Assembly (NCBI GenBank): GCA_905178155.1 | Contig: CAJINV010000005.1 | Location: forward strand, 8,959,222 to 9,023,221 | DNA from: Amoebophrya sp. A120 | Taxonomy: Eukaryota > Protista > Dinoflagellata | Length of the DNA stretch: 64,000 nt | Direction of reading: 5' to 3' | Shown here: one piece after another, positions 1 to 64,000 of the stretch | Position numbering within the stretch: the first letter of the stretch is position 1 | Layout of the letters: each line of letters starts with the position of its first letter | Made by a program: the position numbers and the translations under genes | Notes under the pieces: generated by a model | The model's database searches: none | Seen by the model: the letters and a program-made list of their open reading frames with translations, nothing else | Told to the model about the DNA's origin: nothing

Positions 1-435
1 TTCGCGCCTCGGCCTTCCTTGCCCCGGCGCAGCGTTCGCGTTTTCTGCTTGGGTGGCCCCCCGGATCGGTTTGCGCCCGCGCGCCGGGCGCCTGCGTTTC
101 GGCAACTCGTGGCGCCCTCCCCCGCGCGGCGCGCCCGCGCCTGCTACCAGCGGGGCCCCCGGGCCGCGTTTTCTTTTGGGCCCGAGGCCCGTGCCGCTTG
201 CCAAAGATTCACGACGCCCGGTAGCGCGCGCGTTGCCGTTCCGCGCCTGCCCTGGCACTGCCGTTCCCGCGCTTCTGAGTGTGTTCCGCGCCTGCCCAGA
301 TGTTGCGCCGACGAGCCTCGCGCCCCGCTTTTGTTTGCTGGCCCCGAGCGAGGTATGTGCTTCTGTTTGTCACAAGTGATTGCGATTCATCCCGTTGTAG
401 ACGCTCGCCGGTCAGTTTCAGAATAGCCAACCGAT

Positions 436-2665
436 ATGCCTCGAACCAACGCAGTCCGCACCGTGCGGAAGGAGCCGGCCGCGGCAGTTCCGCCCCTTTT
501 GCCCGCGGCCGTGCGGAAGGAGCCGGCCAAAGGTGTAATCCCTTTGCCCGCGAAAGGGCAGCCAGCGAAGGCCCGGCAGGTTTCGTACCTGCAAAACCTG
601 CAACACCAGCAGGCTTCGGAAGGCATCTCGACAGTAGTTTTCTGCTTCTGTTGTGATGAAGTCGACGTGTTCAACTTCGACGGTTTCAACCTGTCCAGCT
701 GTGACACCATGTACCAGCTGACGCATGGCGATAAAAAATACGCGTGCGGACCCCTGGCGCCGCGACAGGCTTGCGTGATCAGGTGCAAGCATCTCCACAC
801 GCAAAAACACATCTGCGGGCATTACTGCTGGCTCGGTGGTGTGCCAATTGGGCCACATGGCGGGGCGCGGCGAGTTGGCGCAACCCCGGAGGAGGCCGCG
901 GCCTGCAACGACGCAGTGTCTGCCGATATCCGCATGGCCCTGCGTATCCGACCCGGCGCGCCGCTGTTGTTACCGAAGGAACGCGAACACTACTGGGCTG
1001 GCAGCTGGCAGAAGGGCTTTTGGGTGGAGGTAACAAGTGCAAAAGTGTCCGGGTCTGGAGGGTTCTGAGATTTGTCCCGAAGTTTTTGCATGGGCTGCGA
1101 TGCCTGTCATGCATGCCGTAGCATGATGGGGCGACTGAGGACCTCGATGCCTATTCCGCATGACAAATGCCCTCTACGCAGCCGCAGCCGTTGCACTCTT
1201 CCAGACCCAGACACTTTCGCACTTGATAGGACGAAACTTCTAACAACATCTTCAGAGCACCGGTTCCGCAGTGGCTCCAGGCGACGGCGCGAGAAAAGGA
1301 GCAGAAAAAAGAGGACAAGCACTACGCGGAGCACGAGAAGTGGTGCATGAAAAACCTCCCGCGGCTGGACTTCCACAACACCAAAAAACACGGGTACACA
1401 ACGTGGCCGACTAACGCCATCAACGGCCTACCAAATGCAAAAGCGTCGAGGTCTGGAATTCTGCCAGGTGTGTCATGCATGTTGTGCATGACTCGAGTAC
1501 TCACGTTGCCAGGTTTTTCCTGCATGTTTTGCATGGCTCAGCTGCGGCCGCGTGGTCGCAGCAAACTTTTTTTCTCACGACCACGAGGAAGATCTTTCTC
1601 GAAGAAGAAGAAGTTCAAAAAAAAGATCGCTTTCTTCTTAGACGAAGGCGATCTTTTTTTTTTTGAAGAAGAAGATCAAAAGAGATCGTCGTCTTCTAAG
1701 AGGAAGACGATCCTTTTTTTTGAAGAAGACGCAGAAGATCTTTCTTTTGAAGAGGAAGAGTCGTCTTCTTCAAAAAAAAAGATCTTCCTCAAGAAGTGAT
1801 CTTCTTCAAAAGGATGAAGAAGAAGATCTTCTTCATTCTTCGTGAAGAAGATCGTCCTCTTCTTGAAGAAAAAAAGATCCCTGTCTTCTAAGACGAAGAC
1901 GATCTTTTTTTTTTTGAAGAAGACGAGGAAGATCTTTTTTTTGAACTTCTTCTTCAAAAAAAAGATCTCCTTCAAGAAGTGATCTTCTTCAAAAAGATGA
2001 AGAGTTCTTCATTCTTCGCGAAGAAGATCTTCTTCCTCTTCAAGAAAAAAAAGATCGCTTTCTTCCAAGAGGAAGACGATCTTTTTTTTGAAGAAGACGG
2101 AGAAGATCTTTCTCGTGAAAAAAAGATGAAGAAGAAGATCTTCTTCGTCGTGAAGAAGATTTCTTTCCTCTTCCTCAAAGAGATCTTCTTTTTGAAGGAG
2201 AAGATCTGCGTCTTCGTGAAGAAGATCTTCTTCTTCGTGAAGAGTGTCTTCTTTTTGGAGAAGATCTTCTTCCGCTCGTGAAAGTGCATGGCGCGCTTGC
2301 TCTCCTGCGCAGGAGAGCAAGCGCGCCATGCGCTTCGTGGTCTGCACGCAAAGCCGCAGCTTTGCGGCTTTTTGCTTCTTGTTGCTGATTTTCGTAGCGC
2401 CCACGGCTAGCGACATGATTTCCAATCTTCCAGACCGCGACGCTTTTGCATTTCATACAGCCGGGAAGTGTTCGACTTCCACAAACCGGACTGGCGCGAA
2501 AAACCGTCGAACTTGCGGCGCGATGAGTACTCAGCCGTGCCGAGGCACTGGCCACGGCCGGAGAACTCCCCGCACTGGCGGCCAGAATACGAACACTGGC
2601 ACGCTGAGGAGTTGGCCAGGGAGCAGAAGCGGGCAAAAAAGTTCCTGGAGGAGGAACACTGCTAA
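436..2665 (+). CDS. Hypothetical Cys/His/Trp-rich protein, 3 exons, ~330 aa
   Basis: Removing introners 1031-1228 and 1029-bp 1429-2457, each plus one 5-bp TSD copy, joins ORF 436.., the middle exon (DETSNNIFRAP...NAING) and ORF 2468..2665 in frame (993 nt). Confidence 0.65.
1031..1228. mobile_element. Introner, family A
   Basis: TIR TAACAAGTGCAAAAGTGTCCGGGTCTGGA / TCCAGACCCAGACACTTTCGCACTTGATA; TSD GGAGG/GGACG. A GT-AG reading 1030-1229 keeps the same frame. Confidence 0.85.
1429..2457. mobile_element. Introner, family A, expanded by an internal low-complexity tract
   Basis: TIR TACCAAATGCAAAAGCGTCGAGGTCTGGAA / TTCCAGACCGCGACGCTTTTGCATTTCATA; TSD CGGCC/CAGCC. Confidence 0.8.
1565..2283. 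repeat. Strand-symmetric GAAGA/TCTTC (AGATCT-rich) low-complexity tract
   Basis: Alternating GAAGAAGA, GATCTT, A-tracts and T-tracts; internal ~180-bp duplication (near 1790 and 1970). Confidence 0.9.
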
Positions 2666-4113
2666 GGAGTGTTTTGGGGAAGTTTTTTTTTGTAACAAGA
2701 TTGGCTTTGCTACAGGACTAGCAACAAGATTGCGCCAAAGTTGCGCTTTTTTGTAACGGGGTCGGCTTTTCTGAAAGACTTGCGACAAGACCTGCAACGA
2801 GATTGGATTTTTTTGTAAAAGACTGCCGCTGGATGTGTTTGTATGGAGTTGGTTGCGCGCCAAAGAAAGCAAGAAAACCTGCCCGGCCGGTGGCTTAGAC
2901 GGTGCCGCCGCGATCTGTTTCGCCGGCGGGCGACGGGCCTCGGTCCTGGTGTTCTTTTGTTTCGGCTGTGTTTCGTCAGAGAGTGTAAATCTCGGTCGGT
3001 CGGGTACACGTAGAATTTCGGTCGGGAGCTCTGGCATTAATTTCCGTCGTATGTAGATAGGCTCTATCGTTTTCAGCGGGTAGCTCTTCTCCTAAGAATT
3101 TCCACACCGCTGCAAGCCTATTCGGAGAGGGAAAACAAAGGAGAGCAGCGCGACAGTATTAACGGCAATCCCGCGTGGAGTGGCAGCGTAGATGTGGTCT
3201 GTAACTCGAGGGAAGGGTGGGAAGCGAGGGAGGGCAGTTGGAGGGTGATCGTTCACGCGCATAGATAGACCGTCCGTGGTAGTCGTCTTGCGGGTTTTGT
3301 CGGACCAGTTGCGATCTACATTAAGATGTATCCGCTTATCGCCCTCGCTCATTTGGCTCTTTGCGGGTTGTGTGGTATTTTCGTCGTTCTCGGCCTTTTG
3401 CGGTGCGGCCTGCGATTGTGCACGCGGCGGAGCGCCGGAAGCGCGCGGGCACTGCCAATGGGCCGGCCCGCTCCAGCGTCCCCTTTGCGGCAAAACCGAG
3501 CGCCGTTGCGCCTGCGGAGAGGGCCGCCACCGCCTCCAGCGCCGCCCCTTTTCGGTCGAGGAATTCTCGACGCCCCCGACGACCTTGGCTTCGAGTTTGA
3601 CGCCTTTCACGCTTTGGCGCGACCGCGAACGCCACCACGCTCGGCGACGCCGTCCCCCTCGTCGCGCGCGTCTTCCCCCCTTTCGCGCGGCTCCAGCACA
3701 GTCGACCCCAGCCCGGCTGTTTGACTTGGACGGGCGGGCCCGTCCTCATGTGTACTCGGACTGTTGTAGACAGACACCGGTCGACGCGCGGCGAGTGAAG
3801 TAGCCTCTGGAGTATTCATTGTTCAGGCATGTGAGAGGAGTTGCATTGGCCGAGCACCTAGCAGCCCCACGCGCGTAAGCAAGAGAGGAGGGCGAAGAGA
3901 GCGGCGCAGCTTTGGTCAGGCACCACTACGGGCGAACGTGCTAGCCTGGCCCTCGTATTTTCGTCGCGTGAAGGTTGGCGTTGGTGTTTTCTTCGCAGTT
4001 TCCCGCGTTCTTTATCGTAGTGTCGCGCTTCTTCTAGAAGTTTCCCGCCTTGTTTATCGTAGTAGAACAACCAGCGAGATTTGTACAAGTAAGAAAAGAC
4101 ACCGGAAGGACAG

Positions 4114-5643
4114 ATGTCACGGGCCCGGCGGGACATGCTTATCGCCCGCGAGGCGGCCCGGCGCCGCCGGAGGGAGGCGATGCTGCGGCGCATCGCCTAC
4201 AATTTTAGTGCGGGGGCTTGCGCAGAGGTCCTACTGGGATGCGTGTTGACCTGTCTCTCGTACCCGGCCGCGCTATTCTCGCCCAGTGCCTCGGCAGTGC
4301 TGCACGCGGCGGCCCTGATTCTTTTCGTCCTGGAAGGCCTGGCGCCGGTGGTGGTAAATCTTTCGCGGGCTCCAGCGCCCTCGCAGCTCCAGGGCTGCCC
4401 GAGCGGCTTCGTGATTCCGAACTGGGCGACGCAAAGCGGTTGTCTTTGGGAGGCGCTTCGCGACGCGCTTGACGCGACACCACGTTCACGAGTTGAGTCA
4501 GGGCAAGCACGGCGGGACCTACAGCGGAAGTGCTCGCCGTCCTCGTTGCGACACCGGGCCGGCGGAGTTCGCGGGGCTATGTCGACGACGCCGATGCTCT
4601 ACCGGGCAGCTGAGGTATGTTTGCGGGGGTTTCTTGCTTCGTGTGTTTTGGTGCTTAGGGTAGGAGTAGGCTCCTCGGTGGTTTCCTCCCCGGCCCTGCC
4701 CGGCGGCTTGTGTATTGTCTGGCGCATATTTATTCCCTCTGACGACACAAACAGGACCTCGGCCGTGTCATCTTGGTGCACGATGTGGCCCGCGGGGTGG
4801 TTTGGTCAGTCGAGCCAACGCCGGCGGCAGCAGGCCGGGCGGGTGTTGGTCGTGTTGTGCCGCCTCTCTTTCTTCGGTTGGACCGCCAGCACTACATGGC
4901 CTACGCTTCCGCGGGGGCTTTTGCAGTATCCGCGGGCAGGGCTCCTCGCTCTCCCGCGCTCGACGTCGAATTGTGTGGCGGCGCCGCTGCGGAGCTGTCC
5001 TGCGTGGCGGCTGCGGTCGCGGAGGTCAACCGGGTCGGCTTGCAGGGCGGAGACTGCGTCGCGTCGTCGCAGCCTGCTACGAAAGGGCTCCCGGATGGAG
5101 CCAACTTCCGGCCCCCTATTCCAGTTGCAGAGATACACAGCCCACTCAAGTGGCTTTGTGTTGCCATCGTACGGAACGGAAACTGTTTCTGGATCGGGTT
5201 GGTGTATCAACGGGAAGGATCCCCCCCGCCGTATATCAAGAAGGCATAGATAGCCGAGCCAATTTGTGATGGTGATTGGTGGCCACAAATCGCGTCCGTC
5301 TTGCAATAGTGCAAAGCCTGAGGGCGCGCCGCATTTCGCCGGTGGTTTGTGATGCATGTTGGTGGGTGGCATCTGGTTGCAGTTCGCAGGCGGATTTGCG
5401 TACGCAAGTCCCGCGCTACAGATTCCCCTTTTGATATAGGGCCGGGGACCTTTTCCTGGCGATATGCTCACGCACTTCCTGACCCGAGCGGGATCGGCGG
5501 CAGAACGCGAAAAGTGGCTCGCTGTCTTCTGGCCGGTCGACTACGCCGTCGCTTCGGAGGCAAAGGGCTACCGCGATTGGTTGCAGTTGGGCCCCCAGGC
5601 GGCCGATTGCGAGGCTCTCTATGGCTCCGCCGTCAAGGTATAG
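4114..5643 (+). CDS. Putative OTU-like cysteine protease, ~374 aa
   Basis: GT-AG intron 4615-4754 plus introner 5205-5464 give a 1125-nt ORF. Motifs SGCLWEAL ... YRAAEDLGRVILVHD ... LRLDRQHY resemble OTU Cys and His boxes; a second Cys box is RNGNCFWIGL. Confidence 0.5.
5205..5464. mobile_element. Introner, family C, diverged
   Basis: TATCAACGGGAAGGATCCCCCCCGCCGTATATC / GATATAGGGCCGGGGACCTTTTCCTGGCGATA; C-family internal AATTTGTGATGGTGATTGGTGGCCACAAATC; TSD TGGTG/TGCTC. Confidence 0.7.
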
Positions 5644-5664
5644 CTTGCTGCTGATCATGTGGCC

Positions 5665-5976
5665 AGATGATATATCTGAATGGCCGCGAAGTGATAGATG
5701 TCCGAAGCTTCTCAAGAGTGAGGATCTGGAATGCCCGCTGTTCCCGTTAAGGTGATAGATCTGAATGGCCGTCAAATGATGCGCGTGCGAAGCTTTTCAA
5801 CAGGATCCGAAATAGCCTCTGTTCCTGATGAGATGACTGATAGACCTGAGCGACATCAAGATGATAGAAGTCCGAAGTTTCTCAACAGGGTCCGCGATGC
5901 CATTTGTTCCCATTGAAATGATGCACCTGAATGGCCATAATGTGATACGTGTCCGAAGCTTCTCAACAGGGTCCGA
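5665..5976. repeat. Degenerate tandem repeat, ~4 copies of ~85-90 bp
   Basis: Recurring GATGATAGATCTGAATGGCC and GTCCGAAGCTTCTCAACAGGGTCC blocks. Confidence 0.7.
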
Positions 5977-6560
5977 AGAAGTCGCTGGCAGCTTTCCCTC
6001 TGTCTGCGGAGGGACTCAACTGATTGAGAATGCTTCCTGGGACCTCTAGCGCTTCAGCGTGGCGGGTGTGTTCAAAGTCAAACACCTAGAAACAGACCCG
6101 CGCGCGCGCTTCTGTCTTCCTGATGCGCCAACTATACCAGTCCACCCTTTGCGACGCTCGCATGCATCGCGTGGCGGTTTTCCTTTGTTTCTTCCTTCGG
6201 CCGCTTTTTTCTCAACACCGACCAAAAACATTCAAAAAAAGGTTGGGGCGGCCGTTTTGCAAGACCGCGTCGCAGCGAGAATGGGCGTCGCGTTGGAATA
6301 TGGCAAAGCAGGTATGGGGATGAAGACGCCCCCTCTCCAGTTTCAAACGCAACCAAGCCCGCGACGCGCGTAGCGTTTGGAGGTGGGGAGGGGGGTTCTT
6401 GCGTGTGATACCGCTCGGCGCCGCGGAGTGGGGAGCCACGGCGGCGCTTCTCGGGATACGGATCGGCGTCCTTGCGAAATTTCAGCCCGAGGAATTTCAC
6501 GGCCCTGCCTGCTTGTCGGAAACTGCGCCAACGGTCCATCTGTTGTATCACAGCGCGCAC

Positions 6561-9500
6561 ATGGATCTCGCTTTGGAGCGTATTGAGCTGGACTCGCAGG
6601 ACTCGCCGCAGCGGGACGGGCCGCCCGGGCCTTCTTCGCCTCCAAAGCAGCCGCCTCCTTCTTCACCTCCTGCGCCGCTGCTCCGGAGCCGAGACGCCCG
6701 GCGCCAATTGCCTGCAGACGGGGACACGACGCTAATCCTTCCCGACAGCGACGACGATGACCCAATGTTCCCCGGCCCGTCGCGCCGACGCTCCCGTGGA
6801 CGATTTGGGCCCGCCGGCGTTGCAGGCGGAGGCCCGGCCGCTGCCGCGGGCCTCGGGCAGCAATACGCGAGCGGACCGCTTATGTTTGGCGGGCTTGGGG
6901 CGAGCAGTGGATCGCGGCCGGGTGTGGTGCCGCGGCGCGCAGACCTTCCAGGCGAGGGGCACCGGAATAGTGGGCGGCCAGATCTGCCGCCATCGCAGCA
7001 CCAAACTGGCGCGGGCGTGTTCGGGTTGCCAGGCTCTTCCAGCACAACCGCGGCAGGCGGGACGCAGAATAATAACGGAGCGCCCGCAGCTCTCGGGCCG
7101 GCACAGCAGCACGTCGCAGTCGCCCACGCGCCGGGCTTTGCCTTTGTGGATGCCGGCGAGCGGCTATTATTTTCGCCGCCCCCGCGTGCCGCGGCGGACG
7201 CAGCCGCTCCTGCGGACGGGATGCAGTGGAATGACGTTGACGCCTTCGACCCTGAAGTTGATCCTGAGGGCCCACCCGGTGCGGCCGGAGGGGGCCCGGG
7301 CTTGTTGGACCCGTTCACTTTGCCGAAAGGGGCAACAAGGCTCGCCGATTTCTTGGACCCGAACCCTGCCCGGGTGCCGCTCGACCGGCAGCCCGGGTCC
7401 GAAGATTTGCAGCGCCGCCAAATCCTTGAGGAGATTGACCGACGCGCCGGACTGTTGCGCCGGGTTTGTGATCAGCTGGGATTTTTCAACACCATCGACC
7501 AAAGGTTCGCGCGGGCCGCCGCTGTCACGCAGCTCATGGACGAAAAGCTCCGCTGTATTCCATACACGAAATCCGAGCTAGCGAAGGTAGTCGCCTTCAG
7601 TGGCCTGGAGCTTACCTGGCGGGCGTTGGAGCATACCATTCTCTCCCGCCCCAGCAGCGGGCTCGATTGTTGGCAGCCCGAAGTCGAAGGGAACAGCAAG
7701 AAAAAAGTGTGTCAGCATTCCTGCTTCGAGGCTGTGGCAAAGAGCTGCCACACGGTCGCAGCTTACTGCCTTTACTTGCTCGGCGCGGGCGGCGGCGAGA
7801 GAAGTGTCGAGGAGGTGATCGCGCGGCTCATTCTGGAGGCCAATGGCGACTACCCGGCCGCGGTCATACTGGCGCACAAAAAAGTCGTGGAGAGATCCCA
7901 AGCAAAGCGGGAGCGCTACGGGGTGAGCCAGACGCGGGAGTTCACCGAAAAAGCGAGCAAAGGCTGGAATGACCTGGCTGAGGTTACAAAGTACTGGCAG
8001 GACGGGTTCGACAGGCTTGAGGTTGGAGATGTGACCCGGTACGCCGCAGTGCGGGAGAGCAGTGCCGAGGTCGCTTTTTTGGACGGCCGGCTGGTCCCCG
8101 GCGAGAGTGGGGGCTTCTGCTGGGTTCCGGCAAGTTCCGAGGGCATTGACAAGGACTACCGCAACTGCCATACTTACGGCGGTGTGGCGACCCGCCTAGC
8201 TCCAGGCGAGCCGCCGGACGCTGATGCTGCTGCGGCTTGGGCGAAGTTTCTGCGCGAGTGTTTCGGCCCGTCGGACGGAGGGGTCTTGGCAGTGTTCTTC
8301 TTATTGGTCGGGTTGTTGCTCCAAGGGCAGGGTCCCGGCAGATGGGTGATGTGCATGAACGACCACGGATTTGCGAAGAGCACTTGGAATGATTTCATCT
8401 GCTATGCCGTTTCCAATGGCAAGCAGGAAGACACCTTCCTTCAGCGGGAATGCCTTGAAGGCCCGGAGCAATTCGAGGCAGGGGCCTGGCATGTGGTTGA
8501 TTCCAAAGTAACAAGAACGCCCGAAGTCCGTGGCAAGCTAGACAACGGGCTGATGAAGAATCTCCCCGACAAGCATTACGCAGCCTCTACGCGGCGGAAG
8601 TATTGCAACTCCCTCATGGTCTTTTTTGGTTTGTTTCTCCACCTCCTCGAGTTCAATCCGAAGAACGGCGAGGCTTTGCAATTGAAAGACCTCCAGGACG
8701 ACATTGATGCAGTCCTGTCGCGGATCCTGGTCCTCCAGAAGATCCTGGGGCGGTTCGTCGATGCAGACCTGTGGGCTCGGCTTGGTGGTGACCCTACCCT
8801 TTTCCCGGACAATCTGCCGGATGGGTTCACCGCCAAGAAGGAGGGCACCACCTTCACCCTGCGCACCCCGGAGATCGTTCGCTGCTTCTACTTGTCGGTG
8901 GTTTCGCAACCCCTTCGTGGACCGCCTGCGCGCCGATGGCGAGACCTTGGCCGGCATCTTCGTCGACTTGCGGAAGCTTGACAGCAAGGTGCTGGCGTAC
9001 ACAGGGCACAGGACGACGACGGCGAGAGACAGTGAAGACTTCGTCTATGACGTCCTTTTTAAGAAGTCGATCCCCCGCCCCGACGCAGTCCCCGGCCGCC
9101 AAGCAGCCGCGGCACCACCGCCCACGCGGAAGATTAACTGGGGCGACAACCGTATTGGGGCGGCCTTGCGTGGCAACAAGAAGGCGAAAAGGGAGGAGCT
9201 CGAAAATTTCGCGCGGAACAACCCGAAGGAGTGGCACCTGCGCAGGAATTGGCATTCCGTTCGCGGGAAGTATGAAGAAGTTGGCGGGACGTTGTGGCCG
9301 TTGTTTTTCGAGCCCGACCGTATTCCGGAGCTGGCTTTTGGTCGCATGGGGCAGATGGTCGGCCACCCCTTCCAAGTGAACACGCAGTCGCTGAGTTTCC
9401 ACGCGCAGCTTCTCCGAAAACGAGCGCACCAAAGTGGCGACGCCAAAAAAGTAGCGCAGGCAGCTGTCTGCGAGGATTTTCTGGACCGCGCAAAAAATGA

Positions 9501-12500
9501 GGAGGACGGCTGGGTCGTGACGCCATTGAAGTTCCCGAAGTCCCTGGAGGGACTCGGCGCGAAGGAGTGCGGCTCCCGGAGGTATGAGGTCGCCGCCGGG
9601 CCGCAGCGACTCCCGAGGGGAGCGCGGGCGGCTGCGGTGGCAATGTACAAAGGCCCCGAGGGCGCTTTTCCACTTTACGAGGAGTGGGACATTGAGAATT
9701 GCGACCCGACGGTGACGGTTTTGCTGATCGACCGCTTATTTCCCGCGCCCGCCTCCCCGCCGCCCCTCGTGTGTTTTCGCGAGCTCGTGCGGGACCGGGT
9801 TGCGGTTCGCCGAAATTTAGAAGCAGCGGGGGAGCCGGATGCGAAGACGGCTCTTTTGCGGCTCCTATGCGGCGGGGAGCCGCGTGCTGGCGCGTCGACC
9901 TGGGAAAAGGATTTTGCAGCTGAGTGCCGACTGGTTCGCGAGATTCTTTGCCAGGCCCGGCCGGCTCTGTTCGCGCACCTGCAAGAGGCGCGCAAGGTGG
10001 AAGAAAGCAGGCGGGACGACGTTGGCGCGCCCGCTTTCCTGCCGAGGCAGCCGAACCGCTACCCAGACCCCGCGGCATCTTGCCAGCACCACGCGACGCA
10101 GGACATCGTTAACCGGATAATGTCCGCGCATGTCCGCGCGGTTGTGGACGTTTGCGGAAGGCAGGCAGTCGGGGCGGAGATATTTGACGCCTTTCTCGCC
10201 CGTATCGACTTGCCGGGCGGAGGTGTCGCGGACGCCATTTCCAACATTTCCCGGGAAACGGGGTACCCGGTTCGTCTGGTGCAGAAGGCGGTCCGGGGTC
10301 CGCGTTGGTGGTACCTCATTCCGCAAAGTGAGGCGCCCCGCTTGGACCCGCCGGGCGGGCGGCAGCCCTTCGAGGCCTGCGGACCGGCAATGCTGCGGGG
10401 CCTTGGCGAGGCGGTTCCGCAGCATTGTGGAAGTTTGTCCGCGGAGGACATTGCTGGAATCACGGGGAAGGCGCTCGCTCTTTGTCCGGCTGGCGAGGCC
10501 GCCGACCTCCTCGCCTTAGAGGGCAAGCCGGAGGCGCCATGGGTAAGAGCTTACGTGCTGCAGCGCGTTGACCCGGAGTCTATTGGTGTCCCGGCGCCGC
10601 CACCGATCGCGGAAGGGACGGACGAGTTCGGCGGCGAGGCGCGCTGGCATTGGTGGGCGCTCGAGAGCGGCGCCGGGTATTTCTCCCCGGGCGCGGTGAG
10701 GCTCGTTGATGTTGACGGAGTTCGTGTGCTTCCGCCAGCGAGCGTCGCGGAGGTGCTTGCGTTTTTGGATGCTTGCCCGGTGTGTTTCATCTATGTGGAG
10801 ACCGCTCCGGGAGAAGCCGGCGACGCGGTTGCCGCTCGGCTGCTCGGTATGGCGGACAACCTGGCGCACTTTCAGCTGAAAGGGGACGCGCGAAAGGACC
10901 CGGATGATTTTCCCCAGACGGCCGCGAAGCGGACGAAGACGTACAAATTTAAGCCCTTGCAGTGGAAACATGTAAAGACGCGCCGGTGGTTCCGGGTTGC
11001 AACGTGTTCCCGGGACCGAGAGTGCCACCGTTGCCGGATGTGTGGGGTTTCCCCGGTTCCACACAATTCCACCACCCACAAGCACCTCCTGTGCAGCTGG
11101 CGCTTTCATGGGGATACCCCGCCGGACATGGTCGAGGAGATTCCGAAGTACGAAGCAGAATTCGGAAAACCAGACGAATCATACTACATGTCCCTGCAGC
11201 AACTTGCGCCGAGCTTGCGCCAGAAGGTGCACAGATACACCCTATCGGGCGGAAACATGGTGGACGAAAAAACGCTCCAGGACCGAAAGCCCGGCACCAA
11301 GAACGACCCGTCCGCGCGAATTGACCAGATTCTCGGCATGGATGGCGCAGCCCTCCGCGAGAACTTCTTCCCCGGGGTATTCGAGTGCGCCACCTGCGGG
11401 GCGGGCTGCGAATTGGGCGAAACCCGCTGGGGTATGCCGGAGTGGGTCTGCAAGTGTGGCGCTGCCACCCCGTGCGATTTTTTTCGTGAAGCAGGCCTGG
11501 TGACTCGGTCAACCACCCCAATCGCCACCGCGGTCCAAGTTGTGCGCGGTTTCGTTTTGGGGCGAACGTCCTCGCAGACCGCCCTCGATTTGGCCATCCA
11601 CTCTAGTACGGTCGGGCTGATGTACGACAGCATCGTCGCCGCAGCCGCCTCGCTGTACCACATGCAGAGCGAACTGGTAACCTACCCCAAAGTCTCCTGT
11701 GTCGAGGCAGATGAGGCGTGCTTCGGCAGGACGACGGTCGACCACATCGAGGCCCAGTGGGCCCCGAAATAAAAAATCTATGGCGTTGCTGAAAAATTTT
11801 TTTTTCGAAAGAAAAAAAAACTCCGGCCCCGGCCACTACATGACGAAACGAAAACAAACAGGAGCCCCAAGGGGCGCACCACATGCCGGACTAATTGCAA
11901 GGCAACGCCGGACACTGGGAGGCAAAGAGAAACAACACAGCCGGGGCACCGCCCTCGACACCTGGCCGAACAACACCCGCCAAGCAAGAGACATCAGGCG
12001 CAGTCCAGTCCTATGGCCCGAGGCACTCCCGAGGAAAGCAAAGAAAGGGAGGCAGCGAGACCCAACATCATGAGGGCACACAAAAAAGACTTCCGCCTGT
12101 CCCATGCACAACACCACGACCGCCGGCTGACTTGGGATCAACTAATGGGCGAAAAAAAGTCAGCGAATGGGCAGAAAAAAGTCAGTTTTTGAGCAGTTTA
12201 TGGGAACAAAAAGTTCAAAAAAAGTCGCCGCTTTTGCATGTATAGGGAAAATCCCTCAGGTTTTTTGCCCACGCCCATTTTTCTGACTTTTTTCTGACTT
12301 TTTAATGATTTTTTTCTGACTTTTTTCTGACTTTTTTTCGCCTTTTTGCTGATTTTTTTGCCGCGCATGTCGCGCCACGAGTTGCCATGGGCCCGCGTTG
12401 GGCTCGGCAACCTGCGCTGCAAAACGACCAACCGGAGAGGCTTTCACCGACCAACCGGGAGGCCCTCTCTTGGTGAAGACAATCGCCAAGACACCTCCTC

Positions 12501-13779
12501 CCGGTCTGCAACATTTCGCCCCATGTGGTGGGCGCCATCGACACACACCACACGGCGCAACACGCAAGGCCTCTGCCCCGAAAACGAAGAGCCGGACGCC
12601 AACCGGCACAGAAAGGCGCCGGAACATGAATGGGGCCAAAGCTTCGCCACAAACCCCCCGGCGGCAAAATTTTAAAAAAATGAAAGCCAAGCAGTTCGGT
12701 TTTTCAATGAACGCCATAGATTTTTTATTTTTTCGGCTACTGGGACTCGATCTGGTCGACGACGGCCCTCCGCGCGCGGCAGAAGGTGCACCAGACGAGG
12801 ATCTTCCAGTGTGTTCTGCAGAGGGGCTGCCCAAAATCGTTAAAGCTTTTCGATTTGGGTGTCGCGGAAAGTCGCGAATCGTCTAGGTTTCCCATTTTGA
12901 AACAGAACGTGTGGAGGTTCGTCTATCGCAAGTTCATACTCCCTGCCTGGGAGGGGGTTCTGCCGGAAAATAGTGGCGAGTGCCTGATGTGGTTGTCCGT
13001 TGACTCCGCCAGCTGCTACAAATTAAAGCGGTCGGAGTACGTACTTCTGTCCGTCGTGCATTCCCAGCGGGAGTTCTGGGCGAAGCTTAAGCACCCGGAG
13101 CTTGCCGACGCGCCGGAGCTCGGCAACAACTGCGCGGAGAACGTCTGGCGGCACTTGCGTAAGTTGCTGAAGGAACGTATGGAAGTGTCAGAGTCGAAAT
13201 CGGCAAAATCGAAATAATTTGCGATGCATAAAGCCGGCACCACTTGGGGCCTCGGTGTGTTTCGAAGTGGCGCATGACAAATTTCGGGAGCACGAAGAGC
13301 AAGCCGGTCATGCTGTTTGGGCGAAGAAGACTGCTCCTGCCGTGCTGCTCCGGCAGGGCATCGCCTTCCTCTAAACAGGCTTGGAATCGGTCTCATTTGC
13401 CTGCTCCCCAGCACAGGCCTCACTTGCCCTACCTTTTCTGCATTGCAAGTTTCTCGATTTTGTCGATTTCGATCCTGGCGCCCCCATAGAACGGTGTGCG
13501 ACAATGCGGAAGGACCACCTGATGCAGAAGCCGAATTGGGTCTACGCTATGGCGTATCTGTTTGTTTCTTCCCTCCCCATCGACGGCCGAGTGTCCGAGA
13601 TCATGCAGATGCTCTTATCGCCGCGAACCCTCTACAGCGTTGGCCCGAGCGTGCCCCCGGAGGGACTGTCACAGGAAGAGCAGGACGCCCTCTCCGAGGA
13701 AGAGTGGTCCGACGAAGAAGACGAGCAGCCGGAGTCCGATCTCAAGGAGCTCTTCGACCTGTCGCCGTCCGAGGGATAG
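6561..13779 (+). CDS. Multidomain protein: D5-like SF3 helicase + TVpol (A-family-like primase-polymerase) + Zn ribbon/HTH + IS1595/ISXO2/Merlin-type DDE transposase, ~1957 aa reconstructed
   Basis: Joins ORFs 6399..8981, 8704..11772, 12786..13217 and 13381..13779 via a +1 shift near 8890, removal of 1028 nt (11738-12765) and removal of 316 nt (introner 13178-13488 + TSD); total 5874 nt. Helicase: WAKFLRECF, HGFAKST, TPEV, LMKNL...RRKY, EFN, SRILV. Polymerase: GSRRY...QRLPR, WDIENCDP, AKTALLRLLCGG, IFDA. Transposase: CATC...WVCKC, HTH, VEADE, SVDSASCY, VVHS, NNCAENVW. Confidence 0.8.
11738..12765. mobile_element. 1028-bp foldback/MITE-like insertion splitting the transposase domain
   Basis: ~60-bp imperfect terminal inverted repeats (GTCGACCACATCGAG...AAATAAAAAATCTATGGCGTT); 8-nt direct repeat GACGACGG at 11730-11737 and 12758-12765; internal inverted GAAAAAAAGTCAG / CTGACTTTTTTCT tracts. 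Confidence 0.85.
13178..13488. mobile_element. Introner, family E, in the transposase C-terminus
   Basis: TIR TATGGAAGTGTCAGAGTCGAAATCGGCAAAATCG; perfect TSD GAACG. Confidence 0.9.
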
Positions 13780-14048
13780 CGTTGCTTTCGGAAACTATAT
13801 CAGTTAAGACTCGAAATATCAGCAACACCAATAAACTCAGCAATTTACGCAAGCGCCGCCAGTACGTTCTCCGTGCAGTTGTTGCCGGGTTCGGGCGTGT
13901 CGGCAGGCTCCGGGCGCTTAAGCTTCGCCCCGGTCGTGTATATCAGAAATCAGGAATATGCGTAGCATTGTGCAACAGAAGAAAATCGAGCAGGCATATA
14001 ATACGAGAAGCGTACTAGATTCCTAGAAATAACAGAAACGACAGTCGA

Positions 14049-14206
14049 AGCGTTGAAATTTCGGAAAAGATAAAGCCTACGCTGGCCGTTCGCAGATAGA
14101 TTTTTCATTTTTTCACAAGCTGGCTCGCAGCGTTGAAATTCCGGAAAAGATAAAGCCTACGCTGGCCGTTCGCAGATAGATTTTGTATTTTTTCACAGGC
14201 TGACTC
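14049..14206. repeat. Direct repeat, 2 x 80 bp
   Basis: AGCGTTGAAATT(T/C)CGGAAAAGATAAAGCCTACGCTGGCCGTTCGCAGATAG... at 14049 and 14129. Confidence 0.9.
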
Positions 14207-14350
14207 TGTACAAAAGTGGAGCTGGAGACATTCGAAAAAAATGCCCAAGGCTGCTGAAAAACATAAAAGCGAAGGAAGACCGGAGGCCGGCAGACTCCTG
14301 CGCATGTGTGTCCCCCTTCTCCTTTCTTCTCTCGCCGTGTATTATCTCGC

Positions 14351-14997
14351 GAGGGACAGAGGACCGAGGACCGGAGACCAGCAGGCTCCCTGTTATGTGC
14401 CCGACCTTTCAAGCTACCGCCTCACCTCGCCAACTACTACCTTGTGAGCGACTGAGGACCGAGGACCGGAGACCAAGAAACCCCCTTTCATGTGTCTCAG
14501 CTTTCTAATTTCTTACCCCTTCAAGTATTACCTTTGGAGCGACTGAGGACCGAGGACCGGAGACCAAGAAACTCCCCTTCGTGTGTCTCAGCCTTCTACT
14601 TTCTTATCCCTTCAAGTATTACCCTTTGAGCGACTGAGGACCGAGGACCGGAGACCAAGAGACTCCCTTTCGTGTGTCTCAGCCTTCTACTTTCTTATCC
14701 CTTCAAGTATTACCCTTGGAGCGACTGAGGACCGAGGACCGGAGACCAAGAAACTCCCTTTCATGTGTCTCAGCTTTCTAATTTCTTACCCCTTCAAGTG
14801 GGACCCTTTGGGCGACTGAGGACCGAGGACCGGAGACCAAGAAACTCCCTTTCATGTGTCTCAGCTTTCTAATTTCTTATCCCTTCAAGTATTACCTTTT
14901 GAGCGACTGAGGACCGAGGACCGGAGACCAAGAAACTCCCTCTCATGTGTCTCAGCCTTCTACTTTCTTATCCCTTCACGAGACCAAGAAGCCCCCT
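14351..14997. repeat. Tandem repeat, ~7 copies of a 91-bp unit
   Basis: GAGCGACTGAGGACCGAGGACCGGAGACCAAG... at 14446, 14537, 14628, 14719, 14810 and 14901, with a degenerate copy at 14351. Confidence 0.95.
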
Positions 14998-15524
14998 CTT
15001 AGGAGTTGTAAGGAAGGTTCTTCCTTTTGCGGAAGTTGAGCGGTTGAGTGTTGTTTGTTGTTGTTGCAGTTCTTGCTCAAGTAGAGAAAAAACGCCAATC
15101 ACGATGGAGCTGCTGTTATTCCGTACCATGCCAAGAACTACAACTACCCGGCCAGGTCTAGCACAAGAACTCGTGACAATTTTTTTTTTCAAAACTTCAA
15201 TCCTTTTTCATACTGCAGCCAAGAAGGGAAGCACTCGTGCCAGAGGGCTGTTAAACCAAATTTTGTCTTTTAGAGCTGAAGTTTTTTTTGTTCACAGTTC
15301 ATCATTCATTTATCATCATCTTTGGGACGAGAAACGTATTTTATTTTGTTCCTTGTGACGTCTGCCTACATCATTCGTCGTGTGTCGAAATTCGAATCTT
15401 CTCCCTGCGATTACCGCACGAAAAGGATAGATGGATTGACATTCAGCTACTTAAATTTCGGTCCATGAGGAGTCAGTACGAAGTTATTGAACCTATATGG
15501 TACTAACCTCGCCAACCTTCATTC

Positions 15525-18153
15525 TTAAACGATATCCGCCACTTTTGCTAACAGCATGCGTCCGGTCATCCTCTCGTATCCTGAGTAAAAACGTACCCAC
15601 ACCATAGTCAAGATGGGGAATCGGCTAGACAAATCCACAAGTTTTGGCTGTTTTGCATGACAAATTTGGATTCTTAGTGTAGTGCTGTTTGAGCTAGCTC
15701 AGCAGCATCACAGATCTAGCATACCATGCTGATTGGAGCATGACAAATTGCAAAACACGACTAGAAAATGCTTCTCATGGGGCTCCGCATGAGAAACATT
15801 GTCAGCATGCAGATTTGCATTACAACTCTGGTGTGGGTACGTTTTTACTCAGGATATCTCGTACAGCAGAATTACGAGGAAATTCCCCACCAGCAGGAAG
15901 GAATACAGCACTTATTAAGAGGAAAAATCCCCCCTCCCCATATCGAAAACGAAATTTGTGATGCAGATCTGTGGTCACAAATCAGCTTTGTGATGCTAGA
16001 AGGCAAAAGTTGCGGACTCTAGTGCTGTCTAGCGTGGAAAAAACCTTGCGGCTCCAGGATGATAGGAGGTAGCTGGAAGTGGGAAACAGCATGACAGACT
16101 ACCTGCAATTTAGGCCGCAGCTTCGTCTGTGAGCCTTCTAGCAATACAAGTTGATTTGTGTACTCAAATACAGCATCACAAATTCGCGCGCCTTCCGTTT
16201 CCGATATGGGGTGGGAGGATTTTTCCTTTTGATAGCACTGTCTCGTTGTGCTTCAGAAATTCGTCGCCGTGTTTGAAGCCAAACTTGACTATCAGCACCA
16301 CCAACTTCTTATGCTGTGCAAAAGTATCGTACTCGTATAAATGCATTACAAATTGACTTAGCATTACAAATTTAATTTGTAATGCGCATTTGCCTATAAC
16401 AAAAACAAGATTTGTAATGCATAAACGCATACGCAATTAGTACGAGTACGATACTTTTGCAGTTCATACTTCTCGATGAACACCCAGGCCGAGGTGGCCA
16501 CCAAAATGCTGCTGAAAGCTTGCACTGCGGTCTTCCAGATGGGCCGCTGGTGTGACTGATGCGAGAGACTGGTGTCGCCCGTCGCGGTTCTGCCTCCAAT
16601 CTGGGGCTCCACTGCCTCAACCTCCATCGGGATCTGCTGATTTTGGCTGGTATCAAATGCAAATATGTCTGGGTCTGGAAACCTGTGATGCTAAAATGTG
16701 GATGACGGAACTACTTCCGGATGCAGCCCAGCATGACAACTTTCCAGCACGCTTTCTCTTTTCCCATACGCAATCCGCATGAGAAACTGCCTTTTTGCAT
16801 GACAAAAGTGGGAGTGGCTGCGACCCAGACCCAGACGTATTTACATTTGATAGCTGGGTGCGTCCGTGCTCATCAAGGTGCGGTTTAACTGCTCCTGCTC
16901 CAATTTGTGCTGCTGCTGGTGCTGTTGCAACAGCTGTGCGCCGCCCGACGGCGCGGTGTGGTGTTGAAATTCCTGCTGCTGTCCTGCAAAACCCAGGACC
17001 GCGTGCTGCTGCAGATACCAGGCTAGGAGTAGCGAACAGAACCCCACGAAGCCGAACGTGAGCAGTTGCAACCGCAAGTGGTCGGGGAAGAGAATGTCCT
17101 CCACGATCCCTATCCTCAGCAAAAACTTTCCCACCGCAGAGTTGTCATGCAAATGCGTATATGACAGGAACATTTGTAATGCGCATCTCCATAAGGAGCA
17201 TTTCCAATTGTCCTTTGGACTTTGTCATGCTGTAAATCGAGGATGAGACGCTGGGTTTCTCCTAAGGTTGCCTTTGCTACCCAGCACTAAACTGCAGATG
17301 GAAACTTGTCATGCAAAACTCCGAAAACTTGCAGATTGGTGTTGCAGATTTCCCATCTTGACTCTGGTGTGGGAACGTTTTTACTCAGCATAATCCCTTC
17401 GTACCAGTCCCACGTCCACACGATGAAGGGGAAAAGGAGAAACCACTGGAAAACGTTATTGTTGGAAGGTTCGGAGATCGCCGTTTTGATCAGCTCCCGG
17501 GATTATCCAGTGCAAATATGTCTGGGTCTGGAAAGGTGGAACTTGTAATGCTGAGCTTCCACTCCTGTGCAATCTGTCTTGCATGACCAACAAAAGTCGC
17601 AGCCTTTTCTGTCACGCATAAATGCAGTTTCTCATGCGGGCTGCGCATGAGAAAGCGTCCTGCAAACTTGTCATGCTTGGCTGCATGTGGAGGCGTTGTC
17701 ATCATCCACAGTTTAGCATCACAAATTTCCAGACCCAGACATATTTGCATGTGATAGGGATGAAGACGAACCGGAGCCGAGACCGCGGCCGGTATGCATT
17801 GCAAATACGTCTGGGTCTGGAAGTTGGTGACTTGTGATGCTGTTTTTGGATTCCAAAAAAATCTGTATTGCATGAACTGCAAAAGGGTTCCAGTTTTCGC
17901 TACGCGGAGAGGGAATTTCTCATGCTGTATGGGCATCAGAAAGCATTTGCAAAATCTGTGATGCTAGAGCATGCATCACAGACAAAATCATGGGTCATGC
18001 AAAATATGCATGACAGACGTTGCATTTTTCCACGCCCTGACATTGTTGCAGTTGATAGCCGGAAGGTTGCTGCAATTCCCCGGTGAGCTCCTGTGGCGAA
18101 GCGTGTTGCGTCGGTGCCGGCATATTAGAAGTGGTGGTCCCGTAGGAATTCAT
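15525..18153 (-). CDS. Hypothetical multi-pass membrane protein, 8 exons, ~276 aa
   Basis: Removing 7 introners plus one TSD each gives an open 831-nt frame: MNSYG...FQWFLLFPFIVWTWDWYEGIVEDILFP...SILVATSAWVFIEKLVVLI...YSFLLVGNFLVILLYE...KVADIV*. Confidence 0.8.
15577..15856. mobile_element. Introner, family B
   Basis: TIR TATCCTGAGTAAAAACGTACCCACACCA; TSD TCTCG. Confidence 0.92.
15913..16234. mobile_element. Introner, family C
   Basis: TIR TATTAAGAGGAAAAATCCCCCTCCCCATATCG; TSD GCACT. Confidence 0.92.
16310..16468. mobile_element. Introner, family D
   Basis: TIR TATGCTGTGCAAAAGTATCGTACTCGTA; TSD CTTCT. Confidence 0.92.
16651..16852. mobile_element. Introner, family A
   Basis: TIR TATCAAATGCAAATATGTCTGGGTCTGG; TSD GCTGG. 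Confidence 0.92.
17111..17392. mobile_element. Introner, family B, opposite orientation to the 15577 copy
   Basis: B-type TIR; TSD ATCCC. Confidence 0.9.
17504..17756. mobile_element. Introner, family A
   Basis: A-type TIR; TSD GGGAT. Confidence 0.92.
17793..18057. mobile_element. Introner, family A
   Basis: A-type TIR, right arm diverged; TSD GCCGG. Confidence 0.88.
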
Positions 18154-18967
18154 GATGGCGCAGCGCTGGGTGCAGCCGGTAGGCCGAAAAGCATCAAAAG
18201 CTACGCACTTGTACGGGGGGTCCTCGGCGTCGCCGACTACAGGAATGCAAGATGTGAAGGAGCGCGGCTATGAGGACTATATTTTTCCACCATCGTCGAC
18301 TTCATCGACAGAAACAACAACAAGTCGCGAAGATCTGCTGTAATGAAGATATTCTATTTTACGTGTCTGACCACGGAGCTCGTGCGGAGCTACGCAAACC
18401 TTTATTCCCAGATAAGTAAAAACATGAGCCTTTTTGAAACTTCTGTCACGAGAGGACCCTGAGGACTTCTGCTCGTCTCACTCACTAGCAATTGCTTCGA
18501 GCTTCCTCCCTCTGAGTGCAAGAAGAACTCTCAAGTAAGTAGTCGTGTGCTCACATCGTCCTCCTGGCACCAAGCTGGTGCGGCGCACGTCGATGGGACT
18601 GCGAGTTTGAGCGAAAACGACATGAGAATTCATGCATTCCGCAGGAGAAACAGCTCCTCATCCCGGAGATTGAGGCTTGGCTCTGAATAAACAACAGAGT
18701 CATCATCAGATGAAGCGTTTTTCTTTTTTCTGTAAAACTCTCTTGTAGTTGTACTTGTATCGCAACGTCGACTACATCACGAGTCGCAATCATTTCTACT
18801 TCCAATTCATCAATATTGTACAGTGCAGGTAGTGCGTGTCATCCCAAGAAATGGCAACAATATGAACTCAAATCTTATACGAAACTCAAATCTTATACTC
18901 AAGTACGACACGACCATGTTCTTGCAACCAAATAAATCTGTACAAAGCAGTGTCCTCGAAAAATCAA

Positions 18968-20548
18968 TCAATTCTGTCCCTCCGAGTTCCTAAACTTCAG
19001 CATTTCCAGCTTCACCCTATCAAATGCAACTATGTCTGGGTCTGGGAGATTGCGAGATTTGTCATGCTAATCTGGCATCATGACTCTGAACTCTATGTTG
19101 CGGCACCGCAAAGAGCTCACTCTTGCTTGTCATACAAATTATAACTAAAACGCACTTTCTTATGCGGAGTACACAACGCAGAACCACGGAAAAACTTGTC
19201 ATGCTTGATAGCGCATTAAAGTTGTGTGCCCGCTATTCCCTTCCTTGCATCACAAGTTTCCAGGCAGAGGACCCAGACATATTTGCGGTGCATACACTCG
19301 CCGCGTCCGCAGGTTCCACTGCGCGACGATCATTCTGCGCTTAGTATGCTTTGTAAAAACGTCCCCCCCCCAGAGTTGTAATGCAGATCTGCATGCTTAA
19401 ATTGTTTCTCATGCGGAGACGCATGAGAAAATTTCATTTCTAGTGGTGTTTTGAGATATGTGTATGTGATGCATAAATCAGCATGACAAACTGGATCTGT
19501 GATGCTGCTGCACTAGCTAAACGTGACTACATTACAAGCCCGAATTTGTCATGCGCAACAGCCAAAGCTACGTGATTTGTGTAGCAGATTTCCCATCTTG
19601 ACTATGGGATGGATTAGTTTTTACATTGGGTACTTGATCTTCGCGGAGAGTTGCGGAAAATTTTGCTTCAAGTCGTTCTTTATCAAATGCAAAAATGTCT
19701 GGGTCTGGAAACTTGTGATGCTAAAATGTCACTGGTGGGCGCACTGCAATACGCAGCCAAGCATGACAACTTTTTGAGCTGCTCTTGTGTTTCGTTTTCC
19801 GCATGGCAAACTGCGTTTCTGCATGACAGACAAGAGGCCCTTTTCGTGGCTATGCAACACAGATTCATCTCGAGTCATACCAGACAAGCATCACAGACTT
19901 GCATTCTTCCAGACCCAGACATTTTTGCATTTGATATTCTTGTACTGTTTCCACTGCGGCCCAAAAAACTCCTCCTTTAGCTCGTCAAACTTCTCCATCC
20001 TGTGCTAAAGTAACATCGAACTCGCACATCGTAATTGCAATCGTGCGAGACAAATCTTGATCCTGAGCTAAATCAGTATGCTGGCGAATTCCGTTTGTCA
20101 TGCTGAGCTGCAAGTTTGTGATGCAGTTTCTACGTAGTAAGATATTACTTATGCAATGCATATTCTGCTCTTCTTTCTCGAGAAGCTGCTTGTTTTTCCC
20201 GTTTCGTTCCTCCTGCGCACGCGGGGGTCCGCGACCACACGGAGACGTAGAGCTCTTGTGCCGTGCTGTCGGAGGGGATGCTACAGACGCAGCCTCACGT
20301 TTGGACTTGATATGATTCGGCGAGGCTGCGGATGAAGAAGGTCCGCTTTTGTAGTCAGATGGAAGTGCTAGTCTTGATGCTCCAGGTGAGTTTTTTCTCA
20401 ACATCATGCGGGTGTCAGTCAGACAGTTCATCCCGGCTTTCAGTTTTCGCTCGATTCGCTTCAGCTGCTCGTCCACGTCTGCGTCACCACTAGAGACGAA
20501 AGAAGTCGTTGGAGCGGGAGAGGTTAATAGAGCCGTTGTGGCAGCCAT
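18968..20548 (-). CDS. Hypothetical protein, 5 exons, ~190 aa
   Basis: MAATTALLTSP... joined across 4 introners gives 573 nt ending ...KIKRRMIVAQWNLRTRRVKLEMLKFRNSEGQN*. Confidence 0.7.
19018..19294. mobile_element. Introner, family A
   Basis: TSD CACCC/CACTC. Confidence 0.85.
19345..19632. mobile_element. Introner, family B, diverged
   Basis: TSD CTTAG/CTTGA. Confidence 0.8.
19681..19936. mobile_element. Introner, family A
   Basis: Near-perfect 30-bp TIR; TSD TTCTT. Confidence 0.92.
19996..20162. mobile_element. Introner, D-like, diverged
   Basis: TSD TTCTC/TTCTG; removal preserves frame. Confidence 0.65.
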
Positions 20549-22292
20549 GGTTTCTCTTTTGCGCTGCTCGGAGGTGTAAATATTTATTTCCTTTTCGCTT
20601 CTAAAACGGCGCCGCTCTGCTCTTGTATAGCTGCGTCGATAGCAACAAACAGTGAGCACGACGCCTAATTCTGCGTGGGACGGAGAGAGCGGCCTGCTAG
20701 ACAAGAAACCCAGCCCTTCCTCACCCGCTGATCTTTATCTTTTTCAAAAGAACAACGAACAAAAAGATAAACGCCCTGAACGCGACCAACCACACCGTAA
20801 ACTTCTCAACATACAACGATTCTTCTATCAGCCAGTCAAATAAATCTTTATGCCGGGCCCCACAGGAGGTGCAGATCTTATGCTCTGACTCTCAGCTGTC
20901 CCATTCTTCGTCATCGTGGGGGAAAAAACCTGTCTTGCGCGTTCCTGTAAAAAAGCAGATCAACCTCCAACACCCACTAGGCTTCTTGACGACGTTGTAT
21001 CTTCTGCAACGATTGGTTGTGTTTCACGAGACGCCTGGCCCGAGAATGTAGCTGCTCACAGACAAGAAATAAACGGAAAACCTGACGGACGCAGGAGGGC
21101 TTCAAGTGTTCGTGTTGGTGATTGAAAATAAACCTCGGCTGTCAAAAAAAAAACTTAGTCGACCGACCGACCCACATAGCAGAAACAGACAGAAAAAAGT
21201 TACATAGGATGATAAACTCACTCCCAGTACGAGGAATTTTTACTTCCGAGCACGTCAGGCACGAGCAACAGCCGTCCGTCTACTTGCGCTTGTTCCTCCC
21301 AGACCTTCTGAAGGTCTTCCCGGAAGAATACGAAGCCCCGGAACACGAAGCAATCTACCGAGCAAATTGAGAACACGCCAGAATCCTCGTCATTTTAGCT
21401 ACGCACGGGCGTGCACCAGATCGAGGGGCGCAGCTCCTCCGTAGAAAAGCGTTTTTATTTGTTCAGCGTCCATAGTCGTTACCTCTGCGCGCACAGGCCA
21501 GGATGTTTGTCCACAGGAACGGCGCAGCTGCACATGCGTGCTTAGTGCGTCCTCGTATTGCTGATTCCCGTGAATGTGGCTCGGTGCGGCTGATTTCCAA
21601 AACTGTAAATCGTTCTCGTTTTTTCAAAAAGCTCTTTGATAAGCAAGAAACAGAAAGCGACTTGCCGAAAGTGATACAGACATACTTAGAAAGTGGAGCC
21701 CTACCCAGAAACGAAATAAGTGCCAAAAGTGTGACGATCGATGATGAGACAGAAAGAAAGCCTGTGCCTCGGTTCTGTCGCCTCGAAATCTTCGCGGAAA
21801 ATTTCAGGGCCACAGAAGTGGCGACACTAGCGAAACAAAATTTTGCCGACGGGAAGTCCGGCCTCCATAATACTCAGATACTCAAAACTCACTGCGAAAA
21901 CTTCCTTTTTCAATACAAAGCACGATTGGATTGGATTGGAAATCTGATTCAATGGACGCAATGGAGAGGGGCGAACTCGGGGCTGTAAGAGCTCCGGCGA
22001 GTGCTTTCATGAGCTAAGCTTGACCACGCTTACTGCTATAGTAGAGGCGGCTAACGATGAACCTGCACCCCTCCCTCGTGTCATACATACCCCGGGCTTA
22101 ATATCATCATGCTTACAGGGGGGACGGGGACATTCAAGTCAAGAATGTAGTGTATAGTCACGAGGAAATCTGATTCAAGATTCACGAGGAAGACATCAAG
22201 AATGTAGTGTATAGTCAGGTGAAGTTGTAAAACGAAAAAGTCACGATAGAGTTCTTGGAGAAAGTAAAAGATAAAGAAGTTGTCGTTTCCAC

Positions 22293-22585
22293 TGCAAATA
22301 TAATCATATGTCAGTCTGGGCCTGGAAGAAGGCTGCAGACTTTTGTTATGTCGCTTGTGCAACATCCGCATCAAGCCATTTTGTAACGCATGCGAAAGCA
22401 TTACGCGCCAGGCTTCTATGTATAGAGTAAATGCGCCTCTTTTACCACAAGTCTTGTTTCTTGCGTGTAAAATAGAAACCAGGCAGATTTTCGTGGGTGC
22501 CCGTGCAAACGAAAATTTTGCGTGACGCAGAAGTCCAAATCTCACGTCGCGGCGTTTCCAGACCCAGACCCAGAGTGGCATCCTT
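22293..22585. mobile_element. Degenerate family-A introner relic
   Basis: GTCTGGGCCTGGAA ... TTCCAGACCCAGAC arms; exact ends unclear. Confidence 0.45.
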
Positions 22586-23226
22586 GCGTTGAAAAACAAA
22601 TTGGATGATAATGTACCCGACTGCGGGGTCTATGAGCTGCGGGATCATGTGTGAGGTCAGAATCAATGCTGCGATGAAAATGTTGGTCAAAACACTGTAA
22701 AACGAAAACAAACTAGACATGATAGTACGGGACTTCGAATACTTAGTAAGATGTGATAGAAGATTGAGGGTGCTTTGAAGGAAAAGATACGAAGAGTGCT
22801 TGATTGTTGTAGCAAGTTGTAGATTAAAATTTGTGAAATCCAAACACTTTTGCTTCCTGACGAATGCAAATGGCGTGGCGAAAGTGAACAGAAAAACACG
22901 GAAATAAGCGCAAATAGCAGCAGTAGGTTAACAAACTTTTCATGCTGTCATCACAAGCAAAATGAAACGCTTTTAAAGGAGAGTTGCCGACAAGGTGACG
23001 ACTGTCGTTGTTATAGCATGGGTCTGCACCCACTTCATCTCCGCAACTTTCATGACGGAGATGATCTTCAAACATGGACTCAATTTCCAATAGACAAGGT
23101 TCCGACCGTCCAGTCTCATCAAGAGATGGCCGCGCGCCATTTGCCAAAAACATAAAGCGCTGCTGATCTTCGGTCCAGAGACAGCACGCAGAACGTTTCT
23201 TGCCTTCGAGCACCGGTAGATCAGGA

Positions 23227-26200
23227 TCACTGAGGCATTAGATCAGGTGGCCGCTCGCCAAGGCCGGCTGCAGTAGGCCACAAACCGGCGGTGGACTGGG
23301 CATCACCAGTGGGCCGGCCAGACTCCCCACCGACTGCCACGCAAACGTTAGCAAACAGCTCCCCGAGCTTGGTGATCCGGATTTCCTCCTCCGGTTCCCC
23401 GAGCTTCATCGCCTCCTTTTGCTGCCCACTGTAGGGCAAAGGCCCCACGCTGCTGTAGCTCGGGCGCGACGCCAGAGCCTCGGAAGGCTTGGGGCAGGTA
23501 GGAAGCGCCGTTACATCAGTTTTACCGGGGGCGCGGAGCCGCCAATCCCAGAAGAGCAGCGGCGAAAAAACGGTCATCATGATTTCCTTCACTTGTTCGC
23601 CGCCCATTTTTTCCCCCTTGCGATGCCTGCCCAACTTGGAAACCCGACTCGCGAAAACGTCTCCAGAGACCATCGCGCCGCGTTCGTTGGCGAATTTGTT
23701 GTCGTTCTCCGAAATACCTCCGGATTTTCGAGGGAAAACATTTCGGTGAGGTAATGACATTTCAGCATTTCGCTTGCGGATGATTTCCGGGACGTCGAAG
23801 AGAACGGGCTCACGTTTGCGTTTCTTTCCTACCCTCTCCCGAGCATCGCCAAGGGTCTTCCAAATAAGCGGAGCTCCAATCATCTCCAGGCGTTGAGGAC
23901 AGCGGGGCTCCGGCGCCTCGGAGCCTAGAAAAAGTTTTTCTTCTAGAAAAAGTTTTTCTTCATAGCAGGCCTGAAACCACAAAGACCCAGAGTCGGTAGA
24001 AAAAACTTCAAAGATGGTAAAACTGAAGCTGAACAAGTCCATGAGCGGGTGGCGAGGCAGTTCGGAGGGGCGCAGGATTAGCTTTCCAGTGTCCATATAG
24101 GCCAGACTTCCTGTTGTCAACACTTTTTCGCGCAGCATCGGCGTGGTCATGAGCGGGTCATGTGGCAGTTCGGAGGCGAACAGGAACAGCTTTCCAGTGT
24201 CCATGTAGGCGGGACTTCCTGTTGCCGCCACGTTTTCGCGCAGCATCGGCGTGGTCGGCGTGGAAAACGGGCCAAAAAAGAACATCTCGCTGAACCCAAA
24301 GTCAGAAACCAAGGGCTGCGAAGCATACCCAGGGGCTGCGAACCGTCCCGGCAAGAGCAGCCCCAGGCTCCCCGGCCTCAAATTGCCATGCTCGATTCCC
24401 AAGGACTCGAAGCGCAAGAGGCACTGTCGCAGGTGTTTCACGAAAGCAGCTGGATCGAAGTCTGCGTTTTTGTGAATGAGCTCCTCGATGGAAGGGCGGT
24501 CTGAAAACGGCTGCAGGTATGCGGTAGAAAAGTCACCCCACCCCACCTTCGTCGAACAAATCTGCATGCTCAGATTGTGTCTCGCGTGCAGTCCTCCCAT
24601 GAGAAAACATTTAACTCTAAATGATGGACATCAAAGCCAATTTTTGGTAATGAAATTATTGCCCTCAGGGACGGTGGCCACGCCTGTGTTGTCACCTGTG
24701 TAGCACAGCCAAAGTCCCCATTCCCATTTTTACAAATCTTTGATGGGGAGGTGGGTGCGCTTTTACATAGGATATCACACTTTCCATCATCATGCTCACC
24801 ACCCCTTCCTCGTTCGCGAAGAAAAACTCCAGGTGCGGCACGCAGCGACTGATTGCCGCGCTAGCACCAGCTGCATCGGCCACTGGTGCAGCAGCGCTCC
24901 CTTCCCAAATGAAAACATCGCGCATGCCTTCTGTTTCAAAAAGCGTCAGCAAAGTGTGCACGAAGATTGCGGAGGCTGCATTTTCGACCTCTTGCTCGTT
25001 GCGCACAGGCTGGCTCTTCAGGGCGTAATGCCCGCCATCTTTCGAGTAGAAAGACACAGACACCCCAGCAGATCCCCCCGGGCTGGGGGAATCGGAGGAG
25101 CGGGCGTAGTCCTCGTTGAACTGCTGCAGCGTGGTCACCGGCTGCGCAGCGAGCTTCTCTCCCAGTTTTTCCAGGAAAGCGACCTTGCTCGCAACATCCT
25201 CTCCTTCTTCACCACGACCCGTCGCGCCGGCCTCGGCGCCGGCCGAGGTCCACCACGGAAACAGCTTCTCCCGTTCGACTTCGTTTTTAAGCATCTCGCT
25301 CAACTTCTTGAACTGCGCAGCAAGCTTGTCGCTCAGAAGCGTTCCCACAGAAGTCTCCACTGCCGCGCAAACTTCAGAAAACAGCTCCACAAGCTGTTTT
25401 TTCCGAAAGTTTTTGTGGTGGTCCGAGAGCTTCATCACCTCCACTTGCGGCTGCGTGTTGTAGGGCAAAGGCTGCACGCTGCTGTAGCTCGCAAGTGACT
25501 CCAGAGGCGCGAAAGCGTTGGGGCAGGCAGGAAGTTCCTTTTTGTCCGTTTCACCAGGGGCGCGGAGCCGCCAATCCCAGAAGAGCAGCGGAGAAAAAAC
25601 GGTCATCATGATTTCCTTCACTTGTTTTCTGTCCATTTTTGCCCCCGTGCCGTGCTTGCCCAATTTGGAAACCCGACTCGCGAAAACGTCTCCTGTGACC
25701 ATGGCACCCAGCTTGTTGGCGAATTCGTTGTCGTTCTGAGAAATCATATCGCTCCGGGACCAGAAATTTTGGCGTTGGATGATTTCCGGAACGAAGAAGA
25801 GTTGGGGCAAAAAAGGACCTTGCGTTCCCTTTTTAGCACGGACAATGGTGTCCCAAAGCTTCTGCTGACCTGCACAGTCGTGCCGCCGGTCCGGATTGCC
25901 GCCAACAGCTGCTCCACCATAGCAGCTCACAAAGAGTGCAGACTGAGAGTTGATAGAAAAAACTTCAAAGATGGTGAAGCTGAAGCTGAACAAGTCCATA
26001 AGCGGGTGGTGCGGCAGGGAGGATGGATGCAGGAACTGCTTTCCAGGGTCCACGTACCGCGAAGTTCCTGCACTCAGCACTTCCTTGCGCAAAAACGGCT
26101 TGATCGTCAGCGACGGCGTGTCAAAAAAGAAGATCTCGCTGCACCCAAAGTCAAAAACTAAGGGCTGCGAAGCGCCCACAAGGACTGGGCCTTGTCCCGG

Positions 26201-29200
26201 ATACCAGGTCTGCAATTTGAACGGCAGCCCCAGGCCCCCCGGCTTCAAATTGCCATGCTCGATTCCCAAGGACTCGAAGCGCAAGAGGCACTGTCGCAGG
26301 TGTTTCACGAAAGCAGCTGGATCGAAGTATGCGTTTTTGTGAATGAGCTCCTCGATGGAAGGGCGGTCTGAAAACGGCTGCAGGTATGCGGTAGAAAAGT
26401 CACCCCACTCCACCTTCGTCGAACAAATCTGCATGCCCAGATTGTGTCTCGCGGGCAGTCCTCCCATGAGAAAGCATTTAATTCTATATGATGGACATCA
26501 AAGCCAATTTTTGGTAAATGAAATTATTGCCCTCAGGGACGGTGGCCACGCTTGTGTTGTCAGCTGTGCAGCACAGCCAAAGTCTCCATTCCCATTTTTA
26601 CAAATCTTTAATGCGGAGGTGGGAACGCTTTTACATAGGATATCACGTCTTCCATCATCATGAACGCATACCCCCTTTCCAAGAGGAAGAACTTCAGGTG
26701 CGGGACGCAACGATTGATTGCCGCGCTTTGTCCCTGTCCCGCAACGGCGACAGCACCAGCTGTCCCGGCCACTGGTGCACGAGCGCTCCCTTCCCAAGTA
26801 AAAACGTCGCGCATGCCTTCTGTTTCAAAAAGCGTCAGCAGAGTGTGCACGAAAATTTCGGAGGCAACATTTTCGATCTCTTGCTCGTTGCGCACAAGCT
26901 GCTTCTTCTGGGCGTACTGTTCGCCATTTTTCGAGTAGAAAAACAACGTAGCGTGGGCGTCCAGGAAGACGTATTGTTCGCCAAACTGCTCAAGCGTCAT
27001 GAGCGGTGGCGCAGCGAGCTTCTCTCCCAGTTTTTTCAGGAACGCGAGCTTGCTCGCAACATCCTCCTCGCGTTTGCGATTCTCATCCTCTTCTTCCCCA
27101 CGACCCGTCGCGCCGGCCTCGGCGCCGGCCGAGGTCCACCACGGAAACAGCTTCTTCCGTTCGACTTCGTTTTCAAACATCTTGCTCAACTTCTTGAACT
27201 GCGCAGCAAGCTTGTCGTTCAGAAGCGTTTCCACAGAAGTTTCCACTGCCGCGCAAACTTCAGAGAACAGCTCCAGGAGATTTTCTTCCCGAAAGCTTTG
27301 CTCGTCTTTCGAGAGCGTCATCACCTCCTTTTGCTCCTCGCTGTAGGGCAAAGGCTGCACGCTGCTGTAGCTCGGCTTTGACTTGAGAGCCTCGGAAGCG
27401 TTGGGGCAGGCAGGAAGTTCCTTTTTGTCCGTTTCACCAGGGGCACGAAAACGCCAATCCGAAAAGAGCAGCGGAGAAAAAACGGTCATCATGATTTCCT
27501 TCACTTGGTTTCCGTCCATTTTTCTCCGCCCGTACTTGCCCAATTTGGAAACCCGACTCGCGAAAACGTCTCCTGTGACCATGGCACCGCGCTCGTTGGC
27601 GAATTTGTTCTTGTTGTCCCGCGACTCAGAATAATCTCCCAGAAACCCCGACCACAAATCTTGATTGCGGATGATTTCCGGGACGCGGAAGAGTTGAGGC
27701 GTCAGACGATCGTGCGTTCTCTTTCCGGCACGCTGAATGGTCTTCAAAAGCTGACGTGGACAGCCCGCCGGAGTGTTAGAAACAACTGCTCCATAGCAGT
27801 TCACAAAGCCCGCAGACCGAAGGGTGGTGGAAAAAACTGCAAAGGTGGCGAAGCTAAAGCTGAACAAGTCCATAAGCGGGTGGTGCGGCAGTTTGTTGGT
27901 GGACAGGATCATCTTTCTGAGGTCCATGTAGTGAGCAGCTCCTGCTCCCGACACTTCCTTGCGCAAGAACGGCTTGATCGTCAGCGACGGCGTGTCAAAA
28001 AAGAAGATCTCGCTGCACCCAAAGTCAAAAACCAAGGGCTGCGATGAAGCACCCAGAAAGACTGGGCTGCGATGTCCCGGATACAATTTGAATGGCAGCC
28101 CCATGTTCGCCGGCGTCAAATCGCCATGCTGGATTCCCAAGGACTCGAAGCGCAAGAGGCACTGTCGCAGGTGTTTCACGAACACAGCTGGGTCGAAATC
28201 ATCGTTGTTGGAAATGAGATTCGACATCAAGCCCTGGTCCTGTAAAAAAAACGGCTGCACGTATGCGGAGGCAAAGTCACCCCACCCCACCTTTGTCGGG
28301 CAAATCTGCATGCCCAGGATGTGTCTCGCGGACGGTCCCATGAGAAGCATTTATATAAATTCTAATGATGGACATCGAAGCCAGTCGCAGTCCCCATTCC
28401 CATTTTTACAAATCTATAAAGGGGGAGGTGGGTGCGCTTTTATATACGATATCACGATCTCCATCATCATGTACGCAAACCCCCCCTCCACGAAGAAAAA
28501 CTTCAGATGCGGCACGCAATGATAGACTGCCGCGCTTTGTCCTTGTCCCGCAACGGCAACAGCACCCGCTGCATCGGCCACTGGTGCAGCAGGGGTCCCT
28601 TCCCATGTGAAAACATCGCGCATTTTTGCTGTTTCAAAAAGCGTCAGCAAAGTGTGCACGAAAATTTCGGAGGCTGCATTTTCGATCTGCTTCTCGTTGC
28701 GGACAGGCTGGCGCTTCAGGGCGTACTGTTCGCCATTTTTCGAGTAGAAAAACACCTCCCCAATATCCCCTCTTATGGAAGTACCAGAATAGGTGTATTG
28801 TTCGTTGAACTGCTCAAGCGTCATGACCGGTGGCGCAGCGAGCTTCTCTCCCAGTTTTTTCAGGAACGCGAGCTTGCTCGCAACATCCTCCCCGCGTTTG
28901 CCATTCTCATCCTCTTCTTCACCACGACCCGTCGCGCCGGCCTCGGCGCCGGCCGAGGTCCACCACGGAAACAGCTTCTTCCGTTCGACTTCGTTTTCAA
29001 ACATCTTGCTCAACTTCTTGAACTGCGCAGCAAGCGTGTCGCTCAGAAGCGTTCTTGAACGCTTTCCCACGGAGCTTGTCTCCGCGACAGAGCGGTCGAC
29101 TGCCGCACAAACTTCAGCAAACAGCTCCAGGAGCTTTTTTTCCCGAAAGCTTTTTTCGTCTTCCGAGAGCTCCATCGCCTCCTTTTGCTCCTCGCTGTAG

Positions 29201-32200
29201 GGCAAGGGCTGCACGCTGTTGTAGCTCGGCTTTGACTTGAGAGCCTCGGAAGCGTTGGGACAGGTGGGAAGCTCCGTTTCGTCCGTTTCACCAGGGGCAT
29301 AAAAACGCCACTCCCCGAAGAGCAGGGGCGAAAAAACGGTCATCATGATTTCCTTCACTTGGTTTCGGCGGTCCACCTTTTGTTCCGCCGTCGTGCCGTA
29401 CTTGACCAACTCGGCAACCCGCCTTGCGAAAACGTCTCCAGAGTAGACCATAGCGCCGTTGGCGAATTTGTTGTTGTCGTCGTTCTCAGCAATCGACCGC
29501 ATGATTTGCGGGACGTCAAAGAGAGCGGGGGACTCACCGCGTCTTACCTTCTGCAAATTACGGGCAATCGTGTCGCGAAGGTGAGCGTGCGCAGACTCAG
29601 AGTTGGTAGAAAAAACATGAAAGATGGTATAACTGAAGCTCGGCAAGTCAATGAGCGGGTGGGCCGAAGATGGTTCCTCAACAAGTCCATGAGCGGATTC
29701 CTCTTTGTGCAAGATCGGCTTGATCATGATGATATCAGGGTGCGTGTCAAAATCAAAAAAGAAGATCTCGCTCAACCCAAAGTCAAACACCAAGGGCTGC
29801 GAAGCATACCCAGGCGGGACTCCCCAGTCATTGCGTTGCACCAAGGGCACCCCCAGGCTCATCGGCGTCAACTTGGCATACTGGATTCCCAAGGACTCGA
29901 AGCGCAAGAGGCACTGTCGCAGGTGTTTCACGAACACAGCTGGGTCGAAGTCCTCGTTGTTGTGAATGTGCGCTTGGCCGAGCCACCCACCGTCTTCATC
30001 AAGTGGCGTCAGGTATCCAAATAAAAACTTCCCGCCCCCCGCCCCATATTTGAACGTGGCCGCAGATGGCACGCACAGGGGAGGTAGGTCTGGCGATCGC
30101 CATTTTTGTCATGCAAATCTGCATGCGCCGAATGAAAATGAATGCGTCTCGTGAGAAAAACGATCAGAAGCAGGAGTTTCGTTTACGTTTATTGGGTGCT
30201 ACAAATAGATGATCCCTCAGGACCGCAACTACAAGTTCGATTTCTGGCCAGCACGAGGATTCTCACGACAACCCCGTATCCCCGACGTGTAGTCATGCGC
30301 AACAATTCGCATGCTAGCAGTGTCCCCTTTCTGACCTTGCCTATGGGGAAGCGGGAAAACGCGGCTTTTAGATAGGATATTACGCGTTCCATCATTATGC
30401 AAATTTCACGACCCTGCACGAGGAAAAACTCCAGGTGCGGCACGCAGTGCGTGAGCGTGCTTGTCGTGACATCCATGTCGTGGAACACATCTTGCATGTT
30501 GCTTTTTTCGAAAAACGTCAGCAGCATGTGCACGAAAATTTCGGAGGAAATGTCATCGATCCTTTCCTTCTGCTCTGCAGGCGTACTGGCATCGACGCTT
30601 TGGCACTTCATGGCGTACTGTGACTTTCCATTGAACGAGTACCTCGCCACCGTATGATAACTACCCCCTCGTCTTCCAGAATGGCCTTTGTCTTTCTCCC
30701 ACCCAGGAGGTAGCTCGTACTTAACACCAAAGGTCTCCGGGTACAGGATATCAAGAAGAAAAATCCCCCCTCCCCATATCGAACCGGAAATTTGTGCACA
30801 AATTTGCGGTCACAAGTCAGCTTTGTCATGCTAGAAGGGAAAAATGAGGACTCTAGCATTGGGCTGCGTGGGAAAGCCGCTGCATCTTCAGCATGACAGG
30901 AAGCAGCTGGAAGTGGGACACAGCATTACAAATTGCCCGCAAACGAGGCCACAAGTGCGGCTCTTGGCCTTCTAGCAATACAAGTCGACTTGCGTACTCA
31001 AATGCAGCGTCACAAATTTCGTTTTCGATATGGGGAGGGGGTTTTTTCCTTTTGCTACAGGACGTCCAGAAATTCCAGGACTTTCTTCTTAGGGGTACTG
31101 GTCCACCACGGAAACAGTATCAAAAGGAAATATCCCACCTCCCCATACCAAAACGAAATTTCTGATGCTGGATTTGCGTAGACAAATCAGATTTGTTTTG
31201 CAGAAAGTGCTTGGCAGCATTTTCTAATCCTGTTTGGGTATGCAGAAGGCTAGCAATTACGCAGGGCAAACAGCTCTGCAGTAGTCGAAAGCGCATGACA
31301 GACTGGCTGTGAAATGCGCCAAATGGCTCCCATTACCCTATAGGCAAGACACAGGCGATCTGTGGCCACAAATCAGCATCACAAATTTCCATTTTGATAC
31401 GGGGACGGGGGATTTTCTCTTACGATAAACAGCTTCTGGTCGTCTTCACACATTTTTCGCAACTCAGCCCAATGCTGAACAAGGTTGCTTTCTAGCGCGC
31501 GTCCAACAGCCCTCGGATCGTCAAAATTCGGCACCATTTCCGCAACCTGCACCATTGAGGTGGAAAATTCGGGAAGAAATCCGAATCCGCCGTCTCCGAA
31601 CGAGACGACCGCACCGTTCGGCCCCTCAACTTCTATCCCGTATGAAAACGTCCCCAAAATCCCTGAGCTGTATTGCAAAAAATCTCCGTTCCCAAAATAT
31701 TTCTCATGCGGAGACCCATGAGAAGCATTTTCTTCTAATGGTGTTTTGATACTTGTGATGCTCAAACCAGCATGATAGGCGAGATCTGTAATTCTGCTGC
31801 AGCACTAGCTAAAGACGACTACTCCGCGAGCCCAAATTTGTCATGCGCAACCCTCAAAGCTTGTTGATTTTTCTAGCAGGTATTACAATTTCTCATCTTG
31901 ACTCTATTGGGTGGAGACGTTTTTACGCAGGATAACTTCCGCGTCGGTCCCAATCGCCGTGGTGTCGTTGCGCGGACCAAGGAACTTTATCGTAATGAAA
32001 AATCCCCCCTCCCCATATCGACAAGAAAATTTGTGATGCTGATTTGTGACCACAAGTCAGCTTTGTCTTGCGTACAAGGCAAACGGCACCGTCCATGTGG
32101 CGCATTTTACAGCGAGTCTGTCATGCATTTTCGCCTATGTCCGATTTGTATCTGATGCTCAGCTGCTAGCCGGATGCGTACCCAAATGGGCTTAGAATAA

Positions 32201-32382
32201 GCCGACAAGCTCTTGCTGCAATACAAAGCTCATTTGATGTGTACACAAATCCAGCAACACAAATTGTCTCTTGGATACGAGGTGGGGGCTTTTTTCGCTT
32301 TGATAAACTTCCGCTCGACAGCTTCGATAGCAGCGGGCGCGCCAATTGCATCCTGTGGAAAAAAACGCACAACCCGCTGCAT
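23227..32382 (-). CDS. Large protein with four tandem protein-kinase-like domains, 9 exons, ~2268 aa
   Basis: Removing 8 introners plus TSDs gives an open 6807-nt frame joining ORFs 32230, 31379, 30189, 28414, 26608, 24692 and 23227. Each repeat has YAxK, SEIFVH-like, H(G/A)xL(K/R/T)P-like, DFG and D(L)FSF motifs. The start codon is tentative. Confidence 0.8.
24518..24774. mobile_element. Old family-B-like introner, kinase repeat 4
   Basis: TATGCGGTAGAAAAGTCACCCCACCCC / GGTGGGTGCGCTTTTACATAGGATA; decayed TSD; removal of 262 nt is in frame. Confidence 0.8.
26385..26642. mobile_element. Old family-B-like introner, kinase repeat 3
   Basis: Paralogue of the 24518 copy; removal of 263 nt is in frame. 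Confidence 0.8.
28262..28451. mobile_element. Old family-B-like introner, kinase repeat 2, internally deleted
   Basis: TSD GCACG/TCACG; removal of 195 nt is in frame. Confidence 0.8.
30014..30379. mobile_element. Old family-B-like introner, kinase repeat 1
   Basis: Same codon position (after MMExV); removal of 371 nt is in frame. Confidence 0.7.
30749..31057. mobile_element. Introner, family C
   Basis: TSD CAGGA. Confidence 0.9.
31118..31427. mobile_element. Introner, family C
   Basis: TSD AACAG; empty paralogous sites lie in the downstream repeats. Confidence 0.92.
31634..31934. mobile_element. Introner, family B
   Basis: TSD ACTTC. Confidence 0.9.
31988..32305. mobile_element. Introner, family C
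   Basis: TSD AACTT. Confidence 0.9.
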
Positions 32383-34251
32383 TCTGAATGACGTACAAAT
32401 CCAGAACTTATTTTGGAACTCTTCATGCGCGCCAAGGGTCACAACGTCAGGTCGTGCCTGGCCTGCACAGCCTGAGGACTCACTCTCGTGATGTCCTGAA
32501 CCTGATATACTCACCTCTAGTGCATGAGAAATTTTCTCCAAACACACCTCGCACTAAATGCTTTCAACTATGGTGACCTGCTGCATAAGAGCAAAAGCAA
32601 ATAACATTTTTTCTGCGCATGGAGAATAAAATACGCATGACGACTCCGGGCGCTAGTGCAGCCTTTTTACTCAGGATAACCAACAAGCAGCAGACAGGAA
32701 GCTGCCTTCCCTGCCCGAGCAGACGACATGGTCAGGAAGGGTAAAAACGCCGGCCCCGGTCCTGTGGTACCAACAAGTTGTGCTGCGCGCCGGTTGGGCT
32801 GTAGAAAAGGTAGATTGGTGTATTTGATATTCATGGCATTCGTAGTTGGAATGATCGTCGTCCCCCATCATTTCCATATTACCCAACAACACCACCCCTG
32901 GCAGCTCACAAACTACTACTCGTTGTCGTTCTCATCATAATCATTACTAGCATGATCATGATGATGATGATGAAAACTGCCGTAAATAATTCTATACCGA
33001 GTTGTTGCACTCCTTTCGTTTGACCGAATAAGAGGTCCTCCAAGGTAGAGGTTCCACACCGCAACTACCACCCGTTGTGACCAGAAAATTGTAGTGTCCC
33101 GCTGCCTGCAACTTTGATCTCGTTCTGAATTCCCCCCGGCGGGACCGACCAAGAGTTCTTTCCCCGCAAAAGTTGAAGTTCGCGATTGCAACCTGCAATA
33201 TAGTGCGGCTCTTGAGCTAATATTCAATCGTGTTTATTTTATCTCGCTGTAGTGACGTGGGGTGCTTCGAATTCCGATTCCCAAACTAAAAAGTGCTCGC
33301 CCTCTTCGTATAATTTTCAGCATCAAGTGAGTATGAAAACCGCCCACAGCTCGTCGAATATGACATCAAGTGAATAATATAACAACGTACTTACCGAAAT
33401 CCGTCCGCAGCTCGTCGAAAGATCGGATGGCTTGCGCGGACTGGGTCGTCCTTTTTTCTCCTCCAAATTTTCTGTCAGTCACAAGCTCGAGAAAGATGGA
33501 CTCCGACCGTTTAGGTTTGCGTTTAGGTTTAAGTACTGAAAGAATTACCAGTAAATCAGAGAAAATAAACTCGAGGGCGGCAAGTAAGATGTTGAAGCAG
33601 TACTATGCAAGAAGGCAATTGTCCTTCTCGACGTCGTGGTGTATGCTTTATTTTTAACAAGAAGTAAAAGTCAAAGTGTCAGTTTGGTAAAAATTGGAAA
33701 ACAGGTTGTGAAGTGGGGAAACTACAACCGGCGAGGATGATAAACATCCATCGAAAGGTAGTTCCTGTTTTATTGATGCGAGCAGGGTGACGAGCAACGG
33801 GCGTTTACTCTTCGAATAAAATGATCGTAAACGTGAATGAAGCAAAAAGCAAAACTTTCGCACAGGTCCGAAAAGCAGCAGGAAAGCTCTACTACCGAGG
33901 AGGGAAGGTGCAGTTATCCTCAACGCTACGCTTTTGCCAGCCGATGCGATGTTGCGCAAGCTTACTTTTTGACGTCACGGGCGAACATTTAAACGAGCAA
34001 ACCGATAGCTGCACCGCGAGCAAACAATGTACGATGTAATAAACACACTATCCGAACGAAAAACCGAAGGAGAGGTTGCAACAACAGCAACCTTTTTTCA
34101 TAAGGAGACCGACAGCGAGAGGTTCCGTCAAGGCTCAATCAGTCTCTGTCCGAAGAGATTGTAATAAAAACCGAAGACACATTCGAGGGATAGAAATGAC
34201 TATAAGAAAAATTTACTACTAATAACCGACATTGTGATGTCTCTTTACCAG

Positions 34252-35439
34252 ACTACAACTATCTATAATACTATTGGAAAAATTCTGGCGGGCGGGGGGG
34301 TGCAAGCTACTAGTAGGAATCCTACTAGTGGAAAGCTGCTAGTAGAAAAACAGCTACTAGTAGAAATCCTGCTAGTGTTTTTAGCGTGACAAAAAAGCGC
34401 GAGAGGTACTAGTGACAGGCGCCACTAGTGAAGGCACTCACTAGTGGAGCCACTAGTGACAAAAAAACCGATTTTGGGGAAAGCGGAAACACTAGTGAGA
34501 AACACTAGTGAGAAAAACTGCCAAATTGGGAAACTCGCTGGGAGGGGCCGAGGCGCCCGCTGCCCCGCCCCCAGGTGGCCTTCGGACCTGCCTGCCGTGG
34601 TCCGGGCCCTTGGCCTTGGCTTAGATGCCTGGCGGTTCGCGTTTGGCTGCCCACGGCTGAAGTCGCTCTGCTTTGTGGCGCCCCGTCCCCTTCCACTTCT
34701 GTTGCGAGCGATTTGGCGCAAGTTTGCGCCTTCTCTGCCGCCTGTTGCTCTGCAGGCCGGGCTTGGTCCTGTGCGCACTGCCGACCAAGGGGGCTCTTCG
34801 GGCGCGCCGGGGGAGCCTGATTTTGCTTTGTTTCCTTGCTTTGGGTTTCCGAGCGTGTTTTCGGTTTCTTTGCGGCCCGCCTCCTTCTCCTTTCGCTTCC
34901 AACGCTTCCGCGTTGCCTCGTCCTCGGCAATAGGTGGGCCTTCGCTTTGGCCTGCTTGCTCTTTTTTTTTGATCTGTCTGGCTTCTAGCAAGAGCCAAAT
35001 CCAGCGCCCCCCCTGCCTTTCCATCGCAGCCCTCCTTGCCTGTTGTGCTTTATTTTTGCTTGGTGCTCGCCGGGTTTCTTGTCTTTCGGCCGTCGGCGCG
35101 CTCTTTTCGTTCTGCTTCGTGTGGCTAGCCCCCCGAGCCTTCGCAAAGGGTCTGCGCTCGCTCTTCGCCGGACGTGTTTCTGGAGGCTTGGACAGCGGCT
35201 GCGCTCTGTGCCCCCTACTGCCCCTCGCGCCTAGCGGCCTTGACTCTACCTACGCTTCTTTCGCTCCCACCAAGGGAGGAGGGGCGGGAGAGCTGCCGTT
35301 TCTCTTTTTCGCTTCTCGCGCCAACAAAGTTTCAGCATCTAGGGATGGTCACTGGCCGCGGCCACGCTCTTTTCCCCTCGCCCCCCTTGCGCCCCCTCGT
35401 CGCCGGGCCGGCGGGCGCGGAGCGACCGCCCGTTCTAGA
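34252..35439. mobile_element. 1188-bp GC-rich non-coding insertion flanked by a 32-bp direct repeat
   Basis: TAATAACCGACATTGTGATGTCTCTTTACCAG at 34220-34251 and 35440-35471; ACTAGT cluster at ~34309-34510. Confidence 0.75.
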
Positions 35440-35582
35440 TAATAACCGACATTGTGATGTCTCTTTACCAGCGGTACAACGTGTGGTAGACTTTCTTAAT
35501 ACGAAGAAAATCAAAGCCGGATGGCAAGCGTTTACTCACCGACCTGTTTATTTCAGCTTCCAGCCACAGAAACTTAAACCCA

Positions 35583-38500
35583 CTACACTAAAGTCGGTGA
35601 AATTCTACTCATCGCACGCCGGCCCCGAGGACAGAAAACGAAAACTGGAAGCGGTCTGTGATTTATTTCGCCGTGGAAACTGAATTTGTCTTGCGTTGCA
35701 TTCCTCAAAATGAGATCAAGTTCCAACACGAGAGGGATGTGGTCTGACGGAAAGTGTTCATTCGGGATCATTTTTGTGGACATAATTTTTGGCGACGCAT
35801 TTATTTTATCGTCAGAAAACGCATGACAAATTTCATGTTCCTCCGGACTCAGCAAAATTTTCCGGACTGCAAAATCCTTCGGCGAGTAGAAGACCCAATC
35901 CACCGCCTGCTTCACGACCTCTTATGCATTGGATTGCAAAAGCATCGCAGTCGTAGAAATTATGCCAGTCATGCGTGACAAATCTTTCTTGCCAAGCAGA
36001 ATCAGCATGACAAAATCTCTGTCTCGTGCTGAGCCAATTTGTATTGCAATTGTTGCTATTAGTTTTGGTACGACAAACTTTTGCAATTTATACATCTGTT
36101 GCGACGTCGATTGGGTGAACATGCTGACGTCGATTGTCAAACCCTCGTCGACTTTCCTCCTCCTCGCCCTTGTTCACAGGTTCTGGCGATGAATAGTTCA
36201 CCCCTTGTTGCTGTTCTTGTCTCCTGAATTCCCGCGCATATTTTTCCATCCTAGTTTGCAGCAGCTCCCCCGACACCGTTCGCCGGTAAGCTTTTTCCAA
36301 AAACTTTTCCGAAATGTTCCTCCTCGACTTTCCTATACCTCCCCCCTCCGCTACCACCGCGTTGCCCGGATTTAGCCGCACCCGCTTTCCGTCCAGCGGC
36401 CTCTTCCGGTGCCGCTTGTTACCCAAAAGCGAGCGGTGGGACGTTAATGGGGTCAACATTGCTGTGGAAGAACTGCCGCCTGCTGCTCCTGAAGAACCCA
36501 GATGCACTATCCTGTGTAAAAACGTCCCCACACCATAGTTGTCATGCAACTCTGCATGCTTAAAATGTTTCTCATGCGGAGCCCCATGAGAAGCATTTTC
36601 TAATGCGGTTTGGAAATCTGTAATGCGCCAATCAGCATCAAATGCTAGATCTGTAATGCTGCTTAGCTAGCTCAAACAGCACTACAATACGCGTCCAAAT
36701 TTGTCATGCGAAACAGCCAAAGCTTATGGATTTGTCTAGCGGATTTCCCATCTTGACTCTGGTGTGGAGACGTTTTTACTCAGGATATGCACCTGCGAAG
36801 GGCTGTTTTCGTAGATCGGCACTCTAGTCGCAGCGGAGGTGGAGGAAGATCCTTGAAAAAAGTTTGAATTTTTTCTATCCTATGGGAAAAGGTCACCACC
36901 CCAAATAGCTGTCATGCAAATCCGCATGCTCAAAACATTTGTGATGCGGAGCGCAATGAGAAGCGTTTTCTAGTCGTGTTTTGGCATTTGCCAACATGCT
37001 CCAAAAAGCGCACTAGGCTAAATCTGTGATGCTGCTGAACTAGCGAAGTCGAGGATGACACTACGAAAGCACGCTTGTCATGCGCAACACCCAAAGCTGG
37101 CTGATTTGTCTAGCAGATTGCCCATCTTGCCTCTGCGGTGGGGACTACATTTTTGCTCAGGATATTGTGCAGAAGTTGTTCTCACATTCCCGGCGAAGAA
37201 CGCAGAAGACGAAGCGTCCGATATCGTAAGGGAAAATCCCCCCTCCCCATATCGAGAAGGTATATCGCAGAAAATTTGTAGTGCTGATTTGTGACCACAG
37301 AGCGTCTCTGTCTTGCAAGGCCGCAACTCCACAGACAGCCGCCGCATTCTGCAGGCGGTTTGTGATGCAGTTGGCCCGACGGAATAGACGTTTGCCATGC
37401 CCAGCGCCTAGCCCAAAACGTCTCCACTCAGTCTTAGTATAGGCCTGCAATCCCCTCCAGCAAGACAAATCTGATTTGTGTACGCAAATCCAGCAGAGTC
37501 TTCGTTTTCATATGGGAAGTGGGGATTTTTCCTTTTGATATCCGAACAGTTGTACATCGGCAAAGGTTATCAAATGTAAAAATGTCTGGGTCTGGAAATT
37601 TGTGATGCTGTGTGGCATATCATGAGGAGGCCACAGTTGCTGGCTCAGCATGACAAGTTTCTGAGCTTCTAGGTGTTGCCTATTCTGCATGACAAACTAC
37701 GTTTCTGCATGACAGAAAAGTGGAACTCTTTGGTGATGTGCATGACAGATTTAGGAGTCATGCCAGACAAGCATGACAGACTTGCATTTTTCCAGACCCA
37801 GACATTTTTACATTTGATAAAGGTTTGAACATGTGCGTCCATTTACAGGAAATCCCTATCAAATGCAAGTTTGTCTGGGTCTGGAACAAAGCAACTTGTC
37901 ATGCTAAATCTGAATCATGTAAAAATCTGTGTTGCATGTTTACCAAAAGCCATCCAGTTTTGATCTAACCGAGAGGCAGTTTCTCATGCAGGATAGACAT
38001 GATAACACTCTCACAGTATCTGTCATGCTATGTCCTACATACCAGACCTCATGGGTCATGGAAAACCTGCATGACACGTCTGGCATTCTTCCAGACCCAG
38101 ACATTTTTGCAGTTGATACTCCCGTGCAGTCCGCAAATTTTCAGGTACTCCAGCGTACGGCTGTTCTTGGCAGCAAACGAAGGAGCTGCTGCTGCGCCAT
38201 TTGATGCTCCTGCACTTGATGTTCCTTGTTCCCTTGTGGTCGTGCCCCGGTCGTGTTCATCTTCCTTACAAGTCGCATTCAAATCGCCGAAAAGCAAAAC
38301 TGGCATTTGGCCCTGCAGTGCACTTATGCATTGCAAAAGTATCGTACTAGTATAAATTGCATTACAAATTTTATCAGAAAGAAAAATGGAATTTGTAATG
38401 CTAATTCAGGTAAAAAGGTAAGTTTGTCATGCCGCATTGCAATTAGTACGTGTACGATACTTTTGCACAGGATAGCACTACCAGCAGGTAGCAGCTCCGA

Positions 38501-41336
38501 AGAATCTTCACTCGGGTAAGAAGAACCTCCTGCACCATGTGAAGTACTTGAAGTTTTCCTGAATTTTTCCGGCCACAGCGCTTCCACTAATCTGGACAAT
38601 TGCGCCACCCGCGTTTGCTCCTCGTAAGTGCTTATTTGTGATGCTGCGCAACTACCGGTTGCGGAGGAATAGATACTGTCTGCCTTCAAATGCGTGGCGC
38701 AAACCCGGATCTTCTTCACTGCGCTGGGGCTTGTTTCCGCAGACAAACCAGTGTCTACAACTTGTTCCAGGTCCACTTTCTGATTGCTGGTGCTGCTTGC
38801 AGTTGTTGCACTGTCACTGCAACTTAAACTTTCGCACGACGTTGGTACAACTACACTGGTTGTAGTTTTTGCAGTGTGCTCCGCCCTGAACGACACCTTC
38901 TCGTCTGCCATGCGGACCACGAAATCCTGCACCAACGCGACCTGGGAGCCCACCTGCACGACCTTCTCCGCGCCCGCGGGGAGATATGCGAGTACACAAC
39001 TCCCCCTCCCCCTCAGTAGTCTAGCATGAACAGCAATACAAACACTAGCACACGTAGAGCCTATGCATTACAACTTTCTGTGCCCCATGCAGTACTGTTT
39101 GGGCTTGCGGAATTTGTTATGCATAATAGTGATACAAGGTAGCGACTGGATTTGGGATTTTGCATGAGAAATGAGAACGAGGGGGAGTTGTGCACTGTTA
39201 TAGGAGAAACCTCGTTTTGTCGTAGAAAATCGCCACACCGTCCTTGGCCGGAGACTTCTTTTTCGCGTAGATGTATGCACTGCAAAAGCATCGCACTCGT
39301 CTTGCGATTATGCATTACAAATCTTTTTCTTAAGGTAAATCAGCATTGCAAATTGTCTTTCTCATGCTGAGGAAATTTGTAATGCATTTATACGAGTACA
39401 TTACCTTTGTACTGGATAGGATGTAGTCGTATTTGCGGTTGTTCGATCTCCTGTGCATTTGGTTGAGAACTTCGCGGAGCAGTGCCTGGTCAATCTCCAC
39501 CAAGGAGATCAGGTCGAATGATGTTGACCCAGGGTCAGAAATTATAGGCGTAGAAGTCCTGGCCGTATCATCTTCTCGCTGGCTGCGACGAGCGCCCGGA
39601 GAAGTTCTTGGTCGACGACCACGTTGTAGTTCCCCCGGTCTGTCAGTGCTACACGCGACGTCCTTTGGGAGGTGATGTGATGGGAACCGGTATCCTGAGT
39701 AAAAACGTCCCTACCCTCTAGTTTTCATGCGGATCTGCATACTCAGAATGTGTGTCATGTGGCTCTCCATGTCAAGAGGCGTTACCTAGAAGTGGAGTTT
39801 GCAAAAATCTGTCATGCGCTAATCAGGATGACAGACTGGAACTGTGATGCGTTTGAACCAGCTAGGCACGACTACACTGCTCAGCCATGACCTTGTCATG
39901 CGCGAGTCCCAAAGATGCTCGATTTGTCTTGCCAAAGTCCCAACTTGACTATGGGGTGGGGGCCCTTTTAAGTACACAGGATAAGCGAAAAATCTCCTCC
40001 GCGATCAGTTTTGCGCGGTGTTCTTTCCGAAGAAATTGCGGATCGATGACGGTCTTCGGAAACCTTTCCTTGGTCGCGAGGCAATCCGCCAAGACATTCC
40101 AGTGCAGCAGCCGGAGCGGGCAAGAAGTACGCGGCGCGGAGGACACCACGTCGAATAAATTTCTTGTCCCCAGCTCCGTGTGGCCATGGTCGTGCTGCTG
40201 CGCCGCGACGGTGGAAGCAGGTAGTATAGTACAACTTTTGCTTCCATGCAGCTCCTTCTGATTAAGTTTAAGATGATCTTCTACTTCCCCCGAAATAATC
40301 CTTCTGACGCCCTGCGTAGAGCCGCCGCCATGGCTAGAAAAAGACGACGCTGCTGCTGCAGAATTTAGTCCTGCTCCCGAACCAGCAGCAGCATTACCCC
40401 CTGCTCCGACCCGACCGGCAAAGATCTTCCCAGGATGTTGAAAATTCATCCCGGTCAAAAATTCTTCGTCCAATCGCCTCCACTTGTCGCTCGAGGAGGA
40501 TATCCTATGCAAAAATGTCGCCACCCCATAGTTGTCATGCAGATCTGCATGCTCAAAATGTTTGTCATGCGGAGCCCCATGAGAAGCATTTTCTAGTTGC
40601 GTTTTGGAATTTGTAATGCTCAAACCAGAGCAATAGGCCGGATCTGTAATGCTTCTGAACGAGCTAAACGGGATTACACTACGAGACCAATTTTGTCATG
40701 CGCATCACCCAAAGCTGGCTGATTTGTGTAGCAGATTTCTCATCTTGACTATGGGGTGGAGACGTTTTTACTCAGGATAGAGGAGGCTTGATGTTCTACT
40801 TGCCGGGACGCAGTAGAAGAGCCACCTCCTGGTGACACAATTTGTTCCTGGGAAGTCCTCCTCGTCGTCGTTGCGAGCTCTTTCTTCTTCACGAAGTCGC
40901 TGTCGCGGTGGACACCACCTTCCTCGGGAAGTGCCGGTCCAGGCTGCGATTCCTCTACCCAACACCATCTTCGCCGCAGGCGGGGTCGCCGAGTGCTTTC
41001 CTGTGATTGTAGCAACGCAGATGATGAACTACCATGTCCTCCGGATGATGATGTCGCAGCAGCAGTGGTGCCGAAACCACCTGAACCTCCATTGTTGTCA
41101 ACATAAACCTCGTTCGCAATACTGGGCGGAAAAGATGTCCTCCTCGCGGTGTCAGAGTCAGTTCCTGCAGAGAAGGTTGGGGAACACAGCACGGACACGT
41201 CTGGTACTTCCGCAACAGGAGCTTCTGGTCCCGATAGTATCACACGACGTGCCGCTGCTGCTGCGGAACAAAAGGCCGATTTTTTTATTTCGGATTGCAA
41301 AAACGAAGAGTGACGCCGTATTTTTATTTTTCGCAT
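35583..41336 (-). CDS. CCR4/nocturnin-family EEP nuclease/phosphatase, multi-exon
   Basis: Motifs LHWNVLAD, DLISLVEID, ATHLKA, FGDLNA, VDWVFYS and FPSDHIPLV occur in order on the - strand, separated by introners. Not every exon junction was resolved. Confidence 0.85.
35923..36092. mobile_element. Introner, family D, diverged
   Basis: TSD CCTCT/CATCT. Confidence 0.7.
36508..36787. mobile_element. Introner, family B
   Basis: TSD TGCAC. Confidence 0.92.
36876..37164. mobile_element. Introner, family B, diverged
   Basis: B-type arms; decayed TSD. Confidence 0.75.
37222..37540. mobile_element. Introner, family C
   Basis: TSD TCCGA. Confidence 0.9.
37568..37819. mobile_element. Introner, family A
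   Basis: Perfect ~31-bp TIR; TSD AAGGT. Confidence 0.92.
37857..38118. mobile_element. Introner, family A
   Basis: TSD ATCCC/CTCCC. Confidence 0.9.
38325..38474. mobile_element. Introner, family D
   Basis: TSD GCACT. Confidence 0.9.
39274..39418. mobile_element. Introner, family D
   Basis: TSD AGATG/GGATG. Confidence 0.8.
39691..39983. mobile_element. Introner, family B
   Basis: TSD ACCGG/AGCGA (decayed). Confidence 0.8.
40501..40779. mobile_element. Introner, family B
   Basis: TSD GAGGA. Confidence 0.92.
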
Positions 41337-42131
41337 GATAGCTGCACAACTCCAGAAACAAATTGTACCGAAAAATCTACTACGAGTGGTCACCGATTCT
41401 TCCGAGGCGAAGAAAAATGAAAACTTAAACTACGTAGTGACTTCAATACATTGCTGCTCGGTGTATTCGATTCATATCAATACCGAAAATTGCAATCACT
41501 TACTTACAGTAGGTTCCCCACGACCGGATAGTACAGAAGTTGGTGTTGGTGTTGGAAAGAAAGAACCTGGCAAACCAGACACAAGAACTAGCTACTGAAA
41601 TCGGTAAACGAGAAAAAGAACAAGCCGGGCCCGAAGAGACGAGTCGGAGCTTTCTTCACCCAGCAAATTGGAAAACATGTTTCCCTGCAGCTGCTGCACC
41701 CGTCTTCTTCAATATTTCTGTGGGCAAGCGCAAGGTATTTATTTTGTCGCAAGAAAGATTCATTGTATAAATTCAAAGATGTCGACTAGATGCGGACACG
41801 ACCCTTCAGCGTCGCCTTTTCTACTTGTTAAAACAAGCCGCGTACAACTTCTGAAGTAGCTGACCATGTATTTATTTTCATCGTGTTACTTTCCTCCACT
41901 TCTGACCACCGAAAAAAATCATCTGGTGTTCTTCTCGTGGTGAACTGAACCTCGATGCAGCGGCTCCAGAACAAGAAGATCATTATTTCTTGGAAATAAA
42001 CAATGGAAAAATACTAAATGCGCGTGATAAATCTTCTCCATTTTTTTCTTCTGGAAAATTCGTACTGCTCGTTGTCCTTGACTTCGCCGCAACTACATGC
42101 TGGCTCAGAACAACATCAAAAACCTCCCGCC

Positions 42132-43874
42132 TCACTTCAGCGATAGTTGCTGCATAAAGTACCGCGCGTTCGGTGACACAGAGATGTGTCCGTTTTTCGA
42201 CAGAAAGTTCTGAACCTGCAGCAGCCTCTGCCGCAAGATTTGGGATCCCGAACTCCCGGGCAGCAGCTGGTCCTGCAGCATGCCGCCCCCCGCGGTATTC
42301 CCGAAATGGTCCGCCGCGTAGTACCGCGTCAGTAGGCTGATGTACGTCTCCAGGATTTTGGTGTAGTCGACGGAAAAAAAGCCGGGGAGCATTTGCTCAT
42401 CCGGGTTGGAAAGAAATTCCTCCCGATCGAAAAGCTCTAAAGCCTCTTCGTACCTGAGTTCACGTTGTAGAGGTCGTTCTTTTTTGATAATTATTTGCAT
42501 TATGTCGAAATGTTCTGCACGACCAAGCATGCATTGCGATTGCGATGTTGTGAGTTTTGCATGACAACACCTCTTCGCAGCATCTTCTTCAAAAGCCGTT
42601 CGTACTAAGTACATGATCATAGAACAAACTTCTAATTCTATACCTTCCCTGGTCCCGGACGCAGTCGTGGAAGTGTTTCAACCGCCACAGCTTGCAGACG
42701 AACCTCCACACCCTCGTGATTTCGTCCGAACTCCGCGTGGTCTGTTGCGCCGCACGGGTGCCATGATCCGCCGCGTTTGTCACAACCATACCGGAGTTGT
42801 TAGAGGAATTCACATCGATTCCGAACGACGCCCCGTAATCGGCGTACATGCTCAAGAACTTGCGGCACTCCTGTTCTAATTGCCGCAGTTTAAAACTATT
42901 TGTCCACGCGGTAGTACTAGCCGCACCTCCCGACATGGAAGTACTAGTGGCTCCACCACCAGCCCCGCCCCCGCCAATCGGCTCCTGACCGGGGGTGAAG
43001 GTGGCACCGGAAGACAAGTTGCGGCTGCCGCAGCTGGCCACCTCCGTGAAAGCGGGGAGCCGCAGAATCCGCTGCATGGTTTCCAACACTTTCCGGTAGT
43101 TGGTGGACAGGTGGAGAAACCGCAACGCCAGGATGTACTTCCCGCGACGAAGGGCGTCGAGCCCCAGCGACTCCATGATGCTCCGAAATTCGCTGGTAGT
43201 GTCATTGGAGGAGGAAATCTTGTTGTTCATCAACAGCTCTCCTGCGCCGTTACTGGAAGAACCACTCGAGTTGTTGCCCTTCATTTTCATCTCTCTTTTC
43301 CGGTTCAAATGGTCGACTTTCGCTTCCAAAGACTCCTGCAACAGGCCCTTCGTGTGGGAGCCGTCGAGTAAGATTTTTCCGGTCAGAAGCTCCAGGGGAG
43401 AAAAATTATTGTCGTGGTCGGGTACTAGCATGTTACTAATCCCTGTCGAAGCTGCTCCTACTCCACCCGAGCCCGGAGCGGTACTTGTTACCACTTCCGC
43501 ATTTGACTGCGTGAAGGACTTTAAAATCCGCAGATAGGCGTATTTTCGGTCAAAGGGCTGCATATCGTACGAAAAAACTGTCTCACTGTGGTGATTTTGC
43601 AAAATCTGCATCACAAGTTTGTTACGCATGACACTGAAAATCTGTCATGCGGGGTTCCCAAGGGAAAAAACAGCTAGAAATCAATTGTCTTGCATGTGTA
43701 GCATGACACACACTTCTGCGATCCATTTTCTGCATCACAAGTTCACAATGAAACAGTTTTTTCTTGCGATACTGCAGGATTTGGATGTAATTCAACTGCT
43801 CGCTCACGTCAAACATATGCAAGAGAAAAACTGTGTAAGTGTAACTTTCTTTGGCTGACAGCATCACAAATTTG
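42132..43874 (-). CDS. NUP93: 3' fragment of Nup93/Nic96 (duplicate copy, truncated at the N)
   Basis: Identical to 49416-51158. Confidence 0.55.
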
Positions 43875-43875
43875 N

Positions 43876-46800
43876 AGCATTTTCTAATGCGGTTTGGAAA
43901 TCTGTAATGCGCCAATCAGCATGAGATACTAGATCTGTAATGCTGCTTAGCTGGCTCAAACAGCACTACAATACGCGTCCAAATTTGTCATGCGAAACAG
44001 CCAAAGCTTATGGATTTGTCTAGCGGATTTCCCATCTTGACTCTGGTGTGGAGACGTTTTTACTCAGGATATGCACCTGCGAAGGGCTGTTTTCGTAGAT
44101 CGGCACTCTAGTCGCAGCGGAGGTGGAGGAAGATCCTTGAAAAAAGTTTGAATTTTTTCTATCCTATGGGAAAAGGTCACCACCCCAAATAGCTGTCATG
44201 CAAATCCGCATGCTCAAAACATTTGTGATGCGGAGCGCAATGAGAAGCGTTTTCTAGTCGTGTTTTGGCATTTGCCAACATGCTCCAAAAAGCGCACTAG
44301 GCTAAATCTGTGATGCTGCTGAACTAGCGAAGTCGAGGATGACACTACGAAAGCACGCTTGTCATGCGCAACACCCAAAGCTGGCTGATTTGTCTAGCAG
44401 ATTGCCCATCTTGCCTCTGCGGTGGGGACTACATTTTTGCTCAGGATATTGTGCAGAAGTTGTTCTCACATTCCCGGCGAAGAACGCAGAAGACGAAGCG
44501 TCCGATATCGTAAGGGAAAATCCCCCCTCCCCATATCGAGAAGGTATATCGCAGAAAATTTGTAGTGCTGATTTGTGACCACAGAGCGTCTCTGTCTTGC
44601 AAGGCCGCAACTCCACAGACAGCCGCCGCATTCTGCAGGCGGTTTGTGATGCAGTTGGCCCGACGGAATAGACGTTTGCCATGCCCAGCGCCTAGCCCAA
44701 AACGTCTCCACTCAGTCTTAGTATAGGCCTGCAATCCCCTCCAGCAAGACAAATCTGATTTGTGTACGCAAATCCAGCAGAGTCTTCGTTTTCATATGGG
44801 AAGTGGGGATTTTTCCTTTTGATATCCGAACAGTTGTACATCGGCAAAGGTTATCAAATGTAAAAATGTCTGGGTCTGGAAATTTGTGATGCTGTGTGGC
44901 ATATCATGAGGAGGCCACAGTTGCTGGCTCAGCATGACAAGTTTCTGAGCTTCTAGGTGTTGCCTATTCTGCATGACAAACTACGTTTCTGCATGACAGA
45001 AAAGTGGAACTCTTTGGTGATGTGCATGACAGATTTAGGAGTCATGCCAGACAAGCATGACAGACTTGCATTTTTCCAGACCCAGACATTTTTACATTTG
45101 ATAAAGGTTTGAACATGTGCGTCCATTTACAGGAAATCCCTATCAAATGCAAGTTTGTCTGGGTCTGGAACAAAGCAACTTGTCATGCTAAATCTGAATC
45201 ATGTAAAAATCTGTGTTGCATGTTTACCAAAAGCCATCCAGTTTTGATCTAACCGAGAGGCAGTTTCTCATGCAGGATAGACATGATAACACTCTCACAG
45301 TATCTGTCATGCTATGTCCTACATACCAGACCTCATGGGTCATGGAAAACCTGCATGACACGTCTGGCATTCTTCCAGACCCAGACATTTTTGCAGTTGA
45401 TACTCCCGTGCAGTCCGCAAATTTTCAGGTACTCCAGCGTACGGCTGTTCTTGGCAGCAAACGAAGGAGCTGCTGCTGCGCCATTTGATGCTCCTGCACT
45501 TGATGTTCCTTGTTCCCTTGTGGTCGTGCCCCGGTCGTGTTCATCTTCCTTACAAGTCGCATTCAAATCGCCGAAAAGCAAAACTGGCATTTGGCCCTGC
45601 AGTGCACTTATGCATTGCAAAAGTATCGTACTAGTATAAATTGCATTACAAATTTTATCAGAAAGAAAAATGGAATTTGTAATGCTAATTCAGGTAAAAA
45701 GGTAAGTTTGTCATGCCGCATTGCAATTAGTACGTGTACGATACTTTTGCACAGGATAGCACTACCAGCAGGTAGCAGCTCCGAAGAATCTTCACTCGGG
45801 TAAGAAGAACCTCCTGCACCATGTGAAGTACTTGAAGTTTTCCTGAATTTTTCCGGCCACAGCGCTTCCACTAATCTGGACAATTGCGCCACCCGCGTTT
45901 GCTCCTCGTAAGTGCTTATTTGTGATGCTGCGCAACTACCGGTTGCGGAGGAATAGATACTGTCTGCCTTCAAATGCGTGGCGCAAACCCGGATCTTCTT
46001 CACTGCGCTGGGGCTTGTTTCCGCAGACAAACCAGTGTCTACAACTTGTTCCAGGTCCACTTTCTGATTGCTGGTGCTGCTTGCAGTTGTTGCACTGTCA
46101 CTGCAACTTAAACTTTCGCACGACGTTGGTACAACTACACTGGTTGTAGTTTTTGCAGTGTGCTCCGCCCTGAACGACACCTTCTCGTCTGCCATGCGGA
46201 CCACGAAATCCTGCACCAACGCGACCTGGGAGCCCACCTGCACGACCTTCTCCGCGCCCGCGGGGAGATATGCGAGTACACAACTCCCCCTCCCCCTCAG
46301 TAGTCTAGCATGAACAGCAATACAAACACTAGCACACGTAGAGCCTATGCATTACAACTTTCTGTGCCCCATGCAGTACTGTTTGGGCTTGCGGAATTTG
46401 TTATGCATAATAGTGATACAAGGTAGCGACTGGATTTGGGATTTTGCATGAGAAATGAGAACGAGGGGGAGTTGTGCACTGTTATAGGAGAAACCTCGTT
46501 TTGTCGTAGAAAATCGCCACACCGTCCTTGGCCGGAGACTTCTTTTTCGCGTAGATGTATGCACTGCAAAAGCATCGCACTCGTCTTGCGATTATGCATT
46601 ACAAATCTTTTTCTTAAGGTAAATCAGCATTGCAAATTGTCTTTCTCATGCTGAGGAAATTTGTAATGCATTTATACGAGTACATTACCTTTGTACTGGA
46701 TAGGATGTAGTCGTATTTGCGGTTGTTCGATCTCCTGTGCATTTGGTTGAGAACTTCGCGGAGCAGTGCCTGGTCAATCTCCACCAAGGAGATCAGGTCG

Positions 46801-48620
46801 AATGATGTTGACCCAGGGTCAGAAATTATAGGCGTAGAAGTCCTGGCCGTATCATCTTCTCGCTGGCTGCGACGAGCGCCCGGAGAAGTTCTTGGTCGAC
46901 GACCACGTTGTAGTTCCCCCGGTCTGTCAGTGCTACACGCGACGTCCTTTGGGAGGTGATGTGATGGGAACCGGTATCCTGAGTAAAAACGTCCCTACCC
47001 TCTAGTTTTCATGCGGATCTGCATACTCAGAATGTGTGTCATGTGGCTCTCCATGTCAAGAGGCGTTACCTAGAAGTGGAGTTTGCAAAAATCTGTCATG
47101 CGCTAATCAGGATGACAGACTGGAACTGTGATGCGTTTGAACCAGCTAGGCACGACTACACTGCTCAGCCATGACCTTGTCATGCGCGAGTCCCAAAGAT
47201 GCTCGATTTGTCTTGCCAAAGTCCCAACTTGACTATGGGGTGGGGGCCCTTTTAAGTACACAGGATAAGCGAAAAATCTCCTCCGCGATCAGTTTTGCGC
47301 GGTGTTCTTTCCGAAGAAATTGCGGATCGATGACGGTCTTCGGAAACCTTTCCTTGGTCGCGAGGCAATCCGCCAAGACATTCCAGTGCAGCAGCCGGAG
47401 CGGGCAAGAAGTACGCGGCGCGGAGGACACCACGTCGAATAAATTTCTTGTCCCCAGCTCCGTGTGGCCATGGTCGTGCTGCTGCGCCGCGACGGTGGAA
47501 GCAGGTAGTATAGTACAACTTTTGCTTCCATGCAGCTCCTTCTGATTAAGTTTAAGATGATCTTCTACTTCCCCCGAAATAATCCTTCTGACGCCCTGCG
47601 TAGAGCCGCCGCCATGGCTAGAAAAAGACGACGCTGCTGCTGCAGAATTTAGTCCTGCTCCCGAACCAGCAGCAGCATTACCCCCTGCTCCGACCCGACC
47701 GGCAAAGATCTTCCCAGGATGTTGAAAATTCATCCCGGTCAAAAATTCTTCGTCCAATCGCCTCCACTTGTCGCTCGAGGAGGATATCCTATGCAAAAAT
47801 GTCGCCACCCCATAGTTGTCATGCAGATCTGCATGCTCAAAATGTTTGTCATGCGGAGCCCCATGAGAAGCATTTTCTAGTTGCGTTTTGGAATTTGTAA
47901 TGCTCAAACCAGAGCAATAGGCCGGATCTGTAATGCTTCTGAACGAGCTAAACGGGATTACACTACGAGACCAATTTTGTCATGCGCATCACCCAAAGCT
48001 GGCTGATTTGTGTAGCAGATTTCTCATCTTGACTATGGGGTGGAGACGTTTTTACTCAGGATAGAGGAGGCTTGATGTTCTACTTGCCGGGACGCAGTAG
48101 AAGAGCCACCTCCTGGTGACACAATTTGTTCCTGGGAAGTCCTCCTCGTCGTCGTTGCGAGCTCTTTCTTCTTCACGAAGTCGCTGTCGCGGTGGACACC
48201 ACCTTCCTCGGGAAGTGCCGGTCCAGGCTGCGATTCCTCTACCCAACACCATCTTCGCCGCAGGCGGGGTCGCCGAGTGCTTTCCTGTGATTGTAGCAAC
48301 GCAGATGATGAACTACCATGTCCTCCGGATGATGATGTCGCAGCAGCAGTGGTGCCGAAACCACCTGAACCTCCATTGTTGTCAACATAAACCTCGTTCG
48401 CAATACTGGGCGGAAAAGATGTCCTCCTCGCGGTGTCAGAGTCAGTTCCTGCAGAGAAGGTTGGGGAACACAGCACGGACACGTCTGGTACTTCCGCAAC
48501 AGGAGCTTCTGGTCCCGATAGTATCACACGACGTGCCGCTGCTGCTGCGGAACAAAAGGCCGATTTTTTTATTTCGGATTGCAAAAACGAAGAGTGACGC
48601 CGTATTTTTATTTTTCGCAT
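43876..48620 (-). CDS. 5' part of the CCR4/nocturnin-family gene (duplicate copy lacking the SDH exon)
   Basis: Near-identical to 36592-41336. Confidence 0.55.
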
Positions 48621-49415
48621 GATAGCTGCACAACTCCAGAAACAAATTGTACCGAAAAATCTACTACGAGTGGTCACCGATTCTTCCGAGGCGAAGAAAA
48701 ATGAAAACTTAAACTACGTAGTGACTTCAATACATTGCTGCTCGGTGTATTCGATTCATATCAATACCGAAAATTGCAATCACTTACTTACAGTAGGTTC
48801 CCCACGACCGGATAGTACAGAAGTTGGTGTTGGTGTTGGAAAGAAAGAACCTGGCAAACCAGACACAAGAACTAGCTACTGAAATCGGTAAACGAGAAAA
48901 AGAACAAGCCGGGCCCGAAGAGACGAGTCGGAGCTTTCTTCACCCAGCAAATTGGAAAACATGTTTCCCTGCAGCTGCTGCACCCGTCTTCTTCAATATT
49001 TCTGTGGGCAAGCGCAAGGTATTTATTTTGTCGCAAGAAAGATTCATTGTATAAATTCAAAGATGTCGACTAGATGCGGACACGACCCTTCAGCGTCGCC
49101 TTTTCTACTTGTTAAAACAAGCCGCGTACAACTTCTGAAGTAGCTGACCATGTATTTATTTTCATCGTGTTACTTTCCTCCACTTCTGACCACCGAAAAA
49201 AATCATCTGGTGTTCTTCTCGTGGTGAACTGAACCTCGATGCAGCGGCTCCAGAACAAGAAGATCATTATTTCTTGGAAATAAACAATGGAAAAATACTA
49301 AATGCGCGTGATAAATCTTCTCCATTTTTTTCTTCTGGAAAATTCGTACTGCTCGTTGTCCTTGACTTCGCCGCAACTACATGCTGGCTCAGAACAACAT
49401 CAAAAACCTCCCGCC

Positions 49416-52400
49416 TCACTTCAGCGATAGTTGCTGCATAAAGTACCGCGCGTTCGGTGACACAGAGATGTGTCCGTTTTTCGACAGAAAGTTCTGAACC
49501 TGCAGCAGCCTCTGCCGCAAGATTTGGGATCCCGAACTCCCGGGCAGCAGCTGGTCCTGCAGCATGCCGCCCCCCGCGGTATTCCCGAAATGGTCCGCCG
49601 CGTAGTACCGCGTCAGTAGGCTGATGTACGTCTCCAGGATTTTGGTGTAGTCGACGGAAAAAAAGCCGGGGAGCATTTGCTCATCCGGGTTGGAAAGAAA
49701 TTCCTCCCGATCGAAAAGCTCTAAAGCCTCTTCGTACCTGAGTTCACGTTGTAGAGGTCGTTCTTTTTTGATAATTATTTGCATTATGTCGAAATGTTCT
49801 GCACGACCAAGCATGCATTGCGATTGCGATGTTGTGAGTTTTGCATGACAACACCTCTTCGCAGCATCTTCTTCAAAAGCCGTTCGTACTAAGTACATGA
49901 TCATAGAACAAACTTCTAATTCTATACCTTCCCTGGTCCCGGACGCAGTCGTGGAAGTGTTTCAACCGCCACAGCTTGCAGACGAACCTCCACACCCTCG
50001 TGATTTCGTCCGAACTCCGCGTGGTCTGTTGCGCCGCACGGGTGCCATGATCCGCCGCGTTTGTCACAACCATACCGGAGTTGTTAGAGGAATTCACATC
50101 GATTCCGAACGACGCCCCGTAATCGGCGTACATGCTCAAGAACTTGCGGCACTCCTGTTCTAATTGCCGCAGTTTAAAACTATTTGTCCACGCGGTAGTA
50201 CTAGCCGCACCTCCCGACATGGAAGTACTAGTGGCTCCACCACCAGCCCCGCCCCCGCCAATCGGCTCCTGACCGGGGGTGAAGGTGGCACCGGAAGACA
50301 AGTTGCGGCTGCCGCAGCTGGCCACCTCCGTGAAAGCGGGGAGCCGCAGAATCCGCTGCATGGTTTCCAACACTTTCCGGTAGTTGGTGGACAGGTGGAG
50401 AAACCGCAACGCCAGGATGTACTTCCCGCGACGAAGGGCGTCGAGCCCCAGCGACTCCATGATGCTCCGAAATTCGCTGGTAGTGTCATTGGAGGAGGAA
50501 ATCTTGTTGTTCATCAACAGCTCTCCTGCGCCGTTACTGGAAGAACCACTCGAGTTGTTGCCCTTCATTTTCATCTCTCTTTTCCGGTTCAAATGGTCGA
50601 CTTTCGCTTCCAAAGACTCCTGCAACAGGCCCTTCGTGTGGGAGCCGTCGAGTAAGATTTTTCCGGTCAGAAGCTCCAGGGGAGAAAAATTATTGTCGTG
50701 GTCGGGTACTAGCATGTTACTAATCCCTGTCGAAGCTGCTCCTACTCCACCCGAGCCCGGAGCGGTACTTGTTACCACTTCCGCATTTGACTGCGTGAAG
50801 GACTTTAAAATCCGCAGATAGGCGTATTTTCGGTCAAAGGGCTGCATATCGTACGAAAAAACTGTCTCACTGTGGTGATTTTGCAAAATCTGCATCACAA
50901 GTTTGTTACGCATGACACTGAAAATCTGTCATGCGGGGTTCCCAAGGGAAAAAACAGCTAGAAATCAATTGTCTTGCATGTGTAGCATGACACACACTTC
51001 TGCGATCCATTTTCTGCATCACAAGTTCACAATGAAACAGTTTTTTCTTGCGATACTGCAGGATTTGGATGTAATTCAACTGCTCGCTCACGTCAAACAT
51101 ATGCAAGAGAAAAACTGTGTAAGTGTAACTTTCTTTGGCTGACAGCATCACAAATTTGCTCTACATGACAGAGAAAACCTGTCATGCTTGGCTTGTAAGG
51201 GAAAATACACATGAAAAAAGGACTTCATGGCTGTGTGGCATGACAGGTGTAACTCTGTTGCATGTTTTGCATTACAGAGTTACACTAACACAGTTTTTTT
51301 CTTGGATAAAACAGCTGGTTGCTGTAGTTCACAATCTCGTCGACGTAGGGGTTTTATCGAATGCAAATATGTCTGGGTCTGGGAAAGTGCAAGGTTTGTC
51401 ATGCTAGCATAGCAAGACTCTTAAGTCTGTCATGCTCGTTACCGAAAAGCCCTATTTTCCTGTGATCGAGAAACGCAGTTTGTCATGCAGAATAGGCAAC
51501 ACTTAGAAGCCTAGGAACTTGTCATGCGGAGCCAGCATTTGTGGCCTCCACATGCTAAGCCACTCAGCATTACAAGTTTCCAGACCCAGACATATTTGCA
51601 TTTGATAGGTATTTTTCCTTGTCAAAATCCAACACGTGGGCTTTCGCCAGTGTCACCGCCAGATGGATCGTGATAGAGGACCTGAGGTTGTAGAAGTGAG
51701 TATTACCAATACAACTTTGTCGTCCTCGTGGTCGTGTCTCAATTTACAAAAAAGAACAATCATGCGCGTGGATTTGCATGCCCATCGTGGTGGAACTGTT
51801 GAAGTCAAGGCAACTAGACTAGGGCATCGAAAGAAAATGCAAATCATTTATATCATAACACAAAAAGAAACAATACAGCAAGGCCGGGTTTCGGTTTTTC
51901 AGCGCTCGGAGCCCCTTCGCGTACTGTAAGGAGAGTATCCCACGAAAAAACTGTTTCACTGTGATGATTTTGCAATATCTGCATCACAAGTTTGTTACAT
52001 ATGACGCGGAAAACTTGCCATGCGCGCTTCCCAAGGGAAAACACGCTTCAAAATCCAATGTCTTGCAGGTGTAGCAAGACAAAGAGTTTTGTGTTCCATT
52101 TTCTGCATCACAAGTTCACAGTGAAACAGTTTTTTCTTGCGATAGAAAGAAACAGTAATTTGATGTCATCCAGCTGGAACTGGGATTGTTTCGTCGTGTT
52201 CAATATCGGGTGCAAACATGTCTGGGTCTGGAAGGTTGCAACTTGTCATGCTAAATCTGAATCATGCAACGAACCTGTGTTGCGTGATTACCAACAGCCG
52301 TCCTTTTTTACCAAGTTGAGAGGGAACTTCTCATGCAGGAGAGGCATGATAGAGATCTCACAGAATTTGTCATGCCAGGTGCTGCATTCTAAACCCTATG

Positions 52401-55400
52401 AACCATAGAAAACCTGCATGACAAACCTGGCAATCTTCCAGACCCGGACATTTTTGCATTTGATATTCAAAAAGTTTGCCACGTCCGCGCCCGAAGTTCC
52501 CCCGCTCAGCAGACCCATATTTGCCCCCCCGAACCGGCTGCCCTGCTGGAAAAAGGACATCATGTTCAGGTTGCTGCTGCCGAAACCGCCCAGGATGCTG
52601 CCGCCGGACTTGCGCGCGTCCGTCCACTCAATGATGGACATGATATGGAAGCGTCAGGTTTGAAATCGACAAACTTAAAATGATTTGTCATGCATAAAAT
52701 GCAAGGCATGAAGTGCCTGTCTTGCCGGGATGGCAAGCGAGGCAGATTGTGAGCCTCTTTAGGGTTTGGGATAGACTTGCTAAAGGAGCACGACCAAAGC
52801 AGTCTTCTGTGCCCAAACAGCATGACAAATTGGATTCCGGTGCTCCGAAAACTTGTCACGCAACCGCTTGCAAATTGGGCTTCCAAGTGGTATCGCTTTT
52901 ATGCATAGCAAATCATTTCAACTTTGTCGATTTCAATCCTGACACTCCCATACATGATTTTCTCTTGGTACTCTTCCAGCGAGCACCTTTTGTTCTTGAC
53001 CAACAGCAGGTTATGCCACACCAGGTTCTCTGAGGTCCGCATGCGCTCCGAGAACATGTCGCGTGGGTGATTCGAGAAATTCGGGATGTGGTACTGTTCC
53101 TCCTGGAGCGTGAGTATCCAGGAAAAAAACTGTGTAAGTGTAACTGTGTAGGAAGAGCAGCATCACAAATTAGCTTTGCATTACAGGGAAAATCTGTCAT
53201 GCGCAGCTAGTACGTGGAAACACGTATGAGAGTAGCGTATGACGCAGATCCAGCATGACAAGTGTAACAGTTTTGCACTTTCTGCATCACAGATTTACAC
53301 TTACACAGTTTTTTTCTTGCATAGTGAGCGAAGTGTCTTCAAAAGGGAAATCCTCGCCCAGGATAAGTTTCAGACACAACTTATCCTGAGTAAAAACGTC
53401 CCCACCACAGAGTCAAGATGGGGACTTTGCAACACAAACCTAGAAGTTTTGATGGTCACGCATGACAAGTTTCAGTCCGTAAGGTAGTGCCAGTTAGCAA
53501 GGAAAGCCGCATCACAAATCGATCTGCTGATCCTGTTTACAGCATTACAAGTTCCCAAACACGATTGGAAATGCCTGTCATCGGGCTGCGCATCACAAAT
53601 GTTCCTGTCATGGCAAATCTGCATGACAACTATGGTGTGGGGACGTTTTTACACAGGATACAACTCCCGGAACACCGCCCCGTTCTGGCTCTGCTGGCTC
53701 CGGTTGGTGGTGGACATCTGCGGCTGGCCACCCGGGTTGTAACCCGCACCGTAGTGCTGCTGATGGTGCCCGGAAGTGGCGTTGCTGTGTTTTTTATATT
53801 TCGAGAATAAGTCAGTCTGGTTGTGCGCTTTGTAGTTTCTTCATTATACAAATTCCTAGGCGGTTTGCTTTCGAAATGAACCACGCGCCTTGATGACCTA
53901 CCTTGTAAAGCATGCCAATCTTTGCAGAATAACTTCTTGAGCCTCTCGAGTAGAGAACAAACTCAGTATGGTACTGTCGACGTGAAAGAACCGAATGCTA
54001 ACACCCACCTCATCAAGTGAGCATCATTATCATCAAGTTGTAAGTATATGATACCCGGCCTCATTCCCCCACATCCTGTGATATCCAAGAAAAAAACATT
54101 GCAGGTGTAACTTTTTTGGAGGAACAGCATTACAAATTTGTCTGGCATGACGGCAAAAACCTGTCATGCGCAGATAGTACGTGAAAACGCCCTTTAATGG
54201 ACCCTACGACGCTTGCCAAGCATGACAGACGCAATCACTTTGCATCTTGCGCATCACAAATTTACAGTAACAACGTTTTTTTCTTGGATATGTGGATTCC
54301 AGATCCCAGTGCGGACTCGATGGTAGCTACGACGGAGTTATCAAATGCAAAAATGTCTGGGTCTGGAAGAATGCAACTTGTGATGCTGCATTTGGATGTC
54401 TAAAAAATTTGTGTTGCATGAGCAGCAAAAGGATTCTCAATCTTGCTACGCGGAGAGGGCATTTGTCATGCGGAAGAGGCATCACGAATCCCTCAAAAAA
54501 CCTGTGACGCTAGGGCACGCATCACAGACATCATGGCTCATGCAAACCGTGCGTGACAAGTGTCAGAATCTTCCAGACCCAAACATTTTTGCATTTGATA
54601 GGAGTGCTCCAATGAAACCGAGGTGCCCTGGAGCAGCGAGATCAGCACCGGAATGCAGGTTTGCACACACAAATCGAATTCCGCTGCGTTCGCAAAGCAC
54701 TGCCTATCCTGCGTAAAAACAGGACCCACGAAGAACGTGGTATCAACAAGGAGGAGGTGTTGAGAACTCTAGTACTACAGATGAGATGTATCTTTGGTTG
54801 TTGCTACTCGAAATGCCAAATCTCATGTTGAATCCGCAGAGCAAAAAGCTACTGTGCGGTGGTGTTCTTGGCCAGTGCCAGAAATCCGATCAAGTGGAAA
54901 GGACCACACTCAAGAATGCTCCTGCGCGGGCCTTGTTCAACTGCTCTATGCAGATGACTCGTCGCATGACACTACGGATGTTGTCCTCGTTCTCCACCTG
55001 TGGGAACTCGTTTTTACCCAGTCGATACTGCCGCAGCCTCGCTTCGGATTGCAGGTACCGCAGCATCTCCGGACTATCTACGCGCAGCGCGTGGAAAACG
55101 AGGAACCTGATGTTGTTGTGATGTTAATGTTTACGGTATTTGTGCATGACAGATGCTAGTTGTACTCTCCTCCTGCAATTACACATTCAACATAGTCTAG
55201 TACAGAGAACAAGTGCTATACCATGCGTGTCCAGCGGTGGAGGGGAAGTGGGCGTCGTCCCATATGATCATGCCGTAATTGATCAGCAGACTGCATATGT
55301 CTTGCTCCGCCGTTCGTGGTATGAATTGCAAAAGTATCGTAATCGTACTCATGTAAATGCATTACAAATTTCCTCAGCATGAGAAATAAATTTTGTAATG

Positions 55401-58400
55401 CGGACTTACCTTAAGAAAAAAATTTGCGATGCATGGCCGCAACTACTACGGGCACGATACTTTTGCAGTTCATACGTGGCATCTGTTTGCAGGAATCCCG
55501 AATCTCGCTGATTTTCCACATCCGCAGAAACTCGACTTATGCAAGAAAAAAGCTGTGTAAGTGTAACTCTGTAATGCAGAAAATGTAACAGAGTTACATC
55601 TGTCATGCCAGACAGCCATGCAGTCCTCATTTCATGTGTGTTTTCCCTTACAAACCCTGCATGACAGACATTCTCTGTCATGTAGAGCAAACTTGTGATG
55701 CTGTCAGCCAAAGAAAGTTACACTAACACAGTTTTTTTCTTGGATACGATCCCCCGGTCGACTAACAAGGGAGCGGCTGTTTTTTAATATTGTGCATAAT
55801 GGAATTCAGAAGTATACGAGCGTAGAGCGAAAAACTAATTTTTCTATCATACTAGCAAAAGTACACTAGCAGTCGTGGTCTCTCGACACATACAAGGTGA
55901 GGACCTGCCACAAGACACCTGCAACTACCACGATTTTTACCTTGTTTACAACAATCGCAACACAATTATAAAACCATGAATTTAAAAAATCTTTATCTAG
56001 AGGACACTGATAAAAAGTACTTATCGTCATCGGATCTTGTCCCACCAATGCCAGCACCAGTTCCCACAAAAACTTCAGGTCGCTGCAGTACTCGCTCCCG
56101 CTGTAACTTTGCAGCGACAGCGAGTACACCTCGAAGGCCAGGCGGTCGATGGTCATAAAGGAACTCCGATTGAACAGTTCCGCGATATCGCGCTCGATCT
56201 GCAAGTTCTGGTGCAAATTCCCCGTCGTGTTCGGCTGCACCAGTAACGCCGAAGACCTACCTGCGCCGCCGTTTGCACTAGTTCCCCCGCCCGACAGGAC
56301 CACGCCCTTCTGCCGGCTGGCCTGATTCCCCACCGCGGGGGCTCCCCCGGAGAGGTTCAGCAAAAAATCCGTGCCCAGGTCGTTCCCGGCCCGGATCTGC
56401 TCGATGATCTTTTTTTTCATCGTGTTCCACTGGTAATTCAACTTCGCGGAGGATTTTGCGTTGGCCTTGTAGAAGCTGTCCTTCATCGATTCTTCGATGC
56501 TGCTAGTCAGCGTGTTGTGCAATTCGTTCAAAAAAGACTGCGCCACCACGGGCCCCCGCCCAGTTCCCTCCGTCGCTTCGTCCTCTAAAACGTCGTCGTG
56601 TAGTAAGTCAAACCGGGAAGAAGCTGTTCCACCCCGAGCGGACCCTTTGGTTTGAAACTGCAGCTCGTCATGTTCCTGTCCCGGGTAGGTTCCGTCTTGC
56701 TCCAACTGGTGAGGCGCATCGAAGTCGATTTGCTGCAGCAGCTGCAGGCCCGAAAGCTCGCGGTCCTGGTAGTCCGTCCGGGAGTCTTGCAGAAGTCGGT
56801 GCAGCTGTTTAGTAGTAGGAAAAGGAAGGCTTTTCCTTTTGCATTCTGGTTGTTGAAAAAAGTGCACGAATCACAACTGTATCATTTTTTTTTCTCATGA
56901 GGAGAACTACCCCACGTCAAAAACGCCCCATATGCAGCAGGACAGTGCAGGTTGAAAAGTGGATGAGAAACGACCCAATTTTCCAACATCGCTACCTACA
57001 AGTACAAGAGCCTCGACTTGAAAAATCAAACGATGCGACGGAGAAGCATAATATTACGTGAGTACAACTTCAAACATGAAATCAGTACAAAAATCTACCT
57101 TCGACTTGTTCGAGGCCAAGCCACTTCCCGCGCCCACCCCGAGCGGCACCGAACCAGCGCCGCTCCCGGCGCCACCGCCCAGTCGCGTGCTGTCGCGGAC
57201 TATCAAAAGCAAATATGTCTGGGTCTGGAAGGATGTATTACTTGTAATGCTGCATTTGGATCCTGAAAAAATCTGTATTGCAGGAGAAGCAAAAGATATG
57301 CGTTTTTTGCTACTCGGAGGGGGCATTTCTCATGCAGTATCGGCATCAGAAAGCCGTCACAATAGCTGTGATGCTCGCGCATGCATCACAGACCTCGCCG
57401 GTGATGCAAAATGTGCATGACAAACTTCCAGACCCAGACACTTTTGCAATCCATAAGGACATCTTGGGAAAACTTCGCCAGCCCTTCCGCGATCACATTC
57501 TGCACGTGCAGGCTATGGAGCTGTCAGGATCGAAATCGACAAAGTTGAAATGCTTTGTCATGCATAGAAAGGATGCCCGTTGTAACCCAGTTTCCAAGAT
57601 GCGCATGACAAATTTGGGTAGCGCCGGAATCCAGTTTGTAATGCTGCTCCGGTAAGGAAGACGCCTTTTGTCGTGCTACTTTAGCAGCTCTATGTCTACA
57701 ACCCCTCGACAGGCTTACTGCCTCCCTTGCCTACTCTGCAAGAGAGGCATTTTGTGGGTTGCATTTTATGCATTACAAACTATTTCAACTTTGACGATTT
57801 CAGTCCTGACGCTTCCATACAGATCGTTTGCCAAGTAGTTGCGGTTTCGCAGCCGCTCGTGCCCGTCCTGAAACAGTTGTATGAAATGCAAAAATGTCTG
57901 TGTCTGGAATGTTGCCGGATTTGTGATGCATATTTTGCATGGCCCAGGATGTCTGTAATGCACGACCTAGCATCACAGATTTTTAGTGGGCTTCCTGATG
58001 CCTACTCCGTATGACAAATGCCCTCCCCGCGTAGCACAAACTAGACTCCTCTCGCTGGTCATGCAATACAGATTTTTTTTTACCTTCCAAAGACAGCATC
58101 ACAAGTTCCAACCTTCCAGACCCAGACATTTTTACATTTGATAAGTTGGGATAAAGAACAGCTCGGGTTGCTGCTCTGGACGGACGTGTTATTCCCCTGC
58201 TGCCGCGAAGCTGGGTTCCTCCCCCTGGAAGAGGAGGACTTGTGGACGGAGGACGTGTATCAAATGCAAAAACGTCTGGGTCGGGAAGGTTACCAGGTTT
58301 GTCATGCATCTTTTGCATGACTCAGAATGTCTGTAATGCATGATCTAGCATCACATATTCTTAAAGGCCTTACTGATCGATGCCTATCCCGCGTGACAAA

Positions 58401-58948
58401 TGCCTTCCCCGCGTGGCACAAACTGGGCTCCTCTTGCCGGTCATGCAATACAGATTTTTTTAGAATCCGGAGTCCGCATCACAAGTTGCAATCTTCCAGA
58501 CCCAGACATATTTGCAGTTCATAACGTGAACAGAAACTGCTGGCCGGAGGAAGCGTTTGAATTGCGCTGGTTCCGTTCGTAGAGCGCTTCCATATGAAAT
58601 GCAAATATGTCTGGGTCCGGAAACTTGTAATGCTTAAAGTGAATCATAGACGCACTGCAATACGCAGCTGCACATGACAAATTTTTCGGCTGCCATGTCT
58701 TACGTTTTCCGCATGGCAGACTGCGTTTTTGCATGACAGGTAAGAGGGCCATTTCCTGCCTATGCAACGCAGATTCTCGAGTCATGCCAGACAAGCATGA
58801 CACACTTTCATCCTTCCAGACCCAGACATATTTGCAATTGATATTCCAAAGTCGTTTGCATTCTCTTCAGCGGCTTCGACGGTTGGGAGGAACCGCTGGC
58901 GCCGCCGTTCGGCAGCGTACCAAAAACCGACTGCGGGGGAGGCGCCAT
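49416..58948 (-). CDS. NUP93: Nucleoporin Nup93/Nic96-like, many exons
   Basis: Segments resemble Nic96 in order: TLEALYERNQR; TSSIEESMKDSF...QWNTMKKKII; TSENLVWHNLLLV...SLEEYQEKI; ALRRGKYILALRFLHLSTNYRKVL; KHFHDCVRDQGRYEEALELF. ATG at 58948 (MAPPPQSVFG). Not every junction was resolved. Confidence 0.7.
50847..51055. mobile_element. Introner, family F
   Basis: TATCGTACGAAAAAACTGT / ACAGTTTTTTCTTGCGATA; TSD CTGCA (duplicate at 43563-43771). Confidence 0.9.
51100..51308. mobile_element. Introner, family F
   Basis: TSD AAACA. Confidence 0.9.
51355..51607. mobile_element. Introner, family A
   Basis: TSD GGTTT/GGTAT. Confidence 0.9.
51936..52144. mobile_element. Introner, family F
   Basis: TSD GAGAG/GAAAG. 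Confidence 0.88.
52204..52465. mobile_element. Introner, family A
   Basis: TSD TTCAA. Confidence 0.9.
52644..52952. mobile_element. Introner, family E
   Basis: TSD CATGA. Confidence 0.9.
53115..53323. mobile_element. Introner, family F
   Basis: TSD GTGAG. Confidence 0.9.
53382..53660. mobile_element. Introner, family B
   Basis: TSD CAACT. Confidence 0.92.
54082..54290. mobile_element. Introner, family F
   Basis: TSD TGTGA/TGTGG. Confidence 0.9.
54339..54600. mobile_element. Introner, family A
   Basis: TSD GGAGT. Confidence 0.92.
55320..55474. mobile_element. Introner, family D
   Basis: TSD CGTGG. Confidence 0.9.
55538..55746. mobile_element. Introner, family F (reverse orientation relative to the 51100 copy)
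   Basis: TSD CGACT/CGATC. Confidence 0.88.
57201..57455. mobile_element. Introner, family A
   Basis: TSD CGGAC/AGGAC. Confidence 0.88.
57514..57819. mobile_element. Introner, family E
   Basis: TSD CAGGC/CAGAT. Confidence 0.88.
57880..58143. mobile_element. Introner, family A
   Basis: TSD AGTTG. Confidence 0.92.
58258..58523. mobile_element. Introner, family A
   Basis: TSD ACGTG. Confidence 0.9.
58593..58843. mobile_element. Introner, family A
   Basis: TSD TTCCA. Confidence 0.92.
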
Positions 58949-61479
58949 GGTTGGTGTTCGTTGTTGCACCACTTGTCGTTGCGGAGGAGAAACTTACTTC
59001 GGAGCAGCTCGGGGGGCAAAAGATGCTCGGGAAATTATTGGTTGTTTTCCTATGCGTGTGGCATTAGGCTTTTTTTAGAATTAATACGGATACTGTCGCG
59101 GGAACATGAAATCGCAACCCATTCATCTTCACGAGCGGTGCATCATGTTTTGCGCGCTACCAGAAATGAATGAAACTCGAAGTAGAAGTTCTCTATCAGG
59201 GATGAATGCTATGCCGCTAGTAATTCATTATCCGTGGACTACAACTTCTTTACTGGCTAGGTAGAAAGAGAAAATATGAGTCCATTTCTATTTCCATTTC
59301 TCCTCTGATGTGTGTCGCTGGAAATAAGGAACAGAACAAATTTGTACGAATAAGCTGCGTGGAAATATTAAAACCACAAAATTTATTGGAACTAGAAGAA
59401 CTATCCCAAATGGAGCGCCGACGACCTAGCAGCGTGCCTGCCTACAGAATATTAAAGGCGGCCCTGCTCTAGGTGAGCGTTTAATTTCTTCAAAAGTAGG
59501 AACCGCGGTGATTGTAAAAAGGACCACACCGGATGAACTTTTTGAGCAAAAATAAGCTATTGCATCTTTATTTTACAAAAATTTTAGAAGAACCAAGACG
59601 AGAAGTTTTTGATTCCAAGCTCGGCTCTGGTGCTGAACGGGATCTGATCATCTTTCTGGAGCTCTGCGTCGAAATAAATAAACCAAACATTCAAAAATGA
59701 ACTGTGAAGGAGGACTAACTGCAGCAAAAGGATCTTCGATTTGCTGCACTGAAGGATTTACTCGCATCTACGGGTCAGCACAAGTAGAAAGAGTCGGGGT
59801 TTTATTGATCACAACAGGGAGAAGTCGTGGCAGTATCGAGTTATTTCCATCTTGTTCCCTTTGGTTTTACCAGCTGATGATTGCTCGAGCTTGTGGATTT
59901 AGTCGTGAGTTGTACTGCAAAAGCTCGTCTTTGATCGACACTTCTTCATCGTGATCTGATGTATCGGAAGAACTACTTATAAAAAAAAAGTGCGTTGTGC
60001 AACACGAAAGAACTTTATTTTTTCCGCGAACAAACAGCACCATCCGTCTGGACCAATGGCCCGCCATAGTACCCACAGAAACTTCCAACCCAGTTTTGGG
60101 AGCGCAGAACCTCCGCCGGGGGCTGCGAAACAGATACAAGTTGAGATACAAGTAGAAATGATACAGGGTTCGTCTAGTGCGAGTGAGATTATCAATCGAA
60201 ACGTGGTTCTTTTATCCCGAAGTATTTTATTCCGGAAATATTATCCCTTTTGTTGCATTTCCTTCCATGCTCGGGTGGTTAAAATTCCAGCATTCCATTT
60301 GTAGTTCAAACAGAAGTCCTCTTCTCTATGAAGTGGAATCAACTGGCGCGTTTTGTCTGCGACAGGCTGAAGTCTTTTCCTAACTTTATTGATTCCCTAA
60401 TACTTCTTCCCGAACCGGACCTGAGCTGCAGTCTGTCCATTACGACGTAGTACATGGGTAGAAGTAGAAACTCCATTGGTTTCATCTGTGGACTTGCTTC
60501 ATCACATACAAATTTCATTGCGCAACAGGATAGAAGTACTGTGGGACGGTGATTCAACATTATCATATGTTCAGTTGCATTTTTACATAGGACCAGTGGT
60601 TTGCGAAGTTCTTCTTGAAAGCAAGACAGACTCTTTACTAAAAAAATGGTTGTGTACAGTGTGAAGACATCTCTCTGCTGAGGGGTAAAGATGAAATTTC
60701 TGCTAAAAGTATTATAAAATAGTCAAAAGTTGTAAGCAGTGCCAATAAAGTGTCGCGTGAAGAAGATCACTGATAATTTATTAATCGAAGGAGGAAACAA
60801 CGCCAGATCATGCAGCAGGAAGGCCAACGTCCCATCCTGCGTGCGAGTTCGGTGGATTCCTCGAAACAAACTGCTCCACGAAAGCATGAATTTTTCTTCA
60901 CTTTTTCTACATACTGATATTGCGCCAGCAAAGATGTAGAAATTTGCTTTTCACCTAGACTACCGAGGATGCCCTACTAGCACAGATGGTGCACAACAAG
61001 CACAACATCCCCGTTCCAAACCCAAAGCTCCTCTAGACTTGCGGGAGCCCGCTCTCCGCCTCGTGTTGATATCAGCCAGAAAAAAAGGGCCTGTGAAATA
61101 GCTTTTGTGCATCGATTTCCATGCTAAAAACGTAGTTGTGCCGCATCATAATCGGCGTCAAAATTTATGAAGAAGGCGTTCCTCGAGTGAGACGCAACTG
61201 CTTTTGTAACATACAACTCATGCGTTGAAACTCTGAAAGAACAATGTGAACGACACAAAAACGACCCACAGGCATGTACTGACGACTTTTTCCGTCCGAT
61301 AGATCGCATTTGCCGTTATCAGGCGTGAGATTCCCCTTTCCCAGTACGGAATCCATCGCGGCGCTTTTGTTTTCCACCGTCGCGTTGTTGACGACCTGTT
61401 GTTTACTTAAGAAGTTTTTTCCTTCTTGATCTTGTTCAAGCACGAGCACAAGTTCGCACACTAGGCACAGACGTGTTCA

Positions 61480-61840
61480 CAATGCAAAGAAATTGCGCAT
61501 GACAAAGTGAAACTTTCAGATCAAGTAAACGTAAGTACGTCTTCCTGACCACCGTTCCAGGTCGTGAACGATTTTTCTCCCGACATCACAGCAGCGTTGA
61601 CCCCCGAAGGCAAGACCTTTTTGGAGATTTTTGAAAAACTCTGTAAAAAAAGAATCTTGTGATGCAAAACAATGCAAAGAAACTGTGCATGACAACATCA
61701 AACTTTCAGATCAAGTAAACCTAAGTACGTTTTCCGCAACCCCGTTCCAGACCGTAAAGCATTTTTCGCCCGAAATCACAGCACCAACCCCCTCCGAAGC
61801 CAAGACCTTTATTTGGAAGATTTTTGACAAGCTCTGTACT
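61480..61840. repeat. Diverged tandem duplication, 2 x ~190 bp
   Basis: CAATGCAAAGAAA..GCATGACAA...AAACTTTCAGATCAAGTAAAC.TAAGTACGT at 61480 and 61670. Confidence 0.8.
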
Positions 61841-62113
61841 GTGTATGTTAGTAAGCATGTTGCGACACTGCACGACAAAGTCAGCATACTAACTTGCTTC
61901 ATTTCACCTTCGCAAGGACCACAAAGTGGTCACACGCCATTAAGTACGCATGACAAACCTCCGCTATACCTTTCCCTCCCCTTCGCCGCAGCCATGGAGT
62001 GCCGTGAGTGGTGGCGAACCAGAACAAGCAAGCGCAGCTTGGGTGTCGTGCGAGTGCGTCGGAGCCTGATATTAACGAAGAGGAATTGTTCGTAATGTCT
62101 GGTCTGCGAACAA

Positions 62114-64000
62114 TCACACTCGTAGACGCAAAACACCCAAGTATACACAAAAAAACGCACTGGACATGTGTCTACTTTCTATTCTTACCTCTTCTCCTAC
62201 CGCCTGTTCCTTGTCCCAACCAGATTCCGCCATCGTTCCGTAAGACCCCGCCAGTTTGTCCTCTTCAAAACCACTTTGCTGCTCCTTTCCCCGTATCAAA
62301 TGCAAATATGTGTGGGTCTGGAAAAGTGCAACGTTTGTCATGCACGTTTTGCATGACGCATGAGGTCTGTGATGCATGCCCTGGCATCACAGATTCTGTG
62401 AGATCTTTGCGATGCCTTTTCCGCATGAGAAACTGCCTCTTGGCTTGCTCAAAAGTGGACAGCTATCTTTGTAATCATGCAACACAGGGCTTTGCATGAT
62501 TCAGACTTAGCATGACAAGTTGTACTCTTCCAGACCCAAACATATGCAATGCATACCCCGCCTCGGCGATCCGTAGTTTATTCTGTGTAAAAACGCCCCC
62601 ACCCCAGAGCTGTCATGCAAGTCTGCATGCCAAGAAAGTTTCTCGTGCGGAGCCCCATAAGAAGCATTTTCTAGTCGTGTTTATTTGGAATTTGTGATGC
62701 TAAAATCAGCCTGATATGCTAATTCTGTGATGCTTCTAAACTACCTCGACAGGATTACACGACGAGGACAGACTTGCCATGCGAATGAAACAAACAAAGC
62801 TGACTAATTTGCCTAGCAGATTCCGTATCTTGACTCTGGTGTGGGGACGTTTTTACTCAGGATATAGTTTCTGTTTCCACCGCCATCACCTTTGTAGTAC
62901 CGAAAGCAGATCGCGAAGATCCGGCGAATATCAAATGCACATATGGCTGGGTCTGGAAGAATGCAGAGGTTTGTGATGCAGCTTTGGCATGACCAAGAAG
63001 GTCTACCATGCACGCCCTAGCATTACAGGTTTTGAGAAGGTCTCCTAATGCGTAACCCGCATGACAAAGCCCTTTTTTCGGTGGCGCGAAATATGCACCT
63101 TTTGGTTTACATGCATGACAGATTTTTGTGTGATGTGAAATGCGCATCACAAGTTCGCATCTTTCCAAAACCAGACATACTGATACTTGCACTGCATAGC
63201 GAAAGATTCCATGGTACCAGCAAAAGAAGACGAACACCAAGATATCAAAAGAAAAAATCCCCCGCCCTCCCCATATCGAAAAGGACACTCGTGGTGCTGG
63301 ATATGCGTACACAAATCAGATTTGTCTTGCAGTAGAGAACTGCAGGCATATGCCAACCCTGGGAAGCGAGGGTCTTGACCACATAGGCGCCGAGCATTAC
63401 AAAGGTCCACACTGCAGACCCAACAGCATCACAAACCGCCTGCTCAATGCGGCGCAGGCTGTGCAATTGCCTCCTTGCAAGACAGATACGATTTGTGGCC
63501 ACAAATCAGCATTGCAAATTCTCTGTGGCTTCCTTTTCGATATGGGGAGGGGGGGAAATTTTTCTTTACGATACAGTACTGGCGCTGCGGCGAAAATGCC
63601 AAAGTGTAACGCCCATGGATGCTTCTGCACGAACCGCGCCAAGTCCTGCATGTCGGCTGGATTGAAAGTGTGCACGTTGAAAGTTTCTTCCCTGTACTTT
63701 GTGCTCCCGGGGCGGGTGGACCTGCTTCTTTCCGAACTGGAGTTTCCCTTGTTCATCCCGTGGTTTCCAGAGGATTCTTCTAAACCGTAGCCGTACTGCC
63801 CTTGTCCTCCGGCCTCCCCCGGACTGGTGGTAGAAGCCACAGCGGAAGAAGAAGCCGAAGTGGTTACTTCTAGCAAGGTTCTACTTTCGTCCGCTGCAGC
63901 ACGATCATCACCGGTCGTAGAGATGACTTGTGGTTCTGAGCTGGCGACTTCTGGTCCGTGAGTCTCAAACTCGGTCACCGCTACACTTTGCTCGTCGGGT
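62114..64000 (-). CDS. 3' part of a hypothetical membrane protein; start outside the window, 3' end uncertain
   Basis: ORF 63397..63978 continues across 4 introners: ...HFGIFAAAPVLVFVFFCWYHGIFRRIFAICFRYYKG...RNYGSPRRGKEQQ... Confidence 0.65.
62294..62555. mobile_element. Introner, family A
   Basis: TSD CCCCG. Confidence 0.9.
62579..62864. mobile_element. Introner, family B
   Basis: TSD TAGTT. Confidence 0.9.
62929..63198. mobile_element. Introner, family A
   Basis: TSD GCGAA. Confidence 0.85.
63243..63573. mobile_element. Introner, family C
   Basis: TSD CAAGA/CAGTA. Confidence 0.9.

Follow-up and report, generated by a model that had tools for sequence, protein, structure and literature searches.

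What is the GC-rich block that fills the first 15 kb of this 64-kb stretch of Amoebophrya sp. A120 DNA (the window), and do its genes suggest that it moves? The initial annotation took it for one large mobile-type element, perhaps akin to Merlin, with cargo genes and subterminal repeats. We find that half of it is taken up by one broken gene, predicted to encode replication and transposition functions in a single chain.

Composition and borders of the block

The GC content is 58.1% in 1-14997 and 48.7% in the remainder of the window, which bears out the GC-rich block of about 15 kb; the contrast has a Mann-Whitney p=6e-6 over 15 versus 49 one-kb windows, which are not independent of one another. 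The introner motif GCATGACA occurs 4 times in the block versus 104 times in the rest of the window, and CCAGACCC 3 versus 31 times. Introner density is thus low, as had been claimed, yet not zero, and at least four insertions lie inside block genes. Two tandem arrays stand at the right end.

14045-14206, no strand: 2 x 80-bp tandem repeat (period 80, 2.0 copies, 92%)
14359-14999, no strand: 91-bp array of six full units, one degenerate unit and a partial terminal unit; candidate subterminal array or origin

Both arrays had been reported before; the roughly seven 91-bp units resolve into six full and one degenerate, since the core motif of the unit has seven exact matches (14359-14929, 0 expected) and the periodic stretch 14431-14978 holds 6.0 copies (period 91, 92%). 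The array stops in a partial unit near 15 kb, close to the supposed right border, and the cumulative GC skew has its turning point at 11-14 kb. Downstream of the block lie seven long high-GC3 ORFs, every one on the - strand; the earlier statement that all downstream host genes are on that strand holds for these ORFs, which are not an exhaustive annotation. We found inside the window no TIR or TSD partner for the right end, and nothing that reverse-complements the arrays or 14960-14998. Nor did the element as a whole show a terminus, a TIR, a TSD or an empty site; its left end is beyond the window.

Genes of the block

The three + strand genes of the initial annotation are plausible, with the correction that the third is one broken 7.2-kb gene occupying half the block.

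436-2663, + strand: gene 1, rich in Cys/His, interrupted at about 1038-1221 and 1434-2450 by insertions
4114-5249, + strand: gene 2; 4615-4754 is a candidate GT-AG intron in frame
6561-13779, + strand: four-piece giant fusion gene of about 1,957 codons (collinearity with P0001; frame arithmetic)
7950-8891, + strand: predicted D5-like SF3 helicase (weak hhalign profile match), with a Walker A-like stretch at 8364-8384 and an arginine-finger-like stretch at 8715-8732
8885-8900, + strand: +1 frame switch from ORF A to ORF B, where P0001 and P0003 pass through in one frame
9490-10350, + strand: predicted TVpol/PolA-like polymerase (Atlas, Foldseek, alignment A1), with hairpin Arg 9571-9585, motif A Asp 9685-9708 and motif C Asp 10180-10194 assigned by motif
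11380-11737, + strand: Zn ribbon and HTH of a predicted IS1595-like transposase, with its first catalytic Asp at 11704-11715 (hhalign)
11738-12765, no strand: MITE/introner-like insertion of 1,028 bp whose inverted arms measure 60 nt, absent from another version
12766-13177, + strand: rest of the predicted DDE core, second Asp 12999-13010, Glu 13131-13148 (motif level; match to P0001)
13178-13493, no strand: 316-bp introner of host type, 5-bp direct repeat, TAT...ATA ends (frame analysis)
13494-13779, + strand: last exon, C-terminal helices and acidic tail (match to P0001; frame)
13837-13930, - strand: 93 nt of the DDE-coding exon (13078-13170) copied here in inverted orientation, the copy's flank found in contigs of both DNA runs

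Genes 1 and 2 have no Pfam match. Removing the second insertion of gene 1 restores the frame; the guessed boundaries of the first do not. As in the initial annotation, no capsid or packaging ATPase was recognised in the block's 15 kb (by Pfam alone for genes 1 and 2), nor was pPolB, an RVE integrase or a jelly-roll capsid; the left part lies outside the window.

Judged by its sequence, 6561-13779 is a single gene and not separate genes. P0001, from Amoebophrya sp. AT5.2, is an intact single-chain relative of 1,661 aa whose alignment runs collinearly through the four pieces, with identity around 30%. In order, it aligns to ORF A at 29% (E 1e-21), to ORF B with E 4e-38 and 2e-16, to ORF C at 31% (E 1e-20) and, at its residues 1575-1618, to the last exon (13/44 identical). 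A further relative, P0003 (672 aa, possibly truncated), independently unites helicase and polymerase in one frame, without DDE. The window gene is broken by the +1 frameshift near 8891 and by the insertions at 11738-12765 and 13178-13493. Precise removal of both inverted-repeat insertions preserves the reading frame, and both could be spliced out like host introners. No indel at 8885-8900 is listed in the DNA contigs. We rejected an intron at the frame switch, where coding-like codons of both frames meet within about 10 nt (by eye). Because of this frameshift, the window copy is probably inactive unless recoded.

The predicted domain order is D5-like SF3 helicase, TVpol/PolA-like polymerase, Zn ribbon, HTH and IS1595-like DDE transposase, so the main gene is not cargo, as first proposed, but predicted replication and transposition machinery that had gone unrecognised. 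Only three relatives were found among 1.84 billion representatives. Pfam, NCBIfam and PHROG scans of the window ORFs and relatives yielded only sub-cutoff rows, tblastn against phages and plasmids only chance rows, and PDB sequence searches, word-seeded homolog searches and scans of viral and metagenome contigs no match. AlphaFold modelling on alignments of 3-4 sequences gave poor models (pLDDT 49 and 41), and neither the PDB searches with them nor a viral search with the DDE model was informative.

Predicted helicase and polymerase

The helicase was matched by hhalign to 13 phage D5/P4 helicases, a weak match (probability 25%, E 7.7e-4, 154 columns); 29 shuffles gave at most 0.6%, and the real score lay above all 30 controls. 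An hmmsearch for a D5-like helicase was not significant, and hhalign of the untrimmed alignment A2 against P4 alpha alone was negative. The helicase motifs are degenerate, the last Gly of Walker A being Ala in 2 of 3 sequences.

For the polymerase, the language-model Atlas gave 0.93 to viral clusters, with PF00476 as the nearest named family, and Foldseek placed virophage helicase-polymerases among its top rows (E 0.02-0.045, a weak fold match). The TV-Pol features, a hairpin Arg and two palm Asp, are present in the domain as assigned by motif, Atlas and Foldseek. In alignment A1, GSRR and the motif A Asp occur in 4/4 sequences and the motif C Asp in the 3/3 that reach that far, and the catalytic Asp residues are conserved in both full-length forms. 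The Lys of the fingers RxxxK is found in 4/4; the Arg four residues ahead is found in 2/4 and is absent from the window copy. The window gene, P0001 and P0003 all place the helicase before the polymerase, the opposite of the order in the TVpol-SF3 virophage replicase.

Predicted transposase

The HTH and first Asp matched 11 IS1595 transposases by hhalign (probability 76%, E 2.3e-5; controls at most 0.64%). Upstream of the HTH, a four-Cys ribbon is present in the window gene and P0001, at which IS1595 profile positions 40-69 align with a non-significant score. Atlas assigned P0001 to PF12762 at 0.92 (185/256 features, 23/30 hits in the PF12762 set). The C-terminal half of the DDE domain gave no significant match to the IS1595 profile (0.8%), and the domain does not reach the Pfam cut-off. 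The D, D and E motifs are all present in the window gene; P0001 shows Gly at the aligned third Glu position.

These features suggest that the C-terminal fifth of the 1,700-2,000-aa chain is a DDE transposase of IS1595-like type. Its Zn ribbon, HTH and DDE order matches the Zn-ribbon IS1595 groups, and the E-x-D-E first block is common to these groups, Merlin and the domain found here. Merlin elements have TIRs with terminal GG, an 8-9-bp TSD and a single small transposase ORF. Here that small ORF is absent, and fusions of 1,661 aa and about 1,957 codons stand instead. Described Merlin/IS1016 elements all lack an N-terminal Zn ribbon (PMC8101967); by its ribbon and size the block element is near Merlin but not a canonical member. 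Internal tandem repeats are found in dinoflagellate Merlins too (PMC8101967), and Symbiodinium Merlin transposases span 181-445 aa. The block element would be at least 15 kb. The target duplication of the 1,028-bp insertion can be read as 4, 6 or 8 bp. We rejected the 8-bp reading as proof of Merlin activity, because taking the TIRs as symmetric yields 4 or 6 bp and the insertion does not have GG...CC at its ends.

Versions in the sample

At least two versions of the block, copies or alleles, occur in one sample. The DNA runs X1 and X2 are of one sample, and their contig depth does not equal copy number; depth at the filled versus empty 1,028-bp site was 21 versus 20 in X1 and 47.7 versus 45.9 in X2, and the empty-site joint is seen in DNA contigs. 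Depth was high in the bin holding 13178-13493. The versions differ elsewhere along the block too, by up to 29 differences in 342 nt, and some other version has an 8-nt insertion at 10517. Changed codons were synonymous in 16/36 cases versus 10.5 +/- 2.7 expected (P=0.03), drawn from 40 of the 197 listed differences. Alleles, mixed clones or a segmental duplication could each account for the two versions. Multiple versions and the predicted DDE domain both support the mobile-type element first proposed. Three RNA runs placed 3, 344 and 0 reads; the first two left the host part almost bare as well and so are no test of expression.

Nature of the element

The reading that we find likely, at somewhat better than an even chance, is a self-synthesizing DNA transposon of low copy number that encodes replicase and transposase as one polypeptide, the block being its right-hand 15 kb. 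With the HTH bound to the element ends, the DDE domain would cut and join these. Copying of the excised or strand-transferred element would fall to the helicase-polymerase, with a predicted primase-polymerase role and with priming perhaps in or close to the 80/91-bp arrays; integration of the new copy, again by the DDE domain, would follow.

The block is unlikely to be part of an endogenous polinton-like virus or virophage, with the fusion as replicase-integrase and capsid and packaging genes left of the window. The nearest look-alikes of the polymerase are indeed viral, the left end is outside the window, and polinton-like viruses span 14-40 kb (PMC12220804). Against this stand the lack of a recognised capsid or ATPase gene in the 15 kb, the GT-AG intron candidate, and three scans of viral contigs that found nothing; moreover, polisuvirus PolA is typically N-terminal to the helicase and pairs with tyrosine recombinases, DDE pairing with pPolB (10.64898/2026.10.13.758929).

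A non-mobile locus, with a domesticated fusion gene and an allele, second clone or segmental duplicate as the second version, seems similarly improbable. It would fit the mere two or three versions suggested, the absence of element ends within the window and the altered third catalytic residue in AT5.2, and co-orientation requires no element where genes form unidirectional clusters, as they do in Amoebophrya (PMC7789003). It fits poorly with the GC and introner contrast to the flank, the terminal arrays, the frame-breaking lesions and dense differences among versions, and the scarcity of relatives. Slightly less probable still is a reading as a plasmid-like replicon that integrates, or as a simple cut-and-paste element of IS1595 type joined to a replicase that it captured and does not use in transposition. 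P0003 and the degenerate helicase motifs would suit this reading, but it sits badly with a triple fusion kept across about 70% protein divergence and with the conserved polymerase Asp residues.

Relation to known systems

With bacterial TV-Pol elements and Sputnik-type virophage/PLV TVpol-SF3 replicases (PMC2579912; PMC3671162), the self-synthesizing transposon that we favour shares a predicted PolA-like minimal polymerase and D5-like helicase; as there, TV-Pol would be linked to an RNase H-fold transposase or a recombinase. Bacterial TV-Pol genes next to resolvases or RNase H-fold transposases have been proposed as replicative transposons (PMC2579912). Unlike these, the block has the helicase first, a transposase that is fused rather than adjacent and is IS1595-like rather than IS630/IS605 or a resolvase, and a place in a eukaryotic nuclear genome. 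Helitron RepHel is likewise one huge multidomain protein (over 1,500 aa) with replication-coupled transposition (PMC6431247); unlike the block fusion it joins an HUH nickase to a helicase, with neither polymerase nor DDE.

Polintons/Mavericks, transpovirons and casposons also combine their own DNA polymerase and integrase at the 15-kb scale. These elements carry family B polymerases and RVE or Cas1 integrases, each encoded by its own gene. No capsid was seen in the block, and its element is probably not a polinton. Known eukaryotic self-synthesizing elements have family B polymerases, and most turned out to be viruses. Our literature search, which covered sources other than subscription journals and supplements, found no precedent for a helicase-polymerase-transposase fusion.

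More tentatively, and at a little under an even chance, the block may represent an undescribed class of eukaryotic self-synthesizing DNA transposons, with a reversed-order SF3 helicase-PolA replicase fused to an interchangeable DDE transposase, the IS1595-like Amoebophrya version also being a missing autonomous transposase for part of the introner/MITE population. If true, a capsid-less chain of PolA, helicase and bacterial IS1595-type transposase would constitute a new class of transposon, connecting virophage replicases with plasmids and insertion sequences; the intact AT5.2 protein offers a route to direct biochemical tests. It would also bear on introner spread in Amoebophrya. Farhat et al. 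report only two putative transposases in one strain and none in another, and rule out general transposase-driven introner spread (PMC7789003). A transposase as divergent as this one evades Pfam and may therefore have been missed.

One gene in four pieces

Judged from sequence comparison, three open reading frames and a last piece in the GC-rich block (1-14997) are parts of one gene, the fusion gene.

6561-8981, + strand: ORF A, piece of the fusion gene
8686-11772, + strand: ORF B, piece of the fusion gene
12720-13217, + strand: ORF C, piece of the fusion gene
13494-13779, + strand: last piece of the fusion gene

A full HMMER search of 1.84 billion representatives gave three matches to ORF B. 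All four pieces are collinear with P0001, a protein of 1,661 aa that EukProt lists for Amoebophrya sp. AT5.2 (ORF A, 88/301 identical, E 1e-21; ORF B, 124/399 and 74/267; ORF C, 49/160, E 1e-20; last piece, 13/44, E 0.039), a predicted gene model whose continuity may depend on predicted introns. The A/B junction is crossed in one frame by P0003, a 672-aa helicase-polymerase relative.

The fusion gene is broken by a +1 frame switch at ~8891 and interrupted by two insertions: one of 1,028 bp, whose inverted arms are 60 nt long, and a 316-bp introner that has a 5-bp direct repeat. If either insertion is excised precisely, the reading frame stays intact, and the gene comes to ~1,957 codons. The window copy of the element is probably dead. 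Directly past the stop codon, at 13837-13930, lies an inverted copy of 93 nt (13078-13170) from the exon with the third catalytic residue; its flank is present, with variants, in contigs of both DNA runs, and the inverted pair could form a hairpin in read-through RNA.

Predicted domains

Standard domain libraries (Pfam, NCBIfam, PHROG) gave no match for window ORFs or relatives.

Polymerase. In Atlas, a language-model protein-family search, ORF B residues 190-490 adjoin unnamed viral clusters (0.93), the closest named family being PF00476 DNA_pol_A (0.81, 21% of members). A poor model (pLDDT 49) had no Foldseek match at E 0.001; named rows in its top 8 were a Zamilon replication protein (prob 0.96) and a Qinghai Lake virophage helicase/primase/polymerase (prob 0.77). 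An endogenous virus with its capsid genes outside view is an unlikely reading. TV-Pol is described, in the accessible part of PMC2579912, with a hairpin Arg and two palm Asp; judged by motif, all three are conserved here, and RxxxK is complete in two of four sequences.

Transposase. P0001 1310-1620 falls with ISXO2/IS1595 clusters (Atlas 0.92, 185/256 features); this search and that for the polymerase count as evidence of a single kind. The HTH and first Asp also align with a profile built from 11 annotated IS1595 transposases (76%, E 2.3e-5; 25 controls, <=0.64%); the C-terminal half of the DDE domain alone scored 0.8% against this profile, below significance. P0001 has Gly at the position aligned to the third catalytic Glu.

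Helicase. This is the weakest of the three assignments: 13 phage D5/P4 helicases match at 25% (E 7.7e-4; 30 controls, <=0.6%) over 154 columns, which take in Walker A and the arginine finger.

Coexisting versions

Contigs of two DNA runs from one sample, X1 and X2, span 30/30 bins; the pieces are short and show between 0 and 29 differences. Filled and empty forms of the 1,028-bp site coexist, since the joint 11738-12767, lacking the 1,028 nt, is present in both runs at a depth equal to that of the filled form (empty vs filled, 20 vs 21 in X1 and 45.9 vs 47.7 in X2, contig depth not being copy number). In other versions, 12 nt are inserted at 7258 and 8 nt at 10517; the indels listed for the DNA contigs of both runs include none at 8891. 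One contig, differing at 29/342 nt, hints at a third version. The versions may be alleles or mixed clones; dinoflagellates are generally haploid. We consider it improbable that the locus is simply static or allelic. Within the fusion gene, 16 of 36 changed codons are synonymous where 10.5 would be expected (P=0.03; 40/197 differences shown), a weak sign of past selection.

Proposed mechanism

The element is real, and we lean towards a self-synthesizing transposon, possibly of a new class; its significance rests on the fusion gene, not on the arrays. In this model the element's ends would be bound by the Zn ribbon/HTH, and cutting and joining would be the task of the DDE domain. Copying would fall to the helicase-polymerase, and the 80/91-bp arrays are candidates for binding sites or origins. 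That the replicase in the fusion has no role in transposition seems quite unlikely.

As a self-synthesizing transposon, the element would resemble others of that kind, and TV-Pol replicative transposons, in how it works, but it fits no family. As far as the accessible portions of the sources go, it differs from Merlin in having a Zn ribbon and in size (PMC8101967), and from virophage TVpol-SF3 in domain order (PMC3671162; 10.64898/2026.10.13.758929). The available text of the last reports tyrosine recombinases as the partners of PolA, and pPolB as that of DDE; that of PMC6431247 holds that a nucleic-acid-primed polymerase and primase joined with an integrase could yield new large TEs. Unclassified introners are reported from Amoebophrya, Merlin going unmentioned in the accessible part (PMC12130899). 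We found no description of a helicase-polymerase-transposase fusion in the papers searched; supplements, Repbase and subscription journals may contain one.

Block composition and arrays

The initial annotation had called the block GC-rich and poor in introners, and both hold: GC is 58.1% vs 48.7% in the remaining window, and for two motifs of the introner type the density per kb is 3 to 8 times lower. Its positions for the 80-bp pair and 91-bp array were likewise confirmed. Downstream of the block, long ORFs with high GC3 lie on the - strand. Contig depth at the 91-bp array is ~10x the block baseline in X1 and 5x in X2, which suggests further units elsewhere or a collapsed array.

A 19-nt motif of the 1,028-bp insertion, in its right arm (12716-12734), recurs in each of the two 80-bp repeats (14096-14114, 14176-14194). 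Its 3 matches vs 0.02 expected concern a T-rich pattern picked post hoc (local score 17 vs 15 in host DNA), a weak lead to binding sites that the insertion and element may have in common. Four degenerate 81-85-bp tandem repeats at 5668-5975 separate gene 2 from the fusion gene, and a self-complementary low-complexity stretch of the GAAGA/TCTTC word (1560-2330) fills an insertion in gene 1.

Host part of the window

The introner anatomy (PMC7789003) and the AT5.2 relative point to a probable host among parasitic dinoflagellates, akin to Amoebophrya. Some host introner types at 15577-58836 have 5-bp direct repeats with TAT...ATA ends; others are bounded by TGCA or TCGA. Four related tandem ORFs of 467-601 aa lie at 23230-30108 (-), and the two scanned had no Pfam match above cut-off. 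At 34304-35440, ACTAGT-rich short tandem repeats precede a GC-rich kilobase that shows no codon bias; this may be a further element or a promoter. Finally, ~37500-44000 and 44800-51000 form a near-exact tandem duplication, offset by 7,284 bp, with ORFs and introners in common and a single N at 43875; it may be an artefact of assembly.

Follow-up and report, generated by a model that had tools for sequence, protein, structure and literature searches.

A single-chain helicase, TV-Pol polymerase and IS1595-type transposase fusion in Amoebophrya: a candidate self-synthesizing DNA transposon

Introduction

Can one polypeptide supply both the replication and the integration functions of a eukaryotic DNA transposon? 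The question is raised by a plus-strand locus at positions 6561-13779 of a 64,000-nt stretch of the Amoebophrya sp. A120 genome, which we call the window, where an earlier note had proposed a helicase fused to a polymerase and a transposase. In the accessible text of the literature surveyed, self-synthesizing transposons have polymerases of family B, with integration encoded by separate genes. Polintons and casposons combine such polymerases with an rve integrase or Cas1 (PMC4046053, available text), transpovirons carry pPolB with a DDE enzyme, and pipolins carry piPolB. Small DNA viruses of eukaryotes pair PolA with tyrosine recombinases, not DDE enzymes. Where bacterial TV-Pol genes occur together with a resolvase, an integrase or an RNase H-fold transposase (IS630/IS605), replicative transposons were proposed in 2008 (Iyer, Abhiman and Aravind; PMC2579912, available text). 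Transposases have been reported as nearly absent from the Amoebophrya lineage despite its many TIR introners.

Results

Reconstruction of a single gene

The four ORFs of the locus lie where the earlier note placed them and, as it claimed, form one 5874-nt frame once a 1028-bp insert (11738-12765), an introner at 13178-13493 and one base near 8900 are excised; removing the introner by its GT-AG splice (13177-13489) gives 5877 nt. The ORF2-ORF4 portion of this frame has no internal stops, an uninterrupted ORF at 8686-11772 spans the polymerase-to-transposase junction in the window, and all five catalytic codons (9688, 10186, 11710, 13002 and 13137) encode Asp or Glu. The helicase-polymerase-transposase fusion is real, and the locus reads as a damaged gene copy whose product would be one protein of about 1950 aa. 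Its parts are as follows.

6561-8000 (+): N-terminal low-complexity region and helical segment, in ORF1; the alignment with P0001 starts at 7758
8001-8897 (+): D5_N-like and SF3 helicase-like domain, from HHalign against a pooled D5 profile and the family alignment
8888-8901 (+): +1 frame shift at the ORF1/ORF2 boundary
9400-10300 (+): TV-Pol (family A-related) polymerase domain, from HHalign, HMM, and Foldseek/VIA on a P0003 model
9571, 9688, 9844 and 10186 (+): polymerase residues, respectively hairpin Arg (in GSRR), Asp, fingers Lys and Asp
10324-11349 (+): conserved domain with a CxxC...HxH motif (11032-11085), sharing 29% identity with P0001 across 242 aa (E 4e-22)
11350-11736 (+): IS1595-type zinc ribbon, HTH and first catalytic Asp (11710), from HHalign to IS1595 and Atlas on P0001
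11737-12764 (no strand): nested 1024-bp element with 60-nt TIRs and a 4-nt direct repeat, without counterpart in a second locus variant
12766-13176 (+): transposase core with Asp 13002, His and Glu 13137, from P0001 collinearity and HHalign
13177-13489 (+): high-copy introner, GT-AG, in frame if spliced; the TIR element is at 13178-13488, with a 5-nt direct repeat
13490-13779 (+): last exon, with transposase C-terminal helices and an acidic tail, from the frame, P0001 and HHalign

Two homologs bear out the single chain. P0001, a 1661-aa protein of Amoebophrya (AT5, gene g6326), shares about 28% identity; it covers the four ORFs in their order and is collinear with all window pieces (tblastn E 3e-19, 4e-11, 2e-33, 2e-13 and 0.008), while P0003 carries helicase and polymerase in a single frame across the shift position. 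Identity of the AT5 protein by segment is 26-37%, and the Amoebophrya ortholog mean is higher, at 48-51%. Window ORFs and homologs had no family match in Pfam, PHROG or NCBIfam and none among PDB sequences; the N-terminal region (6561-8000) had none in Pfam or PHROG, nor did the middle domain (10324-11349) in PHROG. An autonomous-looking DDE gene at this locus is thus invisible to Pfam models. Word-index searches returned no additional family members, and neither did pattern scans of viral contigs, metagenomes, prokaryote genomes, phages, plasmids and phage LMM01. The metagenome scan gave 37 motif loci, with no polymerase match and helicase scores at motif level only; in the prokaryote genome scan, 1 of 401 reached E 0.007, through a short cysteine-rich match.

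Frame preference by codon bias changes near 8900, and the position of the +1 shift was set by comparison with P0001 and P0003, both of which read through. An assembly slip was considered and rejected because a contig from X1 covers 8517-9421 with no gaps and contains the same shift. This gene copy likely acquired the shift as a lesion; a programmed +1 frameshift or a small intron may be the alternative, against which stands the read-through of both homologs.

Domain assignments

The domain at 8001-8897 is likely a D5/SF3 helicase, as the earlier note had called it, with moderate support. The motifs that it quoted were located at 8238-8730. HHalign against the pooled D5 profile gave a probability of 83.9 and E 7.8e-6, where no control fell below E 0.16, the D5 profile being built without L319 (genome G293). 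A bacterial-only D5 profile gave E 0.004 with a score of 28 (20 shuffles reached at most 18), and six viral-only profiles gave E 0.007-0.43; in all, seven of eight template profiles scored weakly, and only the pooled profile scored better. By profile homology, D5_N, Walker A, Walker B, motif C and the Arg finger are present in that order. Walker A departs from the canonical GxxxxGK[ST], with the first Gly replaced in all three members and the second being Ala in two of them, while K[ST] is kept. Structure prediction from three aligned sequences gave pLDDT mostly under 50.

Assignment of 9400-10300 to TV-Pol has strong support, and polymerase activity is predicted. With a small-family profile, HHalign gave a probability of 99.2 and E 2.7e-19 over 238 columns, covering thumb, hairpin, palm and fingers. 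A TV-Pol HMM matched window ORF2 alone at E 0.0075 and P0001 at E 1.6e-24; without the motif used to collect the references, it still found P0001 (E 7e-17). The hairpin Arg and both palm Asp residues, the latter at the codons that the earlier note had named, sit in conserved TV-Pol columns. In the fingers RxxxK, the Lys is conserved, and the Arg is present in P0001 and P0003 and missing in the window, P0002 and many references. The P0003 model matched a Zamilon virophage replication protein (probability 1.0, rmsd 4.4, 223 columns), a match that is not independent because TV-Pol rows were in the modelling alignment. Foldseek of this model against PDB returned nothing under E 0.001, its best VIA Z was 5.1, and a single-sequence fold of the polymerase had pLDDT 41.

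The middle domain, with its CxxC...HxH motif, is likely metal binding. Behind it, the predicted zinc ribbon, HTH and DDE triad have good support: HHalign to IS1595 references (PF12762 and PF12760 in 6 of 6 checked) gave a probability of 85.6 and E 6e-6 over 261 columns, in a comparison that did not include IS630 and IS1 profiles, and Atlas scored the P0001 transposase at 0.95. The Pfam IS1595 model itself matched none of the proteins. D, D and E are all intact in the window; in P0001 the catalytic Glu column holds Gly, with a Glu three residues earlier. A ribbon of the form CxxC...CxC lies at 11386-11457 and recurs in P0001. The earlier note had spoken of a Merlin-type enzyme, a label that does not hold in its canonical sense: because the zinc ribbon is present here and absent from described Merlins (PMC8101967, available text), there is good reason to predict an IS1595-type transposase instead.

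Inserts, variants and element extent

The 1028-bp insert is best read as the 1024-bp TIR element plus a 4-nt direct repeat, and its excision leaves an 8-nt direct repeat. That it is a client of this transposase with an 8-bp TSD is disfavoured because only a 4- or 6-nt repeat makes its TIRs symmetric. The introner has a summed contig depth of about 10,000 in X1 and a relative in the window at 52644-52953. Both inserts would likely be removed by splicing. RNA runs X4, X5, X6 and X7 gave 2, 1, 0 and 0 reads at the locus, the organism's presence in these runs being uncontrolled.

In public contigs, an empty-site junction skips the 1028 bp and thus defines a second locus variant that lacks the insert. 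Two variants only were found, both spanning 2400-14300; a local comparison shows 29 differences in 342 nt, several inserts also set them apart, and they may be alleles or paralogs. Half of the listed substitutions between them are synonymous (26/52 vs 24% expected, p 6e-5), and the two indels listed for ORF1 measure 3 and 12 nt.

No TIR and TSD pair, including GG-starting TIRs with an 8-9 bp TSD (Merlin type), was found between 1-6560 and 13780-40000. Merlin TIRs can be highly imperfect, and the left end of the element may be outside the window. The block at 1-14000, unlike the downstream genes in GC and GC3, is GC-rich up to the left window edge. The element is possibly longer than 14 kb. Tandem arrays lie to the right of the locus. 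The block holds two further candidate genes, whose exons had no matches in Pfam, PHROG or viral contigs.

427-2662 (+): U1, candidate passenger gene, likely spliced, with GC and GC3 equal to the fusion gene; putative element member
4123-6323 (+): U2, candidate passenger gene, likely spliced, with its end predicted from sequence; putative element member

Discussion

By homology, the locus has its own polymerase and its own integration enzyme, as self-synthesizing transposons do. We consider it somewhat better than an even bet that the locus is part of a low-copy replicative DNA transposon that copies its own DNA. The zinc ribbon and HTH would bind the element ends, and the DDE core would cut them and join them to the target; the tethered helicase would unwind DNA, while TV-Pol would prime or extend from the free 3'-OH, with a strand-transfer intermediate or else an excised copy as its template. 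For the broader proposal we put the chances at even: a new superfamily of syndinian self-synthesizing transposons, in which an SF3 helicase, a TV-Pol primase-polymerase and an IS1595 transposase in one polypeptide replicate and integrate the element, in the first family A-type polymerase-DDE fusion. Counted against the transposon reading were the lack of ends, the two variants only, the degenerate Walker A and the altered Glu column in P0001, as were the missing fingers Arg in the window and P0002 and the weak helicase fold and profile scores.

The same genes could instead belong to a larger endogenous virus-like element of the Polinton-like virus or virophage type, with capsid genes beyond the window start or too diverged. 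Viruses of this kind typically carry TV-Pol/SF3 pairs, the GC-rich block reaches the left window edge and holds two genes of unassigned family, and both variants cover 2400-14300 with tandem arrays on the right. Set against these points, the U1 and U2 exons lack viral matches, the polymerases of the four family members sit on a long branch apart from 66 viral ones, and no IS1595 gene occurs in the examined DNA around 121 viral TV-Pol loci; we regard this origin as unlikely. A shade less likely still is an immobile host gene domesticated from such an element and vertically inherited in syndinian dinoflagellates, which would fit the lack of ends, low copy number, purifying selection, tolerance of introners within the gene and altered Glu column in P0001, as well as the Merlin-like genes without TIRs reported from other alveolates. 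Domestication sits poorly with the frameshift and the intact DDE in the window copy, with an AT5 identity under the Amoebophrya ortholog mean, and with the divergence and several inserts between variants.

That an IS1595-like transposon lies only by chance next to the relic of a viral replicase is suggested by the four separate ORFs of the window itself and would gain from P0001 being an automated gene model whose exons are not visible. We judge it very unlikely, because P0001 matches in order, with the same middle domain, and because the second variant lacks the 1028-bp insert; the polymerase-to-transposase junction inside one ORF also argues against it. The collinearity of P0001 largely refutes this explanation.

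Several known systems resemble the locus in part. The bacterial TV-Pol elements share the association of polymerase and transposase, but there the genes are separate neighbours and the sole fusion partners of TV-Pol are a D5 at its C-terminus or a globular domain at its N-terminus, whereas Amoebophrya has a single eukaryotic chain with the helicase first and IS1595 last (PMC2579912, available text). The replicases of Sputnik (V13), Zamilon and Polinton-like viruses join a homologous polymerase to a D5-like helicase. In these viruses, the polymerase comes first (all 72 full-length viral TV-Pol ORFs examined have its motif within the first 237 residues) and tyrosine recombinases accompany it; the order here is reversed, as the earlier note had observed, and no capsid or packaging ATPase gene was recognized in the block, which runs off the window. 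SCCmec CcPol-MP, a TV-Pol-group complex with proven primase activity, is likewise encoded next to a D5-type helicase within a mobile element, but as separate genes, with a required SSB partner and serine recombinases (PMC10061031, available text).

On the integration side, the match to the IS1595 family is full-length over zinc ribbon, HTH and DDE core. IS1595 transposases stand alone, whereas 1600 aa of replication domains precede this one in the chain, and its D1-D2 spacing is longer than in the described IS1595 and Merlin enzymes (PMC8101967, available text). Polintons/Mavericks, casposons, transpovirons and pipolins likewise possess their own polymerase and integration enzyme. The distinction from Polintons and casposons drawn in the earlier note stands, since the polymerase aligns to TV-Pol, related to family A, and the integrase to IS1595; a single-chain form is not reported for any of these four groups (for Polintons and casposons, in the available text of PMC4046053). 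The note's claim of a new architecture survives in part: neither the single-chain helicase-TV-Pol-transposase fusion nor the helicase-first order was found in the literature searched, while TV-Pol replicative transposons had been proposed in 2008 (PMC2579912, available text). If the reading is right, an enzyme with helicase, TV-Pol and IS1595 parts in one chain is a new combination of modules, the reported pairing of PolA with recombinases and PolB with DDE enzymes is broken, and the 2008 prediction becomes testable with a single protein.

A further feature lies just beyond the last exon.

13837-13930 (-): inverted copy, 89% identical, of the DNA of the catalytic Glu motif (13078-13170)

A fused gene conserved in a second Amoebophrya

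The earlier note had read ORF1-ORF4 of the fusion gene (6561-13779, forward strand) as one continuous protein. The positions of the four ORFs were confirmed, as were the catalytic codons at their coordinates, and a single 5874-nt frame was obtained with both inserts and one further base near 8900 removed. The inserts are:

11737-12760, TIR element with 60-nt arms, within the fusion gene
13178-13488, second TIR element with a 5-nt direct repeat and GT-AG ends

The frame is regained once 1028 bp are taken out of the gene. Because of its direct repeat and GT-AG ends, the second element leaves the frame intact whether spliced or excised. The homolog P0001 (below) and introner anatomy of the kind described in PMC7789003 suggest an Amoebophrya-like syndinian as the probable host. 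None of the four ORFs matched Pfam or PHROG.

Searching 1.84 billion representatives with ORF2 (HMMER) returned three matches. P0001, a 1661-aa gene model (Amoebophrya sp. AT5.2 g6326.t1 per its source), is collinear with 7758-8891, 9571-10317, 10645-11760, 12783-13091, and 13504-13722 at 26-37% identity. P0003 carries helicase and polymerase within one frame, and P0002 the polymerase alone. The architecture is real and conserved, and by sequence comparison a chance origin of the fusion is very unlikely.

Contigs from sequencing runs X1 and X2, which represent one sample, revealed a second variant, either an allele or another copy. The 1028-bp insert is absent from it and the resulting junction stays in frame; over 11212-11553 it differs from the window at 29 of 342 nt. 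Its loose contig ends at 8454-8458 and 8546 are typical of introners of its own. X1 confirmed the window sequence across the +1 shift gap-free, while X2 contigs stop at 8881 and restart at 8907. From the pattern at other variant sites, this break probably marks a site within 8882-8906 at which the variants differ, right where the shift lies. Among the variants listed, 26 of 52 coding substitutions were synonymous versus 24% expected (p 6e-5); 12 of the 52 came from 40 of 353 variant rows and 40 from 40 of 89 in a second set.

Support for the three domains

ORF2 residues 200-540 were placed by Atlas, a protein-cluster resource, with unnamed viral clusters (0.96) and DNA_pol_A (0.83). A motif scan of viral contigs supplied a reference set (121 loci, 66 distinct full-length ORFs), with D5-type Pfam matches in the C-terminal half of all 10 ORFs checked. 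The resulting polymerase HMM gave E-values of 1.6e-24 for P0001, 1e-14 for P0002, 6e-4 for P0003, and 0.0075 for ORF2; minus the scanned motif, these were 7e-17 for P0001, 2.5e-5 for P0002, and 0.98 for ORF2. The TV-Pol assignment was borne out by profile homology, the four-member family aligning to the viral profile with HHalign probability 99.2 over 238 columns. A P0003 structure model, built using the viral references in its alignment (pLDDT mostly 60-90 across the polymerase), matched the Zamilon replication protein. This match identifies the reference set as TV-Pol and is not independent proof for the family, since the references are in the model. Similarity to Pol I enzymes was weak (VIA Z 5.1, 210 residues), and Foldseek against the PDB returned nothing significant. 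A quick tree grouped the four polymerase domains on a single long branch (SH-aLRT 99), and compositional bias was flagged.

P0001 residues 1255-1615 were placed with IS1595/ISXO2 clusters (Atlas 0.95). Against 58 bacterial IS1595 proteins, six of six checked having both PF12762 and PF12760, the transposase aligned from zinc ribbon to C-terminal helices (HHalign 85.6, E 5.6e-6, 261 columns); four controls all had E over 0.06, and plain hmmsearch against this set was below significance. The proposed Merlin/IS1595 identity therefore holds as IS1595 type but not as canonical Merlin, because Merlins as described in PMC8101967 have no N-terminal zinc ribbon. The catalytic D, D, and E are retained in the window; the Glu column is Gly in P0001.

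The helicase is the least secure of the three calls. It gave E 0.007-0.43 with six viral-only profiles (collinear up to 249 columns) and E 0.004 with forty bacterial D5 proteins (score 28 versus a maximum of 18 in 20 column shuffles). Pooling 40 bacterial and 36 viral sequences yielded probability 83.9 and E 7.8e-6 (no control fell below E 0.16), moderate profile homology in favor of the suggested D5/SF3 helicase. The helicase region of the P0003 model had no confident fold. Each of the three family members carrying the domain has a degenerate Walker A, and helicase activity is therefore putative.

Relation to known elements and possible mechanism

Replicative transposons that carry TV-Pol and encode their transposase in a gene of its own were proposed by Iyer 2008 (PMC2579912), whose accessible text lists TV-Pol fusions only with C-terminal D5 or N-terminal globular domains. 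In contrast, the fusion gene encodes a single fused chain, helicase first. A 2026 preprint places PolA N-terminal to helicases, associated with tyrosine recombinases, and suggests that such replicases may move on their own. We did not find a helicase-TV-Pol-IS1595 fusion in the literature covered, mostly open-access text seen in part and without Repbase. The claimed novelty thus stands for the architecture, which is apparently undescribed, but not for the underlying idea, which dates to Iyer 2008; the gene is a candidate mobile element within the known concept of self-synthesizing transposons.

We consider it fairly probable that the fusion gene belongs to a low-copy replicative transposon. 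The IS1595 module would bind the element ends and carry out strand transfer, and the tethered helicase and TV-Pol would copy the element DNA. We infer all catalytic steps from homology; the closest experiment is the primase activity of CcPol-MP (PMC10061031). It seems unlikely that the gene belongs to a larger virus-like element, and slightly less likely still that it is a domesticated gene. Chance nesting of transposase and replicase is highly improbable, as P0001 matches all pieces in the same order.

Extent and surroundings

A scan of 1-6560 against 13780-40000 found no TIR and TSD pair bracketing the fusion gene. Positions 1-14000 are GC-rich, and 2400-14300 are covered by both variants (summed X1 depth about 30-60 away from introners). 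For these reasons, the element may be longer than 14 kb, and its left end may lie beyond the window. Two likely spliced upstream genes of no known family share GC 0.54-0.67 and GC3 0.68-0.79 with ORF1-3; eight downstream ORFs have GC 0.50-0.55 and GC3 0.45-0.67. Other features near the gene are:

1424-2458, likely introner enlarged by short palindromes that form an AT-rich array at 1568-2335
4743-5640, upstream protein of no known family and no Pfam match, with an NGNCFW stretch reminiscent of an OTU protease motif
5638-6141, likely introner with 85-bp tandem units; in X1/X2, 470 bp (5661-6132) are missing from a variant
13837-13930, DNA for the transposase Glu motif repeated in inverted orientation at 89% identity, 58 bp past the stop codon
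14045-15050, 80-bp duplication and 91-bp tandem array directly right of the fusion gene

The inverted copy could form a fold-back in the mRNA, or could be left over from a second copy or a template switch, and the repeats at 14045-15050 are possible subterminal repeats. Farther downstream are:

15577-62864, 28 TAT...ATA TIR elements (strict scan), 26 with 5-nt direct repeats
23227-30108, reverse strand, a tandem run of four long ORFs, diverged members of a single family with kinase-like stretches; a Pfam search of one of them gave no convincing match
31029-32017, TIR element of 989 bp that has a 4-nt direct repeat, in the size class of the nested insert and without sequence match to it
36508-43791 and 43792-51075, nearly exact 7284-bp tandem duplication

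The duplication is either a recent event or an assembly artefact, and some of the 28 TIR elements lie within it.

Follow-up and report, generated by a model that had tools for sequence, protein, structure and literature searches.

The removal from RNA of elements that lack the normal splicing signals has already been published for Amoebophrya. The introners of Amoebophrya sp. A120 (Farhat 2021, PMC7789003) are about 240 nt long, carry an inverted repeat made of TAT, seven looser bases and AAA, and are bordered by direct repeats of 3-5 nt, with one 5-bp example. Their removal is supported by RNA-seq and a hairpin was proposed in the legend of Fig. 4, while the position of the border was left unknown; all nine predominant A120 motifs in Table S4 start with N-T, which may reflect the aligner. 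In the 40 of 58 rows of Dataset file 8 considered here, Gozashti et al. 2025 (PMC12130899) give A120 terminal inverted repeat (TIR) DNA families of ~149, 209, 252-260, 305 and 317 bp, and label family 38 as Ginger, with a 5-bp target site duplication (TSD) and TA/TA termini.

The elements in the window analysed here, a stretch of 64,000 nucleotides, are very likely the introners of Farhat 2021, a link that the initial annotation had already drawn and that matches in motif, direct repeats, families and non-GT-AG removal. They show the terminal TAT + 7 nt + AAA, repeated families, border repeats that are exact 5-bp copies in 33/48 elements of the window and in 241/310 related elements from 136 other loci picked by their termini only, and removal at non-GT-AG borders (in a single RNA sample, with full coverage of one gene); we found no difference in anatomy. 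To the families of Gozashti et al. 2025 they are alike in sizes and, for family 38, in the 5-bp TSD and TA/TA termini, as far as descriptions can be compared in the rows considered, where the splice-site calls are mixed and follow annotation. What is added here is that imperfect TSDs likely fix the position of the cut, bounded to N-TAT...ATA-NNNN.

More distant systems share part of this behaviour. The introners of Micromonas and Aureococcus (PMC11282704) are MITE insertions undone by splicing out the element plus one TSD, but their GY-AG ends are made from TIR and TSD and therefore need a target sequence, whereas none is needed here (GT-AG is possible in any register for only 6/229 elements). 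The non-canonical MITE introns of Fritillaria borealis (PMC13326754; PMC11282704) also have a TIR and TSD origin and non-GT/AG ends and are removed by an altered major spliceosome; they favour the ends AG-AC and AG-AT together with a target preference (PMC13326754), whereas -2, -1 and +1 are free here. The nonconventional introns of Euglena (PMC12501133; PMC11282704) resemble our elements in lacking GT-AG, in slidable repeats that hide the border, and in a paired triplet whose distances from the two cuts are unequal but constant (likely so in our elements). Euglena is, however, an unrelated lineage, and its code is N3-CAG...CTG-N5, the 3' cut being followed by a purine (PMC12501133), while our clearly repeated transposon families lack CAG at +4..+6 and CTG at -8..-6, end in TAT/ATA with likely spacers of 1 and 4 nt, and show no such purine preference.

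Between positions 15525 and 63573 we counted 48 distinct TAT...ATA elements of 145-331 bp, close to the approximately 50 initially annotated, although no element reached the 370 bp given there and a 218-bp type has to be added to the six clear families (6-7 in total). The TSDs were described as 5-bp copies without consensus; their sequences are indeed random, with no base preference, but nine of the 48 carry one mismatch and six carry two. Among TAT/ATA inverted-repeat candidates an exact 5-bp direct repeat was present in 37/99, compared with 0, 0, 0, 1 and 0 in five shuffles, and repeats of 4, 6, 7, 8 or 9 bp occurred in 0-1 of the 310 termini-picked elements. Over the 620 ends of that set the terminal letters were T in 611, A in 611 and T in 607, and positions 11-13 were A in 566-592. 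Near-full-length relatives in other loci were found for 43/45 window elements, with identities up to 98%. For 18/48 neither GT nor AG is available in any of the six registers, as had been asserted for several, and the four TSDs quoted as free of G (17504, 37568, 54339, 57880) are correct on the minus (coding) strand. Within the window GT-AG is possible in one element (35923) and GC-AG in one (54705); over the larger set, GY-AG is possible in any register in 9/229, so that the GT/GC...AG ends of a U2-type intron are not a property of these elements. The genes and frames that carry them, apart from the one checked against RNA, are as follows.

15525..18153, minus strand: 831-nt ORF with 7 elements (15577-15856, 15913-16234, 16310-16468, 16651-16852, 17111-17392, 17504-17756, 17793-18057), exact TSDs throughout; from DNA sequence alone
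18968..20548, minus strand: 573-nt ORF with 4 elements (19018-19294, 19345-19632, 19681-19936, 19996-20162); likewise from DNA
30192..32553, minus strand: 368-codon frame, open once 4 elements are removed (30749-31057, 31118-31427, 31634-31934, 31988-32305)
35583..41336, minus strand: 3042-nt ORF with 11 elements (35923-36092, 36508-36787, 36876-37164, 37222-37540, 37568-37819, 37857-38118, 38325-38474, 38985-39202, 39274-39418, 39691-39983, 40501-40779)
62117..63999, minus strand: 238-codon frame, open once 4 elements are removed (62294-62555, 62579-62864, 62929-63198, 63243-63573)

The 831-nt and 573-nt frames, reported to be restored by deletion of each element plus one TSD copy, were both reproduced, while the 6807-nt gene of the initial annotation gave way to separate ORFs of 3042 nt and 1231 codons. 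The 3042-nt ORF has what we take to be nuclease/phosphatase-like motifs, and three fragments of it had no Pfam match. Pfam returned nothing for eight ORFs and only sub-threshold matches for five, Rfam gave 0 matches in the window, and a 23-aa exon had no match in the PDB. When one exon was compared with protein sequences, no relative turned up among the longer ones, and annotated proteins therefore gave no register bounds.

Exact removal was observed in RNA contigs from one RNA sample (four runs), which cover one gene in full.

49001..59318, minus strand: RNA-verified gene with 18 elements (50847-51055, 51100-51308, 51355-51607, 51936-52144, 52204-52465, 52644-52952, 53115-53323, 53382-53660, 54082-54290, 54339-54600, 54705-55027, 55320-55474, 55538-55746, 57201-57455, 57514-57819, 57880-58143, 58258-58523, 58593-58843)
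58948-49416, minus strand: its 1231-codon ORF (Nic96 match at E 0.054, below the cut-off)
49738-49927, 51682-51876, 53785-54054, 55107-55221, 55777-56020 and 56805-57098, minus strand: its six GT-AG introns, with donors GTAT (4/6), GTAC and GTAG, all ending in CAG

The RNA contig over this gene is 4463 nt long, which equals the 4463 nt predicted after removal of all 18 elements, each with one TSD, and of the six GT-AG introns; 11/15 of the joints listed skip the element plus 5 nt. DNA-like contigs (depth 42-49) extend into or through elements without gaps, for instance from 54574 to 55347 over element 54705. The elements with one TSD are thus cut exactly from RNA and kept in DNA, which bears out the initial claim of precise removal as non-canonical introns, shows for 8 elements of this gene that GT/AG is not required, and speaks against somatic excision, for which a check had been suggested. 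A raw-read RNA run (2026) yielded 49 matching reads, all partial and on elements, and no junctions.

One part of the assembly is present twice.

36670-43874 = 43954-51158, no strand: exact duplication on either side of a single N (43875); the element at 43816-44071 is chimeric

The depth of DNA-like contigs is 44-49 inside this 7.3-kb duplication and 42-46 outside, i.e. single-copy, and the duplication is an assembly overlap artefact; the ten elements that therefore appear twice were counted once.

Because an exact TSD allows the joint to slide, the cut was placed with imperfect copies, k being the number of upstream TSD bases kept in the 5' exon.

51355..51607, minus strand: TSD ATACC/AAACC, joint 51349>51608, slide 3; at least 2 bases kept upstream
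51936..52144, minus strand: TSD CTTTC/CTCTC, joint 51930>52145, slide 2; at least 3 bases kept upstream
54082..54290, minus strand: TSD CCACA/TCACA, joint 54076>54291, slide 4; at least 1 base kept upstream
55538..55746, minus strand: TSD GATCG/AGTCG, joint 55532>55747, slide 3; at least 2 bases kept upstream
57201..57455, minus strand: TSD GTCCT/GTCCG; the piece 57099-57196 takes its position 5 from the downstream copy in each of the four runs, which limits the bases kept upstream to 4 at most
39691..39983, minus strand: TSD TCGCT/CCGGT, RNA contig on the duplicate copy (ending at 47267, depth 4.9) with the upstream copy's base in position 4, which leaves 4 or more TSD bases in the 5' exon

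The decisive bounds are k of at least 3 (51936), at most 4 (57201) and at least 4 (39691), from three elements of three families, the last being read from the end of one low-depth contig; the three weaker bounds are consistent. Given one common register, we infer from these three elements that the intron is N-TAT...ATA-NNNN, with a cut that is likely fixed, lying one base ahead of TAT and four past ATA. The sole GT-AG-compatible window element (35923) is compatible in this register. In 45 imperfect TSDs, the consequences for amino acids and stop codons ruled out no register, and imperfect TSDs showed no drift towards G+1 or AG. A fixed register would make ambiguous junctions, which number in the tens of thousands, alignable as one signal, and would single out U+2, A+3 and the adenosines at -7 and -5 as testable bases. 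It would also separate a spliceosome that needs no terminal dinucleotides from a new enzyme that cuts and joins RNA, and account for exons filled by a transposon without cost to the proteins.

With k=4, TAT stands at +2..+4, like in the GTAT donors of the host, and TA(T) at the element's 5' terminus in RNA sense acts like a splice signal. In RNA sense, terminal variants among 233 elements numbered 0, 1 and 8 at 5' positions 1-3 and 6, 2 and 1 at the 3' mirror positions (Fisher p 0.0014, post hoc); with 339 elements the asymmetry was weaker (1, 1, 9 vs 7, 3, 4; p 0.024), including one 5' first-base variant. A further 57 elements, mis-called ends among them, were excluded from the main count. 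A G directly precedes the TIR in 8/12 elements starting with TA-not-T, compared with 75/246 others (one-sided p 0.013), an excess absent at TSD positions 1-4, so a weakened +4 tends to accompany G+1. Window elements preceded by G include the following.

19345-19632, minus strand: element with RNA 5' end TAC, preceded by G
30749-31057, minus strand: element with RNA 5' end TAG, preceded by G
1031-1228, plus strand: element outside 15525-63573 with 5' end TAA, preceded by G
54705-55027, minus strand: diverged element with a weak out-of-register stem, removed as 323+5 nt; G precedes, and GC-AG is possible in another register

AG at -2/-1 was not enriched (16 vs 16.0 expected), nor were G..G or A..C end pairs, which have been described as conserved in splicing. 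An A at -7 was found in 11/25 predicted canonical introns, but this de novo prediction is noisy (4/17 window calls at RNA-verified acceptors, 3 in full) and therefore serves as a hint only.

Removal is likely carried out by a relaxed major spliceosome, to which we give a probability of roughly 0.5. The elements, short copies of TIR transposons that end in TAT...ATA and are flanked by 5-bp target duplications, leave the RNA together with one duplication, and their terminal TAT would stand in for +2..+4 of the host G-TAT donor, G+1 being dispensable. At the 3' end, the cut would be measured from ATA rather than read from AG, the branch might speculatively lie at an adenosine of ATA, and the hairpin may assist by bringing the ends together. 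As the sequence is TAT at both ends, either orientation would have the full signal and the mRNA would be restored without a scar. At somewhat less than even odds, we suggest that the three terminal bases form a complete, orientation-independent splicing code, in which a major spliceosome without G+1 and AG cleaves one base ahead of TAT and measures four beyond ATA; any exon insertion with a 5-bp TSD would become an instant scarless intron, in convergence with the Euglena code of spacer plus triplet. N-TATCC resembles a U12-type donor; U12-type splicing was dropped, U11, U12, U4atac and U6atac not being found in A120. In favour of a relaxed spliceosome, snRNP27, whose loss in yeasts accompanies +4U donors in the part of that literature drawn on here, is undetected in A120; against it, U1 snRNA was not detected there either (Farhat 2021, PMC7789003).

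The same register could be served independently of the spliceosome by a nuclease that reads the base of the TIR hairpin, with cuts 1 nt ahead of it and 4 nt beyond it, a ligase then joining the exons, as proposed for euglenid nonconventional introns; we consider this unlikely, though the strongest competitor. It would fit the unconstrained positions +1, -1, -2 and -3, the splicing of both orientations, the strong stem predicted for 17/18 verified elements (z -10), and the analogous Euglena code (PMC12501133) with its circular products (PMC11282704). Pairing itself, however, shows no sign of selection, and terminal sequence is therefore favoured over the stem: G-U did not exceed A-C mismatches in RNA sense (100 vs 113, 120 vs 105, 40 vs 31; p 0.34, at low power), position 4 is paired in 126/229 with ~121 expected, and element 54705, although its fold is no stronger than that of shuffled sequences (z -1.06), is still removed exactly. 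The initial proposal that the TIR stem sets the splice sites thus finds no support, and the 5' asymmetry and G+1 excess resemble a host spliceosomal donor.

It is improbable that RNA splicing is real but its cut unfixed, varying by family or sliding within the TSD with one copy always lost under guidance of repeat or stem. The bounds come from only six elements, each alone compatible with several registers, and published annotations spread over many motifs, but the single register k=4 satisfies all six, and the position-specific asymmetry and G excess independently point to it. Excision from DNA in the expressing stage, so that RNA only looks spliced, is very improbable: TA-bounded inverted repeats resemble the internal eliminated sequences of ciliates, the DNA-like run has 1701 joints beyond those listed, contigs lose rare forms and the life stage is unrecorded, but the gapless DNA-like contigs run into or across elements at depth 42-49, and the asymmetry between strands goes with the direction in which the genes are transcribed.

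Whichever activity removes them, the elements show the 5-bp TSD and TA/TA termini noted for Ginger family 38, and from the literature they may spread through a Ginger-like integrase acting in trans, none of which was found among the loci examined. An autonomous element, in which these TIRs would enclose an integrase ORF, was not found in 411 kb of loci; long copies carry cargo, and their sole long ORF (415 aa, locus L068) has no Pfam match. Single elements outside the main range or with variant ends complete the map.

19996-20162, minus strand: element with RNA 3' end ATG
13178..13488, plus strand: element outside 15525-63573, lying in a plus-strand frame and belonging to the ~310-bp family
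1429-2457, plus strand: element outside 15525-63573 with 5' end TAC, enlarged by a low-complexity insert

The insertion anatomy of the elements, their removal from RNA and their retention in DNA were directly observed; this striking feature is real and already known. The sections of Farhat 2021 (PMC7789003) used here describe the A120 elements, the TAT motif and the hairpin idea, call the border position unknown and report U1 snRNA and snRNP27 as missing. Among 40 of the 58 A120 entries in supplement 8 of Gozashti 2025 (PMC12130899) are families of sizes like ours and one Ginger-like family with a 5-bp target site duplication (TSD) and TA/TA ends. The terminal motif and these sizes point to A120 as the source of the window. 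We further drew on parts of an introner review (PMC11282704), a Euglena study (PMC12501133), a tunicate study (PMC13326754), PMC10581693, PMC12005148 and PMC9860276. The present analysis adds a probable register for the cut, along with evidence that moves from the stem toward the terminal sequence.

An unbiased inverted-repeat scan with flanking direct repeats, a TAT/ATA-anchored scan and BLAST with the found copies together yielded 48 distinct elements within 15525–63573, all in minus-strand frames. The initial annotation's count of about 50 thus held, while its size range of 145–370 bp narrowed to 145–331 bp; its six families were recovered (approximately 260, 280, 150, 209, 320 and 310 bp) beside an additional single 218-bp copy. 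Of the frames it had described as restored, those of 831 and 573 nt were reproduced and that of 6807 nt was not. TSDs were exact in 33 elements, with one mismatch in nine and two in six; including duplicated copies, 37 exact TSDs compare with 0–1 in each of five shuffles. The element at 1429–2457, a member of the 260-bp family, has grown to 1029 bp through a GAAGAA/TCTTC insert of low complexity, its ends and near-perfect TSD being intact.

Runs X1–X4, one sample whose RNA label was originally a guess, are RNA because they skip GT-AG introns. A single contig spans 49001–59300 in 4463 nt, the length predicted for this minus-strand gene once its 18 elements, each with a further 5 nt, and its six GT-AG introns are taken out; the resulting ORF has 1231 codons. 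Fifteen of 18 joints in 51250–57870 were displayed, 11 skipping an element plus 5 nt and four being GT-AG introns. In the one gene and one sample covered at joint level, the elements are therefore precisely removed non-canonical introns, as proposed, and GT and AG are dispensable, eight of the 18 elements offering neither. In the DNA-like run X5 the elements stay in place, which speaks against somatic excision. The six verified GT-AG introns (49738–57098) have A/C-rich 3' ends lacking a pyrimidine tract, and A at -7 in five.

Scanning metagenome contigs with the terminal pattern gave at least 136 loci (at least 411 kb) that have no flanking DNA in common with the window but hold copies up to 98% identical; 241 of the 310 elements, found by termini only, had an exact 5-bp repeat. 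Removal of 17 with fewer than 3/5 TSD matches and 110 lacking a confident coding strand left 183, which with 46 from the window made an analysis set of 229. No positional base bias was found in the 184 perfect TSDs of this set, in agreement with the claimed lack of consensus, and GT-AG was possible in any register for just 6/229. The largest family's orientations numbered 61 versus 48, and the gene checked by RNA contains both. Large inserts were seen in elements at three metagenome loci (L068:476-2934, L043:3001-3972 and L005 from 3001), some bordered by 19–21-bp duplications; that of L043 has an A-rich tail, and that of L068 a 415-codon ORF with no Pfam match.

Where the two TSD copies differ, RNA reveals which base is kept. 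Below, k counts the bases of the upstream TSD copy that stay in the 5' exon.

Bounds on k, by window start of the element
54082: k at least 1 (RNA joint, imperfect TSD)
51355: k at least 2 (RNA joint, imperfect TSD)
55538: k at least 2 (RNA joint, imperfect TSD)
51936: k at least 3 (RNA joint, imperfect TSD)
57201: k at most 4 (RNA, imperfect TSD)
39691: k at least 4 (contig ending at 47267 on the duplicate copy, joint itself outside the display, depth 4.9)

One register, k = 4, satisfies all six bounds and gives an intron N-TAT...ATA-NNNN. We assume it to be common to all families, and a fixed cut register is quite probable. None of the texts covered by our literature search fixes this register for Amoebophrya, a point to which Farhat figures S19–S23 may be relevant. 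Element 35923–36092 is the only one in the window that is GT-AG in this register, via a TSD mismatch at position 4. Element 19345–19632 could be in transition to a GT-AG intron, since it starts G-TAC at the inferred cut and an in-frame CAG lies 6 nt past the inferred 3' cut.

At k = 4, TAT sits at +2 to +4; among the verified donors of the host, four read GTAT, one GTAC and one GTAG. The two element ends are equivalent for a transposase, yet distinct in RNA sense. Variants at terminal positions 1–3 numbered 0, 1 and 8 at the RNA 5' end against 6, 2 and 1 at the 3' end (p = 0.0014, post hoc), and 1, 1 and 9 against 7, 3 and 4 in all 339 elements (p = 0.024). G directly precedes the TIR in 8/12 elements starting TA-not-T versus 75/246 others (p = 0.013, one-sided), or in 6/9 once three hand-added copies are left out. 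The initial annotation had the TIR stem define the splice sites; however, a low-power test gave no G-U excess, pairing at TIR position 4 was at chance level, and element 54705 had a folding z of -1.06. In three of the 18 RNA-verified copies the terminal triplets were predicted to be unpaired, and in one more to pair weakly. Taken together, the evidence points away from the stem and to the terminal sequence as end signal.

The elements may have been spread by an integrase-type transposase acting in trans. On the spliceosomal route, to which we assign a probability of about 0.5 overall, the spliceosome would read U+2/A+3/U+4 with no need for G+1, the 3' cut would be measured from ATA, and the hairpin would bridge the intron ends. 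Against it count the absence of detectable constraint at +1, -1 and -2 of the elements and the conservation of terminal intron pairs described in part of the tunicate study (PMC13326754). The former favours the main rival, Euglena-like removal by a nuclease and ligase independently of the spliceosome, which we nevertheless consider less likely, the stem results counting against it as they do against a pure stem signal.

The stretch 36670–43874 occurs again, exactly, past the window's single N. This duplication is an assembly overlap, because read depth there is that of single-copy sequence (44–49 versus 42–46 elsewhere in the DNA-like contigs). The exact 7.2-kb duplication (36670–51158 across the N) creates a chimeric element at 43816–44071 and false gene copies.

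Other regions of the window
4093–11769, plus strand: GC-rich block (about 60%) whose long ORFs span 386, 885 and 1028 codons; free of intact elements
23230–30108, minus strand: at least four related ORFs of 470–600 codons, arrayed in tandem and with a common NxDFDPAVFVKH-like stretch; no intact elements inside

Pfam searches gave no matches for the ORFs of the GC-rich block, possibly a large mobile element, or for one ORF of the array. A diverged, element-bearing relative of the array ORFs adjoins at 30192–32553.

What the first reader, a model, noticed from the sequence alone, without database searches (positions are those of the whole stretch)
15577..63573. Unrelated introner families share a grammar: TAT(C/G)...(G/C)ATA ends, an A-tract and repeated GCATNACA
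Seen: families A-F have different TIRs, yet nearly all begin TATC or TATG, carry an A-run about 10-16 nt in, and contain several TGT(C/G/A)ATGC / GCAT(G/C/T)ACA motifs, often one facing inward near each arm (e.g. 37568-37819, 55538-55746, 16310-16468). The motif is rare in exons. Inference: it is a common binding site for one mobilising transposase or for a dedicated splicing factor. The transposase superfamily with TAT..ATA ends and 5-bp TSDs is not evident to me.
Basis: partly seen in the sequence, partly recalled or inferred. Interest (0 to 1): 0.7.

Follow-up and report, generated by a model that had tools for sequence, protein, structure and literature searches.

The report
Introners share a spaced DNA-binding code
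Small transposons that serve as introns in this Amoebophrya-like parasite share their published end sequences and also carry an 8-base motif at fixed distances from their ends, likely a landing site for one DNA-binding protein, probably their still-unidentified transposase.

Summary
Observation confirmed. The window holds 51 non-redundant TIR elements in 7 families plus one B-ended hybrid. They have TAT(C/G) ends, 5-bp target duplications and 164 GCATNACA sites (11.8/kb, against 0.26/kb outside). A cDNA-like contig removes each element plus exactly 5 nt at non-GT-AG sites. These match the published Amoebophrya A120 introners: TAT plus A-run ends are in Farhat 2021, and TA/TA ends with a 5-bp TSD are listed for an integrase-like family in Gozashti 2025. 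The internal motif was not found in print. It recurs in 382 of 395 elements of a second assembly, including families absent from the window. It starts 33-34 or 41-45 nt from the ends, repeats at 30-33-nt spacing in 9 families, and shows no strand bias in pre-mRNA. That favours a double-stranded DNA site over an RNA splicing signal, most likely for a shared integrase-type transposase; no autonomous copy was found. Unexpectedly, GCATGACA is also the top-ranked 8-mer in non-coding DNA outside introners, so a host protein is a serious rival. 'Unrelated' is unproven: families align through motifs and ends but not after masking. A 7.3-kb duplication in the window looks like an assembly artefact.

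The parts
1031..1228 (.). family A element, degenerate left end (TAAC), 2 motifs, TSD 4/5
   Evidence: excision +5 joins a 333-aa + strand ORF
1429..2457 (.). family A ends around a GAAGA/TCTTC satellite, 1,029 bp, 1 motif, TSD 4/5, non-coding
5205..5464 (.). degenerate family C element, 1 motif, TSD 3/5
13178..13488 (.). family F element (no A-run), 1 motif, TSD 5/5, in frame in a DDE-like gene
15577..15856 (.). family B, 4 motifs all on +, TSD 5/5
15913..16234 (.). family C, 4 motifs, TSD 5/5
16651..16852 (.). family A, 3 motifs, TSD 5/5
17111..17392 (.). family B, 4 motifs all on -, TSD 5/5
17504..17756 (.). family A, 3 motifs, TSD 5/5
17793..18057 (.). family A, 4 motifs, TSD 5/5
19018..19294 (.). 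family A, 3 motifs, TSD 4/5
19345..19632 (.). family B, 5 motifs, TSD 3/5
19681..19936 (.). family A, 4 motifs, TSD 5/5
19996..20162 (.). decayed family D-like copy with a CATC start, 2 motifs, TSD 4/5 (not among the 51)
30749..31057 (.). family C, 3 motifs, TSD 5/5
   Evidence: 368-aa ORF on excision
31118..31427 (.). family C, 2 motifs, TSD 5/5
31634..31934 (.). family B, 2 motifs, TSD 5/5
31988..32305 (.). family C, 2 motifs, TSD 5/5
35923..36092 (.). family D, degenerate, 1 motif, TSD 4/5
   Evidence: first of 11 elements whose excision +5 gives a 1,044-aa minus-strand ORF
36508..36787 (.). family B, 4 motifs all on -, TSD 5/5
36876..37164 (.). family B, 4 motifs all on -, TSD 3/5
37222..37540 (.). 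family C, 1 motif, TSD 5/5
37857..38118 (.). family A, 3 motifs, TSD 4/5
38325..38474 (.). family D, 3 motifs, TSD 5/5
38985..39202 (.). family G (no A-run), 2 motifs, TSD 5/5
39274..39418 (.). family D, 2 motifs, TSD 4/5
39691..39983 (.). family B, 3 motifs all on -, TSD 3/5
   Evidence: an RNA-type contig stops at the last base of its duplicate, 47267
40501..40779 (.). family B, 5 motifs all on -, TSD 5/5
43563..43771 (.). family E, 209 bp, 5 motifs, TSD 5/5 (identical to 50847-51055)
43876..51158 (.). second copy of a 7,284-bp tandem duplication after the single N; likely assembly artefact; its elements were not counted
   Evidence: 7,205 identical bp; DNA-run contig depth 44-49 here against 42-48 in single-copy DNA
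51100..51308 (.). family E, 4 motifs, TSD 5/5
51355..51607 (.). family A, 5 motifs, TSD 4/5; spliced, length +5
51936..52144 (.). family E, 2 motifs, TSD 4/5; spliced; cut at most 2 nt before the 5' TAT
52204..52465 (.). family A, 3 motifs; spliced, length +5
52644..52952 (.). family F (no A-run), 2 motifs; spliced, length +5
53115..53323 (.). family E, 5 motifs; spliced, length +5
53382..53660 (.). family B, 5 motifs, all UGUNAUGC in the RNA; spliced, length +5
54082..54290 (.). family E, 4 motifs, TSD 4/5; spliced, length +5
54339..54600 (.). family A, 3 motifs; spliced, length +5
54705..55027 (.). B-type ends with a foreign interior, 1 motif, TSD 5/5; spliced, length +5 (one register reads GC..AG); found only through the RNA joint
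55144..55151 (+). GCATGACA inside a canonical GT-AG intron, outside any element (likewise at 49843)
55320..55474 (.). family D, 2 motifs; spliced, length +5
57201..57455 (.). family A, 4 motifs, TSD 4/5; the exon piece ends at 57196, so the cut lies at least 1 nt before the 5' TAT
57514..57819 (.). family F, 4 motifs, TSD 3/5
   Evidence: length accounting
57880..58143 (.). family A, 4 motifs, TSD 5/5
   Evidence: length accounting
58258..58523 (.). family A, 4 motifs, TSD 5/5
   Evidence: length accounting
58593..58843 (.). family A, 3 motifs, TSD 5/5
   Evidence: exon piece starts at 58844
62294..62555 (.). family A, 4 motifs, TSD 5/5
   Evidence: 238-aa ORF on excision
62579..62864 (.). family B, 3 motifs all on -, TSD 5/5
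62929..63198 (.). family A, 5 motifs, TSD 5/5
63243..63573 (.). family C, 2 motifs, TSD 3/5
49001..59300 (-). host gene whose 4,463-nt cDNA-like contig lacks the introners and the canonical introns

Best explanation
These are non-autonomous TIR DNA transposons (MITE-type introners) that are spliced out exactly, and GCATNACA is likely the subterminal double-stranded DNA binding site of one shared transposase, probably of integrase type, that would move all the families. Shown: TAT(C/G) ends, 5-bp TSD, removal of the element plus one TSD copy from RNA, the motif in every family, its fixed offsets (33-34 or 41-45 nt) and 30-33-nt spacing, and no strand bias. Inferred: the catalytic domain reads only the terminal TAT while a DNA-binding domain docks on spaced motif arrays. 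That would let the rest of the TIR and the interior drift apart into 'families'. Selection would act on lineages that keep transposing, and inserted copies would then decay slowly. Splicing would rely mainly on the paired ends, with cuts 1-2 nt before TAT and 3-4 nt after ATA if the register is fixed. My odds: DNA rather than RNA site about 0.85; bound by the transposase itself about 0.55; integrase type, given that, about 0.6.
For: Position: in window plus loci elements, TGTNATGC starts at 33-34 (108 sites) or 41-45 (305 sites) from the nearest end, with 7 sites closer than 33. At family level 14 of 19 arms fall in these bands, and 12 of 24 same-direction spacings up to 70 nt are 30-33 nt, in 9 families; 0 of 20,000 permutations reached this. 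Strand: 243 GCAUNACA against 276 UGUNAUGC in 163 strand-called elements, p=0.16; 27 carry only the first, 22 only the second; families insert both ways. Constraint: motif columns differ 2.1-3.8% from the subfamily consensus against 8.1% for other columns and 10.2% for the N; this is about the TSD mismatch, 4.1%. Copies with imperfect TSDs add about 1.0 point in motifs and 1.2 elsewhere, as neutral decay after insertion predicts. Generality: 382 of 395 elements in a second assembly; held-out families 83 sites against 2.1 in shuffles. Five empty paralogous sites carry one TSD copy. Literature: A120 fam38 has ORFs homologous to Copia/Gypsy elements, likened to Ginger integrase-type transposases, and is tabulated '5-bp TSD, TA/TA Termini'. 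IS3EU/GingerRoot have TA..TA ends. MITE subterminal motifs bound by a transposase are a precedent (PMC1636448 abstract).
Against: No autonomous element or cognate transposase was found, and Farhat 2021 found no transposase in A120. GCATGACA ranks first of 5,391 8-mers in non-coding, non-element DNA (37 against 6.6 expected). Its variant spectrum there is more G-skewed than in elements, with few one-mismatch neighbours, which looks like selected host sites rather than relics. The age test is weak: a 1-point difference, TSD mismatch is a poor clock (rho 0.12 with nearest-neighbour identity), and window motif counts do not differ with age (3.35 against 2.94, p=0.33). No clean 10.5-bp period (p about 0.06); 18-, 39- and 49-nt spacings also recur. 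Shared spacing may reflect shared ancestry. The fam38 sequence was not seen, so whether it carries the motif is untested.
Confidence: 0.55

Rival explanations
1. GCATGACA is the site of a host sequence-specific DNA-binding protein (possibly a domesticated transposase). Introners would carry spaced arrays of it either as a transposition cofactor site or as a strand-independent DNA mark that recruits splicing during transcription.
For: Top-ranked 8-mer in 166 kb of non-coding DNA after strict element masking, under Markov orders 3, 4 and 5, ahead of the GTAAGT donor words; not enriched in coding tiles (5 against 3.9). Flanks match the introner profile; no strand bias (11 against 16, 30 uncalled). 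5 of 12 same-direction orphan pairs are 29-35 nt apart. Present in 2 of 6 RNA-defined canonical introns. U1 snRNA was not detected in these parasites.
Against: Density is about 12/kb in elements against about 0.3/kb outside, and the fixed offset from transposon ends is easier to explain by a transposase. 4 of 6 canonical introns lack it. Orphans could be relics of undetected old families; Farhat reports IR/DR structure in 15% of A120 canonical introns. Coding and non-coding tiles were classed by a hexamer score, not by annotation, and the Markov background was trained on the same tiles, which deflates the one-mismatch excess.
Confidence: 0.25
2. The motif is an RNA signal read by a dedicated splicing factor on the pre-mRNA.
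For: Present in nearly every element; conserved; all 11 RNA-verified copies carry at least one UGUNAUGC in the transcript sense, as do both motif-bearing canonical introns.
Against: No strand bias. 27 of 163 strand-called elements show only GCAUNACA, including four family-B copies whose removal is needed for a 1,044-aa ORF. The 5' and 3' arms show the same offsets. Copy number ranges from 1 to 6.
Confidence: 0.08
3. The motifs only extend the RNA hairpin, as internal inverted repeats.
For: 16 of 51 elements have an inverted pair near both arms.
Against: Only 46 of 163 sites pair with another motif in minimum-energy folds. Family B carries its motifs almost all in one direction. Pairing would not fix one sequence across families.
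Confidence: 0.04
4. All families descend from one ancestral MITE, and the motif is an inherited remnant without function.
For: Unmasked profiles align B to C (14 of 27 members, median 316 nt), D to family 10 and G to family 7; 22 of 55 consensus pairs beat block shuffles at z>2.5.
Against: After masking motifs and ends, cross-family hits fall to 0-2 per pair. The motif is 2-4 times more conserved than its surroundings and its N position is free, so it is selected whatever the ancestry.
Confidence: 0.04

Closest known systems
Amoebophrya A120 introner elements (Farhat et al. 2021, PMC7789003; Gozashti et al. 2025, PMC12130899)
   Same: TAT start, about 7 variable bases, then an A-run; 3-5-nt direct repeats; non-canonical splice sites. 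Family lengths here (110, 150, 209, 236, 262, 281, 309, 321) match the tabulated A120 families of about 107, 149, 209, 234, 252-260, 278, 305 and 320 bp.
   Different: The internal spaced GCATNACA array, the strictly 5-bp TSD with a bracketed cut register, and the enrichment in host non-coding DNA were not found in the text I could search; figures and sequence files were not visible.
Amoebophrya A120 family 38 ('Ginger' in the supplementary table)
   Same: Tabulated as TIR DNA, 5-bp TSD, TA/TA termini; intron-forming.
   Different: About 810 bp with ORFs homologous to Copia/Gypsy elements; the main text says it lacks the usual Ginger termini and TSD. Its sequence was not seen, so the motif is untested.
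IS3EU/GingerRoot DNA transposons
   Same: TA..TA termini; integrase-type DDE transposase.
   Different: TSD usually 6 bp; GingerRoot TIRs 100-150 bp; here strictly 5 bp, and no transposase in hand.
Ginger2/TDD (TDD-4, TDD-5)
   Same: 5-bp TSD in Dictyostelium; integrase-type.
   Different: TGTNR termini, not TAT.
Emigrant MITE / Lemi1 (PMC1636448)
   Same: Works-like precedent: element-encoded proteins bind TIRs and, cooperatively, subterminal repeated motifs (abstract).
   Different: pogo-related; other ends; binding was shown there and is only inferred here.

Membership tests
Amoebophrya A120-type introner | IR starting TAT, then an A-run | tested here: met
   TAT in 98 of 102 arms, TATC/TATG in 94; A-run in 87 of 102, absent in F and G
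Amoebophrya A120-type introner | 3-5-nt direct repeat at the junctions | tested here: met
   5 bp exact in 34 of 51; five empty sites
Amoebophrya A120-type introner | removed from mRNA at non-GT-AG sites | tested here: met
   11 of 11 displayed introner joints skip length +5; none allows GT..AG, one allows GC..AG; one sample, RNA status guessed by the tool
Amoebophrya A120-type introner | sequence identity to published A120 family consensuses | not testable with these tools
   no sequences in the supplements held
MITE (non-autonomous TIR element) | short, TIR plus TSD, many dispersed copies, no ORF | tested here: met
IS3EU/GingerRoot | TA..TA termini | tested here: met
   102 of 102 arms start TA, partly by selection; profile-based ends mismatch 2.3-3.5% at positions 1-3
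IS3EU/GingerRoot | 6-bp TSD | tested here: not met
   0 of 50 exact at 6 bp, 33 of 50 at 5 bp
IS3EU/GingerRoot | integrase-type DDE transposase in an autonomous partner | tested here: inconclusive
   none found in the window or 563 kb of loci; no whole genome held
Ginger1/Ginger2 | TGTNR termini | tested here: not met
   termini are TAT(C/G)
Ginger1/Ginger2 | 4-5-bp TSD | tested here: met
   5 bp, as TDD-4/5
hAT5 (5-bp TSD hAT; recalled lead) | hAT transposase and terminal consensus | not tested
   one paper search gave a single listing, not read; the TSD length is recalled
Merlin/IS1595 | 8-bp TSD | tested here: not met
   8 bp; 0 of 50 at 8 bp

The most novel reading that the evidence does not exclude
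GCATGACA is a genome-wide host DNA mark bound by one protein, perhaps a domesticated transposase. Introners spread because their spaced arrays recruit this protein on double-stranded DNA, which both licenses their mobilisation and tells a U1-less splicing machinery where a non-canonical intron lies, whichever way round it is inserted.
Probability: 0.15. Interest if true: 0.88.

Novelty: new variant of a known kind. Interest (0 to 1): 0.56.

Why it matters
How Amoebophrya's tens of thousands of non-canonical introners move and get spliced is stated as open in Farhat 2021, and most A120 families are still 'TIR DNA, Unknown' in Gozashti 2025. A motif common to all families, with exact geometry, would unite them under one trans-acting protein. 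It gives a search key for the missing autonomous element and a defined probe for pull-down. The bracketed cut register gives a concrete splice model to test. If the host-site reading holds, it would be a DNA-level intron mark.

Tried and rejected
No whole genome is held for the window, and the loci's records were not searchable by handle, so the search for an autonomous copy covers only the window and 563 kb of non-redundant loci. The viral-contig scan with the family-A end pattern found 0. Six catalogued copies over 400 bp in the loci have no convincing ORF: most are nested insertions, and one (L029) is an unrelated motif-free element. Long-range pairing of orphan ends gave nothing convincing. 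Pfam on the 100 longest of 248 ORFs of 200 aa or more found no transposase or integrase; 148 were not scanned, and intron-split genes would be missed. The DDE-like giant gene at 6324-13780 has no flanking TIR with a convincing TSD and 0 motifs in 5470-13170, so I rejected it as the mobiliser. A clean 10.5-bp period was not shown. No pair of diverged orthologous insertions was available for an in-situ selection test (one near-identical pair of 435). No run on record as RNA was listed as a holder; raw-read runs X9 and X10 laid only 29 and 17 reads, so they are uninformative. Three look-ups of earlier findings gave nothing relevant. The second Atlas search did not complete. Paper searches for the motif (25 of 2,762 listed, none on this organism) and for later Amoebophrya splicing work showed no report of it. 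Figures, including Farhat's IR logos (Fig. S25), were not visible and may bear on novelty.

Full report
1. Observation. The raw window holds 215 GCATNACA sites on both strands, nearly all in AT-richer stretches from 15.5 kb on. A 7,284-bp tandem duplication (7,205 identical bp) sits around the single N at 43875. Contigs of a DNA-type run have depth 44-49 there against 42-48 in single-copy DNA, so I treat it as an assembly artefact and dropped the second copy before counting. TIR scans, BLAST and one RNA joint gave 51 elements. The first 50 were clustered at 65% global identity into groups I call A (18), B (10), C (7), D (5), E (6), F (3) and G (1); 1429 and 5205 were assigned by their ends. 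The 51st has B-type ends and a foreign interior. Ends are TATC/TATG in 94 of 102 arms, and an A-run is present in 87 of 102 but not in F or G. The TSD is 5 bp (33 of 50 exact; 0 of 50 at 3, 4 or 6-10). My list was partly chosen on a 5-bp repeat, so two independent checks matter. In a second assembly, a scan free of terminal bias returned '5 bp + TAT' as the top class (233 of 757 candidates), and five empty paralogous sites carry a single TSD copy. The motif is 164 in 13,865 bp against 11 in 42,807 bp; shuffles give 3.8 on average.

2. They are introns. Removing each element plus 5 nt restores long ORFs, including 1,044 aa across 11 elements. In the loci, +5 was the best excision in 114 of 140 informative cases. 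A 4,463-nt contig from runs X3-X6 (one sample; RNA status is the tool's guess, but it skips GT-AG introns) spans 49001-59300 on the minus strand. Of 15 joints displayed (3 more not shown), 11 are introners, each skipping its length plus 5, and 4 are canonical. Record lengths also balance for five further elements (280 against 280). None of the 11 allows GT..AG; 54705 allows GC..AG. Two imperfect TSDs bracket the cut: at most 2 nt (51936) and at least 1 nt (57201) before the 5' TAT, hence 3-4 nt after ATA, if one register is used. This rests on two copies. A DNA-type contig keeps element 54705, so that one at least is not removed from DNA.

3. A held-out set. The 160 loci give 563 kb of non-redundant DNA and 395 elements. 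They fall into the same seven families plus new ones. 382 of 395 carry the motif, and 32 members of families absent from the window have 83 sites against 2.1 in shuffles. The loci were chosen through family A, which is over-represented.

4. Geometry. TGTNATGC starts 33-34 nt (108 sites) or 41-45 nt (305 sites) from the nearest end, with 7 sites nearer than 33. At family level, 14 of 19 arms fit these bands and 12 of 24 same-direction spacings are 30-33 nt, in 9 families; no permutation of 20,000 matched that. Three helical turns, and a one-turn step from 33 to 43, would fit a protein on duplex DNA. A period scan did not single out 10.5 (p about 0.06), and 18-, 39- and 49-nt spacings recur, so phasing is suggested, not shown. 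A motif near both arms holds for only 16 of 51 window elements. The six window copies of family E are all 209 bp and align without gaps.

5. Transposition or splicing. In 163 elements with a called gene strand (118 of 395 loci elements by ORF, 45 from the window), the pre-mRNA shows 243 GCAUNACA and 276 UGUNAUGC (p=0.16). 27 elements have only one form and 22 only the other, and the 5' and 3' arms look alike. Family B has nearly all its motifs in one direction and occurs both ways round in coding sequence. Against my reading, every RNA-verified copy has at least one UGUNAUGC; removal of GCAUNACA-only copies is inferred from ORFs and one contig end. In 25 subfamilies (325 copies), motif columns differ by 2.1% (outer) and 3.8% (inner), the N by 10.2%, other columns by 8.1% and TSD pairs by 4.1%. 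Copies with imperfect TSDs add about 1.0 point in motifs (72/1,752 against 258/8,345) and 1.2 elsewhere. This fits selection in transposing lineages followed by neutral decay, but it is a weak test: in the window alone, motif counts do not differ with TSD state (p=0.33).

6. Are the families unrelated? Unmasked profiles cross-align, in places over most of the length (B to C in 14 of 27 members; D to family 10; G to family 7), and 22 of 55 consensus pairs beat block shuffles. With motifs and 30-nt ends masked, cross hits drop to 0-2 per pair. Deep common descent with only motifs and spacing retained is as plausible as convergence.

7. The surprise. After strict masking, GCATGACA ranks first of 5,391 8-mers in 166 kb of non-coding tiles (37 against 6.6, 7.3 and 15.8 under Markov orders 3, 4 and 5). 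It is not enriched in 248 kb of coding tiles, and it shows the same flanks and no strand bias. The excess is about 30 G, 8 C and 1 T, against 709:376:245 in elements, and one-mismatch neighbours are in only modest excess. Five of 12 orphan pairs lie 29-35 nt apart (looser masking). Two of six RNA-defined canonical introns hold it. Relics of old introners or selected host sites could both give this, and I could not separate them.

8. What is known. Farhat 2021 (PMC7789003; abstract, passages, sections 12 and 16, supplement text searched) describes A120 IRs as TAT, seven variable bases and at least three As, with 3-5-nt direct repeats, no U1 snRNA detected and no A120 transposase found. Gozashti 2025 (PMC12130899; passages and all 58 A120 rows of supplementary file 8) leaves most families 'TIR DNA, Unknown'. 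It lists family 38 as Ginger with '5-bp TSD, TA/TA Termini', while its text says this family has Copia/Gypsy-like ORFs and lacks the usual Ginger ends. Family lengths match mine. IS3EU/GingerRoot have TA..TA ends with 6-bp TSDs (PMC10045372 and PMC6839031, passages); Ginger2/TDD have TGTNR ends with 4-5 bp (PMC2836005, passages). So the elements work like integrase-type MITEs but fail the TSD test for IS3EU and the end test for Ginger, and I do not file them under either. I also saw passages of PMC11282704 and PMC4455052, the abstract of PMC1636448, and PMC9860276 as a listing only. The motif was absent from the supplement texts searched and from the listings. Figures and sequence files were not visible, and subscription papers are not held. 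The organism is inferred from these features only.

9. Verdict. The feature is real. The elements and their end grammar are known; the spaced internal motif, the cut bracket and the host non-coding enrichment appear unreported. The best reading is a subterminal duplex-DNA site for one shared, probably integrase-type transposase (0.55), with a host DNA-binding factor as the main rival (0.25). Interest 0.56.

Noticed in passing
window 6324-13780 (+): A giant split gene (ORFs 6324-8981, 8686-11772, 12888-13780) matches one unnamed 1,661-aa protein, P0003, in three collinear blocks (E 3e-16, 4e-36, 1e-16). By eye it has a P-loop-like segment, a Zn-ribbon-like region and a C-terminal IS1595/Merlin-like DDE pattern (recalled motifs). 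There is no Pfam, PHROGs or PDB hit, and the Atlas gave a weak 'transposase' lead at 0.90. It carries a family-F introner in frame, and no TIR or TSD was found. It may be an undescribed large mobile element and deserves its own follow-up.
   Followed up: partly
window 36592-43874 / 43876-51158: 7,284-bp tandem duplication around the single N, identical over 7,205 bp, with single-copy read depth: likely a scaffolding artefact.
   Followed up: yes
L009:11473-12727, L063:3862-4492, L062:571-1051, L031:632-1465, L065, L066, L101, L102: Nested insertions with poly(A) or short-repeat tails often break an introner at or just before a motif; L009 and L063 share a 3' end and duplicate a target that starts inside the motif. 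Not tested against chance; microhomology could explain it.
   Followed up: partly
window 1429-2457: Family-A ends enclose about 700 bp of GAAGA/TCTTC low-complexity satellite; excision still restores the host ORF.
   Followed up: partly
window 23227-32553 (-): Five tandem paralogous ORFs of 370-600 aa with no significant Pfam match among the four scanned; only the last carries introners (4), so the others could serve as empty-site controls.
   Followed up: no
window 35586-41429 (-): A 1,044-aa ORF with 11 introners, with motifs recalled as CCR4/nocturnin-like; not searched.
   Followed up: no
window 49001-59300 (-): Spliced gene with 18 introners; weak below-cutoff Nup93/Nic96 Pfam hit on the duplicated exon (E 0.076).
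   Followed up: no
window 61400-62000: Two diverged direct repeats about 190 bp apart hold motif sites without recognisable TIRs.
   Followed up: no
window 14380-14990: Tandem repeat with a unit of about 90 bp downstream of the giant gene.
   Followed up: no
L029:11405-12270: An 866-bp element with long TIRs, TAC ends, a 4/5 direct repeat and no motif: a different TA-ended family.
   Followed up: no
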